A DNA stretch of 64,000 nucleotides from a virus (IMGVR_UViG_3300018018_000001:32001-96000), one strand, 5' to 3'. Numbered from the stretch's first letter, positions 1 to 64,000 are shown. The notes: generated by a model not told the origin, from the sequence alone. Numbers and translations: made by a program.

Positions 1-8
1 ATATTGAT

Positions 9-1841
9 ATGGGTCTAGGAAATTTATATGTTATTACTAGTTATGCAGTACAGATAAATAGTATTGACTCAACAACACGTGCTCCTAAAGATTGGCAGTT
101 ACGGGGAAAGGTTAATGTTGGTGATTCTTGGACCACTTTTGACTCGCAAACAGGTATAACGGCTTGGTCTGCTGGGCAGAAGAAAACTTATAGTTGTCCT
201 TCTAATGTAACAGCATATAGATATTTCCAATTTAATATTACATTAAATAATGGGGATGCAGGTTATACTGGAATAAGTGAGTTATATCTTTATACAGGAG
301 CAGTCGCTCCAACATTTCGTTCATTAGTAAATGCAGATTTTCCTGCTACTCTTTCACTTTCTATAGCAGGATTAAATCTATCAGGTCTTACAGCTTCTGA
401 GCCAGTAGTAACTGATGCATCTAAGAATTTAGCAAGTGTTTCTTATGCCACATTCAAGTCAAGTTTGTCTCTTGCTCAAGCTGATATATCAGGATTGACA
501 ACAGGTTCAAGTCCAGCCTTTTTAGGACTGACAATTGATACCAATACCCTTTATGTGGACTCTACTCATCATAGGGTAGGAATATTGACTACTTCTCCTA
601 CTTGTGATATAAGTTTAGGTAATGGTGCTGCAAGGGAAATTTGGATAGAAAATACTGCTACTGATGTGGTAGGTAGGAATTTAATCATTGCTGCTGGTGG
701 CACTGTTGCAGGGACCTCTGTTAATAACGTAGTAGGGGGTAATTTAACTCTCCAGGCTGGATTAGGAACTGGATCAGCAGTAGAGTATATTTATTTCCAA
801 ATAGGAACTACTCTTGGGAGTGGAAAAACTTTACAGACAATGACTACCCAGATGTCAATATCTGGTAGTGGTCTTGTTAACATTCCTGGATTAACTGCCT
901 CTCTTCCTGTTGTTACTGATGGATCACAAAATCTTGTCAGTGTATCCTATGCTACTTTTAAATCCAGTTTGGCTATAGCCCAGGCTGATGTAACTGGATT
1001 GCATACAGCAGATAGTCCAACTTTTGTTGGAGAAACTCTTTCTGGACTTACTGGTACAGGGATACGATATGTTACGACAAGTGCAACAGGGGTTCTTGGA
1101 GTAAGTGGGGGGATTCCATACTATCTTTCCTCTTTCACTAATGCAAATTTGACAGCAGGGATATTGACAGTTACACATAATCTTGGTGTTCAATATGGTT
1201 CTGTTACTATTGTTGATAATACTGGTAAAGAAATTTTACCTGATGATGTTACTTTTACATCAACAACCGCCTTGGCAGTGGATTTGACTTCATATGGAAC
1301 ATTAACTGGAACATGGCAAGTTAGTTTCCTCTCTGCTGGTGGGACAATTCAAACATTACCACAAGCATTGGGAGTGGGTGATAGTCCAACATTTAATCAT
1401 CCAATTCTTACTGATCTTACTATTGGTTCCCTGGGTGGCTTTCTTTTTGGAACGGCTGGAGTAGTATCGGCTCTAACCGTTGCTCAGAGAATGGCAATCG
1501 GCCAAATCACTAAAGATATGAGTTCAGCAGGCACTTCAGTAGTTTCCGGATTGTCTTTTTCTCCTTCAATGGTAATCTTTGTGGCCTCTGGTTCTGATCC
1601 AGATGAATTTTCTGTTGGCTTTGATGATGGAACAACTCACGTTGTTATTGAAGCCCTTGGAACTTTTATAGCAGATAGTTTTGATTCTGCAAGTTCATTT
1701 TCAATTTATTTGCTGAAAGCGGCAGAAACCACATATCAAGGTCTCATTAGCTCATTAACGGCAGACGGATTCGTAATAACGTGGACCAGAACAGGGACCC
1801 CTACCGGAAGTACCAAAATAAATTATCTGGCGTTTAGATAA
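9..1841 (+). CDS. Tail fibre / receptor-binding protein, probably 5'-truncated by the window edge
   Basis: Frame is open to position 1. N-terminal discoidin/F5-8C-like stretch (APKDWQLRG...YRYFQFNIT...ISELYLY). T/G/S-rich fibre sequence with an internal repeat GLTASxPVVTDxSxNLxSVSYATFKSSL x2. Confidence 0.75.
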   Translation: MGLGNLYVITSYAVQINSIDSTTRAPKDWQLRGKVNVGDSWTTFDSQTGITAWSAGQKKTYSCPSNVTAYRYFQFNITLNNGDAGYTGISELYLYTGAVAPTFRSLVNADFPATLSLSIAGLNLSGLTASEPVVTDASKNLASVSYATFKSSLSLAQADISGLTTGSSPAFLGLTIDTNTLYVDSTHHRVGILTTSPTCDISLGNGAAREIWIENTATDVVGRNLIIAAGGTVAGTSVNNVVGGNLTLQAGLGTGSAVEYIYFQIGTTLGSGKTLQTMTTQMSISGSGLVNIPGLTASLPVVTDGSQNLVSVSYATFKSSLAIAQADVTGLHTADSPTFVGETLSGLTGTGIRYVTTSATGVLGVSGGIPYYLSSFTNANLTAGILTVTHNLGVQYGSVTIVDNTGKEILPDDVTFTSTTALAVDLTSYGTLTGTWQVSFLSAGGTIQTLPQALGVGDSPTFNHPILTDLTIGSLGGFLFGTAGVVSALTVAQRMAIGQITKDMSSAGTSVVSGLSFSPSMVIFVASGSDPDEFSVGFDDGTTHVVIEALGTFIADSFDSASSFSIYLLKAAETTYQGLISSLTADGFVITWTRTGTPTGSTKINYLAFR

Positions 1842-1859
1842 AACGGATTGGAGAAACTT

Positions 1860-2096
1860 ATGAGAACAGGAGAATTAAGTTCACAAGGTCCATTTAGACA
1901 CACAAATGCCATTATAAATGGAGCCTTAGATATTTGGCAAAGAGGAACTTCGTTTGCGGCTATTGCTACTGATATAAATGGAGCCTTAGATATTTGGCAA
2001 AGAGGAACTTCGTTTGCGGATATCGCTACTGATATATATTCTGCTTGGATGCGGGAGGACGCACTGTTACCATTTATGGTGCCAATCTTGGTGTGA
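1860..2096 (+). pseudogene. Tail-fibre module fragment (IINGALDIWQRGTSF motif), probably degenerate
   Basis: GGAG SD precedes ATG 1860. The fibre motif is duplicated and the frame then ends in non-fibre sequence. Confidence 0.5.
1913..2036 (+). repeat. 60-bp tandem duplication (2 copies, 2 mismatches)
   Basis: tataaatggagccttagatatttggcaaagaggaacttcgtttgcgg...gctactgata occurs at 1913 and 1973. Confidence 0.95.
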
Positions 2097-2281
2097 CGAT
2101 TTATGGAGGCATAGGATTCATGACATACAATGATACTGGCACTTCTGTATGGTGTATTGTAACTCCTGTAAATCCCAATATACAGGCTGTTTTTTATGTG
2201 GTTGGTGGAAATTATACAGACATAACCGCACTCATTACCACAGGACATGAAATAGTTTTAATACTATTTTATGAAACATAA
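2045..2281 (+). CDS. Small beta-rich tail-fibre C-terminal-like fragment
   Basis: 78-aa ORF overlapping the previous fragment in another frame. Resembles a fibre tip ending (GHEIVLILFYET). Confidence 0.4.
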   Translation: MDAGGRTVTIYGANLGVTIYGGIGFMTYNDTGTSVWCIVTPVNPNIQAVFYVVGGNYTDITALITTGHEIVLILFYET

Positions 2282-2379
2282 TAACAAACCGGTGAACATC
2301 CGGAAGGATTTATCAAGGAGTAAAAGATGCAATATAAAACAGGCTCAGTAAAAGAAACAATAATGGACCTTCGAAACTT

Positions 2380-2967
2380 ATGAAAACAGGCACACTTCTT
2401 CCACAAAATTTGACGGCTTCGCAGGCAATCTTAACGAATGCCAGTAAACAAGAGATATCTGCTGATTATTTAGATCAGGCAGTAAAGCAAGCCTCTTCTC
2501 CGACGTATGCTGGCCTCACACTAACAGGATTTTCTGGAATTATACTTGCTTCTGCCGGTGTTCTATCTACCATTGCTTACACAGACTGGACAACTCCATC
2601 ATACAATGCAGCAAACTTTACTGGCAATGGTTCTATGACCTGGGGGGTTGACTCTGGTGATGTGGAGACATATTCGTATTGTATTATTGGCAAGACAATG
2701 CAAGTTAGATTTTTTTTAAACACCACTACTGTAGGAGGAAGTCTGAACACAGCGTTACAAATTGCTATTCCAGCATCAAAAACGTGTTCAGGAGATGCAC
2801 CCTTTATGTATGGAAAGTATCAAGGAACTTGGAGTATGGCGTGCGGTTTGGTGACCAACGGCGCAACGGTCATATCCTTATTCACAGATTTGACACAAAG
2901 CGGAAATTGGTCGGCAAGTACAAATACAACATATGTAAAGGGGCAGGTTTTTTTCCCAATAAGTTAA
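2380..2967 (+). CDS. Short tail-fibre-like protein
   Basis: N-terminus (LTASQAILTNASK...SSPTYAGLTL) is paralogous to repeats in 9..1841. Beta-rich C-terminal domain (YSYCIIGKTMQVRF). Confidence 0.65.
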   Translation: MKTGTLLPQNLTASQAILTNASKQEISADYLDQAVKQASSPTYAGLTLTGFSGIILASAGVLSTIAYTDWTTPSYNAANFTGNGSMTWGVDSGDVETYSYCIIGKTMQVRFFLNTTTVGGSLNTALQIAIPASKTCSGDAPFMYGKYQGTWSMACGLVTNGATVISLFTDLTQSGNWSASTNTTYVKGQVFFPIS

Positions 2968-3018
2968 AACGAACTGGCGAAACTTCGAATTAAATAAAAG
3001 GAGATTTTAAAATATAAA

Positions 3019-3032
3019 TTGGCTTAGGCCAA
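3019..3032 (+). promoter_or_regulatory. Intergenic hairpin with TTAG loop
   Basis: ttggc-ttag-gccaa just upstream of the SD of 3053. Confidence 0.5.
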
Positions 3033-3052
3033 AATAAAAAGGAGGGTGTAAT

Positions 3053-3529
3053 ATGAGTAAAACTACGTTAACAGCGGGAGAAGTGGAGCAGGTAGGTATT
3101 GCCTTAGGTGGTATTATGGGCAAGGATCTTCCCTTTAAGATTTCCTATGCCTTAGCCAAGTTGACTAAGGAAATAGAAAGGGAATTGAAAATCTTGACTG
3201 AAATTCGGCAGAAACTGGTTAAGACCCATGCTCTTCATAATGATGGTAAGGAACCTATTGTTGTTGAAGATCCTGTTACCAAAGTAAAAAATACCATTAT
3301 GCCTGGACAACCCATTACAGCTATTGACCATTTAACCAAACAGCAAATCTATACTTACAAAGATGAGGGAACCAAATCCTCTTACCTGAAAGAATTGGGT
3401 GAGTTGCTTAAGATGAATGTGGAAATTGAACACTTGACTATTGCTCAGGACTTGCTGGAAAGGGTTAGTTTTACTCCAATGCAACTCAAGACTCTGCTCT
3501 TTATGGTTGACCTTGAGGATAAAAAATGA
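3053..3529 (+). CDS. Hypothetical helical protein downstream of fibre genes
   Basis: 158-aa ORF with strong SD (AAGGAGG). Confidence 0.7.
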   Translation: MSKTTLTAGEVEQVGIALGGIMGKDLPFKISYALAKLTKEIERELKILTEIRQKLVKTHALHNDGKEPIVVEDPVTKVKNTIMPGQPITAIDHLTKQQIYTYKDEGTKSSYLKELGELLKMNVEIEHLTIAQDLLERVSFTPMQLKTLLFMVDLEDKK

Positions 3530-4032
3530 AGGAATGTTCAAAATGTAAAAAAGAAAAAGATTTAACAGAGTTTTACAAAGATAAAAGAAGTAAAGATGGC
3601 TGCAGATCTTGGTGTAAAATCTGTGAAAAGAAAGGAACTAAGAAGTGGATTGAACAAAATCCAGAAAAGCATAAAAAATCTGCTAGTAAAAGTAATAAGA
3701 AACATTATCAAAATAATAAAGATAAGTTTAAGGAATACAATAAAAAATATTATCAAGAGAATCCAGAAATTTATAGAAATATAAATTTTAAGTTACGTTA
3801 TGGAATTACTCTTGACGATTATAATAAAATTCTTGAAAAGCAACATGGTGTCTGTATTATCTGTGGTAATGCTCCTGATAATGATAAATTTTTAAGTATA
3901 GATCATGATCATGTTACAGGAAAAATTCGTGGTTTACTTTGTGATAGGCACAATAAGATGTTAGGATTTGCTCAAGATAATATAGAAATATTACAAAGAG
4001 CAATTGATTATTTAAGGATAAAAGGAGGATAA
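3526..4032 (+). CDS. Endonuclease VII-like (His-Me finger) homing endonuclease
   Basis: N-terminal CxxC...CxxC, then YGITLDDY...CIICG...DHDH...RGLLC. Confidence 0.85.
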   Translation: MKECSKCKKEKDLTEFYKDKRSKDGCRSWCKICEKKGTKKWIEQNPEKHKKSASKSNKKHYQNNKDKFKEYNKKYYQENPEIYRNINFKLRYGITLDDYNKILEKQHGVCIICGNAPDNDKFLSIDHDHVTGKIRGLLCDRHNKMLGFAQDNIEILQRAIDYLRIKGG

Positions 4033-4126
4033 AATTTATTCTTCAATCTACGCAGATCAAATTGAAGGAAATTTTCAAGGTCAAGTCCAGGTAATTGAGG
4101 ATATAACTACTCCCTTTGATTTTAGA

Positions 4127-5332
4127 GTGTCCATTATGGATGATCGGCAAATTCCTGTTGAGTTTGAGAAGGCTATTTTACAGAATAAAATTATCCCTAT
4201 CGAATTTGAAAAAGGAGTGGCAGAGGATGTTTCCATTCCTGTTGAATTTGAGAAAGGAATCACAGAAAGTAGATCTATTCCGGTGGAATTTGGTTTACTC
4301 CTGAATCAATCTGTACCTATTCCTATAGAGTTTGGGTTATTTATTTTCCAGGATGCTAGTATCCCTATTGAATTTGAGAAGGGGATAGCAGAAGACATAT
4401 CTATTCCTTTTGACTTCGGGAAAAGGTTATTTCAGGATCTTATTTTTCCAATTGAAATTAGTAAGGGAATAGCAGAGGATAAAAGTATTCCTCTTGACTA
4501 TGTTATTTCTATTGCTGAGGATAGAGCTATTCCTTTTGACTTTGGGAAAGATCTGTTTCAGGATATCTCTATTCCCTTTGAGTTTGGAGTGAATATTCAG
4601 GAAGGATTAATTATTCCTTTTGATTTTGGTAAGTCTCTATCTCAAAATATTGATATACCTGTAGAGTGGAAGATAGGAATTCAACAAGTATTACAAGACT
4701 TTATTATTCCACTTGATTTTATAATTCCTATTCTTAAAGACATAATTATTCCAATAGATTTCAGTATTTATGTTAAAGAAGATATAATTATTCCAATAGA
4801 TTTCAGTATTTATGTTAAAGAAGATATAATTATTCCTATTGATTTTAGTGTAACAGTTAGAAAAGATAGGTCTATTCCAGTAGAATATTTATTGGGATTA
4901 AATCAGAATTATTCTATAACCTTAGAATTTTTAAAGGGAATTAGGAAAGATCAAGTAATTGGTATTGAGTATTTAAAAGGAATATTTAAGGACATAATTA
5001 TTCCTGTTTCATGGTCACTTTCTACTGTTTCTGAATTGTTTTTAGCTCCTGTAGATATATTAAAATCTGTTAATTTTTCTGCCTATTTACCTATTGACTT
5101 TGAACAGAAAATACGGTATGATTACAATATACCAATAGAGTTACCTGGAAAGAGTCCCACTAGCCTTGAGATTGTTTTTGGGGCTTTGTCTTTCCCAACA
5201 TTTATTTTTTCAGAAAAAGTACCTGTTGTTGATTTTTCTACTAAATCTTCACAGATTGTTTTCAGGGAAGGGGAAATTCCAAATATTGAATTTCATACAA
5301 TAAAAATTCCTAAAGAAGATTTTGAAAGTTAA
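4127..5332 (+). CDS. 14-aa-repeat (IPxEFxxxIxxDxx) putative virion fibre protein; frame is open from 4022
   Basis: About 20 periodic IP[IVFL][ED][FWY] units. The repeat register continues upstream of the GTG at 4127. Confidence 0.7.
   Translation: MSIMDDRQIPVEFEKAILQNKIIPIEFEKGVAEDVSIPVEFEKGITESRSIPVEFGLLLNQSVPIPIEFGLFIFQDASIPIEFEKGIAEDISIPFDFGKRLFQDLIFPIEISKGIAEDKSIPLDYVISIAEDRAIPFDFGKDLFQDISIPFEFGVNIQEGLIIPFDFGKSLSQNIDIPVEWKIGIQQVLQDFIIPLDFIIPILKDIIIPIDFSIYVKEDIIIPIDFSIYVKEDIIIPIDFSVTVRKDRSIPVEYLLGLNQNYSITLEFLKGIRKDQVIGIEYLKGIFKDIIIPVSWSLSTVSELFLAPVDILKSVNFSAYLPIDFEQKIRYDYNIPIELPGKSPTSLEIVFGALSFPTFIFSEKVPVVDFSTKSSQIVFREGEIPNIEFHTIKIPKEDFES
4739..4847 (+). repeat. 42-bp near-perfect tandem repeat (about 2.5 copies) inside the repeat protein
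   Basis: ga[c/t]ataattattccaatagatttcagtatttatgttaaagaa repeated; encodes DIIIPIDFSIYVKE. Confidence 0.9.
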
Positions 5333-5346
5333 TTAGGAGGATTAAA

Positions 5347-6099
5347 ATGTCAGTTGCACCTACAGACCTTAAAGATTATGGTTCTGCAAATATGCAGGAA
5401 ACTGATTCTGGATCTCCCCAAGGTGGGGCTATTGATCTGACAACTAAGATTGATTTTACTGATATCTCTGCTCCTGATGGTATTACAGTAGTTTCATCTG
5501 ATCCTGGAGATACAATGGGTTTCTATTACTGGGGAAGAGATGTATCGGGTGTCATAATTACTGGTAGTACAACTTTAATGGGTATTACTCCAATACCTTT
5601 AATTGTTACACTTGAGCGGATATTGAAGGTACAACTTCTTTCACCTGCAGCAGGAACAATTACAATCACGAAAACTACAGGAGGGGCAATCCTTATAACT
5701 ATGGAGCCAGGAATCATTACAGTTAGGAGACCTTTCTACAATGCCGCAGCCCCTTCTGTAGGAAGCAAGACTTATTATGAAAAATTCTTTATCAAGAATA
5801 CTCATGGGAGTTTGGCTTTAACTTTGGCTACGGTTGCTCAATTAACTAACCGAATTGGAGTAGATCCTAATGGTAGAATAGCTTTTGGATTAGAAAGTTC
5901 CCTAGATGGTAGTGATTCTGTAACTAATAGATTGACCGCTCCTTCTGAGACTATTAATGTTACCACTAAAAATGTGGCTAACTCCCAAAATCTTAGTCCT
6001 GGGGCTGCTCAGGGAATATGGATGTCTCTTGCATTATCCTCTGCTGATGTGGCTACAAAAACAAGCGTGACCTTCGAATTAGCCGGTCAGAGCACATAA
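5347..6099 (+). CDS. Putative minor virion structural protein
   Basis: 250 aa, T/S/G-rich beta composition, strong SD. Confidence 0.6.
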   Translation: MSVAPTDLKDYGSANMQETDSGSPQGGAIDLTTKIDFTDISAPDGITVVSSDPGDTMGFYYWGRDVSGVIITGSTTLMGITPIPLIVTLERILKVQLLSPAAGTITITKTTGGAILITMEPGIITVRRPFYNAAAPSVGSKTYYEKFFIKNTHGSLALTLATVAQLTNRIGVDPNGRIAFGLESSLDGSDSVTNRLTAPSETINVTTKNVANSQNLSPGAAQGIWMSLALSSADVATKTSVTFELAGQST

Positions 6100-6122
6100 A
6101 CTATTTATATTAAAGGAGAAAT

Positions 6123-6905
6123 ATGGGTAAATCAATTATTGATTTAATGGGGAAGAGATTTGGATATTTAACAGTAATTAAAAGAGTTGGAACTAAATTT
6201 GGTTATGCATTATGGCTATGTAAATGTGATTGTGGTAATGAAAAAGAAATTAGTGGGAATAATTTAAGAAAAGGAAATACCAAAAGCTGTGGATGCTATC
6301 GTAAGGAAACAGTGGCTATAAGAAGTAAAGGCAAATCTCCTAAAAATATTAAAGATTTAACTGGAAAAAGATTTGGGAGATTAGTAGTTATTGAGAGAAA
6401 AGGAAGTAATAAAAATAGTCATTCATTATGGCTTTGTAAGTGTGATTGTGGAAAAGAAGTTATAATTATTGGAATTTGTTTAACTTCTGAAAATACAAAG
6501 AGTTGTGGTTGCTTCAATCATGATAATCATACTCTTCCTTTTGGGGAAGCCGCTAAAAGGACTATTTATAGATCCTATATAAAACATGCAGAAGAAAGAA
6601 ATCTTTCATTTGAATTATCTTTTGAACAATTTTTAGAATTATCTCAAAAGAATTGTTATTATTGTGGATTAGAGCCATCTAATATAAATAAGTCTAATTT
6701 TAATAATGGAGATTTTATTTATAATGGAATTGACAGAGTAGATAATACTAAAGGATATACTATAGAAAATTGTGTTTCTTCTTGTAGACCCTGCAATATA
6801 GCTAAAGCTGATATGGCCCATGATGAATTTTTATCTTTAGCTGAGAGAATTCATCAAAATCATTTTGAGGAATCCATATCGGTAAATTCTTTTGATTATT
6901 ACTAG
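6123..6905 (+). CDS. HNH homing endonuclease with IDLxGKRFG repeats
   Basis: Two DLxGKRFG...WLCKCDCG...KSCGC modules; GIDRVDNTKGYTIENCVSSCRPCN. Confidence 0.85.
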   Translation: MGKSIIDLMGKRFGYLTVIKRVGTKFGYALWLCKCDCGNEKEISGNNLRKGNTKSCGCYRKETVAIRSKGKSPKNIKDLTGKRFGRLVVIERKGSNKNSHSLWLCKCDCGKEVIIIGICLTSENTKSCGCFNHDNHTLPFGEAAKRTIYRSYIKHAEERNLSFELSFEQFLELSQKNCYYCGLEPSNINKSNFNNGDFIYNGIDRVDNTKGYTIENCVSSCRPCNIAKADMAHDEFLSLAERIHQNHFEESISVNSFDYY

Positions 6906-6914
6906 GAGATTAAA

Positions 6915-7241
6915 TTGGAAGTAAATGAAAAGACATTCTGTTATATTCCTATCACATTTTTGGATGAAAATAAGAGTCCAGTTACCCCAACAAATGTAAC
7001 TACTCGTATTGATGATGTAGCTTCAGGAACAAATATACGTCCTGTAACTTCCTTAGTGGTTACTTCTCCTAATGTTAGTGTTTTGGTAACGTCAAATGAA
7101 AATAGGATAGTCAATGATACTGATGAGGATCAGGTTGGGGAAATTCATTTATTGACTATTGAATGCGATATTCCTCATGGTCATGTAACTGGACAGCATG
7201 AAATTTATGTAAAAAATCTTCCTAAAGTTACTTCTCCATAA
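6915..7241 (+). CDS. Small Ig-like virion protein (putative)
   Basis: TTG start after AGGAG; beta-rich 108 aa. Confidence 0.5.
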   Translation: MEVNEKTFCYIPITFLDENKSPVTPTNVTTRIDDVASGTNIRPVTSLVVTSPNVSVLVTSNENRIVNDTDEDQVGEIHLLTIECDIPHGHVTGQHEIYVKNLPKVTSP

Positions 7242-7251
7242 GGAGGATGAT

Positions 7252-7605
7252 ATGTTTAAGTTTGAAAATTTAGCTCAAAAGCTTGCAGTTATTGGGGGAA
7301 TTATAGCTCTACTGACTTCTATTAGCGGGATTCTACTTTGGGTGGATCACCGTTATACTCTTGTCAAAGACCATAATGCTTTGGCAGGGGAGGTTTCAGA
7401 AGTTAAGAAAACTCAGCAATATATGGGATTTTCTTTTCAACAAAGATCGGTTGAGGATAGGATGAATAAATTAGAAGATCGCTATGAGGGAAAACAAATG
7501 CCTAAATCAGTTAAGGAAGAACATAGTAATCTTACCAAACAAAATGATGAATTGAAATCAATTCTCAATGATCTTAACAAGAAAAGTATTGAATCAGTGA
7601 GATAA
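7252..7605 (+). CDS. Membrane-anchored coiled-coil protein
   Basis: One N-terminal TM segment (LAVIGGIIALLTSISGILLWV) followed by a coiled coil. Confidence 0.65.
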   Translation: MFKFENLAQKLAVIGGIIALLTSISGILLWVDHRYTLVKDHNALAGEVSEVKKTQQYMGFSFQQRSVEDRMNKLEDRYEGKQMPKSVKEEHSNLTKQNDELKSILNDLNKKSIESVR

Positions 7606-8300
7606 TGAATAAAGCCGATTTGTTGAAACATACTTTGGAGGAACTTGCCAAAACCCTTGGAGAATCCACTGGGAAGATGAATGATCTTGTGCGTGAAAAG
7701 ATGGGTGAAGAGTTACCCCATAGAAGCAAGATGGAACAGATTAAGATTAAGAATAAACTTAATCTGATTGAACAGAAAAGGAATGAATCCATGTTTGCTT
7801 TTGTTGGGGCTTCTACTAGAGCAAAAGAGATAATTAAATTCTTGAGTGAAGAAGATAATAAAAAGAAAGAGCAGTGGAGTTCTATTTCGGTGATGGGTGG
7901 AAATACAGAGGATAAACCCATGGAGCCATTAAAAGTAGAGCAGGATAAAGCTGTATCTGGTAAACCACGGGATGGGAAAGAATTAGATTCCTGGATCAAG
8001 CAAGGAAAGGCCCCAAATGATACAGGACCAGTTTACTCACAAAAGAGTTTTGAAGATGAGAAAATAACCAAGGATGGTAATTTAATCCATATAGATACTG
8101 ATAAGCCTGTACCCCAGCTTTACGTGGGCTCTGTTCAACACTTAAATGGAGCCCCTGATGAGTGGATAGGTAAGCCAATAAAGTTCCTTGGAAGGCGAAT
8201 TTGGGCCTTTGCCGGCCGTGGATATGGCCATGAGGTAGAAGTTGGGGGGGAATATGGTATCCTTAGCCTAAATGGGGTGACAGACAAGCCTACTAAATAA
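7605..8300 (+). CDS. Putative internal head protein (leader MNKADLLKHTLEE)
   Basis: Shared N-terminal motif; charged. Confidence 0.55.
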   Translation: MNKADLLKHTLEELAKTLGESTGKMNDLVREKMGEELPHRSKMEQIKIKNKLNLIEQKRNESMFAFVGASTRAKEIIKFLSEEDNKKKEQWSSISVMGGNTEDKPMEPLKVEQDKAVSGKPRDGKELDSWIKQGKAPNDTGPVYSQKSFEDEKITKDGNLIHIDTDKPVPQLYVGSVQHLNGAPDEWIGKPIKFLGRRIWAFAGRGYGHEVEVGGEYGILSLNGVTDKPTK

Positions 8301-8309
8301 AGGGGAGTA

Positions 8310-8906
8310 ATGGGGAATAAAAGACCAGATGTTGCTGAACGAAATAAATTAAAAAGAAAATTAAAACCGGAACCTAAGTTATGCGAATGTAATTGTGGCC
8401 AGTATTCTAAACCAGGAAATAGATTTATACATAGTCATCATATGAGAGGAAGAAAAAGACTTGATACTGTTGAAAGAAATAGAAAAAATTCAGGAGAAAA
8501 GTCTTCTTGGTTTGGTACAAAAGGTCCAATGTTTGGTAGAACGGGTGAGAAAAGTCCTAATTTTGGTAGAAAAAGACTTGATCTTGCTGAAAGAAATAAA
8601 CAGAATTCAGGGGAGAAATCTCCTAATTGGAAAGGTGGAATTTCCACATATCCTTATGGACCTGGATTTAATGATGAGTTAAAAAAACATATTAGAGAAA
8701 AATTTAATCATACTTGCGTTCTTTGTAAAAAACAAGCTAATATTCCTCATCATATAGACTATGATAAAAACAATAATCAAGAAGATAATTTTGCTCTTTT
8801 GTGTGTATCATGTAATTTTAAAGTAAATAAAAATAGAGTTCAATGGGAAATTTATTTTAGAATGTATTTAATGTTAATGAAATTGGAGGAAAATAATCAT
8901 GGCTAA
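8310..8906 (+). CDS. NUMOD3-type repeats plus HNH homing endonuclease
   Basis: GEKSPNFG repeats; CVLC...HHIDYDKNNNQEDN...LCVSCN. Confidence 0.85.
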   Translation: MGNKRPDVAERNKLKRKLKPEPKLCECNCGQYSKPGNRFIHSHHMRGRKRLDTVERNRKNSGEKSSWFGTKGPMFGRTGEKSPNFGRKRLDLAERNKQNSGEKSPNWKGGISTYPYGPGFNDELKKHIREKFNHTCVLCKKQANIPHHIDYDKNNNQEDNFALLCVSCNFKVNKNRVQWEIYFRMYLMLMKLEENNHG

Positions 8907-9276
8907 AGCTAAGGAAGTGTTGAATATTCTTGAACAAGAGGCCCCTGCGGGTCCAGGTGCTGTGGCTGGTGGACAGATTGATGGTCCAAAACCTGCTGGA
9001 TTTACTTCTCAGACCATTACCCAAATACAGGAAATTCTTAGTAAATTCGGAGTTAAGAGTACCCGATCATTCACAGGTTGGCAGTTGGATGGTGGCCTTG
9101 CCGATGCTTCCAGGGGTTTTGTTTCCTTGGGTGTACGTGAGGATGGTTTCTGCGTGATTGCCAAGTCAGGAAAATTCACAAGCCAGGAAGCTGAAGAGAA
9201 TGCCAAGAAATTAGGTGACATAATTACCTGTTTAGGGGAGCTATCTTCTGTTCATGCTTCAGTAGTGGCCAAGTAA
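8899..9276 (+). CDS. Putative internal head protein (leader MAKAKEVLNILEQE)
   Basis: Shared N-terminal motif; SD GGAGG. Confidence 0.55.
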   Translation: MAKAKEVLNILEQEAPAGPGAVAGGQIDGPKPAGFTSQTITQIQEILSKFGVKSTRSFTGWQLDGGLADASRGFVSLGVREDGFCVIAKSGKFTSQEAEENAKKLGDIITCLGELSSVHASVVAK

Positions 9277-9381
9277 TAAAAGGAGGTAGAGGGACAAACC
9301 CTCCATTTAAAGGGGCTTGGCTGTTAGATCCCAGAATACGTGGGCGGTAAGACCAATGACCCCGGTTGCAAAGGATAAAAA

Positions 9382-10023
9382 ATGATTGGCAATGAAATTA
9401 TATCCCCTCCCCCCCAGCCTGAGAGATGGGATCAAATAGAGCTTGGGGTTAAATATACATCCAAACCCTCTCCTGAGCCTACAGGTTTGGTCTTATTTGA
9501 TGGAACACATATTGATCAGCCTATGGGGATAGATTCTGGAAAATCTGGTGATGATAGTGGTATTTTAGACGTAGATACTATTCCAGGATATGAAGTTACT
9601 ATGGAGAATTATCCAGAGAAGATGCCTGTGGGTGTTTTCAAGATGGAAGCTGGATTAATGTCTCAAGCTGGATATATCTATGAGCAAATGCAAAAAACCA
9701 GAAAGACTTCATCCAAATTAGATGAATATCTTTTGGATAATACCAAGATTGGGGATCTTACTTCATTAGAGCGGATAGAGCTTTATAAAACAGTTACGAA
9801 AAATTTGGAAATAGGATCAAATTATCTTTTAGAATTGCATAATACTCTGCAGAAAACCCATGATAACCTGAACTCTGTAGAGAAAATGAAATCTTATACT
9901 CTTAAGGAACCAACGTCATTTGAGGATAAAGCGGCTAAGCGTGATATTGAGGCTGCTATTCTGGAAGAAATAAAATGGGTTGTTAAGGAAAAACAAAAAC
10001 AAATAGTAAATAATAGGAGGTAG
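9382..10023 (+). CDS. Hypothetical protein, weak small-terminase candidate
   Basis: 213 aa with a helical C-terminal half; lies upstream of terL. Confidence 0.45.
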   Translation: MIGNEIISPPPQPERWDQIELGVKYTSKPSPEPTGLVLFDGTHIDQPMGIDSGKSGDDSGILDVDTIPGYEVTMENYPEKMPVGVFKMEAGLMSQAGYIYEQMQKTRKTSSKLDEYLLDNTKIGDLTSLERIELYKTVTKNLEIGSNYLLELHNTLQKTHDNLNSVEKMKSYTLKEPTSFEDKAAKRDIEAAILEEIKWVVKEKQKQIVNNRR

Positions 10024-10027
10024 TAAA

Positions 10028-10747
10028 ATGAAGCAAGTTACCAAGTTGATGGAAATTCTGAACAAGATTAAAGAGCAGGATGACGCAGTAGGGGCTTTAG
10101 GATCTGAGCCTACTATTACAGATACCCCTCCACCTCCCCCTGATGGTGGTATGGAACTTCCTGCCGCAGATCCTAATGTCCTTAATTACGATAATGAATT
10201 CTTTTCTCAGTTAAAGACTGGGGATATTTTCAATGATAAGGACATTCCTGAAATTACTTACAAGGTTACGGGTGATCCAGTGATTGATCCCGAAACTCAG
10301 GCTGTTACCGCTCTTCCTTGTGAAGTAGAGGAAGCCCCTGAAGGAAACGAAAAGAACGTATCCAAGGGGGATCAATTTGATGCCATTACCGCCATGCCCA
10401 AGCTTCCTGAACCTCCTCCTGAGGATGGTGCTGCTGGAGATTTGGAAACCCCTCCGATTGATGGTGGGGATATGTCTCATGAAAATCCTTCAATGGAAAC
10501 TCCTCTTCCTGGTGGAGAATCCTTTAGCCGTGGCCAGAGGCTTTTAAAGAGATTCGGCAAATTGGCCGAAGCTGAGATTTCCAGGGGTATTGTTCAGGAA
10601 ATTAGGGCTGATGGTATGGTGGCTGTTCGTCAGGGTCATGGTGCCCTTCTTGTCCTTCCAATGGCTGCTGGAGTCAAGGCTGGTGATGAGGTAGAGGTTG
10701 AAGACAAAAAGAAAATCATTGGTAAGGTAGCTTCTAAAAAGCAATAA
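10028..10747 (+). CDS. Acidic Pro-rich putative head protein (leader ...LMEILNKIKE)
   Basis: Low-complexity P/E/D linker flanking a small beta domain. Confidence 0.55.
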   Translation: MKQVTKLMEILNKIKEQDDAVGALGSEPTITDTPPPPPDGGMELPAADPNVLNYDNEFFSQLKTGDIFNDKDIPEITYKVTGDPVIDPETQAVTALPCEVEEAPEGNEKNVSKGDQFDAITAMPKLPEPPPEDGAAGDLETPPIDGGDMSHENPSMETPLPGGESFSRGQRLLKRFGKLAEAEISRGIVQEIRADGMVAVRQGHGALLVLPMAAGVKAGDEVEVEDKKKIIGKVASKKQ

Positions 10748-10755
10748 TTGTGAAG

Positions 10756-10845
10756 TAAATGTCGGCAGATCGAGCTAACTGCCAACATTTATTAAGACTC
10801 ATGTACCAAGAGTATAAAGAGATCGGGGTCCCTCTTAGGAGGGAC
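10756..10845 (+). promoter_or_regulatory. Two intergenic hairpins
   Basis: taaatgt-c-ggcag/ctgcc-a-acattta (10756-10791) and gtccctc-ttag-gagggac (10828-10845). Confidence 0.55.
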
Positions 10846-10895
10846 GTTGCATTTGTTAATATTTGCCGGTATTTTGTCTCAAACAGGGGAGGTTT

Positions 10896-11366
10896 ATGAA
10901 GAAGGTATGCTCAAGGTGTAAACAAGAAAAGGATTTGACAGAATTTTATAAAAGTAAAAAAGGAAAATATGGCTATTATTCCTATTGTAAATTGTGTGAG
11001 AGGAAAAGAAGAAGAAGTGAAGAAAGAACAGAAGAATATTATGAATATCATAGAAGTCATAGTGAAAAATATCGTTTAAAACATTCAAAAGAAGCTGTTG
11101 AAAGGACAAAATTATATCAAAAGAAATGTTTCCAACAATGGATGAATCTAATTATAATTCCACAAGGTTTGAATAAATGTTCAAAATGTGGTTATGATAA
11201 ATGTTTTCATGCCATTGATTTTCACCATAGAGATCCGAAAGAAAAGAAATTTAATATAGGTAGCATGTTAAGAACAAAAATTACCCCGGAAAATCTTGAA
11301 GAATTAGCTAAATGTGATCCTCTTTGTGCAAATTGCCATAGAGAAAAGGAAGCAGGTCTTTGGTAG
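10896..11366 (+). CDS. HNH-like homing endonuclease
   Basis: CSRC...CKLC N-terminus; CSKCG...DFHHRDP...LCANCHRE. ATG 10896 follows GGGGAGG. Confidence 0.8.
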   Translation: MKKVCSRCKQEKDLTEFYKSKKGKYGYYSYCKLCERKRRRSEERTEEYYEYHRSHSEKYRLKHSKEAVERTKLYQKKCFQQWMNLIIIPQGLNKCSKCGYDKCFHAIDFHHRDPKEKKFNIGSMLRTKITPENLEELAKCDPLCANCHREKEAGLW

Positions 11367-13259
11367 ATGAATCCGATATTGCAGGATTATAAAGATTCCC
11401 TGGCTGAAGCCAGAAAATCAATCATTAATTCTACGCCAGAGAATTATGCCGCAAATTTGGAAGAGTATTCTGCTAAGCTTAATGATTGGTATAGCTCTGT
11501 AGTAAAATTTGATCCTCTTCCAGTGGATATTGAATCTTTCTTAGATGAACGATCATATTTGGGTAAATACTTTGGTGGGGAACTTTTATCAGATGAAAAA
11601 AACTATTGGAGACTTGCCTTAAAAGACATTTTTCCTTCTATTAATTATAGCCCTTATTGGCTTGTATGCCTCAAAGGGGCTATTGGGGTAGGAAAAACCA
11701 CTACTGCTTCTGTCGGTGCTCTCTATGACCTCCAATGGCTTTTATGTAATCCTGATCCTCAAGGGTTTCTTGGTAGCTTGCCCGCTGCCCGTATCGAATT
11801 TGCCATATTCAATATCACCCTATCCGCTACAGACGTTATTTGGGATAAGATTGCATCCATGATGGCTGAATCTGATTATTTTACAGGATTAATGGGTAAG
11901 GCCAAAAAGAGATTCAAGACTGACACCCTATTTCCTAAGCGAATTGACTTCTTCTCAGGTTCCCGAATTGGACACTCACTTGGTAGAGATGTTTATGAGG
12001 TTATCATTGATGAAGCCAATTTTGAGGTTATAACTGGACAAGTCAGGAAAACCTTCTATTCTCTATTCCGCAGAATGGAAACCCGGTTCATGAGAAAAGA
12101 GGGTGGTTTTCCAGGACGAATTTGGATTATTTCTTCTGAGACTGATAAATCCTCTGTGCTCAATAGCCTAATTGAAGAGTATAGGGGCCAAGAAGGTGTG
12201 TTTATTAGGCAACCGGCTGTTTGGGATGTTAAACCCGAAAAATATGCAGGAGATAAGCGATTCAAAGTTTTTACGGGATCTATTTTAAAACCCAATCCTG
12301 TCATTGTTGATCAAACCAATGAATCTCTTTTTAAGGAAGAGCAAGAATTAATAATTGAGGTTCCAGAAAAACACAAGCATGATTTTGAAACAGATGTCAA
12401 TGGTGCTTTAAGAGATTTAGCCGGGGTTTCTACATTCTCCCGTTATAAACTCTTTAAGCAGCGGGATAAACTTGATAATGCACTGTGTATGGAACTACTC
12501 TTTCCTGATAATTTTGAGCTTGATTTCAATGATGACAATGACCAAATCATGAATAAAACATTGATCCCTGACTACTTTGAAAAAGTTTATCTCCCTTCAT
12601 TTCCAAGATACTTGCATATTGACATTGGGTTGACTGGGGATAGGTTGGGTTTCGGATGTACTTATATCTCTCAGTATAAGGAGATTAGAACCCGAAATAT
12701 CCTAACATTTGATGAAGTTACTGTTAATATTCCCGAAATAGTTGCTGAGTTTGCTTTTGCAATTCAGTCCAAAACAGGGCAGCAGATTCCTTTATTTAAG
12801 GTTAGGGCTTTCATTCTTTGGTTGGCCAAACGTGGTTATTCTTTCGGTTGCATTACAGCGGATGGGTATGAATCTGCCGACTGCCTTCAGATGCTTAAAC
12901 GGGTAGGATTTAACACAGAGGAAATTTCTGTGGATAAAACTTCCGCCCCTTATTTGAAATTGAGAGCGCAAGTTTCTGAGGAACATATCTTTATGCCAGA
13001 TAGTAAGTTACTCAGAGCAGAATTGGAAGACCTGGAGGTTTCTCCAGATGGTAAAAAAGTAGACCATCCAGAAGGTAAAAGACCTGATGGTTCCCCTTAT
13101 TCCAAAGATATGGCCGATGGAATTTGTGGAAGTGTTTTCAATCTTTTCAAAAATAGTGACAAAAATAGAATGGCTTATTTTAACCCCTCTACTACCCCTT
13201 CTGAAATTTCAAAAATAATGGAAACATTTTGGCCAGGTGAGAAGGGTATTAATGTCTAA
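11367..13259 (+). CDS. terL: Terminase large subunit
   Basis: Walker A (GAIGVGKTT), Walker B (VIIDEAN), RNase H-like nuclease acidic motifs (HIDIG, ITADG, SKDMADG). Confidence 0.93.
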   Translation: MNPILQDYKDSLAEARKSIINSTPENYAANLEEYSAKLNDWYSSVVKFDPLPVDIESFLDERSYLGKYFGGELLSDEKNYWRLALKDIFPSINYSPYWLVCLKGAIGVGKTTTASVGALYDLQWLLCNPDPQGFLGSLPAARIEFAIFNITLSATDVIWDKIASMMAESDYFTGLMGKAKKRFKTDTLFPKRIDFFSGSRIGHSLGRDVYEVIIDEANFEVITGQVRKTFYSLFRRMETRFMRKEGGFPGRIWIISSETDKSSVLNSLIEEYRGQEGVFIRQPAVWDVKPEKYAGDKRFKVFTGSILKPNPVIVDQTNESLFKEEQELIIEVPEKHKHDFETDVNGALRDLAGVSTFSRYKLFKQRDKLDNALCMELLFPDNFELDFNDDNDQIMNKTLIPDYFEKVYLPSFPRYLHIDIGLTGDRLGFGCTYISQYKEIRTRNILTFDEVTVNIPEIVAEFAFAIQSKTGQQIPLFKVRAFILWLAKRGYSFGCITADGYESADCLQMLKRVGFNTEEISVDKTSAPYLKLRAQVSEEHIFMPDSKLLRAELEDLEVSPDGKKVDHPEGKRPDGSPYSKDMADGICGSVFNLFKNSDKNRMAYFNPSTTPSEISKIMETFWPGEKGINV

Positions 13260-13270
13260 GGAGATTTGAA

Positions 13271-13726
13271 ATGAAAGCTAAAGAATTTTTAAGCTTGAAT
13301 GAGGAAATAGAAAATAAAGTAAACCTTTGGGAATGGGTTTGTCCTAAGTGTGGAAAAAAGGATTTACCTAATGAAAGTAGGGAGTGTGAGTGCGGATATA
13401 AAATGCCCGAAGAGCTTAATGACAAGATAAGAAAAACTTGGGAAAATGTTTATGACAAGATTTTTTCTAAAATAAAAGGCAAACTAATGGAAGGAGATCT
13501 TCAAGGAACCAATACTCTTTATTTTACTAATAAACTTAGGGAATTGGGGATTATTAATCGTCTTAATTCAGGGAGGTTTGTGGAAGTCCTAAAAATACCT
13601 AAGGAGTTTATTATTTCCGCCTTTATGGAAGGAAAAGAAGGCATGAAACGTCTTAGAAAGATGGCTTGGAGAAGAAAGCATAAGGGAGAGATGATGAGTA
13701 CAATAAGGCCGTATCAAAAATTTTAA
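13271..13726 (+). CDS. Putative internal head protein with Zn ribbon (leader MKAKEFLSLNEE)
   Basis: CPKCG...CECG; shared N-terminal motif. Confidence 0.55.
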   Translation: MKAKEFLSLNEEIENKVNLWEWVCPKCGKKDLPNESRECECGYKMPEELNDKIRKTWENVYDKIFSKIKGKLMEGDLQGTNTLYFTNKLRELGIINRLNSGRFVEVLKIPKEFIISAFMEGKEGMKRLRKMAWRRKHKGEMMSTIRPYQKF

Positions 13727-13742
13727 ATAAAAGAGAGAAAAT

Positions 13743-14399
13743 ATGTTTTGTGAATATAAATGCGGGCAGGAAGCAAAGTATCAGTTAAAAAATAAAAAGT
13801 GGTGTTGTTCTAAATCCCATGTCTCTTGTCCTGAAATTAGGGGGAAAATTAGTAAATCTATGGAGGGTGAAAATGGTCCTTGGTTTGGTAAGAAAAGAAT
13901 TGATCATTCTGTTAGAATGACAGGAAAAAATAATCCAATGTTTGAAGTAAAAAGACCTGATTTTTCAGCTTATATGAAAGGTAGAATAGGTGATAAGCAT
14001 CCTATGTCTGGAAGAAAAAATCCTAATGTTTCAGAGGCAAATAGAAAAAGAAAAGGTGAAAAACATCCTTATACTTCTGAAATGAATAAACAAAGAACTG
14101 GTGAAAAACATCCTAACTGGAATGGAGGTTCCTCTTTTGAGCCATATAGTTTAGAATGGACCAATGAATTAAAAAATAAAATTAGAGAAAGAGATGATTA
14201 CACTTGTCAACTATGTAAAGAATATGGAAATACTGTTCACCATATTGATTATAATAAAAAACATTGTGATTTTAGTAATTTAATTAATTTATGTAGAAGT
14301 TGCAATGTTAAAGTAAATAAGAATAGAGAATTATGGGAACCAGCATTCCAATTTTATATGACAAAATTATTTGGGCAAGAAATTAATCCTTGTATATAA
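13743..14399 (+). CDS. NUMOD3 plus HNH homing endonuclease
   Basis: CEYKCGQ..KWCCS N-terminus; CQLC..VHHIDY...NLINLCRSCN. Confidence 0.85.
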   Translation: MFCEYKCGQEAKYQLKNKKWCCSKSHVSCPEIRGKISKSMEGENGPWFGKKRIDHSVRMTGKNNPMFEVKRPDFSAYMKGRIGDKHPMSGRKNPNVSEANRKRKGEKHPYTSEMNKQRTGEKHPNWNGGSSFEPYSLEWTNELKNKIRERDDYTCQLCKEYGNTVHHIDYNKKHCDFSNLINLCRSCNVKVNKNRELWEPAFQFYMTKLFGQEINPCI

Positions 14400-14427
14400 A
14401 AATTAAAGGATTTAGGGGGGGAATATA

Positions 14428-16161
14428 ATGGCTAAAAAGCAAAGTTCACAAGTTTTAGTACCTAAAGAGGAATTAAATAATCTTATAGAGAAAGCCCAAA
14501 TTTTGGAGAATTTGGGAGATATTAATGAAATGACTAACAAAGTGCGAATTGTTGATGATCTAATGGCCGAAAAGATTGTTGAAGCCGATAAGTGGAAACA
14601 AAGGTTAGCCGAAATTAAGAGTACCATGCCAGGTACAGATTACATGGTAACTGCTGCTCTATCAGCTATTTATACTAGAGTTACCATGCTTCGTAAGGAG
14701 ATAATCCAGCAAATTGATAGGATTAGAAGTTTTTATATTACGGATGTTTTGTTAACCCAATTTGCTGATGACGCTCTTACCCCTGATGTAGCTACAGGGG
14801 ATGTTATTGACGTTCATTCTGAAAATGAAGCTCTTGATTGGGAACTAACCGCTTTGGATGAAAGAATCAAGTTTGATTCATTGGTCAATGACATTATTGA
14901 GGATCTTTTGGGCTATGGAGAATATACTCTTAAGACCGAATTAGCGGAAGAAGGCCATGGATTGAAAGCTTTGGTTGACGATGTGGACCAAACTTCGGTT
15001 ATCGCCATTACTGAGATGGGAGAAATTTCCAATTACTTGGTTATGGATGAAAAAGGAACCAAAGCCGAAATAGTAGAACCTCATGAATATGTAAAATTCA
15101 TGTTAGGGAATAGGAGACTTAGAATTGACCTAAAAAATGAAATGGCAATGGTCAGGGATAAGAAACTTCTCAAGGATATTCCCCGTTATGTCAGAATAGG
15201 GAAGTCTATGCTATTTCCTATCATTTCCAAGATTAAAGAACTAGAGTTACTTGAGCAATTAGTACCCGCTTCCAAGTTAGCCCAATTGACTGCTAATACT
15301 TTATTGGGGATTCAAGTTCCTGCAGGAATGGTATTAGAAGAAGCTTTCCAAGCTGCCCGAAATGTTGAGAATCAGGTTAACAGAAAGGTGGGAATTGATT
15401 TTGGAAATAAAGAATTGACTATCCAGCATATCATGACTATAGCTGGTAGAATCAAGTGTATCCCCGTATTTGGAGAAGGCAAAGGGGATCTCAAAAGAAT
15501 AGACTATCGGGCTGATGAGCCTAAAGAACTAAGTGAAACTGCTGAGGATGCCCGGAAGGTTATTTGCTCTTCTGTGGGTATTCCTTATGAGTTGATATTT
15601 GGGGAAATAGGCCAAGGAAAGAAAGTGGATTTGCTCAAGCGGTTTGCCCGATATCTCCGAAGATTAAAGATGATTCAAAAAGCTGTGGTTATGGGTATTC
15701 TGCAGATTTGTAATATTCATTTAGTCAATAAGAAAATATCCTACCGTCCTGAGGATATTAAAGTTGACTTCCTGAATACCATGATCAATATTGATGAGTT
15801 GGATAAACTGGAATTTATTGATGCCACTGTGGGCATGTTAAAGAATATTGATGAATTCATGAGGGGTCTTACAGATGATATTAGTAGTAAACACGTTATA
15901 GAAAAGAAATATTTCGAGTTTCTAGGAGATCAATTAAATATTGCCGGAATGGGGGAGGTTATTACTGATGAGATAGAAGAGAGAGAACCAGGAAAAGATA
16001 TTTCTACAGAAGAAGTTCCTGTTGGCAATGCCGAACCTTTTGAACCCACTTTTACTCCACCAGCGGGGGCAACACCTGGAGGGCCTAGTATACCAACTGT
16101 TCCTGAAACTCCTTCTACTGAAACTCCACCTCCAGAAGGAGAACCAACACCAGCAGCTTAA
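14428..16161 (+). CDS. Portal protein (T4 gp20-like)
   Basis: 577 aa after terL; portal-like segments (D..TPD, YGEY..K, RIGKSML...IKELELLE, VICSSVGIP); Pro-rich C-tail. Confidence 0.8.
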   Translation: MAKKQSSQVLVPKEELNNLIEKAQILENLGDINEMTNKVRIVDDLMAEKIVEADKWKQRLAEIKSTMPGTDYMVTAALSAIYTRVTMLRKEIIQQIDRIRSFYITDVLLTQFADDALTPDVATGDVIDVHSENEALDWELTALDERIKFDSLVNDIIEDLLGYGEYTLKTELAEEGHGLKALVDDVDQTSVIAITEMGEISNYLVMDEKGTKAEIVEPHEYVKFMLGNRRLRIDLKNEMAMVRDKKLLKDIPRYVRIGKSMLFPIISKIKELELLEQLVPASKLAQLTANTLLGIQVPAGMVLEEAFQAARNVENQVNRKVGIDFGNKELTIQHIMTIAGRIKCIPVFGEGKGDLKRIDYRADEPKELSETAEDARKVICSSVGIPYELIFGEIGQGKKVDLLKRFARYLRRLKMIQKAVVMGILQICNIHLVNKKISYRPEDIKVDFLNTMINIDELDKLEFIDATVGMLKNIDEFMRGLTDDISSKHVIEKKYFEFLGDQLNIAGMGEVITDEIEEREPGKDISTEEVPVGNAEPFEPTFTPPAGATPGGPSIPTVPETPSTETPPPEGEPTPAA

Positions 16162-16178
16162 TGAAGAAAGGGATAAAA

Positions 16179-16994
16179 ATGGGGAGAAGACTAATTGATT
16201 TAACTGGAGAAAGATTTGGTAAATGGGTTGTACTTAAAAAATCTTTAAATAAAGGAACTGTTCCTTTTTGGTTATGTAAGTGCGATTGTGGAAATGAAGT
16301 AGAAGTTAGAGGTCAAAGTTTAAGGAATGGGAAAAGTAAACAATGTAAGCACTGTATTAATATAAAGGATTTGACTGGAGAAAGATTTGGCAAGTTAACA
16401 GTTATTTGTAAAGGTAGTAAGAAATTTAAAAATCAAGGTATTTATTGGTTGTGTAAGTGTGATTGTGGTATTGAAAAAGAAATTAGGGGTAGTAGTTTAA
16501 TTAGGGGGGATTACAAAAGTTGTGGTTGTTATAATATAGAAAGTAGAGCAGAAAGAAATAAAATAGAATATGGTCTTGCATCTAAAAGAAAAGTTTATAG
16601 ATCCTATAAACATGAAGCAGAAGAAAGAGGATTACTATTTGAATTATCTTTTAGTCAATTTATTGATTTAACCAGTAAAAATTGCCATTATTGTAACTCA
16701 GAACCCTCTAATAAATGTTCCCAGGATGGCAACAATGGTGATTTTATCTATAATGGTATTGATAGAAAAGATAATACAAAAGGATATACTATTGAAAATT
16801 GTGTGTCTTGTTGTAAAATATGTAATAGAGCAAAAGCTGATATGACTTATGAAGATTTTATTAAATGGATTAATAAAGTTTATAACAATATAAGAGATAA
16901 GGAGTCAACAAATGAAAGCAACAGAATTTCTTCACGAACAAGAGGATGTACTTCAGACTATGGCTTCCGAACCGATTCCACTGGAAACTGCTAA
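16179..16994 (+). CDS. HNH homing endonuclease with IDLTGERFG repeats
   Basis: Paralogue of 6123..6905; GIDRKDNTKGYTIENCVSCCKICN. Confidence 0.85.
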   Translation: MGRRLIDLTGERFGKWVVLKKSLNKGTVPFWLCKCDCGNEVEVRGQSLRNGKSKQCKHCINIKDLTGERFGKLTVICKGSKKFKNQGIYWLCKCDCGIEKEIRGSSLIRGDYKSCGCYNIESRAERNKIEYGLASKRKVYRSYKHEAEERGLLFELSFSQFIDLTSKNCHYCNSEPSNKCSQDGNNGDFIYNGIDRKDNTKGYTIENCVSCCKICNRAKADMTYEDFIKWINKVYNNIRDKESTNESNRISSRTRGCTSDYGFRTDSTGNC

Positions 16995-18357
16995 AAGTGA
17001 GTTTGAAAAAAAAGTAGCAGAATTTGAATATTCAGGAATTTCTGTTAATGATGTAAAGATAGGTTCAGAGGGCACCACTTTAACTTTACAACAAGGCAAT
17101 ATAACTTCAATGATTACCTTTGTATGGGGTGCTGAAGAAGATATTGGTCCTTTTGTTACTATTAAACCACAACAGGGTGAGGCTGTTAATCTTGATTTGA
17201 CTCCTCTTTCTCCACCTGTGGTAGATACAAAAGGAACAGGAAGACAAATTGATGTAAGTAATCTTAGTTGGCTTAATAAAGAAGCATTTGCAGGAATTAT
17301 ATCAGCGGCAGGTATGAAAGAAACTCCACCAGAACAAGAACCTGAGACCCAACCCGGGGAAGGCTCTGGTGCTCCTCAGCAGCAAGCTCAATCCCCTGCG
17401 GTTGAATTGGATGCTAAGACTGTTCCTGCTCCTAAGCCCCAAGGCCAGCCTGGTGAGGCCCTTATTGAAAGGGCAATAGCTTTGGGGTTGATGCCCAAAT
17501 CCGTATCTTCTGATTGGTTAAAAGAGGAAGATTCTTATACTGTAACCGTGCAAAAGGGAAAAGACAGTTTTAACTTGGTTGTAGGTGGGACTTCTCCTGA
17601 AGATGCCAAGAAGAAAGCTAAGGAACTGACTAAGGCTGATAAGGTTATGAATGTCAGTAAACAAGCTAAGAAGGAAATGGAATCTGTTGACCAAAAGGTT
17701 GATACCCAGATGAAATGTAAGACTTGTGGCTATATTGGTGCTGAGCCAAGTTTTCATAGGGATGAAATTAAGGGTTATGAGTACACTTGCCCCAAATGTG
17801 ATAGTCATGACGTTATGGATGCTCCTTCAGAGGTTAATCATAGCCGAATGAGAGTCAAACCTTCGGGTGTGGAAGAACATTGTGACACTAAACAGGAATG
17901 TGCAGATTGTGGCTATATAGGAAGTGAGTGTGAATTTGCACAAGGAACTATTCTTGGAGAACCTTCTGAAGAGCCCGAATGTCCTAAATGTGGTAGTTCA
18001 AATATTGAAGATATACAGGAGGAGAGTATGGAAAACAAGAATATCAGCCTTTTCAGATTTATTATCAGGGAAGGCAAGAGAATCAAGATTCCCCTTGGAG
18101 AGGCCAAGAAAAAGGGTAAAGAGCCCAATAAGGTGGTTACACAAAAACCCCTTACTTTCAAATGGGATAAGAAAGTGAAAGAAGGCATGGGTGAGGGAGA
18201 ATTTTCCAAGAAATTCTTTATCACAATGGCCAATGCCATAAAGAGATTCCCTGAGCAGATTTCCAAGGAACAACTTATCAGCACTATGATTATGGTTTTC
18301 CAACAGGAGAATCCACGTTTTGATGCTGATAGGTTTAGAGCCTTTATCGAAAAGTAA
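16912..18357 (+). CDS. Multi-module putative head protein with two Zn ribbons (leader MKATEFLHEQE)
   Basis: CKTC..CPKC and CADC..CPKC; C-terminal ENPRFDADRF module. Confidence 0.6.
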   Translation: MKATEFLHEQEDVLQTMASEPIPLETAKSEFEKKVAEFEYSGISVNDVKIGSEGTTLTLQQGNITSMITFVWGAEEDIGPFVTIKPQQGEAVNLDLTPLSPPVVDTKGTGRQIDVSNLSWLNKEAFAGIISAAGMKETPPEQEPETQPGEGSGAPQQQAQSPAVELDAKTVPAPKPQGQPGEALIERAIALGLMPKSVSSDWLKEEDSYTVTVQKGKDSFNLVVGGTSPEDAKKKAKELTKADKVMNVSKQAKKEMESVDQKVDTQMKCKTCGYIGAEPSFHRDEIKGYEYTCPKCDSHDVMDAPSEVNHSRMRVKPSGVEEHCDTKQECADCGYIGSECEFAQGTILGEPSEEPECPKCGSSNIEDIQEESMENKNISLFRFIIREGKRIKIPLGEAKKKGKEPNKVVTQKPLTFKWDKKVKEGMGEGEFSKKFFITMANAIKRFPEQISKEQLISTMIMVFQQENPRFDADRFRAFIEK

Positions 18358-18365
18358 ACAATGGT

Positions 18366-18408
18366 GGGGTAGCTAAATTCTACATATTGTCTTTGCTGTA
18401 GCCACCCC
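18366..18408 (+). terminator. Intergenic hairpin (possible terminator or processing site)
   Basis: ggggtagcta...tagccacccc (one G-U pair). Confidence 0.4.
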
Positions 18409-18445
18409 TACAGCCTAGCTACTCCTCCTGATTTTTGGGGGAAAA

Positions 18446-19201
18446 ATGAAATTTTCTAGCAAATTAGACTTAGAATTATTTCTGACAGAGATTGATAGGC
18501 TTGATCTTCTTGGGGAGGTAGATGAAAGCTTTGTCCCTACTCCTGAAATGGAAGAGTCTTTTATTAAGCGCAGGAAACCTCTTTCTGGTGCTTTAAAAGA
18601 TTTCCGAAAGTCCCAGGATACTAAGGGAGAGTGGAGGACAAGTAGACATGGAATTATGAGAGGAATAAATAAATTCCATAAATCCACTGAAGGAAAAAGA
18701 TTCCATCGAAACTTGGGTAGATTCCTTTCTTCTCGATATTTTCATCCCAGGATTAAAGGTCTTGTAAAAGATGACCAGGAGGATAGTAGCAAATCCGCAA
18801 GGGCAGAGGAAAGTTTGAGTAAATTTGATTTAGCTGAAGCTTTGAAGGCCATAACCAGTATTAGGACTCACTGTTTTATTGAATTGGAATATTTCCATCC
18901 ATTACAGGAAGAATTAGATTATGAAGATTTCCTGGAAGAGATTCTCCCTGAGTTAATATCTATTGAGAAAAAGCTTTGGGCGAATGAAAAGCTTAATGGC
19001 TATGACTTAAAGATTTTGCTCCAGTTGGTGGACAAGAAAGAATTGGCAAATGCTATAGCCGGTGATACAGGGTTGGAATCTAAGCGGATAGAAGAAGCTT
19101 GGAATGAGTTTGAAAAGAAAGCCGAAATTGATGAGAACGTCATTAATTTCATTGGGGAGAAATTCTGTGAAAAAGCTACGCAAAAGGTAGGCAAAAGGTA
19201 G
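18446..19201 (+). CDS. Hypothetical protein (head module)
   Basis: 251 aa with a basic central segment (FHKSTEGKRFHR). Confidence 0.65.
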   Translation: MKFSSKLDLELFLTEIDRLDLLGEVDESFVPTPEMEESFIKRRKPLSGALKDFRKSQDTKGEWRTSRHGIMRGINKFHKSTEGKRFHRNLGRFLSSRYFHPRIKGLVKDDQEDSSKSARAEESLSKFDLAEALKAITSIRTHCFIELEYFHPLQEELDYEDFLEEILPELISIEKKLWANEKLNGYDLKILLQLVDKKELANAIAGDTGLESKRIEEAWNEFEKKAEIDENVINFIGEKFCEKATQKVGKR

Positions 19202-19203
19202 GC

Positions 19204-19494
19204 ATGAATAAAGCGCAAAAAATTCTTAAAGAATTTGCAGAAAGTCCCTTTCACGCTAACGTGGGGGAGGATGATTTTGTAAAGGAACTTATTAGAACAT
19301 CATTGGCTTCAGAGCTTGATGCTATTTCTCTTTATGAACAAGTATTAGCCCAAACTGACAATGAAGAAATGATAAAAGTTTTTGAACATGTTTTAAGTGA
19401 AGAAAAAGATCACTTAGAATTGTTTAATAGTTTACTCAAAAAATTTGACAAAGAACAAGCGAATAAAGAAGGTTACTCAGTGGAGGAAACATGA
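19204..19494 (+). CDS. Encapsulin-type ferritin-like (half four-helix bundle) protein with targeting leader MNKAQKILKEFAE
   Basis: ELDAISLY...HVLSEEKDH matches the EncFtn/rubrerythrin-like di-iron ligand spacing. Confidence 0.8.
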   Translation: MNKAQKILKEFAESPFHANVGEDDFVKELIRTSLASELDAISLYEQVLAQTDNEEMIKVFEHVLSEEKDHLELFNSLLKKFDKEQANKEGYSVEET

Positions 19495-19826
19495 AAAGCA
19501 AAGCATTTAAAGTATTGGAATCCCTTATTCTTACCGAAGGAAAAGATTATCTCTATCTCATAGATCTTGATGAGCGGGGATCTTTCAGAGCACATGTTGA
19601 GGATGCCAAAACAGGAAAAGTAGTCTTTCAGTTTTCTAATGAGGAAGAAGAAGAGGTTTTGGATGATGAAGGTGAACCCACTGGTGAGGTTCATACCTTT
19701 GATGGAGAAATAAGCATGGTTCGAGATGGATATATGAAACATGGTGAGGATATAGTGGGTCTGGAAGAATATCTAATTGACATGAAAATCATACCCGCAG
19801 GATCTCATCTTAAGAAGGGGAATTAA
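19491..19826 (+). CDS. Acidic putative internal head protein (leader MKSKAFKVLESLILTE)
   Basis: Shared N-terminal motif. Confidence 0.55.
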   Translation: MKSKAFKVLESLILTEGKDYLYLIDLDERGSFRAHVEDAKTGKVVFQFSNEEEEEVLDDEGEPTGEVHTFDGEISMVRDGYMKHGEDIVGLEEYLIDMKIIPAGSHLKKGN

Positions 19827-19827
19827 T

Positions 19828-20130
19828 ATGAAAAACAAAGCGCAAGTAGTTTTGGATAGTCTCAAAGAGGCTGAAGGTGATTTTACTCCCCAGGAAAAGG
19901 AGCTTATAAATACTGGGTATATTCATATAAGAGATAGTCATATGTTTGGTGATGCTCCTCTTTTTAAGAAAGGAAATGATTACAAATTTGTTTATCAAGG
20001 AAAAGTAATGACCCCTCAAGAAATATATGATGATCTTGTCCAAAATTGGGACCCGCAATCAGAGGAAGAAGTTAGTTGGAAAATGGATAGTATGAAGGGC
20101 TATTTCAAAGCTTTTGGGATAAAGGATTAA
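19828..20130 (+). CDS. Putative internal head protein (leader MKNKAQVVLDSLKE)
   Basis: Shared N-terminal motif. Confidence 0.55.
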   Translation: MKNKAQVVLDSLKEAEGDFTPQEKELINTGYIHIRDSHMFGDAPLFKKGNDYKFVYQGKVMTPQEIYDDLVQNWDPQSEEEVSWKMDSMKGYFKAFGIKD

Positions 20131-20150
20131 AATTAATAAAAGGGGAAGGT

Positions 20151-20681
20151 ATGAAGGTATGCTCAAAGTGTAAGATTCCTAAGAATGAATTAGAGTTTCC
20201 TAAAAGAAAAAAAGAAAAAGATGGTTATAATCCTTGGTGTAAATTATGTATTAATAAATACAATAAAGGATTATATTTGAAGAACGGAAGAAAAAATAGG
20301 ATTTGTAACCCAGAAAGAAATAGAGAATCTAAACTGAAATGGAAGACTAATAATCCCGAAAAAGTTATTGAAATAAGAAGAAGGGATTACAAAAATTGTC
20401 ATAATAAATGTCTTGATTATTATGGTCATAAATGTGCTCTTTGCCCTCAAATAGAAAATTTAGTTATTGATCATATTGGTGGATATGATGGTAAAAGTCC
20501 AAGAGGTGGGATCTCTCTTTGGAGATGGTTGATTAAAAGTAATTTTCCACCAGGATTCAGAGTTCTTTGTATGAGATGTAATACTATTGATGGGGCTCTT
20601 AGATCTCATCCTCTTTTAAATTTGAGAGGAATTGATGATTTATTAAATATTTTAAAAAATACGCCTTATATTAAGGCATAG
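20151..20681 (+). CDS. HNH-like homing endonuclease
   Basis: CSKC...CKLC; YYGHKCALC..IDHIGG...RVLCMRCN. Confidence 0.8.
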   Translation: MKVCSKCKIPKNELEFPKRKKEKDGYNPWCKLCINKYNKGLYLKNGRKNRICNPERNRESKLKWKTNNPEKVIEIRRRDYKNCHNKCLDYYGHKCALCPQIENLVIDHIGGYDGKSPRGGISLWRWLIKSNFPPGFRVLCMRCNTIDGALRSHPLLNLRGIDDLLNILKNTPYIKA

Positions 20682-20742
20682 AAGGAGGTGTATCATGACG
20701 CTATAAGACTTAAGTTTAAATGTCTTTGGTAGGTGATACAGA

Positions 20743-20967
20743 ATGGACCCAAAACTTCTCAAACTTCCTAAGCAGAACAGGAAGAAAGCAGGTGGAGGAT
20801 CTCAAAAAGATCGGCAAATGATGGCTCATAGAGCCAAGCATTCCCGATATCTTAGAGAGGGGCGATTAGAGAAAAACAAAGCCCGAAGAGCTTTAACCCA
20901 AAAACATAGAGAAGCTAAACAAGCTTTAAAGAAAACTCACAGAGCCAATACTGCAGTGGCGCAGTGA
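20743..20967 (+). CDS. Small, very basic protein
   Basis: K/R/H-rich 74 aa; SD AGGTGA. Confidence 0.6.
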   Translation: MDPKLLKLPKQNRKKAGGGSQKDRQMMAHRAKHSRYLREGRLEKNKARRALTQKHREAKQALKKTHRANTAVAQ

Positions 20968-20976
20968 GGTGGGGAT

Positions 20977-21012
20977 GGGGGAAACCTCAAAAACCCCTTG
21001 AGGTATTCCCCC
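20977..21012 (+). terminator. Strong intergenic hairpin
   Basis: gggggaa-acctcaa / ttgaggt-a-ttccccc, followed by tttatt. Confidence 0.55.
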
Positions 21013-21031
21013 TTTATTAAATGGAGGTTTT

Positions 21032-21259
21032 ATGCCAGCACAAATTCAACCCAGCAGTTGGCTTAAGAATTATAGTTGGAAAATGTCTAAGGATTCTTCC
21101 ATTGGAAATGGTGTGGTATATACTAACTCACAAAAGCCTGGACATGAAATTGTTCTTTTTGACGATGGGAGAATAGAACATCGTTTGCATGGTCAAAAGA
21201 TTGCTGCAGTTGACTCTAAGAATGTAGCAGCATATATGTCTAAAATCCATAGATATTAA
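21032..21259 (+). CDS. Hypothetical protein
   Basis: 75 aa; SD GGAGG. Confidence 0.6.
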   Translation: MPAQIQPSSWLKNYSWKMSKDSSIGNGVVYTNSQKPGHEIVLFDDGRIEHRLHGQKIAAVDSKNVAAYMSKIHRY

Positions 21260-21272
21260 AAGGGAGGGTTAT

Positions 21273-21431
21273 ATGGATATTGATAATTTTATTGAAAAAG
21301 TTGGGGATTTTTTATCTGCTGAAAATGAAGAACAAGTGAAAAGAATTGAAGAATGTGATGTTTCTAAATTTAAGGTAGCGATAAGAAAACTAAATATTGA
21401 TTTAAGTAGTAATAAGGAGGAAATAGATTGA
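21273..21431 (+). CDS. Small hypothetical protein (not in the ORF track)
   Basis: 52 aa MDIDNFIEK...EEID; SD GGGAGG; overlaps the next TTG. Confidence 0.55.
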   Translation: MDIDNFIEKVGDFLSAENEEQVKRIEECDVSKFKVAIRKLNIDLSSNKEEID

Positions 21432-21640
21432 AAGTAGAGCAACAAGTCTCTTTTTTCGTCCGTAGAGATGTTTTAGAGAAATACATAGCAGAAAATAAGG
21501 AATGTACTCTTTTTAACTTCTCTGGGTTGTTTGGTACTAATGGGGAAATGATTTTAACAATTACCCCTGTTCGTGAACATTCACTATTGGGCCAAGGAAG
21601 AGCCACCATATTTGGGGAGCAAACAAGAGGTATTGCATAA
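21428..21640 (+). CDS. Hypothetical protein
   Basis: TTG start after AAGGAGG. Confidence 0.55.
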   Translation: MKVEQQVSFFVRRDVLEKYIAENKECTLFNFSGLFGTNGEMILTITPVREHSLLGQGRATIFGEQTRGIA

Positions 21641-21795
21641 TGATAAAACCTGAATACCGATGTCAAAAATGTCATTGGTATTTTAAGAGGGATAAGCCAG
21701 GACCAACCCAATGCCCCAAATGTGGATATAACTATGTTGATTGGCTTAATCATGAGAAAGTTATAAAGTCATTAGGTGATTATGGGAGAGCATAA
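21640..21795 (+). CDS. Small Zn-ribbon protein (not in the ORF track)
   Basis: 51 aa MIKPEYRCQKCHW...CPKCGYNY; TAATG coupling at both ends. Confidence 0.65.
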   Translation: MIKPEYRCQKCHWYFKRDKPGPTQCPKCGYNYVDWLNHEKVIKSLGDYGRA

Positions 21796-22352
21796 TGAAT
21801 AAAGCAAGAAAGTTGCTAAGTTTTTTAATTGAAGCTTCTGGTGATACTCAAGGAGATATTCAAGGAGATAATGTAGTCCCTCCTGCTGAAGATATTGCCG
21901 ATCAGTTGTTAACCAATTTAAGTAAAGATTTAAAAGTTACAAAGGGTGAGGTTGAACCTGTTCCTGATGAATTTACTGCTAAATTTATAGCAGTAGATGA
22001 GGATGAGGTTGAAGATAAAACTGATTTGGACTTTACCGATGGTGGGAATCATAGTGCTTATCCTGATTTTGTTCCTAAGGGTGATTACTGGTTTTCCAAG
22101 AATAAATCGGAAGAAGGTAAAGTAGGAATTTGTTGCCATGAATTTGTTGAGGATATGGTCCTTAAACATATTACTGGTCTTGGAAATTATGACTTTGTTC
22201 ATACGGCTGTAGCAGATCCAGTAGAGGCTATTGTTCGATGGATTTATAGAAAAGTCAATCCAGGGAAAGAAGAGGCATTAAAAAAGGCTTCTCCTCAAGT
22301 GGAAAAGTGGGTAGAGTTTTGGTCAAATCTTAATGAGCAATATGAGGATTAA
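21795..22352 (+). CDS. Putative metalloprotein (HEFVE...H) with targeting leader MNKARKLLSFLIE
   Basis: DFTDGGNH..Y..VP...CHEFVE...YDFVH. Confidence 0.55.
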   Translation: MNKARKLLSFLIEASGDTQGDIQGDNVVPPAEDIADQLLTNLSKDLKVTKGEVEPVPDEFTAKFIAVDEDEVEDKTDLDFTDGGNHSAYPDFVPKGDYWFSKNKSEEGKVGICCHEFVEDMVLKHITGLGNYDFVHTAVADPVEAIVRWIYRKVNPGKEEALKKASPQVEKWVEFWSNLNEQYED

Positions 22353-22354
22353 TA

Positions 22355-22957
22355 GTGAAAATAGATTTATGCTATTATGGGTGTGGACAAAAAGCAATGT
22401 ATGAACTAAAGAACGGCAGAGGGTGCTGTTCTAGTAGTCAAAATTCTTGCCCAGAGATTAAAAGAAAAAATAAAGGAAATAGAGAATCCAAAAAGGGCAA
22501 CAAAAATCCCATGTTTAGAAAAAAGCATACCACAAGTTCATTACAAGAAATGAGTAAGTCCCATAAAGGAAAGAAAAAACCTTGGGTTACTGAAAGAAAT
22601 AAGAAATTAATAAATAATAAAAATCCTATGTTTGGAAAGAAAAGACTTGATGTTATTGAAAGAAACAAAAAATCAATAGGTGATAAAAGTTATAATTGGC
22701 ATGGTGGATCTTCTTTTGAACCTTATTCTCCTGAATTTAATAACAAGTTGAAGGAACAAATAAGGAATAAATTTGATCATACTTGTGTCCTTTGCGGTGA
22801 GTATGCAAAAGTACCTCATCATATAGATTATAACAAAAAAAATAACAGAGAGGATAATTTTGTTCTTTTATGTAAAAGTGATAACTCTAAAGTGAATAAG
22901 AATAGAGTTCAATGGGAAATCTATTTTAGACTATTCCTTATGATGTGGGGAAAATAA
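22355..22957 (+). CDS. NUMOD3 plus HNH homing endonuclease
   Basis: Paralogue of 8310 and 13743; CVLC..VPHHIDY...DNFVLLC. Confidence 0.85.
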   Translation: MKIDLCYYGCGQKAMYELKNGRGCCSSSQNSCPEIKRKNKGNRESKKGNKNPMFRKKHTTSSLQEMSKSHKGKKKPWVTERNKKLINNKNPMFGKKRLDVIERNKKSIGDKSYNWHGGSSFEPYSPEFNNKLKEQIRNKFDHTCVLCGEYAKVPHHIDYNKKNNREDNFVLLCKSDNSKVNKNRVQWEIYFRLFLMMWGK

Positions 22958-22958
22958 T

Positions 22959-23177
22959 TTGACTAAAAAACCCAATAATGGAGAATTAGTTCCCTATATT
23001 CTTGATGCCATAGAAAAGGGGATAGATGTTTCAACAAGAAATAAAGCTATTAAATATCTTAGCAGTTTTATTGACACTGAAACTGATCCTGGTGCAATAA
23101 CTTCCCTTGAGTTTTTAGTAAAATATCTTGATACCAAAGCTTATGCCGAATTATATGCTTATGTAGGGACTTTATGA
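22959..23177 (+). CDS. Hypothetical protein
   Basis: 72-aa ORF filling the gap in the operon. Confidence 0.5.
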   Translation: MTKKPNNGELVPYILDAIEKGIDVSTRNKAIKYLSSFIDTETDPGAITSLEFLVKYLDTKAYAELYAYVGTL

Positions 23178-23719
23178 AATTTAAAGAGGATGACAACCGG
23201 CTGAATCAAACCACCTATGAACCTCATAAGCTGAATATTTCTGTTGGAAGATTCCCAGGTGGGCATGATGAAAGACCACAAAATGACCTTGGGACTTCCC
23301 CAAAAAAGAGAGTGCAAGACATAAATAATAAAGCGGCTTACCAAATGACTAAGGATGAATATGTAAAGAAAGAAATGTCTTATAAAAGAAAACATGGTAT
23401 TGTGGGGTCTGGTAGATTTGGTGGGGCTCAAGGGCTTAAAGCGGAAGCAGAAAAAATGCATAAAATTATGGTTAAGGATGCACTCAGTAAAGACAAGACT
23501 GTTCCTCCTGAGGTTTTAGCCGATTATCCGGATCTTACAATGAAGAAAGAAACTCTTGGAACCCCTGTAGGTGGGTATGGGCATCCGATTACTGCTTTTA
23601 CTGGAATCCATGGTTATCAACCTAAGCCTTATGACCAATTTGGAATAAAGGGAAGAAAGAGAGATAAGAAGTCTAAAGCTAAAAAAGCCTTAGAACTTCT
23701 CTTTGCTGCTGAGGTATAA
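23174..23719 (+). CDS. Hypothetical head-module protein
   Basis: 181 aa containing YQMTKDEY...VPPEVLADYPDL. Confidence 0.6.
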   Translation: MKFKEDDNRLNQTTYEPHKLNISVGRFPGGHDERPQNDLGTSPKKRVQDINNKAAYQMTKDEYVKKEMSYKRKHGIVGSGRFGGAQGLKAEAEKMHKIMVKDALSKDKTVPPEVLADYPDLTMKKETLGTPVGGYGHPITAFTGIHGYQPKPYDQFGIKGRKRDKKSKAKKALELLFAAEV

Positions 23720-25006
23720 ATGCCCAAAGTAAACTATCTGCTTAATGAAATAAAGTCTATTAACGAAATTGGTGCTCAGAAATTTCTAATCCTGGATGGT
23801 GGGGAACAGGTTAATATTGCTGAAAGACTGGGCAGGGATGCTGAAGTCTTTTATTTTGTTCCTTGGTATGATTCTGATCCCAAAGTAGATAGGCCATATG
23901 TAGGTCTCAATCTAAAAGGGGTAACCGTAGTTTATGACTATTGGAACCATCTAAAAGAGGCAGACAGGATATTCTTTCCAGATTGCTATTATGAGGATTT
24001 AGCGGAAAATATTTCTGAACAAGGGTATATTGTTATTGGACCAAGAAAAGCAGCAGTTCTGGAATATGATAAAGAGATAATGAGAAAAGAGTGTATGAGG
24101 GTTGGACTTAAAATGGCTGAGGCCGAAAAGATAAAAGGGCTAAAACATTTAATCAGGGTATTAGATGGAAAAGAGGGTACAATAGTAAAACCAAAGATAT
24201 TTAGGGGGGAAAGTGAGACTTGGGAATACAAGTCAAAACTTAGTGGACAAGCTAAATTTGATGGTATATCCTTAAGTCTTGGCCCATTTGCCGAAAGCTT
24301 TGAGTGGTTTGTTGAAAAGCCTGTTAAGGGCCTGGAAATGGGAGTAGATGGGATAACTATAGACGGAGAGTTAATATACCCTATGATTTGGGGTTGCACT
24401 AGCGGGTATATGTTTTTGGGTAGAATTGATAATCCTGACAAAGTTCCTGAGCCATTTAAATCTACTAATTCAAAACTATCCAAGTTGTTTGAAGAGTATA
24501 AAGTAAAAAGTTTTTTTGGGACAGAAGAAATTATTCATGAGGATAAAAAAGGTTCTACTTTTATAGATTTAGCTATGCGCCTTTCTAATTCTCATATTAG
24601 TGGAATATTTACAGAATTAATTAAGAATTTTCCTGATTTTCTATTCAGTATGGGAAGTGATAAAATTATTATTCCAGATGTAGAGGCTACTCATGTAGGA
24701 TCAGCAGTTTTAGTATTATCTAAAGAAGCTGAAGAATGGGTGACTATTAAATCTCCAAAGGAAATGACTAATTTGAAACTAGAGTATATGTCTAAGAATC
24801 AGGAAGGAGATTACATTATAGCCCCAAGAAAACAAGTAACTTGTGGGGCTCTTGTTGCATTAGGTAAATCATGGGATGAAGTAATCTCTAAACTTCAAGA
24901 GGATTTTAAAAAAATAGAAGCTAGTATTGGATTAGATCCTATACCAGGTGTTAGCGAATATGAAGAAATGATAGAAAAGGTAAATTCTTTCGGGTTGGAG
25001 TTTTAG
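23720..25006 (+). CDS. PurD(GARS)-like ATP-grasp enzyme with leader MPKVNYLLNEIKSINE
   Basis: VIGPRKAAVLEYDKEIMR, IVKP, FVEKPVKGLEMGVDG, FIDLAMRL. Confidence 0.7.
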   Translation: MPKVNYLLNEIKSINEIGAQKFLILDGGEQVNIAERLGRDAEVFYFVPWYDSDPKVDRPYVGLNLKGVTVVYDYWNHLKEADRIFFPDCYYEDLAENISEQGYIVIGPRKAAVLEYDKEIMRKECMRVGLKMAEAEKIKGLKHLIRVLDGKEGTIVKPKIFRGESETWEYKSKLSGQAKFDGISLSLGPFAESFEWFVEKPVKGLEMGVDGITIDGELIYPMIWGCTSGYMFLGRIDNPDKVPEPFKSTNSKLSKLFEEYKVKSFFGTEEIIHEDKKGSTFIDLAMRLSNSHISGIFTELIKNFPDFLFSMGSDKIIIPDVEATHVGSAVLVLSKEAEEWVTIKSPKEMTNLKLEYMSKNQEGDYIIAPRKQVTCGALVALGKSWDEVISKLQEDFKKIEASIGLDPIPGVSEYEEMIEKVNSFGLEF

Positions 25007-25630
25007 GTGGATAATCGAAGAAAACCTAAAACAAAAGAGTGGAAAGAGCAAGTTAGTTTAAAGCTTAAAGGTATAAAAAAGCCGTGGTTAAGTGAGAAAT
25101 TTAAATTAAATAATCCAATGAATAATCTTGAAAGTAGAGAAAAAGTTAATCAATCTAAGGTGGGTAAAAAGAGATATCCATTCTCTGATAAATGGAAAAT
25201 GAATATGAGTAAAAGTAGAAAAGGAAAACCTAAAACAGAGCAACATAAAGAAAATATAAGTAATTCTATGCTAAAATCAGATATTGTTAAGAAAAATTGT
25301 TTACGTGCGCAAAGTTTTATTAAATCCCCCTCTAAACCTCAGATTAAACTATTCAACATGATTAAAAAGGAATTTAATTCTGCTGAACTTAATTTTCCTC
25401 TGATTCTTGATAATGGTAAAGGGTACTCTCTTGATGTAGTAATTCCAGAATATAAAATAGCTATTGAATATGATGGATTTTATTGGCATAAAGATAGGGA
25501 TAAGGACTTGAAAAGACAAAGAGAATGTGAAGATTATGGATTCAAATTTATTAGGTATCAAGATAACGTTCCTTCTGAAGAAAAGTTAATGGATGATATA
25601 AATAGAATATTTTGCAAATTTTTCTCATAA
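25007..25630 (+). CDS. NUMOD3 plus DUF559-like PD-(D/E)xK endonuclease
   Basis: YSLDVVIPEYKIAIEYDGFYWH. Confidence 0.8.
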   Translation: MDNRRKPKTKEWKEQVSLKLKGIKKPWLSEKFKLNNPMNNLESREKVNQSKVGKKRYPFSDKWKMNMSKSRKGKPKTEQHKENISNSMLKSDIVKKNCLRAQSFIKSPSKPQIKLFNMIKKEFNSAELNFPLILDNGKGYSLDVVIPEYKIAIEYDGFYWHKDRDKDLKRQRECEDYGFKFIRYQDNVPSEEKLMDDINRIFCKFFS

Positions 25631-25740
25631 AAACACTCTTCTACATATCTTATCGGCAGATTTAGTAAAAAAGTTTAGTTTATTTTAACAATAAAATCAA
25701 TGAGTTCAAAAAATTTCAATTTTTTCATCCAATTTTCCTA

Positions 25741-25769
25741 TTGATTTTTAACAATATTCATTATATAAT
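25741..25769 (+). promoter_or_regulatory. sigma70-type promoter
   Basis: TTGATT-17 nt-TATAAT upstream of the prohead protease. Confidence 0.7.
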
Positions 25770-25816
25770 CAGGTATAAGTGAAGAATATGAAAGAATATG
25801 GTGGTGGAGGCTATTA

Positions 25817-27403
25817 ATGGCAAAAATCGGATTTGATATTTTAACTCTTCAGCCTGTTCAATTTGCGATTGAAGAGTCAGACACTACTATTGATGGAAAA
25901 AATGTCTTAGGAAAACTAAAAGGAACTTTCTTTGTTCCTAATGGCATTTCCCGAAATAAGAGATTCTATGGGTCAGACGTTTGGGAAACTCAACTTAAGA
26001 ATGAGGATGTTCTGACAAGACTAAAAGATAAGAGAATGTTTGGGACTATTGGCCACAATATCAAAGTCAATGATGAGTCTTTGGCCGAAGGTAAACTTTC
26101 TCACATTACCACGGCTTTGTCAATGAATGGCAGTGAGGGTGTTGGTGAGGCCCTTATACTTAACACCGAAGCAGGACGCAATTTGAACACCGTCTTAAGG
26201 GCGGGAAGCAAATTATATGTATCCTCAAGAGCCAATGGAGATTACAAAGGCACTTCCCACGGTGTTCCAAGTGTAGACCCAGAAACTTTTAAGCTTGAAG
26301 GATTTGATTTTGTTATGGAGCCAGGTTTCCTACAAGCTAATCCAGCATTAGTTGAATCTCTTCATATCAAACCTGAAGAGGTTAAGAAATTAGCTGAGGA
26401 TCTTAATGAAACTGTCGATGTTAACTCCCCTGAGGGTGTAATAATAAATGTTGCCCCAGGTGGGATTGTAAATATTGATAGTGGCAAAACAAAAAATTTA
26501 GATGTAAAGACCCCTAAGGATATTAAAATTGAAGAAAGGAACCAGGAGGAAATTATTATGGAGAAAGAACTTGTAGAAAAACTCATGACAGAGAAAGCAG
26601 AGCTTTCTAACACCTTGACTGAAGCTTTGAAAAGCCTAGAGTCTATCAAGGCCGAAAAGGTGGTTTTGGCTTCTGAAGTTAAAACAATTAGTGAAAAACT
26701 GGAAAAGGCCGAAAAGGAAATCAAGGATAAAGGACCTATCCTGGAGACCTATGAAAAATTGGGATCTCCTGCCGATGTGGAAAAGGCTCTGGATCTGGCT
26801 GAAAAAGTGATCTGGAAGTATAAAGAGTCTGGTTCCCCAGATGAAGTCCGTACTGCTCTTGAGAAAGCTTTTACTGAACTTCAGTCTTACAAGCAGATGG
26901 GTACGGTGACTGAGATTGATGAGGCTTTCAATAAGGCTGAATCCTTGATTAAAAAGTATCGTGAGTTAGGAACTCTAGCCGAATTGACTGAAGCCCTTGA
27001 TACCGCCACCACAATTTTCACGAAATTCCAGGAACTGGGATCTCCTGCTGAAATCTCCTTGGCCCTTGACAAGGCTGCAAAGTTAGCTGAAGGGATCAAA
27101 GATGATAGGTTTGGTAAGAGAGTGGAAAAACTGGCTGGTGAATTAGGTGTTCCTGTTGAGGCTATTCGAGAAGTGGCCAAAAAGATGAATGATGGTGAAG
27201 TCCGTAAATTTGTCAAGGCCCTTTCCGAAAGCAATAATCTCAAAGTTAAGTATTTGGCCAAGCCTAAGCCCGGTGCTCTACCTAAGACCAAAGAAGATCT
27301 TAAGAATAAGCCAAGTATTTTCCAGAAATCACGGGGTGAAGCTTTAATGGAGAGTGTTACCCATAACCAGGCAAGGCTTTTCCCGAATAAAGATAAGAAG
27401 TAG
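25817..27403 (+). CDS. Prohead protease (T4 gp21-like) fused to a scaffold coiled coil
   Basis: SRNKRFY, MFGTIGH, LSHI, VSSRANG, GFDFVMEPGF, followed by a long helical repeat region. Confidence 0.88.
   Translation: MAKIGFDILTLQPVQFAIEESDTTIDGKNVLGKLKGTFFVPNGISRNKRFYGSDVWETQLKNEDVLTRLKDKRMFGTIGHNIKVNDESLAEGKLSHITTALSMNGSEGVGEALILNTEAGRNLNTVLRAGSKLYVSSRANGDYKGTSHGVPSVDPETFKLEGFDFVMEPGFLQANPALVESLHIKPEEVKKLAEDLNETVDVNSPEGVIINVAPGGIVNIDSGKTKNLDVKTPKDIKIEERNQEEIIMEKELVEKLMTEKAELSNTLTEALKSLESIKAEKVVLASEVKTISEKLEKAEKEIKDKGPILETYEKLGSPADVEKALDLAEKVIWKYKESGSPDEVRTALEKAFTELQSYKQMGTVTEIDEAFNKAESLIKKYRELGTLAELTEALDTATTIFTKFQELGSPAEISLALDKAAKLAEGIKDDRFGKRVEKLAGELGVPVEAIREVAKKMNDGEVRKFVKALSESNNLKVKYLAKPKPGALPKTKEDLKNKPSIFQKSRGEALMESVTHNQARLFPNKDKK
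26558..27403 (+). CDS. Probable nested in-frame scaffold protein
   Basis: AGGAGG-aaattatt-ATG in frame at the protease/coiled-coil boundary. Confidence 0.55.
   Translation: MEKELVEKLMTEKAELSNTLTEALKSLESIKAEKVVLASEVKTISEKLEKAEKEIKDKGPILETYEKLGSPADVEKALDLAEKVIWKYKESGSPDEVRTALEKAFTELQSYKQMGTVTEIDEAFNKAESLIKKYRELGTLAELTEALDTATTIFTKFQELGSPAEISLALDKAAKLAEGIKDDRFGKRVEKLAGELGVPVEAIREVAKKMNDGEVRKFVKALSESNNLKVKYLAKPKPGALPKTKEDLKNKPSIFQKSRGEALMESVTHNQARLFPNKDKK
26750..27094 (+). repeat. Five 23-aa helical repeats in the scaffold
   Basis: YEKLGSPADVEKALDLAEKVIWK / YKESGSPDEV... / YKQMGTVTEI... / YRELGTLAEL... / FQELGSPAEI... Confidence 0.8.
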
Positions 27404-27424
27404 TTTTGATCTGCTGAATTAATT

Positions 27425-27525
27425 TCCTCACTTAGGGTGAGGACTAAGAGATGTCAAAGTAAGATTTTCTGCACTTCAGACTGTCAAGCTAAGGCTCTCT
27501 TGAATAACACCCTTACGTAAGGGTG
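27425..27525 (+). promoter_or_regulatory. Structured leader of the major capsid gene
   Basis: tcctcac-ttagg-gtgagga hairpin and a perfect 18-bp palindrome cacccttacgtaagggtg (27508-27525). Confidence 0.55.
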
Positions 27526-27548
27526 AATCCAAGACGATGGAGGAGTGT

Positions 27549-29072
27549 ATGAGAAGTAATGTATCTAAAGGTAAAGAAGAGCTTGACGAGCGGTTGCAGT
27601 TAATGGACCACAAAATCAAAGCTGATGCTGAGGCCCTATATGAAAAGTATAGAGAGCAGATGGATCTATTGGATCAGTCTCTTCTGTCCAAAGCTAAGGG
27701 TGGATTAGAGCCCTATGATGTTTACGCTTTGGGAAAGCAGCTTGAATCCTTTGATTCCTATTTGGTCTTATGCGAAGAAGATGGGAACCTTGGCCAGTTA
27801 GGCAAAATCCCCCAGATTGCCTATGATGTTATCACCGTGGCTTATGGAACTTCTATTATCCCCTTTGTGGCTTCTGTTCAGCCAATTGAAGAGGAAAGTG
27901 GACACGTTTACTTTAAGCAGGTGAAACCCGCTCCGTTTACGGATGAGACTTTCAAAGGTGGTTACGATCAGTCTACAGTGTTCATTGATCCCCGTACCGG
28001 CGTTGTAACCCCACGTGCCTATGCCGCTAACACGGTTACTGAGGTTGATACCCTAGTTTCAAGTGGGGGAACTGCCAAGTATTATGCAACCCTAAGACAG
28101 TACCCGGTTCGTCCGTCTACTGTTACCGTGACATTGGCCACCAATGCTGGCGTATATGGCAATGACTTTAACGGATTCGTTCCTACCACTGGTAAAGGTG
28201 TTATCCTTGGTGCTGGCGTGTCTGGCTCCGTGTCTTATGGTGGACCCGCTACCGCTGGCCGTGTGGATCTGATTTTTGCCTCTGATCCTGGTGCCGTTAA
28301 TATCGTTGTTAGCTATCAGGTTAACTATGAGCAGGCTGATGATCTGCCCCGGATTACCACTTACTTCGACAGCACTGATATCTTTGCTCAGGTGTATGCC
28401 CTTAAAGGCACCATCGGGATGTTACAGTCCTATGGTATGAGAAAGAGATTCGGGCTGGTTGCCGAAGATGAGTTGGCTAAAGACTTAGTGGCCGAAATCA
28501 ACGCCGAAATCGGTGGAGACCTGATTACCCTGATGTATGCTGCGGCCCTTGGAACCGTTACGTGGTTTAAAACCCCACCTTCTAATGTTTCTTACTATGA
28601 GCACGTTCAAACCCTGAAGTATGCCATTGCAGATACTGAAGCCAATATGATTGGACATAGCCAGAGAGGCACGATCACTACGATCATTGCCGGTCGAAAC
28701 CTCTGCGCCATTCTGTCTACTCTACCTGGATTCAATAAACTCACCGATGGTAACACCTTAGGTGCTCACGTGTTTGGAACTCTGGATGGTGTCATGATTG
28801 TTAGAGTGAATGAACAGGCTATCCTGGATACCAACAAGGCTATTTGTATTTGGAAGGGAACTTCTCCGTTTGAAGCCCCATCCGTTTACAGTCCGTTTAT
28901 GCCTTTGGTGGTTACCTCTACTCTGCCAGCCGGGAAAAATCCGATTGGTCAGCAGAGAGCCGCTGCAGTTTGGAGCGGAGTGAAAATCCTGGTTCAACAG
29001 TTCATCACCCTCTTGGTCATGGACATTGGGGCGAATACCGCTCCTAACGGATTCGATGTTATCGTTCCGTAA
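27549..29072 (+). CDS. Major capsid protein (T4 gp23-like HK97 fold)
   Basis: ASVQPIEEESGHVYF; AKDLVAEINAEI; YSPFMPL. Follows the protease. SD GGAGG favours ATG 27549 over 27537. Confidence 0.9.
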   Translation: MRSNVSKGKEELDERLQLMDHKIKADAEALYEKYREQMDLLDQSLLSKAKGGLEPYDVYALGKQLESFDSYLVLCEEDGNLGQLGKIPQIAYDVITVAYGTSIIPFVASVQPIEEESGHVYFKQVKPAPFTDETFKGGYDQSTVFIDPRTGVVTPRAYAANTVTEVDTLVSSGGTAKYYATLRQYPVRPSTVTVTLATNAGVYGNDFNGFVPTTGKGVILGAGVSGSVSYGGPATAGRVDLIFASDPGAVNIVVSYQVNYEQADDLPRITTYFDSTDIFAQVYALKGTIGMLQSYGMRKRFGLVAEDELAKDLVAEINAEIGGDLITLMYAAALGTVTWFKTPPSNVSYYEHVQTLKYAIADTEANMIGHSQRGTITTIIAGRNLCAILSTLPGFNKLTDGNTLGAHVFGTLDGVMIVRVNEQAILDTNKAICIWKGTSPFEAPSVYSPFMPLVVTSTLPAGKNPIGQQRAAAVWSGVKILVQQFITLLVMDIGANTAPNGFDVIVP

Positions 29073-29097
29073 CCTGTCGCCCAGGTAAACACATATC

Positions 29098-29143
29098 CCG
29101 GGAAGTGGTTTTATTTTTCCACCACTTCCCGGCTTTTTCTTTT
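29098..29143 (+). terminator. Rho-independent terminator after the capsid gene
   Basis: 12-bp stem ccgggaagtggt/accacttcccgg followed by a T-tract. Confidence 0.85.
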
Positions 29144-29170
29144 CATTTGTGGTGGAAGGAGGGGAGACAG

Positions 29171-29509
29171 GTGGAAGAGGGACTAAGATTAGATAACCTT
29201 ACAAGAATTCCTTTAGCAGTAACCTCACATTACCAAATCCCCGCCGCTGGAAGTCTAATATTGAGACAATCAGAATATTTAGCCATTACGGATGAGATAG
29301 TCAAACTGGCCGATTTTGGAAAGTTAAGTTATGTCTTTATTCCGATTGAACGGAAAGTCATGCCTCAGAAAGCGGCTATGAGACCAGAGGTATTAAAAAG
29401 TAAACCTTCTACAGAAATTCCTATTCCAACTGCTACTCCAATTTTGCCTGTAGAAAGTCATCCTGCATCCCCTTTGATTAAGAGGAAGAGGAAAGTTAAT
29501 GCTTCTTAA
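29171..29509 (+). CDS. Hypothetical protein
   Basis: GTG 29171 after AGGAGGGG. Confidence 0.55.
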   Translation: MEEGLRLDNLTRIPLAVTSHYQIPAAGSLILRQSEYLAITDEIVKLADFGKLSYVFIPIERKVMPQKAAMRPEVLKSKPSTEIPIPTATPILPVESHPASPLIKRKRKVNAS

Positions 29510-30173
29510 GGAAATATTTCTTAAAGTTTTAGTAGAATCAGGACAATTTCTTTTTGGTGTCGAAAAAATTGAAATGAAGGCAGATCCTTTTCTACTTCTG
29601 GTTAAGGATAGCCTTTCCACATATGATGATTTTGAACCTAAGGATAACAGATTCAACATTACTGTTTCCAACACTTCATATACTTTTAATGAATCAGTTC
29701 CGGGAAACTATTGGGAAGTTCCCAAATTTATCATTGAAATAATTCCTTTGGTAATTAGTGGACTTCCTTGGTATTTCCAAAACTGGATGACATGGCAGGG
29801 TAAAGGTTTTGGGGATGAATTCAATCCTCTTTCTTCTATTTGGAAGTATAAACGTCCCATCCTGTATACTGAATATTCAGGCCAGTTTACTGTTTGGGCT
29901 GCTTATAACAGGGCTGTAATGTCAGTTCCAGATCCCGATGTTGCTCATGCCACTACTTGGGATTTTCCTGATATTACCAATCATGATAATCGCTTTTTCA
30001 AGCATCTTACAGGTAAGTTTATGCAAGCTCTTGGGTTAGAAAGAGATGCTTTTACTCTTACTGAAATGCCTCTTAGGACCAATGCTGATAAATTAATATC
30101 CAAAGGTGAGGCAATGGAAGAAGATGCCCTTAAGAAAATGCAAGCCCAGAAATGGTATTTGGCGCAAGGCTAA
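29499..30173 (+). CDS. Neck/head-completion protein (adaptor-like)
   Basis: Position after the capsid gene; helical ends with a beta middle. Confidence 0.55.
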   Translation: MLLKEIFLKVLVESGQFLFGVEKIEMKADPFLLLVKDSLSTYDDFEPKDNRFNITVSNTSYTFNESVPGNYWEVPKFIIEIIPLVISGLPWYFQNWMTWQGKGFGDEFNPLSSIWKYKRPILYTEYSGQFTVWAAYNRAVMSVPDPDVAHATTWDFPDITNHDNRFFKHLTGKFMQALGLERDAFTLTEMPLRTNADKLISKGEAMEEDALKKMQAQKWYLAQG

Positions 30174-30184
30174 TAGAGGAGATA

Positions 30185-30886
30185 GTGGGATTTATTGATT
30201 TAACAAAAAAAAGATTTGGAAAATTGGTTGTAATTGCTAGATCAAAATATAGGTCTACACATTGGTTATGTAAATGTGATTGTGGTATAGAAAAGGAAAT
30301 TGATGGTGGTAGTTTAAGAAGAGGACAAAGTAAAAGTTGTAGATGTTCAATAACAGAGAATTTAACTGGGAAGAGATTTGATAAATGGCTTGTTATTAGT
30401 AAAAGTAATAAAAGAGTTTCCGATAGGTCTGTTTATTGGCTATGTAGATGTATTTGTGGAAAAGAAAGAGAAGTTAATAGTAATAGTTTAAGGAGTGGCC
30501 GGAGTAAAAGTTGTGGTTGTTCCCAGAAAATAGCTTCTTTAAAACGCTGGAAAGATTCAAAATTTATTTCTAATCAAATGAAAGCTAGAGGATGTAAACC
30601 AAATAAGACTGAATTAAAGTTTGAGCAATTCCTTAATAGTCTTTATCCAGGTGAATGGAAATATGTAGGGGATGGACAGTTAATCATAAATGGTAGGTGT
30701 CCTGATTTTGTTAATGTGAACGGGAAAAAACAGATTATAGAACTTTATGGTGATTACTGGCATAGAGGCCAACTTCCTGAAGATCGGGCTAAAATATTTG
30801 AGCCTTTTGGTTATCAAACTTTAGTAATTTGGGAAAAAGAACTTAAAAATATGGATAAAGTAGAAGAAAAAATTCTAAATTTTTAA
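30185..30886 (+). CDS. IDLTxKRFG repeats plus PD-(D/E)xK-type endonuclease
   Basis: PNKTE...CPDFVNVNGKKQIIELYGDYWH...VIWEKE. Confidence 0.85.
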   Translation: MGFIDLTKKRFGKLVVIARSKYRSTHWLCKCDCGIEKEIDGGSLRRGQSKSCRCSITENLTGKRFDKWLVISKSNKRVSDRSVYWLCRCICGKEREVNSNSLRSGRSKSCGCSQKIASLKRWKDSKFISNQMKARGCKPNKTELKFEQFLNSLYPGEWKYVGDGQLIINGRCPDFVNVNGKKQIIELYGDYWHRGQLPEDRAKIFEPFGYQTLVIWEKELKNMDKVEEKILNF

Positions 30887-30896
30887 GGAAGAGTTA

Positions 30897-31223
30897 ATGA
30901 ATAAATCCCAAGAAATTATTAAACTAATGGAAGAAGGTAATATTAAAACTTTTATAATGGTCATAGATGCCAAAGATCATGATGATGCTATTCTCAAAAT
31001 TCTTAAGAATGTGGACTCAATAGAAGGTGCAGATATTCTGGCTAAGAAGCATGACTACTTAGCATTTACAGATTTTCATAAAAGACCTGTTGCCGAATTG
31101 TTAGATGTAGTCAAATTGCTCTTGGAGAAAGATCCAAGATTCAAAAATGAAAAGGATTCCCCCGTAGGCATGTTTAAAGTTGAACCTAATAAGTTTATAG
31201 TATTTGGACGGGGTGAAGAATAA
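30897..31223 (+). CDS. Putative internal head protein (leader MNKSQEIIKLMEE)
   Basis: Shared N-terminal motif. Confidence 0.55.
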   Translation: MNKSQEIIKLMEEGNIKTFIMVIDAKDHDDAILKILKNVDSIEGADILAKKHDYLAFTDFHKRPVAELLDVVKLLLEKDPRFKNEKDSPVGMFKVEPNKFIVFGRGEE

Positions 31224-32010
31224 GGTGAAGAATGCTATTAATTTAATTGGTAAAAAATTCGGAAGATGGACTGTTATTTCCCGTGTTGAAAATAAAAATA
31301 ATAAACCATGTTGGTTATGTAGATGTGATTGTGGAAAAGAGAAGAAAGTTAAAGGAATTGTTTTAAAAAAGGGGGAAAGTAAAAGTTGCGGGTGTCTCCA
31401 AATAAGAATAAAAAATTTAATTGGTAAAAGGTTTGGAAGATGGATTGTTGTTGGTAGTAGTAGTAAAAGAGACTCTTGTAGGGATGCTTATTGGTTATGT
31501 AAATGTATTTGTGGTAAAGAAAAAGAAATTAGTGGGCGTAGTTTAAAAAAAGGAAATAGTAAAGGTTGCCATAGTTGTAAACAAATAGAGGAATGGAAAA
31601 ATCCAGGATATAGAGAAAAACATGAAAAAATGATGCTACAAAAATGGCAAAATACAGAGTATATTGAGAAACAAATAAAGTCTAGGGAAATTAAACCTAA
31701 TAAATTAGAACTGAAATTTGAACAATTCCTTAATAATCTCTATCCAGGGGAGTGGAAGTATGTAGGAAACTTTGAGTTTTGGTTGGGTGGTAAGAATCCT
31801 GATTTCATGAATGTTAATGGAAATAAACAACTTATTGAACTTTATGGTGACTATTGGCATAAAGGGGAAAATCCTCAGGAGAGAATAGATCATTTTAAGA
31901 AATACGGATTTGATACTTTAGTAATTTGGGAAAAAGAATTAAAAGATATGAATAAAGTAGAAGAAAAAATAATTGATTTTTCGGGGAGGAATAAGTATGC
32001 CTTCATTTAA
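31204..32010 (+). CDS. Endonuclease paralogous to 30185..30886
   Basis: NLIGKKFG repeats; NPDFMNVNGNKQLIELYGDYWH. Confidence 0.85.
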   Translation: MDGVKNKVKNAINLIGKKFGRWTVISRVENKNNKPCWLCRCDCGKEKKVKGIVLKKGESKSCGCLQIRIKNLIGKRFGRWIVVGSSSKRDSCRDAYWLCKCICGKEKEISGRSLKKGNSKGCHSCKQIEEWKNPGYREKHEKMMLQKWQNTEYIEKQIKSREIKPNKLELKFEQFLNNLYPGEWKYVGNFEFWLGGKNPDFMNVNGNKQLIELYGDYWHKGENPQERIDHFKKYGFDTLVIWEKELKDMNKVEEKIIDFSGRNKYAFI

Positions 32011-33460
32011 TGCCATAGTGCAAGAGATGAAAAAGCTGAGGGACCCAGGAAAGTATCCTGCTTATGACACTAAAACTTTTGCTACTCAAGCCAGTCCTGG
32101 AATTAAAACTGTCATGTATAAAGGGTCAATTCAAGGGGAAAAGAATGAATACCCAGTCTATATTCAGTTTAGAAGAGTAGAATTCAGTGAGGAAGAAAAG
32201 CCTAGATTTGTTCCCTTTGAGGAAGTAGACAGAACAGGTGGTAAGGGGTTAAAATTCTATGAAGTACCAGATTTGGGAAAAAATGATTGTGCCTTAAAGT
32301 GCATGTGTTTTCCTGGGGATACCTTAATACCTTTACTGGAAGGCTATTCTATTCCAATTAAAGATTTGGTTGGTAAAGATCATTTTTATGTCTACTCATT
32401 TGATACTGATAAGAGAAAAATAGTCATTGGAAAGGGATATAATTGTGAAATTAAAGAAAAAAATGTCTCTTTAATTGAAGTAACTTTAGATAATGGAAAT
32501 AAACTTAGATGTACCCCTGATCATGAATTCTATTTAAAAAGTAGCCTGAAAAAAGAGGCAAAAGACTTGTTACCTGGTGATTCTTTACAAGCACTATACC
32601 GTAGACTATGCCCTGAAGGAAGAATGCAGGGATATGAACAAGTTTTACAGGAAAAAGTTTGGGGATTAACTCATCGTTTGGCGGATTCTTATAATTTAGA
32701 AAATAATATATATTCAAAAAGTTTAGGAAGTATTCGACACCATAATAACTTTAATAATAGAAATAATAATCCAGAAAATATTAAAAGAAAAACCTTCCAT
32801 GAGCATAGAAAAATTCATTTGGAAAGATCTAAAACTTGGCCTACTGGTTTAAAGATAATGAATGAAAGAGTTAGAGAATTATCCGCTAAGGGAGAACATT
32901 GGCTTCAATCTGAAGAAGGAAAATTAAGACATGGTGCAAGGCAAAGAGATTTAGCTAAAATTGGTAAACATCCTTTTCAACAAGAAAAAGTTATTGATTG
33001 GTTAAAATCTGATGAGCATAAAAATATAATGAGTTCTATACAATCTAAAAAAGTAGAAGAAGGTAAGCATCATTTTCAATCTGATTGGATGAGAGAAATT
33101 GTTAGAGAAAGTAATAGAAGAAGATCTTTGGAGGCAAGAAATCATAAAGTAATCTCAGTAAGAAGATTAGAAGAAAAAGAGGATGTTTACTGTTTTTCTG
33201 TAGAAAAATATGGAAACTTTTTTATTGACGTAGATGGAGGAATTGATATAAGTAGCGGAATATTAGTAAAAAATTGTTCAGATTTCAGATTTTTTTGGGA
33301 ACATCCGCTTTTTGTTAAAAAGTCACTGATCGGACAATTTCGTAAATATGTAAGAAAAACAACTACTTATCCACCAAAAAACCCTCAGGGAATTCTGGGG
33401 ATGTGCAAGCATCTTTGGAGTTTTGTTAATGCCCTGAAAGAGGCTAAATTAGTGAAATAA
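31997..33460 (+). CDS. SWIM-like Zn-finger protein (CxC...CKH) interrupted by an intein
   Basis: Exteins join to CALKCM|CSDFRFFW...GMCKHL. Confidence 0.8.
   Translation: MPSFNAIVQEMKKLRDPGKYPAYDTKTFATQASPGIKTVMYKGSIQGEKNEYPVYIQFRRVEFSEEEKPRFVPFEEVDRTGGKGLKFYEVPDLGKNDCALKCMCFPGDTLIPLLEGYSIPIKDLVGKDHFYVYSFDTDKRKIVIGKGYNCEIKEKNVSLIEVTLDNGNKLRCTPDHEFYLKSSLKKEAKDLLPGDSLQALYRRLCPEGRMQGYEQVLQEKVWGLTHRLADSYNLENNIYSKSLGSIRHHNNFNNRNNNPENIKRKTFHEHRKIHLERSKTWPTGLKIMNERVRELSAKGEHWLQSEEGKLRHGARQRDLAKIGKHPFQQEKVIDWLKSDEHKNIMSSIQSKKVEEGKHHFQSDWMREIVRESNRRRSLEARNHKVISVRRLEEKEDVYCFSVEKYGNFFIDVDGGIDISSGILVKNCSDFRFFWEHPLFVKKSLIGQFRKYVRKTTTYPPKNPQGILGMCKHLWSFVNALKEAKLVK
32306..33274 (+). mobile_element. Intein (323 aa) with an HNH-type endonuclease insert
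   Basis: Block A CFPGDT, block B CTPDHEF, THRL..HHNNFNNRNNNPEN, block F/G DVYCFSV...LVKN|C. Confidence 0.92.
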
Positions 33461-33894
33461 TGGCAGATTCTACAATTTTACAGATAATTGAGGGTGTCCA
33501 CCAAGTTGGTTGGGAAGTTAAAATTCCCGTTTTGATAACCGCTTTGGGTATGAAAGTGTTCATTTATCGAAAACCAGCTTATGATTTAACCCAAGAGGTT
33601 TATGGCCCGGATTCTCAGGCCGATTCAGGGGTTAAAATAGGTGAGGTCAGTGCCCTTATATTAGGGGATGAATGGACCGTATTCGACTTTAGGAATGTAG
33701 GAACCTTTGAGAAGGGTTGGATGTACTGTTTAGCTACCGATCTCTCAACCTACAAGGTAATAGAAGGGGATATGGTCAAATTTGGGGATAGGACAGACCG
33801 AAAGGTAAGACGTTATAAGATTGAACATCCTGAAAGTATTGGCCATACCTTGGAAATATTGAAAAGATTCAAATTATCATCTTTAGGAGACTAA
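33460..33894 (+). CDS. Head-closure/neck protein (putative)
   Basis: Beta-barrel-like pattern in the neck region. Confidence 0.5.
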   Translation: MADSTILQIIEGVHQVGWEVKIPVLITALGMKVFIYRKPAYDLTQEVYGPDSQADSGVKIGEVSALILGDEWTVFDFRNVGTFEKGWMYCLATDLSTYKVIEGDMVKFGDRTDRKVRRYKIEHPESIGHTLEILKRFKLSSLGD

Positions 33895-33896
33895 TT

Positions 33897-34238
33897 ATGA
33901 GCAAAGCAATTGATTTCATTAAGAAACTTCATGAAACTGGTGAGATGTCTGCTTCAGAACTTGAGCAGGGTGGTGAGTGGTATGAGTTTCGGCTTGAACT
34001 AGAAGGAATTTGTAAAGCTGCAGGATTAAAGTGTGAGGTTAAGCCATTTGACCAATATCAAGGCCCTTATGCCTATGTTGAAGGATCTGGAAAACTTTGG
34101 GGTTTAGGTGATTTTGATGAAGAGGGTGAATTCTATTTTGAAGGCCCTGGAGAGGGACCTGGAGAAGGGTATTCAGGGGATAAAGAGGATATGATTAATC
34201 ACTTAAAGAGTTTGAAAAAGGGTAAGAAGAGTAAATAA
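33897..34238 (+). CDS. Acidic putative internal head protein (leader MSKAIDFIKKLHE)
   Basis: Shared N-terminal motif. Confidence 0.55.
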   Translation: MSKAIDFIKKLHETGEMSASELEQGGEWYEFRLELEGICKAAGLKCEVKPFDQYQGPYAYVEGSGKLWGLGDFDEEGEFYFEGPGEGPGEGYSGDKEDMINHLKSLKKGKKSK

Positions 34239-34465
34239 TGGCAAGTTATTTAAGGAATAATGGGCATGCACCAGGATCTTGGAAACCACTGGTGGACTCA
34301 GGTAAAATGTCGGCTTCCTTTGCCTGTCCCAAGTGTGGAAAGGTAGAATTGCTTACCAATCATCAAATTGGTAAGGGGGGTGTTGTAACCCCTAGTGTTG
34401 TTTGTCAGACAGAGGGTTGTAATTTTCATGAGAATATTATTCTGGAAGGGTGGCTCTTTACATAA
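34238..34465 (+). CDS. Small Cys/His metal-binding protein
   Basis: CPKCG..H...PSVVC...C..H. Confidence 0.6.
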   Translation: MASYLRNNGHAPGSWKPLVDSGKMSASFACPKCGKVELLTNHQIGKGGVVTPSVVCQTEGCNFHENIILEGWLFT

Positions 34466-35097
34466 TGTTTACTATTTATAAGGCAGAAAATAAAATTAAT
34501 GAGAAATTATACATAGGTCAAACTTCAAATAGTTTGAATTATAGAAAATATAAGCATCATTCAAAAAAAGGTTGTGTTTCACTTATTTATTTAGCCATTA
34601 AGAAGTATGGTAAAGAAAATTTTGACTGGGATACAATAGCCATTTGTGATACAAAAGATAAAGCAAATTTTTTAGAAAAATTTTATATTAAATTTTTTAA
34701 TACAAAATCTCCAAATGGATATAATATTACTGAAGGTGGAGAAGGAACTCCTGGTCTTATTGCTTGGAATAAAGGCATTCCTAGTCCTTTAAAGGGAATA
34801 AAAAGACCTGATATTTCTGAAGTAATGAAAAAAAGAAAAGGTGAGAAACGTCCTTTTTGGTCTTCTGAAATGAAAGAAAAAATATCAGGGGAAAATAACT
34901 CTCATTTTGGTAAGCCTGGCTACTGGTTAGGAAAGAAGAATTTAGTTCAGATTGAAAAAATAACTGGTAAGAAAAATCCTGCTATTGGTTTTAGTAGAAA
35001 AGGAAAAACTTACGAAGAAATTTATGGGATAGAAAAAGGTCAAGAATTAAGAAAACTCAGAAGAGAGTCTAGGAATCAAAAATCATTAGGGAATTAA
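34450..35097 (+). CDS. GIY-YIG homing endonuclease with NUMOD3 tail
   Basis: TIYKAENKINEKLYIGQT; GYNITEGG. Confidence 0.88.
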   Translation: MALYIMFTIYKAENKINEKLYIGQTSNSLNYRKYKHHSKKGCVSLIYLAIKKYGKENFDWDTIAICDTKDKANFLEKFYIKFFNTKSPNGYNITEGGEGTPGLIAWNKGIPSPLKGIKRPDISEVMKKRKGEKRPFWSSEMKEKISGENNSHFGKPGYWLGKKNLVQIEKITGKKNPAIGFSRKGKTYEEIYGIEKGQELRKLRRESRNQKSLGN

Positions 35098-35101
35098 AAA
35101 A

Positions 35102-35740
35102 ATGCAAGTTATTAGCACGATTGCCTTAGTCCAAAAAGGGTTGACAGATACAATCTTGGCTCTCTACCCTGATTGGAAAATAGTTTATGATGAAAACCTG
35201 GACTATCAATCTTCTGTAGAAAAGCTTAGGAAATATAATTTAATCAATGAAAATTATTCCAATGCTTTTCCTCTGTTTTCATTTAGACGTAGTGTTCTCC
35301 ACAAAGCCAAAAACCTTGAAAGAGCTGTTAATGTAGAAGTTACTGATTTGGGAGAAACTACCCGGAATTTTGCCAATATTTTTAAGTCAAGTTTTGCTAC
35401 ATTTGACATTGAATTTTTTATTTATCATCCTGATATTCGTTTCATAGAGACTATAGAAATTGAATATCTTTCATGGCAGAGTTTGAAGAGTATAAGGAGT
35501 TACCCAGTGGAAATACCTGGAATTACTCCTCCTCTTACATATTTCACAATTTTTGATGATTTGGACGGTATGAAAATCCATGTTAAGGATATGTTCTACA
35601 AAGGATTAACTGGAAAGATTCATGTATCAGGTTGGTTTCTGATTGTTCCTGATGATTCTACATATCCCAAAATTATGGAGATTAGAAAGACTATTTATAA
35701 TTATCAAAAAGAAATCTTAGAACAAGAAGATATTACCTGA
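35102..35740 (+). CDS. Tail terminator / sheath-stabiliser-like protein (putative)
   Basis: Position before the sheath; alpha/beta pattern. Confidence 0.5.
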   Translation: MQVISTIALVQKGLTDTILALYPDWKIVYDENLDYQSSVEKLRKYNLINENYSNAFPLFSFRRSVLHKAKNLERAVNVEVTDLGETTRNFANIFKSSFATFDIEFFIYHPDIRFIETIEIEYLSWQSLKSIRSYPVEIPGITPPLTYFTIFDDLDGMKIHVKDMFYKGLTGKIHVSGWFLIVPDDSTYPKIMEIRKTIYNYQKEILEQEDIT

Positions 35741-35742
35741 TT

Positions 35743-36282
35743 ATGTTTATTATTTATAAAGCAGAGAATAGAATTAATGGAAATTGTTATATAGGTCAAA
35801 CTAGCCGTTCTTTAATACAGAGAATTTATGGTCATAGAAATAGGGCGGGGGATAATACTTATTTTTCTAGGGCTATTAATAAATATGGTAAAGAAAACTT
35901 TGATTGGGATACAATAGCTATTTGTGATACAAAGGATAAATCAGATTTCTTAGAGAAATTTTATATCAAATTTTTTAATACTAAGAAACCTAATGGATAT
36001 AATTTAACGGATGGTGGAGAAGGAAGTACAGGATTTAATCATTCAGAAGATACAAAGAGAAAAATGTCTGGTGATAAAAATCATAATTTTGGAAAAATAG
36101 GTGATAAAAGTCCTTTATTTAGAAGAAAAAGATTTGATGTATCTGATAGAAATAAGAAAAGAGTAGGTAATAAAAATCCAAATTTTGGTAAAGATGCTTG
36201 GAATAAAGGATTAACTAAAGAAATAGATATCAGAGTTAAAAATAGTAGTGAAAAAATGAAGATTACTAGGTGGTATTCTTAA
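35743..36282 (+). CDS. GIY-YIG homing endonuclease with NUMOD3 tail
   Basis: IIYKAENRINGNCYIGQT; near-identical core to 34450. Confidence 0.88.
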   Translation: MFIIYKAENRINGNCYIGQTSRSLIQRIYGHRNRAGDNTYFSRAINKYGKENFDWDTIAICDTKDKSDFLEKFYIKFFNTKKPNGYNLTDGGEGSTGFNHSEDTKRKMSGDKNHNFGKIGDKSPLFRRKRFDVSDRNKKRVGNKNPNFGKDAWNKGLTKEIDIRVKNSSEKMKITRWYS

Positions 36283-36301
36283 TCACCAAATTGGAGGAAA
36301 T

Positions 36302-36481
36302 ATGAGTGAAGATAAAACTATGGGAATTTTAAGATCACAGTTAGATCGTCCTGTTATGCTAAGGTATGATGGCCAGGGGATAAAGGTTCCTGCAAGGGGA
36401 AAAACCCTGCCTTTGGAAAAGGGAAAGATTGAGGGGGAGATACCCAAGGGTATTAAATTCTTAGAATTGAGGAGGGCATAA
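36302..36481 (+). CDS. Small hypothetical protein (not in the ORF track)
   Basis: 59 aa MSEDKTMGILRSQLDRP...; SD GGAGG; TAATG overlap with the sheath gene. Confidence 0.65.
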   Translation: MSEDKTMGILRSQLDRPVMLRYDGQGIKVPARGKTLPLEKGKIEGEIPKGIKFLELRRA

Positions 36482-38322
36482 TGATTAGTAGTGGAATGCC
36501 AAGAGTAAACATTACGGAACTGTCCCAGGATCAAAGAGTACCCTCTTTCCCTGGAGTTTATGGGTATCTTCAATTACCCGGTGCCCCGATTGGACCTTTA
36601 GAGGAAACTTTGATTTCTTCTGATACTGAACTTTTGCAACTTTTTACCACTAATGGTAAAATTGGTGTTGGTTATGATGAATCCTATTGGGATGCTATAG
36701 CCTTCCTTAAGCAGTCTAATACACTGTGGGCAAAACGTGTAGTCAAAAATGCTTTATTTGGTGGGGTTGCCGTTAAAGAAAGGACTGCTTCTGGTTCAAG
36801 TTATCCTTTCCCAACTGGAGAGTCTGATCCTACCGCTTTCTCATTTGCCGCTCAGGATTCTTTTATCCTGTATCAGGCAAATCCGGGAACATGGGCTAAC
36901 AATCCAAATGGGGCTTTCCCAATTGCTGTGAGATTGTACGCCTATGATACGGAACCCAGTAAGGTAAAGTTACCCAATGCCTTTATGATTGAAGTTTACA
37001 ATGCCAATAACCTCAACATCCCTCTTGAGCCAGCTTGGTTAGTTTCCAAAACTGAAGGGGCAAAAGATGGATTTGGCCATAACATTTATCTTCCTGATGT
37101 TCTAAAAGGTTCTCAGTATATCAGGGCCTTTGATGATATATCTACTGAAGATTCTGTTTATCCCAAAACTACTGATGGTTCCATTTGGAGTGTGGCTATT
37201 GCGATTGCAGGATCTGGATATTCTATTAATGATATTCTCACTCTGACAGGTGGGGATAGTAATGGGACATTAAGGGTAACTCAGGTGGGGGCAGGTGGAT
37301 CTGTAACTAGAGTAACTATTCTCACACGTGGACTTGAATTTACGTCTGGAACATCCTATCCTACTTCTGTTGCTCCATCAGGTGGGGCAGGTTGTCAGAT
37401 TACCGTCACCGCAGTAGGTTTGTTCTTTGCTGCAGGAACAGATGGTGCCCAGGTTACGTCTGTAGAGATGATTGATGCTTTGACCAAAGTACAGAATCCT
37501 GATAATTTGACTGTTACCATTCTTATGGATGGTGGTTGGGCTCATGCTGAATATGCTTCCGCTCTTTGGACTATAGCCGCAGCCCGTCATGATTCTGTGG
37601 CCATTCTGTCTGTTGATCCTGCTGCTGAATTAGCTGCAGATTATATAACTCAGATTAAGGCTTATCGGGATGCAACCCTGGCTGCTAATACTTCCTATGC
37701 AGCTCTTTATACCCCTCACGTACTTATCTATGATAAGTATAATGATCGACCTTTGTATGTCCCTCCTGATGGATATGCAGCGGCTGCTCTTAGCGCAAAT
37801 GCCAGTAATACAGAATTCTGGTTTACCGCTGCTGGTGATAAAAGAGGGGTATTGAATGTTCAGGGTTTAGCTAGAATCTTTACAGATGCAGAAATTGGGG
37901 ATCTTTATGATGATCAAATTAACCCAATACGATTTACTCCAAGTAGGGGTATCCGAATTTGGGGCCAAAAAACCTTGTTACCCATTCCTGAAGATTTGCA
38001 ATCCTTGAATGTCCGTTGTCTCTTGATTGTCATTGAACCTGCTATCAAGTCTTATCTTGAGGGATTTTTGTTTGACCTTAACACCCCAGCTATGAGAAAT
38101 GATGTTCAGAATACTATTAATGCCTATATGAATGATATCAAATCCAGGACCGGGGTTACTGATTTCTATTGTGTTTGTAATGGAACCAACAATTCCAATA
38201 CAGATGAACAAAACCATGTCATGAATGTGGATTTGTACATTCAGCCCACGTTGGATGTAGAGTACATTAATTTCCAAATGATTATTACCAGGGCTGGAAT
38301 TACCTTCCAGACTGCTGGTTAA
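36481..38322 (+). CDS. Contractile tail sheath protein
   Basis: PRVNITE; WFTAAGDKRG; QINPI; IWGQKTL; LNVRCLL; FDLN; FQMII. Confidence 0.95.
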   Translation: MISSGMPRVNITELSQDQRVPSFPGVYGYLQLPGAPIGPLEETLISSDTELLQLFTTNGKIGVGYDESYWDAIAFLKQSNTLWAKRVVKNALFGGVAVKERTASGSSYPFPTGESDPTAFSFAAQDSFILYQANPGTWANNPNGAFPIAVRLYAYDTEPSKVKLPNAFMIEVYNANNLNIPLEPAWLVSKTEGAKDGFGHNIYLPDVLKGSQYIRAFDDISTEDSVYPKTTDGSIWSVAIAIAGSGYSINDILTLTGGDSNGTLRVTQVGAGGSVTRVTILTRGLEFTSGTSYPTSVAPSGGAGCQITVTAVGLFFAAGTDGAQVTSVEMIDALTKVQNPDNLTVTILMDGGWAHAEYASALWTIAAARHDSVAILSVDPAAELAADYITQIKAYRDATLAANTSYAALYTPHVLIYDKYNDRPLYVPPDGYAAAALSANASNTEFWFTAAGDKRGVLNVQGLARIFTDAEIGDLYDDQINPIRFTPSRGIRIWGQKTLLPIPEDLQSLNVRCLLIVIEPAIKSYLEGFLFDLNTPAMRNDVQNTINAYMNDIKSRTGVTDFYCVCNGTNNSNTDEQNHVMNVDLYIQPTLDVEYINFQMIITRAGITFQTAG

Positions 38323-38335
38323 GGAGGAGTTAAAC

Positions 38336-38911
38336 ATGCGTATAGAATTGAATGATGTAATCAACCAAGCAGATTGGGCTGTAAAGTATAGGTGGGATTT
38401 GAGATTTTTTGCTGTCCCTGCTGCCTTGGGTATATCCTTTAACCCAACTTTACTCAATCTGAGATGTGAATCTACAGAGATTCCAAAGTCTACTGGTAAT
38501 ACGTTTTCTGTTACCATTCGTGGGTTAGAGGATAACGTAAACCCAGGATTGTGGAAAACTGCTGGAAAGATTAAGCTGGTTTTTGTAGAATCTGTAGACA
38601 ATGAGATCCTTAACTGGATTCAATCCTGGAGAGAGGCTATTTGGAATCCTGGTATTGGAAATGGGTTAACCAAGGCCGATCTGCTTGTAGGGGTGACTTT
38701 AACCCGATTAGGTAGAAATGAAGAACCAGTTAGGTATTACACTATGGCTAAAACATTACTGGCTGATTATGATCCAGGTGGGGATTTAGAAGAGGATGAT
38801 AAGGGGGGAGTAATTAAGCCGAATGTCACTTTAGTATATCCTAATTTTGTGGAAACAGGATATCCAAAAGAGGCTATTCCTCTTGCTCCTGAACCTTCTA
38901 CTGCGATTTAA
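38336..38911 (+). CDS. Tail tube protein (gp19-like)
   Basis: Follows the sheath; LRCESTEIP...ILNWIQSW. Confidence 0.8.
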   Translation: MRIELNDVINQADWAVKYRWDLRFFAVPAALGISFNPTLLNLRCESTEIPKSTGNTFSVTIRGLEDNVNPGLWKTAGKIKLVFVESVDNEILNWIQSWREAIWNPGIGNGLTKADLLVGVTLTRLGRNEEPVRYYTMAKTLLADYDPGGDLEEDDKGGVIKPNVTLVYPNFVETGYPKEAIPLAPEPSTAI

Positions 38912-38922
38912 AGTAGGGGTTT

Positions 38923-39513
38923 ATGTACCTGAAGAACGTCAATGAGATGGTTTCTATTGAATGGAGTAGGGAGCACCTTTGGGATATAAAATTTCCAGAC
39001 CCTAATGGTGCTCCTGCACCTTTTAATAGGTGGTTTCCCGCTACTAATGTTTTTGTCCCAATGGCAATTTTAAAATCTAAGACTTTTGAAGGTCCTCTGT
39101 CTGAATATAGCATTCCCATAAAGACAGAGGAAAAGAGAATGTCAGTAACTTTTTTTGATGATACTACCCATAAGTTGCTTGATTGGATTACATACTGGAT
39201 GAATTCCACCTTTGGTAGCACTCTGGTAAGTTCCACTTCAGGTTATTTTATTACCAGTTATGTAAAGACTTTAGAAAAGATAACCAGAAGGATTGATATT
39301 TCGAGATTGGATAGTAATAAATCTGAAATTATTCTTAGTAATGGGGATGTTTATGTTGATTCTTACTTGGTTTATCCAGAAGATGTAATTGGGTTTAAAG
39401 GAGGGAATGAACCAAAACCTAATTCTTATGCAGTTAGATTCGTTATAGCAGGAATTATTAAACAGAATTTTATCATTAACATGCTTGGCCGGGGAGTGGC
39501 TATACAACAATAG
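38923..39513 (+). CDS. Second tube-like protein (tube initiator, gp54-like)
   Basis: Tube-like pattern (MSVTFFDD...LLDWITYW). Confidence 0.6.
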   Translation: MYLKNVNEMVSIEWSREHLWDIKFPDPNGAPAPFNRWFPATNVFVPMAILKSKTFEGPLSEYSIPIKTEEKRMSVTFFDDTTHKLLDWITYWMNSTFGSTLVSSTSGYFITSYVKTLEKITRRIDISRLDSNKSEIILSNGDVYVDSYLVYPEDVIGFKGGNEPKPNSYAVRFVIAGIIKQNFIINMLGRGVAIQQ

Positions 39514-39555
39514 TGTTGCACAACAATTTTGTTTTACCTCTTGGAAGGAGGGTAT

Positions 39556-40554
39556 ATGGCAAGAGTACAAAGGATTATCAAAAAAGATACTGTAGAGGAT
39601 AAAGTCCCTGCAGCATTTTTACCAGTAGATAAAGAAGAGATTAAAGAGCCGGTTGCTTTTGTTCCTGAAGCCAGGATAAAACAATTGCCCTCTAAATTCC
39701 TACCCTATCCCAAAGACTGTTCTATCTTTTATAAGCCTTATGTTTTCGGAGAATTGACAGAATTCAATGAATCTAAAGTTAATGAATCAGATAAGATAAG
39801 GTTTATACTCCAAGGAATTAGAACATCCTTTCCTGTAATGAATCTAACCTTTCATGACTATATTGTTATTACTCTTTACAGAAGAATTTCTTCTCTTGGG
39901 AATAGTAACTTTAGCTTTTCTTATGTCTGCCAAAAATGCCGAAATAAAAATAGGCATACGGCAACTTTAGACAGTTTTGAATTTCATGACCTTGATGTTC
40001 CAGACTTACCTGTTCGTGCAAAGATTGGTGGGACAGAACTTCATTTTATGCCTCTTACTATAGGAAATTATATTGATTTATTGGAATCAGGGCTTGTGGA
40101 AAGTGATGAAAAAAGAATAGTTAAAATGTTTTCCAAACAGGTAGTGAATATAAAATTTGAAGAGGCAGAAAAGATTATTTTTAATGCTTGGAATGAGGAA
40201 GTTGATATTTTGAACCATATTGATGAGTCCCTTTATCATGGAATTGAACCTATGAAAGTGACTTGTAAGAAAGTAATCAAGTCTCCAGATGTGGTGCTCA
40301 ATGGGGTTATAGCCTTATGCCAAGAAAGAGCTAAGTTAGAAAATAAAGAAGAAAAGAAAACTATATGGGAGAGTGCCGCTTCAACTTTGGAAACATTAAA
40401 TCCCCCTACTGATGGGGAACCTTGTGGCCATATTAATACAATAGCTATTAACAGGCCGGAGGTCCTGGTTCGTCCCTTTCGTCTTGATCGACAATCTTTA
40501 CGAAGTAGGATTCAATTTGGCTTGGGGGGGAATAGTCAATCCGTATCAGCTTAA
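39556..40554 (+). CDS. Baseplate hub / tail assembly chaperone (T4 gp26-like)
   Basis: CQKC Zn motif, FMPLTIG; located before the tape measure. Confidence 0.7.
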   Translation: MARVQRIIKKDTVEDKVPAAFLPVDKEEIKEPVAFVPEARIKQLPSKFLPYPKDCSIFYKPYVFGELTEFNESKVNESDKIRFILQGIRTSFPVMNLTFHDYIVITLYRRISSLGNSNFSFSYVCQKCRNKNRHTATLDSFEFHDLDVPDLPVRAKIGGTELHFMPLTIGNYIDLLESGLVESDEKRIVKMFSKQVVNIKFEEAEKIIFNAWNEEVDILNHIDESLYHGIEPMKVTCKKVIKSPDVVLNGVIALCQERAKLENKEEKKTIWESAASTLETLNPPTDGEPCGHINTIAINRPEVLVRPFRLDRQSLRSRIQFGLGGNSQSVSA

Positions 40555-40615
40555 ATTTATGCAATATGGGGAAGCAAGAAGATATATGAAATTACTTGTG
40601 GATAAGGCAAAATAA
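40475..40615 (+). CDS. Overlapping +1-frame ORF (chaperone C-terminal module)
   Basis: ...FVLIDNLYEVGFNLAWGGIVNPYQLKFMQYGEARRYMKLLVDKAK; stop abuts the tape-measure ATG. Confidence 0.6.
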   Translation, partial: PFVLIDNLYEVGFNLAWGGIVNPYQLKFMQYGEARRYMKLLVDKAK

Positions 40616-42388
40616 ATGGCGGTTGACAGAGCTACATTACCAAAATCTCCTGATAGAATTTCAGACTTGATTTCTAAAATTGGAACAGGGATAGCTCAAG
40701 CTGCATTGGGTGCTGCTGGAATGACTCCCCCTAAGGGTTCTCATACCTTTGGCTTAGAGGGATTAGCTAACCTTGTTAAAACCCATATGGCTGAAAGTAA
40801 AGAAACCCAAGATAAAGCGGAAAAGCTTAATGTCTCTCCTGAAGAATATAGCTCAAGGAAAGAGCTTAAGGAATTACAAGAGCAAATCAAAGAAGTACAG
40901 GAACTTCAGAAAAAAATAGGAATTGGAATTGATTTTGGTAAAGAGTTTCCTAAACTCTTTGAGGATTCAAGCAAGAATATAAAAGATGGTTTTGGTGAAG
41001 TAGCTGATGCAATATCTGACCAGCCCAAGAAACAGATAGAGGAATTAAAAAAGGCAGGATTTGGAAAGAAAGAAGAGGGGGGAATTGGTGAGGCTCTTTT
41101 TGGTGGTGGGGGGTTAGCTAAATATAGACAATCGGCTGTTCAGTTAGCTCTTGCTGGATCAGGTTTAGGTGGTATTGAGGAAGTATTTGGGATTAGTGGA
41201 AGAATTGAAAAAGTAATTGAACAGACCAAAGAACGGAGAGAAAAATCCAAAGAAGAAGAGGAAACTGCTAAAAAGTTAGGGGTTAGTCCAGAAGAGTATC
41301 GGCAAGCTAAAGAGACTTATGACATTAAAAAAGAGCGGAGAGAGCTTCATGAGGAAGCAGTATCCTTGGGATTAAGGGGTTTTTCTGATGTTGCTGCTGA
41401 AATAGAATCTGAAAAGACACAAAAAGCTGCCGCAAAAGTATCTACCAAACCGGGGGCTGCTCTTACTGAAGATACCCTAAAAGATTTTGTTGAGGGTGTT
41501 AGAGAGGGAGTTACTGATGGTTTAAAAGAGGCAGGAATTGTTCCAGGTGGTCCTGGTGGACAGGGAGAAAGTCTTGCCGAAATAGCGGATAATACCCAGA
41601 AAACCCATGAGGAAATTGCCGATCTCCATGATACCATGAAAACTAGAGATCAAAGTTTAGTTCAGCCTATTGTGGATAAATTGGATGAGCAACAATCCTC
41701 TTTAGAGGAAATTTCTGGGAATACTGAGGGTATTAAACAGACTGCGGAAGAGGATAAAGAAGAAAAGAAAAAAGAGGGTGTTGGGGGAAAGGGTCTTATA
41801 GGATCTATTATAAGTGGTGCTGTTAGTGCTATTGGCAGTGCTGTTACCAGTCCTGCAGGAATATTAACAATAGCAGGAATATTAGCTGGTATGGTTGGAT
41901 ATAAATTTGGAAAGAAAGCGGAATTAGCTAAAGAGGAAAGAGAAGATAAAGAGATAATAAGTGAAAAAGAGAAAAGAGATAAAGTAATCGCAGATGAATT
42001 AAGAAAAAGAGGAATGTCAGAAGAAGATATTAAAAAATCCCTAACACCGGGAATGCATCTTGATTTACGGGAAGGGGATATTCCAAAAACAAAAGAAGAC
42101 TTTGAAAAAAGAAAAAAAAGTGCAGGAAAAGGACTGCTTGGTAAATTATCTGACATAGTTGTTCCTGAAGTTAGTGCTGCAGAAATTCCTATTTCGGCAA
42201 CGGGAATTAGGACTGTTCCAGCAACCCCAATTCCTATTCCTTCAGGTGGAATTAAACCTGGATCTGAGGCTCAACCGCAGCAACCTGTGATTAATAATTT
42301 CAATATTCAAAGTCCTCCAGCACCGATAACTATTGAAAGAGAATCTTATGTTAGAGGTTTACAAAATCTATCTTGGCTTCCTTGGTAA
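40616..42388 (+). CDS. Tape measure protein (putative)
   Basis: 590 aa helical, E/K/A/G-rich; canonical position. Confidence 0.7.
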   Translation: MAVDRATLPKSPDRISDLISKIGTGIAQAALGAAGMTPPKGSHTFGLEGLANLVKTHMAESKETQDKAEKLNVSPEEYSSRKELKELQEQIKEVQELQKKIGIGIDFGKEFPKLFEDSSKNIKDGFGEVADAISDQPKKQIEELKKAGFGKKEEGGIGEALFGGGGLAKYRQSAVQLALAGSGLGGIEEVFGISGRIEKVIEQTKERREKSKEEEETAKKLGVSPEEYRQAKETYDIKKERRELHEEAVSLGLRGFSDVAAEIESEKTQKAAAKVSTKPGAALTEDTLKDFVEGVREGVTDGLKEAGIVPGGPGGQGESLAEIADNTQKTHEEIADLHDTMKTRDQSLVQPIVDKLDEQQSSLEEISGNTEGIKQTAEEDKEEKKKEGVGGKGLIGSIISGAVSAIGSAVTSPAGILTIAGILAGMVGYKFGKKAELAKEEREDKEIISEKEKRDKVIADELRKRGMSEEDIKKSLTPGMHLDLREGDIPKTKEDFEKRKKSAGKGLLGKLSDIVVPEVSAAEIPISATGIRTVPATPIPIPSGGIKPGSEAQPQQPVINNFNIQSPPAPITIERESYVRGLQNLSWLPW

Positions 42389-42396
42389 GGTGAGAT

Positions 42397-43224
42397 ATGC
42401 CTGATAATCATTTATTTGATCAAATGATGTCTGACCCTAATGCTCAGGTGACTCTTATTATATATTCTAGTAAGGTTGTCCCTCCCCCAAATAATATCTT
42501 GACAGGGTTTTTGCAACAGGATTTTTCTTTTAATAGTCAGGCTAGTTGGAATTCCCCTTTTGAGACTTTTGGTGGAATATTCAAACTTCTTAATAGTGTT
42601 AGGAACTTGGCATCAACTCTTATTGCCTCTACAGGATTTAAAGATCTTGCACAGAAGATTCCTATTCCTATGTCTTTTGCTCAAACTATAAAAGATTACA
42701 TGGGATCTACCCCCCCTGAATTTGATTTGACTATGACTTTTGTGGCGACTAAAGATGCTGATCAAAAAAAGCCTGTGAGTAATATATCTACTTTATTGGC
42801 ATGTACCTCTCCCGTTTCCAGTTCTAGTACCCCGGGTTCAGTTTTGGATTTTATGAAACCTCCTTTGGGTTATGTACATGCTCTTACAAATCCTGAGGAT
42901 GGAGTTGTTAACTTAAAAATAGGACAATGGCTGCAAATACCCAAACTCTTGATTTCTTCAGTTCGTCCTACTTATTCCAAACAGGTTGGAAAATTGGGAT
43001 TTCCTATTTATACTACTGCCCAAATTCATTTTGAATATTTTAGGACACCTAGTTATGAGGAAATTCAATCTTGGTTTACAGGGAAATTTATTTCTCTTGA
43101 TACTACACCAACAGGGGATACTGGGGAAGTGAAGGATAAAACTCCATCTCCCCCAAACAATATACCTGTTGCTCCAATACCGCCACCTAGTTCTATTTTC
43201 CCTAAGTTAGGGAATGGTGCATAG
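42397..43224 (+). CDS. Baseplate tube-cap-like protein (gp48-like)
   Basis: PPEFDLTMTF; VNLKIGQWL; VRPTYS. Confidence 0.6.
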   Translation: MPDNHLFDQMMSDPNAQVTLIIYSSKVVPPPNNILTGFLQQDFSFNSQASWNSPFETFGGIFKLLNSVRNLASTLIASTGFKDLAQKIPIPMSFAQTIKDYMGSTPPEFDLTMTFVATKDADQKKPVSNISTLLACTSPVSSSSTPGSVLDFMKPPLGYVHALTNPEDGVVNLKIGQWLQIPKLLISSVRPTYSKQVGKLGFPIYTTAQIHFEYFRTPSYEEIQSWFTGKFISLDTTPTGDTGEVKDKTPSPPNNIPVAPIPPPSSIFPKLGNGA

Positions 43225-43232
43225 GAAATTTA

Positions 43233-44162
43233 ATGTTTTATATAGATCCAAGTAAAAATCTTCCAAAGAGATATGACATTGCTAAATTCTTAGAATATTT
43301 GACACCCCCTCCTGTTTCTGAGGGTCCTGTATTCGATGTTTTAGCAAGTTATTTCTGGAATAAGGTTCCTGATCTACTCTTAGGTGGAAACTACCTTGTA
43401 GTGGGAGAGGCCAATCGCCCGGATTTGATTTCTTACAGGATTTATGGGGATACACAATACTATTGGATTATTATGCTTTATAATGGAATTTCGTTTAATG
43501 AAGATGTTGTAATGGGATTGACATTAAATTATCCCTCTCTGAAAGACTTAGAGGATCTTTATTTTAAACTTAATTCCTTACAGACCAATGCTAATGCAGC
43601 GGCTATTTTGGCTGCTGAAGCCCCAACACCTGCTGTAACTTTAGATTCTATAGTAATATCCCCCTCTGCTCCCAGTCTTGCAATTGGGGCTACTCTAGCA
43701 TTTACTGCTACTGGAACATATTCAGATGGGACAATTAGGGATGTGACTTCACAAGTTATTTGGGCTACAACTTTAGCGGCTATAGCAACCATTAATTCTA
43801 ATGGGGTAGTAACAGCTATCTCAGTAGGAACAGTGACTATTTCCTGTTCCCTAAATATGATTGAGGCAGGAATACCTCTTATAGTTACAACTGTTGCTGT
43901 TACACCTCAATTAATATTTCTTGCTCCTGCAGGACAGAGTATACCACATGGAAGTGTTATACAATTTTCGGCTACTATGGTTTTCTCCGATGGTACTGCT
44001 GCGGATATAACCTCAGCACCAGGAGTAGTTTGGGCTTCATCAAATGCAACAGCGGCTACAGTTAATAGTAATGGTTTGGTTTCAACTCATAATCCTGGTT
44101 CCACAATAATTTCCTGTACTCTGGGGTCTCTTGTAGGGGCTATGCCATTGATTGTTACTTAA
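43233..44162 (+). CDS. Baseplate wedge gp53/LysM-like protein plus two Ig-like (Big_2) domains
   Basis: RPDLISYRIYGDTQYYWIIMLYN; two repeats of ATGTYSDGT..DVT..V.W. Confidence 0.8.
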   Translation: MFYIDPSKNLPKRYDIAKFLEYLTPPPVSEGPVFDVLASYFWNKVPDLLLGGNYLVVGEANRPDLISYRIYGDTQYYWIIMLYNGISFNEDVVMGLTLNYPSLKDLEDLYFKLNSLQTNANAAAILAAEAPTPAVTLDSIVISPSAPSLAIGATLAFTATGTYSDGTIRDVTSQVIWATTLAAIATINSNGVVTAISVGTVTISCSLNMIEAGIPLIVTTVAVTPQLIFLAPAGQSIPHGSVIQFSATMVFSDGTAADITSAPGVVWASSNATAATVNSNGLVSTHNPGSTIISCTLGSLVGAMPLIVT

Positions 44163-44171
44163 GAGATTGAA

Positions 44172-45311
44172 ATGATTAATCTTTCTGGACAATATTCTTT
44201 GGTCTTTTCTGTGGCGGGATTTGATGATTTTCTCACAGAATTAGACCTCCAATACCTAAAAGTTGTAGAGGAAGCGGGGAATATTTTGCCTACTTTCGAG
44301 ATTGTTTTTACTCTTTTGGACAAGAATATTCTTAAGTATCTTAATGAAGGAAATCCCTTCTACATTTCTTTTGGTGAGGATGGATCAAATCTTACTACAT
44401 CCTCTTTTAGGATTATGGGTAAAAATCTTAATAAGCTTGGGCAGGGAAAATATATTGTTAGACTCATGGGTGTCTATAATGCATTTCCTTACTACACTGA
44501 TTGTAAAATACAAATTACTGATAAGGTTTCTGGAATAAAGGTTATCCAGGATGTTGCTTCGCAGCATTTTAGTACAGTGGATTCCAATATTGCAAACTCT
44601 CAGGATAATCAAGCCTGGATTCAACATAATACCCCTGATAGAGTTTTTGTGAATGAAGTTTGGATGCATAGTCATATTGCTAATTCCTTCCCGGCTATAG
44701 GGATAACCAGTCAAGGAATTTTTGTTCTCAGGGATGTAAGAAAATTATCTGTAGGGGATTATACATGGAAATTTGTTTCGGCATATGATGACATTACTGA
44801 TCCTAAGGAAATTCTCATTGATCCTGCCTATAGTATGGAATCAATGACTGGTCTTGTTAATGCTTGGGTGGGTTATGGTAAGGAAAAGAATTTGTGGGAT
44901 GTAGACAAGAGTGTTGCAAGTGTAGATAAACCCGCACTTACACCCATGTTAGCCTCATCTTCTGCTCTTGACCGTTTGACTATAGCTGGTAAGAGGGCTG
45001 CTGAATTTAATTTAATAAATGAGAATGTAGATTCCCATTATTGGACAGCATATCAGAATAATTTGGCTTATTTGACTGTTTTTGGTTGTACTGGAATGTT
45101 AATCTCTTTTACCAAGAGATTTGCCAATGTGAAAGTTCTGGATTTGGTAAATTTAAGAGACCCAGACATTGACCTTGCTCAATCAGGGGAACTTTATTCT
45201 GGTTCTTATTTGGTAAGCAAAGTAGTTAGAATAGTGGAAAATAAAATCCCTGTTACGATGGTTGAATTGAATCGTGAATCTCTTGCGGGATTGCAGGGAG
45301 ATATTAAATAA
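44172..45311 (+). CDS. Baseplate hub protein (gp27-like)
   Basis: Position before the spike; YLVSKVVR...TMVELNRE. Confidence 0.65.
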   Translation: MINLSGQYSLVFSVAGFDDFLTELDLQYLKVVEEAGNILPTFEIVFTLLDKNILKYLNEGNPFYISFGEDGSNLTTSSFRIMGKNLNKLGQGKYIVRLMGVYNAFPYYTDCKIQITDKVSGIKVIQDVASQHFSTVDSNIANSQDNQAWIQHNTPDRVFVNEVWMHSHIANSFPAIGITSQGIFVLRDVRKLSVGDYTWKFVSAYDDITDPKEILIDPAYSMESMTGLVNAWVGYGKEKNLWDVDKSVASVDKPALTPMLASSSALDRLTIAGKRAAEFNLINENVDSHYWTAYQNNLAYLTVFGCTGMLISFTKRFANVKVLDLVNLRDPDIDLAQSGELYSGSYLVSKVVRIVENKIPVTMVELNRESLAGLQGDIK

Positions 45312-46423
45312 TGCTGCTTAGCTTGGCGGATTGGTTCTCAAGGAATGATGATTTAAGTAGACCTCACAGGGGGGTTGTTATTGAAAATAATGACCCTAAG
45401 AAGCGGAGGAGAGTCAAGGTTAGGATTACTGGATTCCTTGAGGGAATTAATCTTCCTTGGATATATCCTAAGAATCCCTCTTTCCTTGGTGGAGGTCAGG
45501 GTTCAATTGATTTTGCTATCCCTGAAATTGGATCTGAAGTAATAGTAGAATTTCCTTTTAAGGATATATATTTTGGATTCTATACAGGGCATTGGGGAAC
45601 TAAAGATGAGCCTAAAGAATTCACTGCTTGGTCAATGGATTTATTCCCCTTTGTTGAGTTTGATGAAAATTATCCTGATTCTTATGGGTTTAGGGATTCC
45701 GTTGGTAACTATTTCAGAGTTAACAAAATTAAGAATACCATGGAAATCTATCATAAATCCACTACCAGTAATGAGACTCGAATCACTATTAGAGATGGTG
45801 GACAGGTTGACATTTTTACTCTTGGGAACTTTAGTATAACCAATTCAGGAGATATAGACCTAAATACTACAGGGACTATTAATGTAATGGTTCCACTTGG
45901 TGGTGCTAAAATTAGTTTTAATGGTTTGGCTAATGTTCCCTTAGTGGTGGCAACGGTTAGTTCACTTGGAAGTCTTTCTGTGGCTGTTCCTATAGGTGGA
46001 GTGAGTATAGAAGTTACTGAGGCTTTAGATATTGCTTCTAGTTCAATAAATATAGCTACCTTAGCTAATGCAAATATCTTAGTAGGAGGAGAAGCTAGTA
46101 TTAATGCTGCAGGAAAGGTTACTATTGTGTCTGGTGGGGATACAGATATTACCACAGGAGGAGTAGCTAATATCACTGCGGGAGGAACAGCTAATATAAC
46201 TGCTGGTGGAGATGTAAATGTCCAAACATCAGGTATTCTTAATGCCACCGCTGTAAGTATTGTGGTTCAATCTGCTACTGCTGTGTTAGTTGAATCCTTA
46301 GTATCAATAGCAGTACAAGCACCACAAGTATTATTAGGGCCAGTAATATCACCAAGTGGTTATCAACCTTTAGTAACTGAAGGTGGACATTTTAGTTTTG
46401 GTGTTCTTTGTGCATCATCATAG
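45311..46423 (+). CDS. Baseplate central spike (gp5-like OB-fold plus beta-helix, no lysozyme domain)
   Basis: NDPKKRRRVKVRI; IPEIGSEVIVEF; 8-residue repeats (ANITAGG). Confidence 0.88.
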   Translation: MLLSLADWFSRNDDLSRPHRGVVIENNDPKKRRRVKVRITGFLEGINLPWIYPKNPSFLGGGQGSIDFAIPEIGSEVIVEFPFKDIYFGFYTGHWGTKDEPKEFTAWSMDLFPFVEFDENYPDSYGFRDSVGNYFRVNKIKNTMEIYHKSTTSNETRITIRDGGQVDIFTLGNFSITNSGDIDLNTTGTINVMVPLGGAKISFNGLANVPLVVATVSSLGSLSVAVPIGGVSIEVTEALDIASSSINIATLANANILVGGEASINAAGKVTIVSGGDTDITTGGVANITAGGTANITAGGDVNVQTSGILNATAVSIVVQSATAVLVESLVSIAVQAPQVLLGPVISPSGYQPLVTEGGHFSFGVLCASS

Positions 46424-46431
46424 GAGTTTTT

Positions 46432-46617
46432 ATGGAAGAATCAAAGTCAAAAAAGCTTATAAAACTTATGAAAAATGAACAGGGTGGTCCAGGACCGGGG
46501 CCAGGTCCAGGTGCAGGAAAAGGAATAGGGCCACAAGGAAGTGTGGCCACACTTGGACGTATACCACAGGGTTTTTTGACAAAGAGGAGGAAGAAAAGAT
46601 TAGCAAAGGGGGAATGA
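46432..46617 (+). CDS. Small GP-repeat basic protein (leader-like SKSKKLIKLMKNE)
   Basis: ATG 46432 after AGGAG; GPGPGPGPG; basic C-terminus. Confidence 0.55.
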   Translation: MEESKSKKLIKLMKNEQGGPGPGPGPGAGKGIGPQGSVATLGRIPQGFLTKRRKKRLAKGE

Positions 46618-46618
46618 T

Positions 46619-47068
46619 ATGGATTGGAAAAATAAAGAAGAAGTTAAACAGTATCAAAAACAATATCAACATAACTATAATGAAAGAAATAAAAAACAAA
46701 TAGCGGAGCGTCATAAAAAATGGCATAAAATTAATTCTGAAAATTATAAGGAAAAGTATAAAAAAGTCATAAAAATTAATCATAAAAAATTATTTGATAT
46801 CTGTTTATCCCATTATGGACAGAAATGTTCTAAATGTAGTAGAATTGAAGAACTTTGTATAGACCATATAAATGGTCAAAATAATGGTAAATATTTAAAA
46901 GGAACTAATCTTTGGAGATGGCTAATTAAAAATAATTTTCCTTCAGAGTTTAGAACTTTGTGTAGAATTTGTAATATTATAGATGGTTATCTGCGAAAAG
47001 CTCAATATAGTAATAATTTAAAAGGAATTGATGATTTATTTAATTTATTAGCAAAAGGGGGAAAATAA
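46619..47068 (+). CDS. HNH-like endonuclease
   Basis: Paralogue of 20151; IDHING...RTLCRICN. Confidence 0.78.
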   Translation: MDWKNKEEVKQYQKQYQHNYNERNKKQIAERHKKWHKINSENYKEKYKKVIKINHKKLFDICLSHYGQKCSKCSRIEELCIDHINGQNNGKYLKGTNLWRWLIKNNFPSEFRTLCRICNIIDGYLRKAQYSNNLKGIDDLFNLLAKGGK

Positions 47069-47069
47069 T

Positions 47070-47489
47070 ATGAGTTTATTACCCATAGATCAATGGGAAA
47101 GTATGACATTAAAGGCTTTGCTTGCTCCTTTAGCTGCTATTTTAGTTTCTGAGTTGGCCAAGCTTAATCTTGATGCTTCTCAACTTACTCAGCTTTTACA
47201 AGCCATTCAAACCAAAATAACTGCCACTGTAGGCTTGGTTGCCGCTACTGCTTCATTTATTACAGCTATGGAAGCCTCAGGGTTTTATATCATAGTTTTA
47301 GATCCTCAACCTGGTGGTTGGTCAAGCAGATTACAATCATATGGTGGAGCACCTCCTAATACAGGATATTCAGCAGGAATGGCTGTGATAGCTCAGGCTG
47401 CAAGTATTAGTCCTGTTCTTAATTCATATACGGCTTTATTGAAGGTTTTGACAAGTCCATTACCAATACCCGGAGTACCCGCTCTATAA
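47070..47489 (+). CDS. Hypothetical baseplate-region protein
   Basis: 139 aa, helical, A/L-rich. Confidence 0.6.
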   Translation: MSLLPIDQWESMTLKALLAPLAAILVSELAKLNLDASQLTQLLQAIQTKITATVGLVAATASFITAMEASGFYIIVLDPQPGGWSSRLQSYGGAPPNTGYSAGMAVIAQAASISPVLNSYTALLKVLTSPLPIPGVPAL

Positions 47490-47497
47490 GAGGATTT

Positions 47498-47872
47498 ATG
47501 CCAGTAAAAGCCTTATATTCTGATCTTGATGAATCAAACATTTCGGCAACCTTGTTGTATGACATTGCCGATATTTATCAAGCCTTGGATAATCTCCTGA
47601 ATACAATTCCAGGAGAAAGATTATTCCTTCCAGAGTATGGGACTGATTTAGAACAGTATTTATTTGATCCTTTAAATGATGCTACTGCTTTTGCCATTTT
47701 GGGGGAGGTAGTAAATGCTATAACTCGATGGGAACCAAGAGTGAGGGTAAATTTTGGACAAAGCACTGTAACCCCTAATTATAATCAAAAAAGATATGAT
47801 CTTATTGTTTATTTTGATCTTGTGGGAATAGTTAATCAGCAATTCAATTATCAGGCGGGGGTGAGCAAGTGA
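47498..47872 (+). CDS. Baseplate wedge subunit (gp25-like)
   Basis: TIPGERLFLPEYGT..LFDP...RWEPRV. Confidence 0.92.
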   Translation: MPVKALYSDLDESNISATLLYDIADIYQALDNLLNTIPGERLFLPEYGTDLEQYLFDPLNDATAFAILGEVVNAITRWEPRVRVNFGQSTVTPNYNQKRYDLIVYFDLVGIVNQQFNYQAGVSK

Positions 47873-48453
47873 TTTGTAAAAAATGTAATATAGATAAATT
47901 ATCAACAAATTTTTCTAAAAGTGGGAAATATTTTAATATTTGGTGTAAAGAATGTATGGTAATTTATAGTAAAGAACATTATAGAAAAAATAAGGAAAAA
48001 ATTATAGCTTATCAGAAAAGCTACCAGGATGATAATAAAGAAAAATTGTGCAAATATAGAAAACAATATCGTAAAGATAATAAAGATAAATTACGTGAAG
48101 ATTGGAGACAATATAGAAAAAATCGTTGCCAAGTAGATACATCATTTAAGATATTAAAAAATTTACGTATTAGTTTACACCACTCATTAAAGAACAATCA
48201 GAAATCGGGGCATACATTAGAATTACTTGGTTGTTCTATTAATAATTTAAAGGCACATTTAGAAAGAAAATTTCTTCCAGGAATGAATTGGAAAAATTGG
48301 GGTAAAGGAAAGGATAAATGGAATATTGATCATATAAGACCCTGTTCTTCTTTTAATTTATCTCTCCCTGAAGAACAAGCAAAATGTTTTAATTACATAA
48401 ATTTACAACCATTGTGGGAAGAAGATAACCATAAGAAAAGTAATAAATATTAG
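47869..48453 (+). CDS. HNH homing endonuclease
   Basis: WNIDHIRPCSSF...CFNYINLQPLW. Confidence 0.85.
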   Translation: MICKKCNIDKLSTNFSKSGKYFNIWCKECMVIYSKEHYRKNKEKIIAYQKSYQDDNKEKLCKYRKQYRKDNKDKLREDWRQYRKNRCQVDTSFKILKNLRISLHHSLKNNQKSGHTLELLGCSINNLKAHLERKFLPGMNWKNWGKGKDKWNIDHIRPCSSFNLSLPEEQAKCFNYINLQPLWEEDNHKKSNKY

Positions 48454-48455
48454 GA

Positions 48456-50207
48456 GTGACTATGGGAAATATTATCCAACAAAGTTCTGTTTCACCAGAA
48501 GCCATAAAAGCCGATCTGGATGCTTTTATAAAATCAAAACCACCAGAATTAAGGTGGTTGGATTTTTTTGAAAGTGGTCCAGGGACTATAGTAGAAGAGT
48601 TAATAGCGGGTTTAGGATCTTTTAAATCCTACCAGGATTTAGCTGATAGAATTGAATCAACCCTTGATTTTGCTCGTTTGCTGAGTTCTGTTTATGAATT
48701 AGCATTTAACCGTGGATATTTGGTTCCCCCTGCTGAAGCCGCTCAAATAACTCTTTACATTATTCCTAATGTTACTATTTCTGTAACAGAAGCGGAATTG
48801 GTAGGGACAATAGGAAATTATAATCTTTATTCCCTAGAAAGTAAGACCATGCCCGTAGGGGTTCCTGTGTCTTTACAGACTGTGGTTGGGTACATAGATG
48901 CCCCTGAAGATTGGATTGTATCAGTTACCAGTACGCAACCATTCTCTACAATTGTAGTGGACTTAACTGCAAAGAATGTAGCTAGACAACTTGAAAGACT
49001 TATGAGTGGGTCTAGTGTAATAACTCTGGTTGATGATATTATATCTCCTGGAGGAAGCCAAAGAGTTATCCCCTTGGATACTATAATTGGTCTTACTGAT
49101 CCTCAGATATTGACCATGATTCATAGTCTTATTGCTGCAGGTTCACCTAATCCTGATATTTATGTTCTTAGGAGAGCTAGACCAAATCAGGTTAGGATTT
49201 ATTTGGGTAATGGTACTCTTGGGTTTTATGACCCCAGTGTTACCGAATTGGAATACAGAAGATTAACTTTTGATGACAACGTGAACAATATTTTGGGGGA
49301 TACCCCTGCTTTATCCATTGATGCTAATATAGCTTCTGTAAATGTGGATAATAGTGCCGCTCCTCTCCCCACTACTGAGAGCGTCCGGGGAACATCAAGA
49401 TACTTTCCTGTGGATGGAAGGGTGGTCCAGGATGGTGATTATGGTAGAGTTATTATGAAATACTATTCAGCATTTCTCTATGATGCCTTTGCCAAATACT
49501 TGGATTGGGATATAGATATGCCTGATTTGAAAGCACTCTTTTCAGACATTAATACATCTACTAATATAGTTACTATTGTTGCTCATGGGTTAGTTGAAAA
49601 TCAACCAGTTAGGTATCAGGCTACTGCTAATCCTGTTGGGGGTTTAACTGTAAATACAATCTATTATGTGGTAAATGTTACTACTGATACTTTCCAGGTT
49701 TCTTCTACCCCAGCCGGTTCAGCTATTCATTTTACTTCTCAAGGAACAGGCTATGCTGTTTTTGCTAATCCTGAGGTTGAAATAGTTAAACTCTTGGTTA
49801 ATCCTTCTTTTACTCCAAGTATTTTATCTCAAATCCAGAGTTTGATAAATAGCAGAATGGCTCAGGGAATTAGGGTAGAATATGATCAAATTCCAACTAC
49901 TGTTGGAAAAACTCTTTCCGCTACTTTTGTTACTCTTCCTGGACAATTGACAGATCCACTTAGGAGTCAAGCGGAAATTTTCTTATCTTCTCTGACAAAC
50001 AAGTTTGCTATAAACTATACTATTGTATCTACAGGGATACAGGCTGTTCCTACCCCGCCCCCTGTTTATACGTTAGTGAGTTTGTGTGTCGAACTTTCTG
50101 CTCAATTAGGAATAGCGGTTCTCCCAGGTGATTCCAATTTTGTAACCTTAGCCCCTGGAGAGTTTATACAAGATCCAATAATCGTGACTTGGACAGTTCA
50201 ATCATAA
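48456..50207 (+). CDS. Baseplate wedge protein (gp6/gpJ-like) with an inserted beta domain
   Basis: DFARLLSSVYELAFNRGY; GRVVQDGDY. Confidence 0.8.
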   Translation: MTMGNIIQQSSVSPEAIKADLDAFIKSKPPELRWLDFFESGPGTIVEELIAGLGSFKSYQDLADRIESTLDFARLLSSVYELAFNRGYLVPPAEAAQITLYIIPNVTISVTEAELVGTIGNYNLYSLESKTMPVGVPVSLQTVVGYIDAPEDWIVSVTSTQPFSTIVVDLTAKNVARQLERLMSGSSVITLVDDIISPGGSQRVIPLDTIIGLTDPQILTMIHSLIAAGSPNPDIYVLRRARPNQVRIYLGNGTLGFYDPSVTELEYRRLTFDDNVNNILGDTPALSIDANIASVNVDNSAAPLPTTESVRGTSRYFPVDGRVVQDGDYGRVIMKYYSAFLYDAFAKYLDWDIDMPDLKALFSDINTSTNIVTIVAHGLVENQPVRYQATANPVGGLTVNTIYYVVNVTTDTFQVSSTPAGSAIHFTSQGTGYAVFANPEVEIVKLLVNPSFTPSILSQIQSLINSRMAQGIRVEYDQIPTTVGKTLSATFVTLPGQLTDPLRSQAEIFLSSLTNKFAINYTIVSTGIQAVPTPPPVYTLVSLCVELSAQLGIAVLPGDSNFVTLAPGEFIQDPIIVTWTVQS

Positions 50208-50222
50208 AATTAGGAGGTAGTT

Positions 50223-50651
50223 ATGTCTAATCAGTTGTATGGAAAAGCAAGAGAAAAATTCCTTGGAACCAATGGTGTTAATAGTATTGACTGGCTTGCG
50301 GATGAAATCCGGGCTATGTTGGTTGATATAACCCAATATACTGTAAACATCAATGTGGACGAATTTTTAAGTGATGTTCCTGCACTTGCTCAAGTAACCC
50401 CTGTAGCTGGATGCCCTATTTTGGGGGTTAAGACTGCCACGTTAGGGGTAGCAAATGCTTCTGGGGCTACATTTGGGTCTGTTAGTGGGGCTAATTGTGG
50501 GGCTTTACTTCTCTTTAAAAATACAGGGAATCAAACCACTTCCCCCTTGATTGCCTATATTGACACGGCTACTGGATTGCCTGTAGCACCAAATGGTGGG
50601 CCTGTAGCAATACAATGGGATACAGGAACTAACAAAGTATTCAAATTATAA
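50223..50651 (+). CDS. Putative minor tail protein
   Basis: Paralogous to the N-terminus of 51745 (IDW..D.I...L.D; PLI.YIDT..GLP..PNG..I.WD.G.NK.F). Confidence 0.6.
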   Translation: MSNQLYGKAREKFLGTNGVNSIDWLADEIRAMLVDITQYTVNINVDEFLSDVPALAQVTPVAGCPILGVKTATLGVANASGATFGSVSGANCGALLLFKNTGNQTTSPLIAYIDTATGLPVAPNGGPVAIQWDTGTNKVFKL

Positions 50652-50670
50652 GATTGCTGAGGTATAATAT

Positions 50671-51732
50671 ATGCCAGCACTTCAGACTATTGACCTCAGT
50701 GGCCAAGGAATAGGGTCAGAAGAGTTTGTTTCATCAGGCTCAACTTTGACTCAGATTCTTAGGATATCAGGTATTCCTTCAGAAACAGCTTTTGGTTCTG
50801 ACACCTTGACTTATGACCAGACTATCCAAATTTTAGGAATACCTTCTGCTGAAGCTATTGGTAGAGTGGTAATAGTCCCTGGTTTATCAATTATAAACCT
50901 TGTAGGGGAGGGGATTCCTTCTGAAGAGGCTTTTGGGACCCCCTCATTACCTCAAGCAATTCTTTTAACTGGAATACCCTCTGAAGAGGCTTTTGGGACC
51001 CCGTATATTCAAGGTATCCCGGCCAACTGGAGTTTAAAATATCTACCTCCTCATAACCAAGTGCAAAGTTTGTATGACGATTTGATTTGCCCTTGTATAG
51101 ATTTTGTGATGCTCCAGGATTTTGTTGCTTTTAGACCTGTGGTTGATCAAGATATACTTCAACAGGCACGTGCGCTTCTTGTTGCTGGTGACAATGAGGC
51201 CCTTTTAGCCTACTTCAGATCTTTGATTAAGCCTATTGTAGGAACTTATAGGGTAATCAAGCTTGTAATAAGCTTTATGGGATTTGGAGATCAGACTATT
51301 TTGTATTGGTATCAGTATTTTAATCCAAGTTCAATTCCTAGTTCTCTTAATCCTTGTGGGGGAAATGTAGTTTTACCTGCGGGGATAAAAGGAAATGATT
51401 TTTATTTTAAAGTTGTTGCTGGAGTAATAGTAGGTTCTACTTTTGGCCCTATAAAAGCGGATAATCCGGCCAATGCCCAAGCTCTTATGCAAAATTTGAG
51501 TAATAACTATGACTTATTAACAAACTTTATAATTCAGTATAAGAATGAACGAAGCACTCTTGAAGCTCTTAAACTTGCCATTACATATTATATTGGTGGC
51601 CCTTATTATGGGGTTGGAATATTCCCTGGAGAAAAAATTGAGATATATGATCCTACTATTAGTGGACAAACTGCTTTGGATGAGCGGGGATCTGTCTGGC
51701 TGATTCCTAATACTTTCCCTTGTGGCATATAA
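50671..51732 (+). CDS. Baseplate wedge/tail protein with GIPSxEAFG repeats
   Basis: Four to five GIPSEEAFGTP-like repeats followed by a helical wedge-like domain. Confidence 0.55.
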   Translation: MPALQTIDLSGQGIGSEEFVSSGSTLTQILRISGIPSETAFGSDTLTYDQTIQILGIPSAEAIGRVVIVPGLSIINLVGEGIPSEEAFGTPSLPQAILLTGIPSEEAFGTPYIQGIPANWSLKYLPPHNQVQSLYDDLICPCIDFVMLQDFVAFRPVVDQDILQQARALLVAGDNEALLAYFRSLIKPIVGTYRVIKLVISFMGFGDQTILYWYQYFNPSSIPSSLNPCGGNVVLPAGIKGNDFYFKVVAGVIVGSTFGPIKADNPANAQALMQNLSNNYDLLTNFIIQYKNERSTLEALKLAITYYIGGPYYGVGIFPGEKIEIYDPTISGQTALDERGSVWLIPNTFPCGI

Positions 51733-51744
51733 GAAGGAATTAAG

Positions 51745-53157
51745 ATGGCAAATGTATTTTATTCCAATGGAATTTATGGAATAATCCATAATACAATTAA
51801 TTGGATTTCTGATACAATTAAAGTAGTCTTAATTGATATTTCTAATTATACCTTAGATCAGATCTATGATCAATATCTTTCAACAATTCCCTCAAATGCT
51901 AAAATAGCTATTTCTTCAGCACTTACAGGAAAAAGTCTAACCAGTAATATTGCTAATGCTGATAAAATTATTTTACCTTCTGTGACAGGATCTATTGGAG
52001 CTATTGTCTTATTTAAGGATACAGGGAATCCAGCTACTTCTCCTCTAATTCTTTATATAGATACTTCTATAGGATTACCAACTATAAGAAATAATCAAGA
52101 CTTTACAATTACATGGGATAAAGGAGCAAACAAAATATTCTCTTATGATCCACAAACTGTCGCTTTACTTCATTTTGATGGAATAATTAGTGGAGTTTAT
52201 ACATATCCTTTAGATGAGTCTGGAAATGTTTGGTTTAATGGGGCTCTTGCAGGTAATATTTCTTTATCTTCAGTTTGGAAAGCCTTTGGTCCTACGTCTG
52301 GACATTTTATAGGGGGATCTGCTGGAATTAGTATTTCTGACGATTCCAATTGGAGTTTTGCAACTAATCCGTTTACAATAGATTTTTGGTTTAAAACTAC
52401 ACAATCTCCTACTCAAATTTTTCTGGTTTATAAAGGAACTAATATAGGAACAAATGTAAACTTTTGGTTCCGTATTAATAATGGTAAGCTTGATTTTATT
52501 CCTGATTATAATGCTAATAGATTATTACATTTATTAACTTCTATTAATACTATTAATGATGGAAATCCTCATCATGGAGCTATAGTAAGAAATGGAGATA
52601 CTTTCACTCTTTATGTAGATGGAATATCTCAACAATCTGTAACTTTAGCTGGATTTAATATGTACCAAACATCGGATACTCTTACAATAGGATCTTTAGC
52701 AGCAGGTGGTGTTTATGTTGGATATTTAGATGAATTTAGAATAAGCAAAGGAATTGCTAGATGGACATCTAATTTTACTCCTCCAACAAGTGCTTATAGC
52801 CCTCATATAATTGGTATACCAAATAATTTTCTACCTTTTTCTTTCCCTTTTCTTAATTTTTCTTGTTCTCATCCCATTCCTATTACTGCTATTATAGTAA
52901 CTTCTGTTAGTCCAGGTAGTGGTGCTTTAGCAGGAGGATATCCAGCTAACATCTATGGAAGTAATTTTAATAATTTGAATTCACTAACTACTGTTAAATT
53001 TGGTGGAATTCCGGCAACTAATGTATCTTTAATAAATTCTGGACAAATATCTTGCACTGTTCCACCAGGGTTAATTCCTAATTCCTATGTAGATGTAACT
53101 GTTCAATGTGGTTTTAATAGTAAGACTTTATATAATGGGTTCACTTATACCCCATAA
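51745..53157 (+). CDS. Tail-associated adhesin: minor-tail domain plus LamG/concanavalin-like plus IPT/TIG
   Basis: LLHFDG...FTIDFW...YLDEFRISKG; C-terminal SPGSG..AGG...IYGSNF TIG domain. Confidence 0.8.
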   Translation: MANVFYSNGIYGIIHNTINWISDTIKVVLIDISNYTLDQIYDQYLSTIPSNAKIAISSALTGKSLTSNIANADKIILPSVTGSIGAIVLFKDTGNPATSPLILYIDTSIGLPTIRNNQDFTITWDKGANKIFSYDPQTVALLHFDGIISGVYTYPLDESGNVWFNGALAGNISLSSVWKAFGPTSGHFIGGSAGISISDDSNWSFATNPFTIDFWFKTTQSPTQIFLVYKGTNIGTNVNFWFRINNGKLDFIPDYNANRLLHLLTSINTINDGNPHHGAIVRNGDTFTLYVDGISQQSVTLAGFNMYQTSDTLTIGSLAAGGVYVGYLDEFRISKGIARWTSNFTPPTSAYSPHIIGIPNNFLPFSFPFLNFSCSHPIPITAIIVTSVSPGSGALAGGYPANIYGSNFNNLNSLTTVKFGGIPATNVSLINSGQISCTVPPGLIPNSYVDVTVQCGFNSKTLYNGFTYTP

Positions 53158-53173
53158 ATTTAAGGAGTAAATT

Positions 53174-55060
53174 ATGCCTACTCAATTTTTTGCAGTTATA
53201 ACGGCAGCGGGTCTTGCGGAATTGGCTGCTGCGGTATCTGGTAGCTACTTACTTAATTTCTCTGAAATTAGGGTGGGGGATGGAAATGGTGCTTACCATA
53301 ATCCTGGAGGAAGTATTACCCATTTTGCCAGTAACGGACTTGGAGGAACTAGAGTTACTTCTCCTGGACATGACCTTGTAAATGGGGAATCAATTGATAT
53401 TAGTGGGACTTCACACTATGATTCTCTTCCGCTACACTTTACAGTTTCAAATGCCAATATAGGTGCAGGGACTTTTGATATTAATATAGCATTTACTGTA
53501 GATGATGCTATAGGCCAATGGAATCGACTTGATTTAGTTCATCAAGTATGGCCAGTCTCAGGGGCGGGTGGCCCAATTAATGCTGTTTATGTGCATCCTG
53601 ATCATGCCAATTGGCTTGTTATTGAAGGGTACATTCCAGCGGCTGAAGGTGGATTTACTGTTCGTGAGGTGGCTTTAATTAGTCCTGGAATATCCGGGGA
53701 TGTTGTGTTTTCTGTTGGTATAGTTCCTGTGTCTGAAAAGCCTATTATTACTGATGGGTCTGTTAAAGATCTTTATTTTAGGATGATTTTGGTGACTTCT
53801 AATGTGAGTTCTATAACTTTGGTAACAGACCCCAATGTTGTTTTGGCTTCTCAAACTTATGTCCAATTATTTGCTAAATGGGCTTCTGAAACAGAAAGAC
53901 TCATAACAGGAGTTACTTTTGAAGCCCCTGTAACTCAGGGGGATGCTGTTTATTACAATCCATCAACTAATAAATTTGGACAGGCTATTGCTGATGGAAC
54001 AATCAAACAAAGAGTTCTTGGTTTTGCTGATATATCCCATTGTTGCGTTATTAGGGGTGGATATTTCCCATGGCCAAGTCCTGTATTGACCCCTGGTTCT
54101 GTTTATTATCTGTCAACAACTGTCTTGGGTGGTATTACTATTACTCCTCCGACTAGATATACTGTAGAGATGGGTGTTGCCCTTTCTACCAGTGTTATGG
54201 ACGTTATGGTGGATGATATCCTGAGTGCTTATGAAGATAGGGCTATGACTTTTGATAGTTTGGGGGATGTGGGATTCCTACGTAGCATTACTGCCGCTTT
54301 TGATATTTCTGCAGGAAATAATATTATCGCAGGGGCTTTAGTACAATCTCCTAATGTAAATGTTCTAAATCAATTGGGAGTAGGATCTGCAGGTGGGTTT
54401 CCCTCACTTTTGGTTGATAATGAAGGGGATATTTATGTTAATGGAGGTGCGGATAATATTTGGAAACTTTTCTATGAAGGAACTACAGTAATTTATATAG
54501 GTCCAACAAAGGATGTTTATATTTATGAGGCTGGTAGTTTAAGATCTTTTAGTGTAACTTCAGTTGTTAATGCTATTCCAATAGGTAATTCTTCAGGTAA
54601 AATTGATCCAAGTTGGTTTCCAAGTGGCTCTACTACTCCTTATCCGAATGCTGTAGCTGGAACATCCGCATTTGTAGCTGATACTGGATTTGTATCTCCA
54701 GCAATAGGAGATGGTGGTGGATTTGAGGCAATTTATGCTCCAATGATATATATACCCGCTAATGCTGTTTGGTTAAATATATATGGTACTTTACAATCTA
54801 ATGGTGCTTCCCAACCTGTTGCTGTAGCATGTGCTTCTGTGGGGGGAACATTGGGTTCCGCAGGGAGTAGGATTGCAGAGAGTCAAGTAGTTTCAATTAA
54901 TGATATAGACCCATCTCATGTATACCCCTTTACATTGAGAATTAATTGTACCGGAATAACTCCAGGACCATACCTTTTAGCTGTTGGAACTAGAGGTGGT
55001 GGAGTATCACCTTGGGTTCCACTTTTTGGTATTAGTTTACCTTATTGGAATCCAACTTAG
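53174..55060 (+). CDS. Tail fibre with P2 gpH-like (DUF3751-like) N-terminus
   Basis: VITAAGLAE...VGDGNG...GGFTVREVAL...LASQTYV. Confidence 0.85.
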   Translation: MPTQFFAVITAAGLAELAAAVSGSYLLNFSEIRVGDGNGAYHNPGGSITHFASNGLGGTRVTSPGHDLVNGESIDISGTSHYDSLPLHFTVSNANIGAGTFDINIAFTVDDAIGQWNRLDLVHQVWPVSGAGGPINAVYVHPDHANWLVIEGYIPAAEGGFTVREVALISPGISGDVVFSVGIVPVSEKPIITDGSVKDLYFRMILVTSNVSSITLVTDPNVVLASQTYVQLFAKWASETERLITGVTFEAPVTQGDAVYYNPSTNKFGQAIADGTIKQRVLGFADISHCCVIRGGYFPWPSPVLTPGSVYYLSTTVLGGITITPPTRYTVEMGVALSTSVMDVMVDDILSAYEDRAMTFDSLGDVGFLRSITAAFDISAGNNIIAGALVQSPNVNVLNQLGVGSAGGFPSLLVDNEGDIYVNGGADNIWKLFYEGTTVIYIGPTKDVYIYEAGSLRSFSVTSVVNAIPIGNSSGKIDPSWFPSGSTTPYPNAVAGTSAFVADTGFVSPAIGDGGGFEAIYAPMIYIPANAVWLNIYGTLQSNGASQPVAVACASVGGTLGSAGSRIAESQVVSINDIDPSHVYPFTLRINCTGITPGPYLLAVGTRGGGVSPWVPLFGISLPYWNPT

Positions 55061-55151
55061 TTTTTTTGAAGAAAAGGTGTAATAGTAAAGGGGCTTTGGT
55101 GTTATTATATAGAGTAGGATTTCAAAATAAAAAAATAAGAGGGGGGGTTTT

Positions 55152-57029
55152 ATGCAGATTGTGAAAGTAAATTTGGGGGAAAATCACTTTATAAATATGT
55201 CAGGGGATTGGCATAAAGGGACAAAACTTCATGATGCTGGGGCCGTTGAACAAACAATTGAGGATACTTTACAGCCTGATACCTTTTTTGTTGGCATGGG
55301 GGATTTAGTAGAGGCCATTACCGTAGATGATAAGCGGTATGAAAGCAAACTTCATAAAAAGACTGTAATTGAACAGTATGATGACGTTGAGGAGATTGTC
55401 AAAAGAGTAAAAAGCAAAACAATTCTACACCTTATGGGGAACCATGATTGGACTCTAAGCCGTAGATATGGGGATATGGTTGAATCCATGTGCAAGAGTC
55501 TGAAGGTAAAATATGGGGATTATTCCTCAGTAATTTGCGTTTACGCAGATCCAGGTTATCCCATTTCCCCACGTGATAACAAAGACTTAGAGCTTGAATA
55601 CCTACTGTATAAAATTTATGTCAATCATGGGTTTGGTTCCATTCAATCCAGGATTGATTCCACAAGTGAGCGGAAACATAGTGTAGATAGGTCCCTAAGA
55701 CGAAAATTGTTCATGAAATTCGATGATTGCAGGGTTATGGCTATGGGGCATTGCTTTTCAGAGGATACAGAGGCTTTAACTTTAGAAGGATGGAAGAATT
55801 ATCAAAATTTAAATATTGGGGATAAGATTTTGACTTTTAATATGGAAACTTCCCAATCAGAGTGGCAACCAATAGAAAATAAATATGTTTATCAGGATAA
55901 ATTTGATAATATGCTCTTTTGTGAAAACAGAGTAATAGATTTTGGAATTACTCATGACCATAGGGTAATTTTTAAAACTACTGGAAAAAATTGGAAAGAG
56001 GATATAGCTAAAAATGTATTGAAATATTCTCAAATTGCTATCCCAGTTGCTGCTCCTTCTGGCCTTCCCGAATATCAGTTATCAGATGACAAAATTAGTC
56101 TATTAGGTTGGTTAGTCTCTGAAGGTCATTTTAGAGAAAACGGAGCAGTTCAATTATTTCAATCTTGGTCTAAAAAAGATAAAATTGAAGGAATTTTACA
56201 ATCTCTTGGGATTAAATACTCTTTATATAGAAGAAAATTTGAAGGAAAAGAATTTTTTGATCCAAAAATGGGTAAATACTATAAAACTAAAGAAGATTGT
56301 GCAACTTTTTATATTACTATTGAAGATTCTAAGCCCATTATTGATTTAATTCAAGAAAAAAATATTCCATCTTTTGCTTTTAAATTTTCAGATAGACAGT
56401 TTCTTGTTTTATTAAAATCCTTAATAGCAGGGGATGGAGAATGGCAAAATGAAGAAAGATCAGGATCTTATTATACAGGGGATAAATCCTTGGCTGATAA
56501 TCTTCAAGCTCTTAGTATAAGTCATGGTTGGAGAGCCAATGTAAAAAAACATAAAGAAGGTTGGAGGGTTTTGTTATGTAATAAACCTAATGTCCATATT
56601 TTTAGTAAAAATTCTCATATTCCTAAAAATCCTTGGAAAGAAGATAAAGCAACTAAAACTGTCTGGTGTGTGACTGTACCTAATTCCACTTTATTTGTTA
56701 GAAGAAATGGAAAAGTTTGCGTATTGGGAAATACCCATCGACTGGTCATTATCCCCCCCTCTGATTCTCTTGGCCTCCATGTGGATCAGGATGGGGCAAA
56801 GGGTAAAGAAATTCATTCTCATTACGCAGGATTGGCCATAAGTGAGAATGGTTATATCCCTCCTGAAGGCCGGTGGTATGTGAATACAGGTGGCTACCTC
56901 AGGATGTACGGGGAAGGGGTAACTGGGTACTCTGAAGTGCGCGGTTATGATCCTTTAGAGATTGGATATGCTAGAATAATTTGTGAAGATGGAGAAATAA
57001 CAAATATTAAAAGAGTGGTCTTAGGATAA
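55152..57029 (+). CDS. Calcineurin-like metallophosphoesterase interrupted by an intein
   Basis: GDWH, GDLVE, GNHD, HG, GH|TH motifs. Confidence 0.88.
   Translation: MQIVKVNLGENHFINMSGDWHKGTKLHDAGAVEQTIEDTLQPDTFFVGMGDLVEAITVDDKRYESKLHKKTVIEQYDDVEEIVKRVKSKTILHLMGNHDWTLSRRYGDMVESMCKSLKVKYGDYSSVICVYADPGYPISPRDNKDLELEYLLYKIYVNHGFGSIQSRIDSTSERKHSVDRSLRRKLFMKFDDCRVMAMGHCFSEDTEALTLEGWKNYQNLNIGDKILTFNMETSQSEWQPIENKYVYQDKFDNMLFCENRVIDFGITHDHRVIFKTTGKNWKEDIAKNVLKYSQIAIPVAAPSGLPEYQLSDDKISLLGWLVSEGHFRENGAVQLFQSWSKKDKIEGILQSLGIKYSLYRRKFEGKEFFDPKMGKYYKTKEDCATFYITIEDSKPIIDLIQEKNIPSFAFKFSDRQFLVLLKSLIAGDGEWQNEERSGSYYTGDKSLADNLQALSISHGWRANVKKHKEGWRVLLCNKPNVHIFSKNSHIPKNPWKEDKATKTVWCVTVPNSTLFVRRNGKVCVLGNTHRLVIIPPSDSLGLHVDQDGAKGKEIHSHYAGLAISENGYIPPEGRWYVNTGGYLRMYGEGVTGYSEVRGYDPLEIGYARIICEDGEITNIKRVVLG
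55752..56732 (+). mobile_element. Intein (327 aa) with LAGLIDADG endonuclease
   Basis: CFSEDT; ITHDH; LLGWLVSEGH and LIAGDG motifs; VWCVTV...LGN|T. Confidence 0.93.
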
Positions 57030-57038
57030 AGTATTAAT

Positions 57039-57608
57039 ATGCCTTATAAAGATTCTTTGAAGGCTAAAGAATGTAAACGTAAGCATTATGAAAATAATAA
57101 AGAAGTTTATAAAGATAGAACCAAAAAATGGAGAGAGAATAACTTAGAAGCTCATAGAGCTTCTAATAGAAAATGGTTAGAAAATAACAAGGAATACAAT
57201 AATGATTACTATGAAAATAACAAGAAACATATTAAAGAGTTACATGATAAGTGGGAGGAAGAAAATAAAGAACTCATGAAAGAATATAAATCCAAGTGGG
57301 AAAAAGACAATAAAGAACAAGTATCTAGAAGTAATAAAATTCGTTATGAAAAATATAAAAATTTGGTGTTTGATCATTATGGCCATAAATGCTCTTGTCC
57401 AGAATGTGGTGAGGCCCATTTTGAATTTTTAACCATAGATCATATTGACGGTGGGGGGCGTAAACATAGAAAAGATTTAAAAATAGGAAATTTATATAGG
57501 TGGCTGGTTAAAAACAACTTCCCATTAGGATTCAGAACTCTCTGTATGAATTGTAATTTTTCCATTGGTCTTTACGGATATTGTCCACATCAATTAGAAA
57601 AGGAATAA
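57039..57608 (+). CDS. HNH-like endonuclease
   Basis: CSCPEC...LTIDHIDGGG...TLCMNCN...CPH. Confidence 0.8.
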   Translation: MPYKDSLKAKECKRKHYENNKEVYKDRTKKWRENNLEAHRASNRKWLENNKEYNNDYYENNKKHIKELHDKWEEENKELMKEYKSKWEKDNKEQVSRSNKIRYEKYKNLVFDHYGHKCSCPECGEAHFEFLTIDHIDGGGRKHRKDLKIGNLYRWLVKNNFPLGFRTLCMNCNFSIGLYGYCPHQLEKE

Positions 57609-57609
57609 A

Positions 57610-57840
57610 GTGGGAATAATTCAGTGGTTAGAACTAATAAGTGCATTTATGGTGCCTTTGGCTACCTTTTTTCTTATGGTTCCCCGCAGGGTTGGTTTTT
57701 GGATTCTCAACGTAGCCAATATTTTATGCGCTGTAGTATTTATTGACAAACATCTATGGTTCTATCTTGGACAAATAATTTTCTTATTTGTATTAAACTT
57801 TATTAGTATTTACAGGTGGAAAAATAGAAAAATTGGGTAG
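57610..57840 (+). CDS. Small membrane protein (PnuC-half-like)
   Basis: Three TM segments; GFWILN...N; IYRWK end. Confidence 0.5.
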   Translation: MGIIQWLELISAFMVPLATFFLMVPRRVGFWILNVANILCAVVFIDKHLWFYLGQIIFLFVLNFISIYRWKNRKIG

Positions 57841-58477
57841 GAAAGGGGAGTTAATGATTTGTAAAAAATGTAATGTAGATAAGCCATTTACAAAAGAATA
57901 TTTTAGAGAATTTGATAATGGAGATGGTAAAAGATTAAGAAAAACTTGTAAGGAGTGTTATGACAAGCAAGCAAAGATTTGGTTAGAAAATAATAAAGAA
58001 AGAAGTAAAAAAATAAGGGAAATATGGGAAGAAAAAAATAGAACCCATGTAAAAGAAAAACACAAACAATGGGTTGCAAATAATAAAGATCATGTAAAAG
58101 AAACTATTAAAAACTGGTATAAAAATAATAAGGAGCACTGTAGAGAATATATTAAAAATTGGGAAGAGAAAAATAAAGAACAAGTTGTACAAAGGTGTAA
58201 AATTCGTTATGACAAACAAAAAAATATAGTGTTTGATCATTATGGTCGTAAATGCTCTTGTCCAGGGTGTAACGAAGATCATTTTGAGTTCTTAACTATA
58301 GATCATATTAATGGTGGAGGACATAAACATAGAAAAACTTTAACTATTAATTTTTACCATTGGCTTATAAAAAATAATTTTCCTCTTGAATATAGAACTC
58401 TTTGTATGAATTGTAATTTTTCATTAGGTAGACTTGGATATTGTCCACATGGAATTGAAAAAAAGAAGGAGGTATAA
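57833..58477 (+). CDS. HNH-like endonuclease (paralogue of 57039)
   Basis: Near-identical nuclease half. Confidence 0.8.
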   Translation: MGRKGELMICKKCNVDKPFTKEYFREFDNGDGKRLRKTCKECYDKQAKIWLENNKERSKKIREIWEEKNRTHVKEKHKQWVANNKDHVKETIKNWYKNNKEHCREYIKNWEEKNKEQVVQRCKIRYDKQKNIVFDHYGRKCSCPGCNEDHFEFLTIDHINGGGHKHRKTLTINFYHWLIKNNFPLEYRTLCMNCNFSLGRLGYCPHGIEKKKEV

Positions 58478-58843
58478 ATGGCAAAAGTGGGGATCATAGG
58501 AAGTACAACATACTATTCTAAAATGATAGAACATAAAGCTGAATTAAAAAAAAATGGTTATGAAGTAAAATTAGCAATGTTTGATGGACTCCCCCCAGAG
58601 ACTCCTAATGTAGAGCTTTTGATTAACACCTATAATTTAAACCTGATTAAGTGGTCTGATATAGTTCACGTTTTTTATGATGGTAGATCAGCCTATGCAC
58701 TTTTTGATTTTGGAATTTGTTTTGCTTTAAATAAACCTATAAAGATTATCCATCTTGAGACTAAAACAGTGGGAAATTTTCTTAGGCAATATGAAAAAGA
58801 ATGTGAGAATCAATTAAAGGATTTTCCTGATGAAAAGGAGTAG
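58478..58843 (+). CDS. Nucleoside 2-deoxyribosyltransferase-like protein
   Basis: IKWSDIVHVFYDGRSAYALFDFGICFALNKPI. Confidence 0.5.
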   Translation: MAKVGIIGSTTYYSKMIEHKAELKKNGYEVKLAMFDGLPPETPNVELLINTYNLNLIKWSDIVHVFYDGRSAYALFDFGICFALNKPIKIIHLETKTVGNFLRQYEKECENQLKDFPDEKE

Positions 58844-58846
58844 AAT

Positions 58847-59053
58847 ATGGCATATGAAGAAATAAAATGCTGCCGATGTAAGGAAACCATTGTCGGTTAT
58901 AAAGATGGAGAAATTACTGAAGGGTATTTTGACATGTCTGATCCTGAATGGGCTGAATATTGTAATCCAGGAGAAGATTTTGTTTGTAATGCATGTATGG
59001 AAAAGGATGAAAGGTATTTAAAAGACTATCCAGAAGGAGGGCCACATGTCTGA
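58847..59053 (+). CDS. Small Cys-motif protein
   Basis: CCRC...C..CNAC. Confidence 0.55.
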   Translation: MAYEEIKCCRCKETIVGYKDGEITEGYFDMSDPEWAEYCNPGEDFVCNACMEKDERYLKDYPEGGPHV

Positions 59054-59405
59054 AGAATTAAAATTTACAAAAGAAGAGGTTGTAAAGGAATTACAGAAAA
59101 TCAGGAAAAGTAAGTTCAACATATTTTCTTGGTTTGAAGCTAAGAGACTTTCATTTTGGACTCTCTTAGCTGCTTTGGTACTGATTCCTGATAAGAGTTC
59201 TATGACAGTATTATTTGCCATTGGAATTGTTTCTCTTTGTACTATTATGGCTCACTTGGTTAGGAAAACGCTATTTCCTTACCTTGATTTTCGTGAGCTA
59301 TGTGAATCCGCTGCGAAAGATCCTCAGGCATCGGCCAAAATAGTTATGTCATTGGTATTTCTCAATGCTGTGATTATTTGGGCTGTTATATCTTTGCTCC
59401 GGTAA
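59046..59405 (+). CDS. Putative holin
   Basis: Two to three TM helices, upstream of the endolysin. Confidence 0.55.
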   Translation: MSEELKFTKEEVVKELQKIRKSKFNIFSWFEAKRLSFWTLLAALVLIPDKSSMTVLFAIGIVSLCTIMAHLVRKTLFPYLDFRELCESAAKDPQASAKIVMSLVFLNAVIIWAVISLLR

Positions 59406-59434
59406 AAATACAAAATAAAAGATAGAGGTAAGAC

Positions 59435-59749
59435 ATGATTTCATGGATTTTTTTGATAATAGGAATTATTACTCAAATTGCAGCTATCCCTTTTGCTTAT
59501 AGAGTATTTAGGTTAACTCCTTTTAAATTAGCCAAAGATTCTTGGTCTTCTGGATGGTTAGTCTTTATGATTATAGAGGCGACTATTGCTGTTAGAAGGA
59601 TATTATACGTATACTCTTTTGAAGGTTGTACTATGCCTACTAACTTTTTTACTTTATCAGAAAACCTTTTGACTCTTGTTATAACAAGTGGTTTGCTTTT
59701 GTTCTCTTACATCAAGTATAACTTCTTTAAAAGTCAGAAACTTTTATAG
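59435..59749 (+). CDS. Small multi-pass membrane protein
   Basis: Three hydrophobic segments. Confidence 0.6.
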   Translation: MISWIFLIIGIITQIAAIPFAYRVFRLTPFKLAKDSWSSGWLVFMIIEATIAVRRILYVYSFEGCTMPTNFFTLSENLLTLVITSGLLLFSYIKYNFFKSQKLL

Positions 59750-59761
59750 ATTGGAGATATT

Positions 59762-60460
59762 ATGCCTGTTCCTACACTTAATGAAGGATTCACTCTTAAC
59801 GTAAACTTTGTTTTGGCTGCTGCTGCCTTATTCATAAGTGCTATTAATTTTCTGTGGGATAGGGTTAGGCTGGAACATCGTATCACGAAGGTAGAGACTA
59901 TGTTGGAAATTTACTTCAAATCAATGACGGAGGATGCAACTCATGTAGTTAAACATGAGACTCAAACAAGAAAAGATGATTTGGTTGATAAGGGAATTAG
60001 GAATCTCACTAATGATGAACTTGAAGAGCTACATGGAATTCTTGTTATGGAAATGCCTTTATTAAGAAAGAGAGAAGATGAGAAGCTTCCAGGCTTTGCC
60101 GTAACCAAGGCCATGATTGAGATAGAACAATTCAAGAGACTATATCCACCCACTAAAGGTTGGCTTGAAGGGTTTTTGGGAATTTTTAGAATAAAAAAAG
60201 TAAAAATTGTTCTTCATAGGGATGTGGTAGGAATTGTTCCAATACACCCTAGAGGTCCTTTCCCAAGTATAATAAATGGAAGTATTGAAGATAAAAATAA
60301 AGATTTCTCCAGGAATGCAACCAGAGATTCCGTTAGAGATCCAGTAAGAGATACAATGAGGGATGGAATTAGGGATGAAGTTAGAGATAGAACCAGAGAT
60401 CAGGTTAGAGATAGGGATAGGGATAGGGATGAGACTAAAGACAAAAAGACACCTGATTAA
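59762..60460 (+). CDS. Membrane-anchored protein with RDxx tetrapeptide-repeat tail
   Basis: N-terminal TM segment; RDSVRDPVRDTMRDGIRDEVRDRTRDQVRDRDRDRD. Confidence 0.65.
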   Translation: MPVPTLNEGFTLNVNFVLAAAALFISAINFLWDRVRLEHRITKVETMLEIYFKSMTEDATHVVKHETQTRKDDLVDKGIRNLTNDELEELHGILVMEMPLLRKREDEKLPGFAVTKAMIEIEQFKRLYPPTKGWLEGFLGIFRIKKVKIVLHRDVVGIVPIHPRGPFPSIINGSIEDKNKDFSRNATRDSVRDPVRDTMRDGIRDEVRDRTRDQVRDRDRDRDETKDKKTPD

Positions 60461-61385
60461 TTATCTTAAATTTTTCCTATTGTGGTGGTTTATTTACTTC
60501 ACTTTTACCATAACTGCTGGAATTATTAATGATTGTTATGGAGATACCTACAAAATAGGGTCTAAAGGTGCTGAGGTAGGACAGATCCAGACGCAGTTAA
60601 AGGCCCTTGGATACCAAGTAGAGGTAGATAACGTGTTTGGGCCTGAATTAGACACTACTGTGAAGCAATTTCAAAAGGGTAAAGGGCTTGATCCTGATGG
60701 GGTGGTGGGGCCGGGAACTTGGCTTATCCTTTTCGGTAAGCCACAAGATGTGTCAATTCCCCCAAGGGCTCAGGAATATCTCCCCGTTTTGAAAGAAAAT
60801 ATTTTGGATGTTTGGCCAGATATGCCAATAAAATCAACTACAGGTGGTCAAGTTGAGCAGGAAACATGCCCTTCTTTACATTCTTCTGAGTGTTGGAATC
60901 CTCATGCCGAATTAAAGACCTCAAGAGAGTATGGTTTTGGATTGGGGCAGATAACTGCCGCTTATGATTCCCAAGGTAAGGTAATCTTTGATAATTTTAA
61001 ATGGGCTGTTTCCCTGGACCAAAAGTTAAAGTCCTGGAAGTATGAGGATAGATACAACGCCGAATATCAACTTAGGGCTTTGATTCGTTTTGACCAATTG
61101 TACTGGAGAGGGGTTACGTGGGCTAAGGATGACCTAAACCATTGGGCTTTTACCCTTTCGTCCTATAATGGGGGAGATGGTGGGGTCCGTAATGATCGAA
61201 AGCTTTGTCAAAGTCAAGGTGGAGATTGTGATAATTGGTTTGGGGATAACGGAGTGGCTAAGTATTCCTGGAAATCGAAGATTAAAATACAGGGATATGG
61301 AGATTCATTCTATAGCATCAACCGATCATATGTCACTAACGTCCTTATGATGAGAAGACAAAAATATATTTCCTCTCTTGAATAG
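60429..61385 (+). CDS. Endolysin: signal/anchor plus PG-binding domain plus SLT-like lytic transglycosylase
   Basis: VGQIQTQL..LGY..DGVVGPGTW; QVEQE, GLGQIT, SYNGG. Confidence 0.88.
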   Translation: MRLKTKRHLINYLKFFLLWWFIYFTFTITAGIINDCYGDTYKIGSKGAEVGQIQTQLKALGYQVEVDNVFGPELDTTVKQFQKGKGLDPDGVVGPGTWLILFGKPQDVSIPPRAQEYLPVLKENILDVWPDMPIKSTTGGQVEQETCPSLHSSECWNPHAELKTSREYGFGLGQITAAYDSQGKVIFDNFKWAVSLDQKLKSWKYEDRYNAEYQLRALIRFDQLYWRGVTWAKDDLNHWAFTLSSYNGGDGGVRNDRKLCQSQGGDCDNWFGDNGVAKYSWKSKIKIQGYGDSFYSINRSYVTNVLMMRRQKYISSLE

Positions 61386-61388
61386 GTT

Positions 61389-61462
61389 CCCCGCTTGCCT
61401 AAAGTCCTGGATTATCTCCGAATTCAGGCACCCTCCTTCCAACAGGGCAAGCGGGGATTTTT
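61389..61462. terminator. Probable bidirectional terminator between convergent units
   Basis: 11-bp stem ccccgcttgcc/ggcaagcgggg with an inner hairpin, followed by a T-tract. Confidence 0.7.
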
Positions 61463-61665
61463 TATCTTCCTTTCGCTTTTAATCTCTTCTCATATTGTTC
61501 AGCTTTGAATATTTCCCATTCATCCTTAAGTCCACTAATTTCAATGAAATTTATTGCATCCATGAGTTGATCAGTGGTTTCTTCTAAATTTTTGGACAAA
61601 CCACGATATTCTTTAGGGATAGACATTGGTGGTCTACCTCTTTTCTTTTTTATTTCCTCCATCAA
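61462..61665 (-). CDS. Small AT-hook-like protein
   Basis: KKRGRPP. Confidence 0.55.
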   Translation of the reverse strand: MMEEIKKKRGRPPMSIPKEYRGLSKNLEETTDQLMDAINFIEISGLKDEWEIFKAEQYEKRLKAKGR

Positions 61666-61671
61666 CCCTCC

Positions 61672-62082
61672 TTAAGATTTGAAACCACTATCAAGACGTT
61701 CTCTGCATCTTAAACAGTCTGAATAATCATGCTCTACAGGTTCATGCTCATCATCACCAAGTTTTGATTCATGGTCCATATCAGGATGACGTAACTGACT
61801 GCATCTAGGGCATCTTCCTTGGCTTATTAACTTGTCTCTGTATGCTTTATTTTCGGCTACCCTACCCTCTCTGTGATCTTGACACATACGATTTCCAGGG
61901 ACAGCCGGTTCATTACATCTTTGGCAAGTCCCTGTAGATACTTTTTTTTCATACCTATCAGCCCGGGTTTTCTTTATTTTTTCTCTACAAGGTTCACAGA
62001 TATCATATCCAGGAAGAGCAAAGTTACCACATTTCCTCCTCCTGCAGAGTCCCAATTGTTTCTTTTTCCAATCCTCTTTCAA
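61672..62082 (-). CDS. Cys-rich repeat (Zn-binding) protein
   Basis: Repeated CxxC..PG..xC..C/H. Confidence 0.6.
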   Translation of the reverse strand: MKEDWKKKQLGLCRRRKCGNFALPGYDICEPCREKIKKTRADRYEKKVSTGTCQRCNEPAVPGNRMCQDHREGRVAENKAYRDKLISQGRCPRCSQLRHPDMDHESKLGDDEHEPVEHDYSDCLRCRERLDSGFKS

Positions 62083-62702
62083 TCGACTACTTTCTCTCCC
62101 CTTATCGCTTTGATAATAACATTTTTAGGGGAAAGAATATATGGGTCAATGTAGATTTTGGAATTTTCCACACTCTGGGCCAGATCCCAACAGAACATGA
62201 GATAGCTACCTAGTCTTTTTTTAATTTCTTCTGGATACCCATGGTCCAGTTTTCCCAAGCAGCAGGGCATAAGGAACATGGCTTTCACATTACTTGTTTT
62301 GTAGATTTCTATGATCCTCTTGGCTAGGTTGCCACAAGCATGAATGGAAATAATGATGGTTTTGTCATTTACCCAGTTCATGATATTGGGATCATAAATA
62401 TCCCCAACAAGATAGGTAAATCCCTGGACCAATTCCCATCTTCTGCTTCTTGTTTTCTTGTCAACGGCATTTGCATAGTCCAGCTTGAATAAATGACAAG
62501 CTAAAACTGAAGTTAGTGCATTTCCTGCACATAGATCCAGGACATTGTATTTTCCTGGATTGGGAGGGATTAAGCTTTTTACCCTTTTAATCATTCCCAT
62601 GCTTTCAGATATTTCCTTCCCAGGGTTGTGTCCAATGGGGCTACAGGCTGCAAGCACATCACTGCTGCATTTTAAGTTTAAGAATTCATTAATATATCTC
62701 AT
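62079..62702 (-). CDS. SAM-dependent methyltransferase-like protein
   Basis: VLDLCAGNA; SIHACG; MPCC. Confidence 0.7.
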   Translation of the reverse strand: MRYINEFLNLKCSSDVLAACSPIGHNPGKEISESMGMIKRVKSLIPPNPGKYNVLDLCAGNALTSVLACHLFKLDYANAVDKKTRSRRWELVQGFTYLVGDIYDPNIMNWVNDKTIIISIHACGNLAKRIIEIYKTSNVKAMFLMPCCLGKLDHGYPEEIKKRLGSYLMFCWDLAQSVENSKIYIDPYILSPKNVIIKAIRGEKVVD

Positions 62703-63399
62703 GATAAAACTCCTTTCTTATTCGCTCTTTTATCTTGTCCAAATTTTTTAATTCCTTCCCCCAAATTACTAAAGTCTGATAACCAAAAGGTTCAAATTCT
62801 TTAGCTCTATTCATGGGTGAATCCCCCCTATGCCAGTGCTCTCCAAAAAATTCTATAATCTATTTCTTTCCATTCACATTAACAAAATCAGGGCATTTAC
62901 CATTTATAATTAGTTGACCATCACCAACAAACTTCCATTCATTATTAAAATTATTATTCAGCCAGGATTCAAGAAACAATTCATACTTATTTGGTTTTAC
63001 ATTTAATGCTGAAAATATTCTCTTTGCATACTCTTCATTTTTCCATAATTCCTTCATGATTTTTGAATGTTCCATTCTTTTCTTACCAAACCAATAATTC
63101 TTTTCACCTTTATGGGATTCACTTATTTTTCTTATTGTATCCTCAGTTTTATTTACTCCTGGATTGTTTATTTTCATTCTCTTTGACTGTTCTGGGTTTT
63201 TCTTTCCTAATTGAGTTCCAGGTTTTCCAAACATTGGATTACCGGAGCCAGTATTTGCTTTACTTAAATTTTCTTTCCACTCTTTAGTGTGTTGTTTCTT
63301 TTTAACTGAGGGGCATTGATTCCAACTTTCAGAACAACACCATTTACCATTTTTAAATTGATATTTGGCTTCTTGCTCACAGCCATAATTACAGATCAT
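62689..63399 (-). pseudogene. NUMOD3 plus PD-(D/E)xK endonuclease interrupted by one in-frame TAG (62862-62860)
   Basis: GKK*IIEFFGEHWH...FYHEIY; the paralogues have Gln at this site. Confidence 0.8.
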
Positions 63400-63830
63400 A
63401 CTTTACCTTTTTGATACTTTATTACATCTTTCATATCATACCCAAAGTAACAAATAAAGGGTTGAGTAGTCTCAAATATTTTACCTTCTTTTAATCCCCA
63501 ACTATGTGATCTCCATAATCCATCATTACTTAAGGCGAATCCTGTTGCAACACTGTCTATTTTGTTGCTGAATAGTAATTTTTTAGAATTTTCATGACAG
63601 TTATTGAGTTGCATCTTTTTATGTAATCTTCCTTTAATGGGAAAGAATTTACCTAATTTTGAAAATAGATCCATCTCCCAAGAAGGAATCTCACTAAATC
63701 TAACAATAACTGTTTTATCTTTGCCATTAGAAGTCATTAGTCTCAACACCTTTTTTGCAATAATGTTATTTTTTACTACTGATTTATTTTCTTTAGACCA
63801 ACGAATATAATGATCAGCTTTAGTATTCAT
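63396..63830 (-). CDS. Hypothetical protein
   Basis: 144 aa; NNCHENS, LWRSHSW. Confidence 0.6.
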   Translation of the reverse strand: MNTKADHYIRWSKENKSVVKNNIIAKKVLRLMTSNGKDKTVIVRFSEIPSWEMDLFSKLGKFFPIKGRLHKKMQLNNCHENSKKLLFSNKIDSVATGFALSNDGLWRSHSWGLKEGKIFETTQPFICYFGYDMKDVIKYQKGKV

Positions 63831-64000
63831 GATTGTTTTAGCTTCTCTTTTTTTATTTTGGCTTTGTTATTCTCTACCTTCTTGGCATATCCCTCTTCTC
63901 CCCCAGAGTATTTGGCAAGGTACTGCTGAGGGAATCCCCTCTTATACATCAACAGGATTTCAGATCCTTTCTTGATATTCTCTTCAGCATCGAAATAGTT
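63827..64000 (-). CDS. C-terminus of a putative second SLT-like transglycosylase (partial)
   Basis: NYFDAEENIKKGSEILLMY...LAKYSGG..GYAKKV; TGA overlaps the next ATG. Confidence 0.5.
   Translation of the reverse strand, partial: NYFDAEENIKKGSEILLMYKRGFPQQYLAKYSGGEEGYAKKVENNKAKIKKEKLKQS

Follow-up and report, generated by a model that had tools for sequence, protein, structure and literature searches.

A short N-terminal leader on mostly unrelated proteins of an uncultured T4-like phage is a probable capsid-targeting propeptide

INTRODUCTION

Why would a phage begin many unrelated proteins with the same short peptide? The question is raised by a window of 64,000 nucleotides (the whole stretch of DNA analyzed) from the 181,621-bp genome of an uncultured T4-like phage. 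A first-pass annotation of this window listed about 13 ORFs with similar N-termini and proposed that they encode a large set of proteins packaged into the head. In T4, the capsid targeting sequence (CTS) has 10 residues, MKTYQEFIAE (PMC8442874), and the cleavage motif of gp21 is L/I-X-E (PMC9026906). We found no published description in the literature of a leader system such as the one in this phage. Here, we ask how far the leader extends, what it is attached to, and whether capsid targeting is the best explanation for it.

RESULTS

The leader heads 42 genes. All 13 listed N-termini belong to ORFs that start at the reported positions with the reported residues, and a good Shine-Dalgarno (SD) site precedes 12 of them (the exception is at 7605). 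However, the family is far larger than the number first given. The leader is found on 42 genes genome-wide, which is 13% of the genes of the phage. Its consensus is M-(x)-K-A-K-E-L-I-x-L-V-E, it spans residues 1 to 12-16 in every member, and the proteins that it heads are mostly unrelated. One truncated duplicate leader, an exact copy at genome position 16819, is additional to the 42. The predicted cargo set consists mostly of orphan proteins of 50 to 150 residues. Those with a recognizable family are a sigma-28-like sigma factor, an EncFtn-type ferritin, and an ATP-grasp enzyme.

Using only 26 leader genes from outside the window (genome 6.6 to 30 kb), we built a position matrix and then scored the remaining genome with it. 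Five window ORFs (30897, 46432, 8899, 13271, and 21795) scored 13 to 20 bits, a level that chance should produce about 0.2 times among 296 genes. Three others (19204, 33897, and 19828) scored 6 to 9 bits. The remaining five (19491, 10028, 16912, 23720, and 7605) scored below 5 bits and are indel or long-form variants. Canonical leaders were present on related-phage orthologues of 16912 (seven loci), 19491, 19828, and 23720, and after this comparison only 7605 and 10028 remain weak members. A full matrix, built from the members themselves, was also run over every ATG, GTG, and TTG on both strands. Of its 35 matches, none were on the minus strand and 33 fell at gene starts with an SD site; the remaining two were a weak TTG site and the truncated duplicate leader.

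The leader had been described as an amphipathic helix, and this is borne out by the mean helical hydrophobic moment of residues 2 to 13, which is 0.49 compared with 0.27 in other N-termini (p = 5e-17). It had also been said to end nearly always in hydrophobic-x-Glu. We found this motif, with the Glu at residue 9 to 17, in 40 of 41 leaders and 54 of 281 other proteins, a comparison that agrees with the claim and is partly circular because the motif itself was partly used to recognize members. The P3 residue of the leader is hydrophobic. In a few leaders, the last residue is Asp or a clean site is missing, which argues against a capsid-targeting role.

Several leader ORFs of the window lie among head and neck genes (coordinates are window positions on the plus strand, unless genome positions are stated). 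A 151-amino-acid protein with a Cys-rich, zinc-ribbon-like mature part (13271..13726; 16.7 bits) is encoded between the terminase (TerL) and portal genes, as judged by synteny with Rhizobium phage RHph_TM30. Directly 3' of the portal gene, a 481-amino-acid protein (16912..18357) is probably a conserved head-module cargo, with canonical leaders on its orthologues in seven related loci. Its family matches are limited to a weak zinc ribbon, and the public gene call begins at residue 17 and so loses the leader. Next to each other are a 111-amino-acid ORF with a variant leader (19491..19826) and a 100-amino-acid leader ORF (19828..20130; 6.1 bits), whose orthologues in related locus L004 (55% and 58% identity, respectively) have canonical leaders. 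The top score in the window, 20.4 bits, belongs to a 108-amino-acid ORF after a head-tail adaptor-like gene (30897..31223). Locus L002 has a 106-amino-acid leader-bearing ORF at the equivalent position in gene order, and the two have no sequence similarity at an E value of 1e-5. A 113-amino-acid ORF between neck and tail-completion genes (33897..34238; 7.6 bits) has an L005 orthologue with a canonical leader.

Four window ORFs had no match in family searches. Two have canonical leaders followed by linkers: a 125-amino-acid ORF with a Gly/Pro/Ala-rich linker (8899..9276; 17.7 bits) and a 185-amino-acid ORF with an acidic Gly/Asp-rich linker (21795..22352; 13.1 bits). The other two are the weak members, both with verified N-termini: a 239-amino-acid ORF with a long-form leader (10028..10747; 3.1 bits) and a 231-amino-acid ORF with a divergent leader and a low matrix score (7605..8300), which has no Pfam or PHROG family and no orthologue in related loci. 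Finally, a 61-amino-acid leader ORF in the baseplate module (46432..46617; 19.0 bits at offset 4), between hub/lysozyme-like and gpW-like genes, encodes a basic Gly/Pro-rich peptide. This position is odd for head cargo and argues against capsid targeting.

The leader is a modular add-on. The downstream domains had been called unrelated, and indeed 41 mature parts share no BLAST similarity at an E value of 1e-3. Nearly all of 80 cargo proteins from relatives have no Pfam family, and the few matches all differ. Where families can be recognized, as in three cases here, homology begins right after the leader. A 96-amino-acid ORF (19204..19494) has the leader at residues 1 to 13, followed by an EncFtn-type ferritin-like domain (Pfam EncFtn-like, Rubrerythrin, and COQ7). 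Its homology to the encapsulin cargo EncC (7s8t; E = 5.6e-11) begins at residue 14, and the leader is kept in 3 of 3 phage homologues. A 428-amino-acid ORF (23720..25006) has a leader helix at residues 2 to 15 and an ATP-grasp fold that begins at about residue 20. In its AlphaFold2 model (pLDDT 85.5), the leader helix is modeled with low confidence and stands apart from the fold, for which Foldseek matched GAR synthetase (2yw2; E = 1.6e-21, TM 0.70). Leaders are found in six close homologues and absent in a distant one (P0115). In this family, the Glu does not keep a fixed position, which argues against capsid targeting. For the sigma-28-like factor, relatives align from residue 15-24, and the leader is kept only in two close phage homologues. 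The ATP-grasp protein and the EncFtn-type ferroxidase homologue also uphold the description of the set as partly enzymatic.

The phage encodes a gp21-family protease, and its predicted substrates share the motif. The ATP-grasp gene is the last large gene 5' of the protease gene, and one small endonuclease-like ORF (25007-25630) intervenes. As had been proposed, the protease (25817..27403) is in the T4 gp21 family (Pfam Peptidase_S77, PF03420; PHROG, head maturation protease) and matches the T4 gp21 structure 5jbl. An AlphaFold2 model placed the protease domain at residues ~25-175 and, fused to it, a helical scaffold-like domain at residues 241-480. His80 and Ser137 are invariant and align with residues in 5jbl that we take to be the catalytic positions. 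The major capsid protein (27537..29072) is in the T4 gp23 family (Pfam Gp23), with 45% identity to the RHph_TM30 capsid protein.

The two cleavage motifs quoted earlier are present, ALVE at residues 177-180 of the protease and VLCE at residues 77-80 of the capsid protein. The first is a predicted self-cleavage site, A-L-V-E|S (26345..26356), at the junction of protease and scaffold, where [L/I/V]-V-E-S hardly varies among 14 homologues. In the AlphaFold2 model, it sits at the end of the folded domain and is followed by a disordered linker. The second is a predicted maturation site, V-L-C-E|E (27765..27776), ~35 residues N-terminal of a conserved V-Q-P motif, and [L/I/M/F]-x-E is kept at this column in ~35 related capsid proteins. 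Judging from these predicted sites, hydrophobic-x-Glu is common to three presumed substrate classes: the leaders, the protease junction, and the capsid protein.

Relatives have the leader near their head genes. In related contigs, the leader was found on 163 of 1,022 gene-strand ORFs (~16%) within 10 kb of the protease gene versus 4 of 307 opposite-strand ORFs, counts that include some loci duplicated between collections. Leaders in uncultured relatives are the same or lineage variants, and one protease clade has the variant M-x-L-I-x-E-L-x-x-L-L-E. At locus L009, leader genes are placed between the protease, capsid, and sheath genes. The cultured Ralstonia phage RP13 has ~7 leader genes, 6 of them in the head module, and its capsid protein itself begins with an RP13-type leader, as judged by eye.

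Small orphan ORFs form an island that holds most leader genes. All 42 are on the plus strand between 6.6 and 78.6 kb of the genome, with none in the other half. The block that holds all structural genes has the leader on 41 of 160 genes, compared with 0 of 162 elsewhere, and the leader-free part includes a region with intergenic sigma-28-type promoters. We looked for a promoter shared by the leader-gene block and found none. Of the 42 leader genes, 29 are in an island (genome 6.6 to 30 kb) that has no recognizable virion gene among its ORFs and looks like an accessory or early region. This argues against capsid targeting, as does the acidity of many mature parts (pI 4 to 5).

The leader could instead have nothing to do with the capsid and act as an address or regulatory tag, such as a helix that docks onto a phage or host hub (a chaperone, AAA+ unfoldase, or RNA polymerase) or an N-terminal degron that sets when accessory proteins are turned over. 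Its terminal Glu would then be part of a binding motif and not a protease site. The accessory-looking island and the acidic proteins fit this explanation, and so does a tagged sigma factor, which must act in the cytoplasm. However, the tag ends in a motif conserved in the phage's own capsid protein and protease, and relatives, including RP13, place tagged genes among protease, capsid, and sheath genes or in the head module. Also, the solved relatives matched by the EncFtn cargo are all encapsulin cargo or shell fusions, and apart from the scaffold, no candidate receptor is conserved alongside the tag. We consider this explanation unlikely.

It is far less probable that the leader is a recognition sequence for a modifying enzyme, as in RiPP-like systems. 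The idea is raised by a radical-SAM gene amid the leader genes of the island (genome 8915-9784). However, the enzyme is a member of KamA, a family of amino-acid 2,3-aminomutases (TIGR00238; 238 bits, cutoff 199), and it best matches aminomutases that act on free amino acids and EpmB, which modifies EF-P. None of the SPASM or peptide-maturase models matched it better than an E value of 1e-6. Two other ORFs have a radical-SAM-like Cys motif, and neither was confirmed by Pfam. None of the three has a homologue in the related loci searched (L001-L072 and L075-L077), which hold >160 leader ORFs.

Selection on the leader acts on the peptide and not the DNA. At identical leader residues, codon identity is 0.51 versus 0.445 expected from codon usage, so synonymous codons are almost free. 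Mean nucleotide identity is 0.55 among the leaders and 0.33 in the 30 nt upstream, where the DNA is unrelated apart from the SD site. Conservation tracks residue class and helical periodicity. Lys/Ala-rich second codons are frequent in well-translated genes, and the truncated exact copy at genome 16819 shows that recombination has occurred at leaders or close to them, but the codon, upstream, and residue-class patterns leave very little room for a shared DNA or RNA element (a cassette-shuffling recombination site or a translational operator or enhancer) with peptide likeness as its by-product.

DISCUSSION

Our analysis suggests that the leader is probably a T4-type capsid-targeting propeptide, used on a very large scale to load proteins into the head before it is clipped off. 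The sequence-level predictions of this interpretation that we examined all came out in its favor: an S77 protease, a common motif, a modular leader, conservation across the clade, a head-gene neighborhood, and absence from the half with sigma-28-type promoters. However, the first-pass annotation had also asked whether the motif occurs in non-virion genes, and here the answer is not clean, because 29 of the 42 leader genes are in the orphan-ORF island. In addition, 42 cargo species per head would mean a low copy number of each, another point against capsid targeting.

The leader had been presented as distinct from that of T4, but it is less distinct than claimed. Both are short amphipathic tags (10 to 13 residues) at the extreme N-terminus of otherwise unrelated, fast-evolving proteins, and both end in hydrophobic-x-Glu. 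Their residue patterns look similar (K-[T/A]-x-x-E-[F/L]-I), a likeness that with only 10 residues is too short to assess statistically. Both phages have a gp21-family protease and a gp23-family capsid protein, and here the L/I-X-E-type motif also recurs at predicted sites in the head proteins. There are also differences. This phage has 42 tagged genes and T4 a handful, its leader is 1 to 3 residues longer, and its protease and scaffold form one fusion protein. Many of the putative cargo proteins here are acidic, in contrast to the basic internal proteins of T4. The sigma factor, ferritin, and ATP-grasp enzyme also set this predicted cargo apart from that of T4.

Two other packaging systems are instructive. 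In the phiKZ-like giant phages (phiKZ, 201phi2-1, and SPN3US), inner-body and ejection proteins are processed by gp175/gp245 (PMC5694885, PMC9026906). As predicted here, a diverged gp21 homologue cleaves many proteins of the head interior after Glu. Their propeptides are thought to target proteins into the prohead, and these phages are known to deliver transcription machinery with the virion. However, ~19 proteins are processed, the propeptides are mostly >100 residues with no one shared short tag, the motif is S/A/G-x-E, and the packaged item is a multisubunit RNA polymerase and not a sigma factor. The leader described here is 12 to 16 residues, is common to many proteins, and has a hydrophobic P3 residue, and so it is not a propeptide of the phiKZ type.

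Encapsulin cargo-loading peptides (Myxococcus EncB/EncC, 7s8t and 7s5k; Pyrococcus, 2e0z) also address unrelated cargo into an HK97-fold shell, and the phage protein at 19204 shares true homology with EncFtn and EncC. In encapsulins, the loading peptide usually sits at the C-terminus of the cargo, contacts the shell protein directly, and stays uncleaved. In contrast, the phage tag sits at the N-terminus and finishes with a protease motif, and the phage EncFtn proteins end 3 to 9 residues past the ferritin domain, with no C-terminal extension. The leader is not an encapsulin-type loading peptide.

If the leader is a capsid-targeting propeptide, its proteins would be expressed late, and the amphipathic helix of each new protein would dock onto the scaffolding core through a hydrophobic face made of residues 4, 7, 8, and 11. 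The C-terminal, helical half of the fused protease and scaffold would form this core, perhaps with a contribution from the capsid-protein propeptide of 80 residues, and the capsid shell would close around the core and the bound cargo. The gp21-family serine protease would then cut after the Glu of hydrophobic-x-Glu, at leader residue 9 to 15 and mostly 12 to 13. With the same specificity, it would release itself from the scaffold (ALVE|S) and remove the capsid-protein propeptide (LCE|E). The clipped leader would leave the head, and the mature cargo would stay with the DNA, so that at least some of it could be delivered to the next host.

A shared leader on 42 genes

The first-pass annotation placed a common N-terminal leader on 13 proteins, and we confirmed all 13 at their window positions (genes 7605, 8899, 10028, 13271, 16912, 19204, 19491, 19828, 21795, 23720, 30897, 33897, and 46432). 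In a crude gene call of the whole genome, about 29 additional small ORFs also start with this leader; they form an island at genome positions 6.6 to 30 kb, immediately upstream of the window. Aligned, the leaders give the consensus M-(S/N/D)-K-A-K-E/K-L/I-I/L-x-L/F-V/L-E-E, in which the Met may be followed by one extra residue. The leader had been described as amphipathic and the downstream domains as unrelated. Both descriptions hold: residues 2 to 13 are strongly amphipathic, and the mature parts (median length, about 93 aa) share no mutual similarity by BLAST.

We trained a position matrix on 26 of the upstream leader genes only and then applied it to the remaining 296 genes. Five window genes scored 13 to 20 bits (chance expectation, 0.1 to 0.3), and three more scored 6 to 9 bits. 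Genes 19491, 10028, 16912, 23720, and 7605 had low scores because of indels or a 16-residue long form. Orthologues of 19491, 19828, and 23720 in related contigs start with canonical leaders, and so do the proteins of the 16912 family in seven related loci. Therefore, the public call of the 481-aa 16912 protein is probably a start-codon error: it begins at residue 17, too late to include the leader (window 16912-16959).

A scan with the full matrix covered every ATG, GTG, and TTG on both strands at a cut-off of at least 11 bits. It gave 35 matches, 33 of them gene starts preceded by an SD site and none on the minus strand. One mis-started gene (genome 10715-11041) was added, which brought the total to 42 leader genes. 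The crude call has this gene at 10505-11041, likely a start-codon error (10505-10714). One other match is a truncated exact duplicate of a neighboring leader. The leader gene at genome 16726-16902 holds, at its 3' end (16819-16902; L073:10819-10902), an exact 13-residue copy of the leader that the gene at 16351 carries. The copy includes the GTG start and is followed by a 341-nt gap without ORFs. The arrangement suggests a recent event at a leader, either duplication or recombination, with decay of the downstream gene.

Putative cargo begins behind the leader

Most of the putative cargo has no family in Pfam, PHROG, or NCBIfam, and the ESM Atlas held no usable match for the 16912 protein. Gene 19204 encodes a 96-aa EncFtn-type ferritin that matches EncC (7s8t; E = 5.6e-11), a Pyrococcus encapsulin-ferritin fusion, and EncB. 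Its alignment to encapsulin cargo begins at residue 14, directly after the leader Glu. The three database homologues, one of which (P0117) is on a 113-kb contig, are all metagenome-derived, and all have a leader and lack a C-terminal extension. No match to the EncFtn protein was found in cultured phages by tblastn.

A 428-aa protein is encoded by 23720-25006, the final large gene ahead of the protease gene. Its AlphaFold model (pLDDT 85.5) matches GAR synthetase (Foldseek E = 1.6e-21; TM 0.70), so the protein is predicted to fold as an ATP-grasp enzyme. The leader is a detached, low-confidence helix in this model. Six close homologues have leaders, and one that is 24% identical does not. Among cultured phages, tblastn matches were confined to Aquificae spring viruses. 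The leader-gene island upstream of the window contains a gene for a KamA-family radical-SAM amino-acid 2,3-aminomutase (genome 8915-9784; L073:2915-3784). Together, the aminomutase and the leader-tagged ATP-grasp ligase suggest a beta-amino-acid ligation activity.

A 247-aa sigma factor (genome 28570-29313) has sigma-70 regions 2, 3, and 4 from residue 23. It has 28,467 homologues at an E value of 0.001 or better. We read the N-termini of the best 30 of these, and the leader is present in just two, the closest homologues, at 68% and 58% identity. Nearly all of the other 148 matches listed, of the 28,467, align from residue 15 to 24 on. As judged by these alignments, the leader is a module, with ferritin, ATP-grasp, and sigma-factor homology each beginning behind it.

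The leader ends in the motif of the prohead protease

The window spans bases 32,001-96,000 of a single 181,621-bp contig (36.5% G+C) and contains the structural module of a myovirus that is a distant relative of T4. The genes were identified by synteny with, and BLAST matches to, Rhizobium phage RHph_TM30 (Kleczkowskaviridae). They encode the terminase (11367-13259), portal (14428-16161), a conserved 251-aa head protein (18446-19201), a protease-scaffold fusion (25817-27403), the major capsid protein (27537-29072; Pfam Gp23 family), and the sheath (36481-38322), as well as tube and baseplate proteins. Rfam and tRNA scans found no RNA genes in the window.

The protease had been called gp21-like, and this was borne out by its Pfam family (Peptidase_S77, that of T4 gp21) and by its alignment to the T4 gp21 structure 5jbl. 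Its invariant residues His80 and Ser137 align to this structure, and we take them to be the catalytic positions. The His-aligned position in the crystallised 5jbl chain is Ala, presumably an inactivating mutation. AlphaFold2 predicted a confident protease domain (residues 25 to 175), a disordered linker (185 to 245), and a C-terminal half that consists only of helices and has repeated hairpins, as would be expected of a scaffold.

T4 gp21 cleaves after L/I-X-E (PMC9026906). The T4 capsid targeting sequence (CTS; sequence from PMC8442874) is the first 10 residues of IPIII, of which residues 4 and 7 act in targeting and residues 8 and 10 in processing (PMC9026906). Here, hydrophobic-x-Glu with the Glu at residues 9 to 17 occurs in 40 of 41 leaders versus 54 of 281 other proteins, a comparison that is partly circular because the motif helped to define the members. 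The first-pass annotation had also pointed to the same pattern in the protease and the capsid protein, and both of these sites are present. The most common leader ending, L-V-E, is the tripeptide in A-L-V-E|S at the end of the protease domain, where it is nearly invariant in 14 homologues, down to 38% identity. A putative site of the form [L/I/M/F]-x-E (here L-C-E|E, residues 78 to 80) is conserved in about 35 related capsid proteins. It lies about 35 residues ahead of a conserved V-Q-P motif, the position at which gp23 is cut in T4.

A neck/head-completion gene (31973-33460) is split by an intein (Pfam Intein_splicing; E = 1.9e-17) that has an HNH-like insert; the C-terminus of the gene product shares homology with a 168-aa protein of RHph_TM30. 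ORFs from repeated Cys-rich and GIY-YIG-like families occupy junctions between conserved structural genes, often adjoining leader genes (window 3526, 6123, 8310, 10896, 13743, 16179, 20151, 22397, 25007, 30185, 31213, 34450, 35743, 47869, and 57854). These look like free-standing homing endonucleases, and RHph_TM30 has none at the corresponding junctions. In the 61-aa ORF at 46432-46617, a good leader precedes a Gly/Pro-repeat peptide that is basic (pI 11.6). This ORF lies in the baseplate module between hub/lysozyme-like and gpW-like genes, an odd place for head cargo.

Leader genes lie with the structural genes

The plus-strand block at 0 to 93 kb, which contains all of the structural genes, has leaders on 41 of its 160 genes, versus none of 162 elsewhere. 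Leader genes are contiguous with structural genes. Intergenic promoters that are clearly of the sigma-28 type (C-T-A-A-A-C-T-T-T, about 14 nt, G-C-C-G-A-T-A-A) are all at 94 to 178 kb, apart from one antisense copy, and none precedes a leader gene. Therefore, the leader genes belong to a transcription class different from that of the replication and accessory genes. Within the 0- to 93-kb block, no 7-mer was enriched upstream of genes, and sigma-70-type sites were no more common than in shuffled sequence. The T4 late motif TATAAATA was scattered over both strands. Because no promoters were found for this block, late expression of the 6.6- to 30-kb island is something that we infer.

The intergenic region before the protease gene (window 25631-25816) has two divergent promoter-like sites. 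One, on the plus strand, is a near-consensus sigma-70 site (TTGATT, 17 nt, TATAAT) directed toward the protease gene. The other, on the minus strand, reproduces the phage's sigma-28-type promoter perfectly and is the only one of its kind in the block. It is antisense to the endonuclease-like ORF at 25007-25630 and then to the ATP-grasp and other leader genes.

Related loci and Ralstonia phage RP13 have the leader

Scanning viral contigs with the capsid protein found no relatives. A protease alignment search found 69 related loci in metagenomes and IMG/VR. In many of them, neighboring ORFs are far more alike at their N-termini than internally. One locus (L050) had 55 N-terminal pair matches versus 3 internal ones, and 12 or 13 leader ORFs in 15 kb. 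The leader pattern occurred in 163 of 1,022 gene-strand ORFs versus 4 of 307 opposite-strand ORFs, with some loci duplicated between the two collections. Most lineages have the K-A type of leader. One well-supported protease clade has M-x-L-I-x-E-L-x-x-L-L-E, and four of the five loci with this variant fall in that clade. This shows inheritance only and is no evidence of coevolution with a receptor. In another locus (L009), leader genes separate the capsid gene from the protease gene and also from the sheath gene. Almost none of 80 cargo proteins from relatives had a Pfam family, the exceptions being single matches to Peptidase_C92 and AAA.

The cultured Ralstonia phage RP13 (LC554890) has about seven leader ORFs, six of which flank head genes. 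The candidates are ORF65, 66, 67, 75, 79, 80, and 131. In these, Ala or Ser follows the I-N-E or I-x-E that ends the leader. The RP13 capsid protein begins with the same kind of peptide, as judged by eye, and has a further predicted cleavage site, F-C-E|S. RP13 ORF75 is annotated 30 nt short of its leader-bearing start (L070:19351-19380), likely a start-codon error. The RP13 record (L076) also has annotated fragments of a multisubunit RNA polymerase (beta/beta'; L076:34443-35996 and 38712-40172). Therefore, RP13, the nearest cultured relative with leaders, may possess transcription machinery of its own as well.

A candidate capsid-targeting system

The most likely reading, which we consider reasonably probable, is that the leader marks a capsid-targeting propeptide system of the T4 type that has grown to 42 genes. 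It would be the same kind of system as the T4 CTS. It differs in its scale, its leader sequence, its fused protease-scaffold, and its cargo, which includes a sigma factor, an encapsulin-type ferritin, an ATP-grasp enzyme, and many acidic orphan proteins.

The leader of the island genes could possibly be a non-capsid address tag or a degron instead. Such a tag or degron would not account for the leader matching the protease motif, for the position of leader genes in the head modules of relatives and of RP13, or for the EncFtn cargo. A radical-SAM recognition tag was rejected, as the island gene is of the KamA aminomutase family and has no homologue in any of the related loci searched (L001-L072 and L075-L077). 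A DNA- or RNA-level signal is excluded by codon analysis: codon identity at shared residues between leader pairs is 51%, versus 44.5% predicted from genome codon usage, leaders use all four Ala codons and five Leu codons, and the SD site is the sole common feature in the 30 nt upstream. Codon choice is nearly free and the upstream DNA is unrelated; therefore, the constraint is on the peptide.

Our literature searches found no published description of the leader or of a phage EncFtn, and no report of a packaged or virion-delivered sigma factor. A bolder and rather doubtful extension of the targeting reading is that the head in this clade is a programmable delivery compartment, in which one 12-residue label loads dozens of fast-evolving effectors, including a sigma-28-type sigma factor and the encapsulin-type ferritin. 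The packaged sigma factor would then switch on the phage's own sigma-28-type promoters at DNA entry, the ferritin would link phage capsids and encapsulins by shared cargo, and sequence would directly reveal which proteins uncultured phages inject.

If the leader acts like the T4 CTS, virion cargo would make up 13% of the phage's genes, by far the largest set on a single address label. A virion-delivered sigma factor is then predicted, and the EncFtn cargo touches on the long-discussed kinship of phage capsids and encapsulins. As a short natural tag, the leader would also serve to load foreign proteins into capsids other than those of T4. Cultured RP13 carries the same kind of leader, and therefore the idea is directly testable. 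For a clade known almost only from metagenomes, the proteins brought into the cell could be listed by sequence alone, and dozens of orphan proteins would become candidates for first-minute host takeover or anti-defense.
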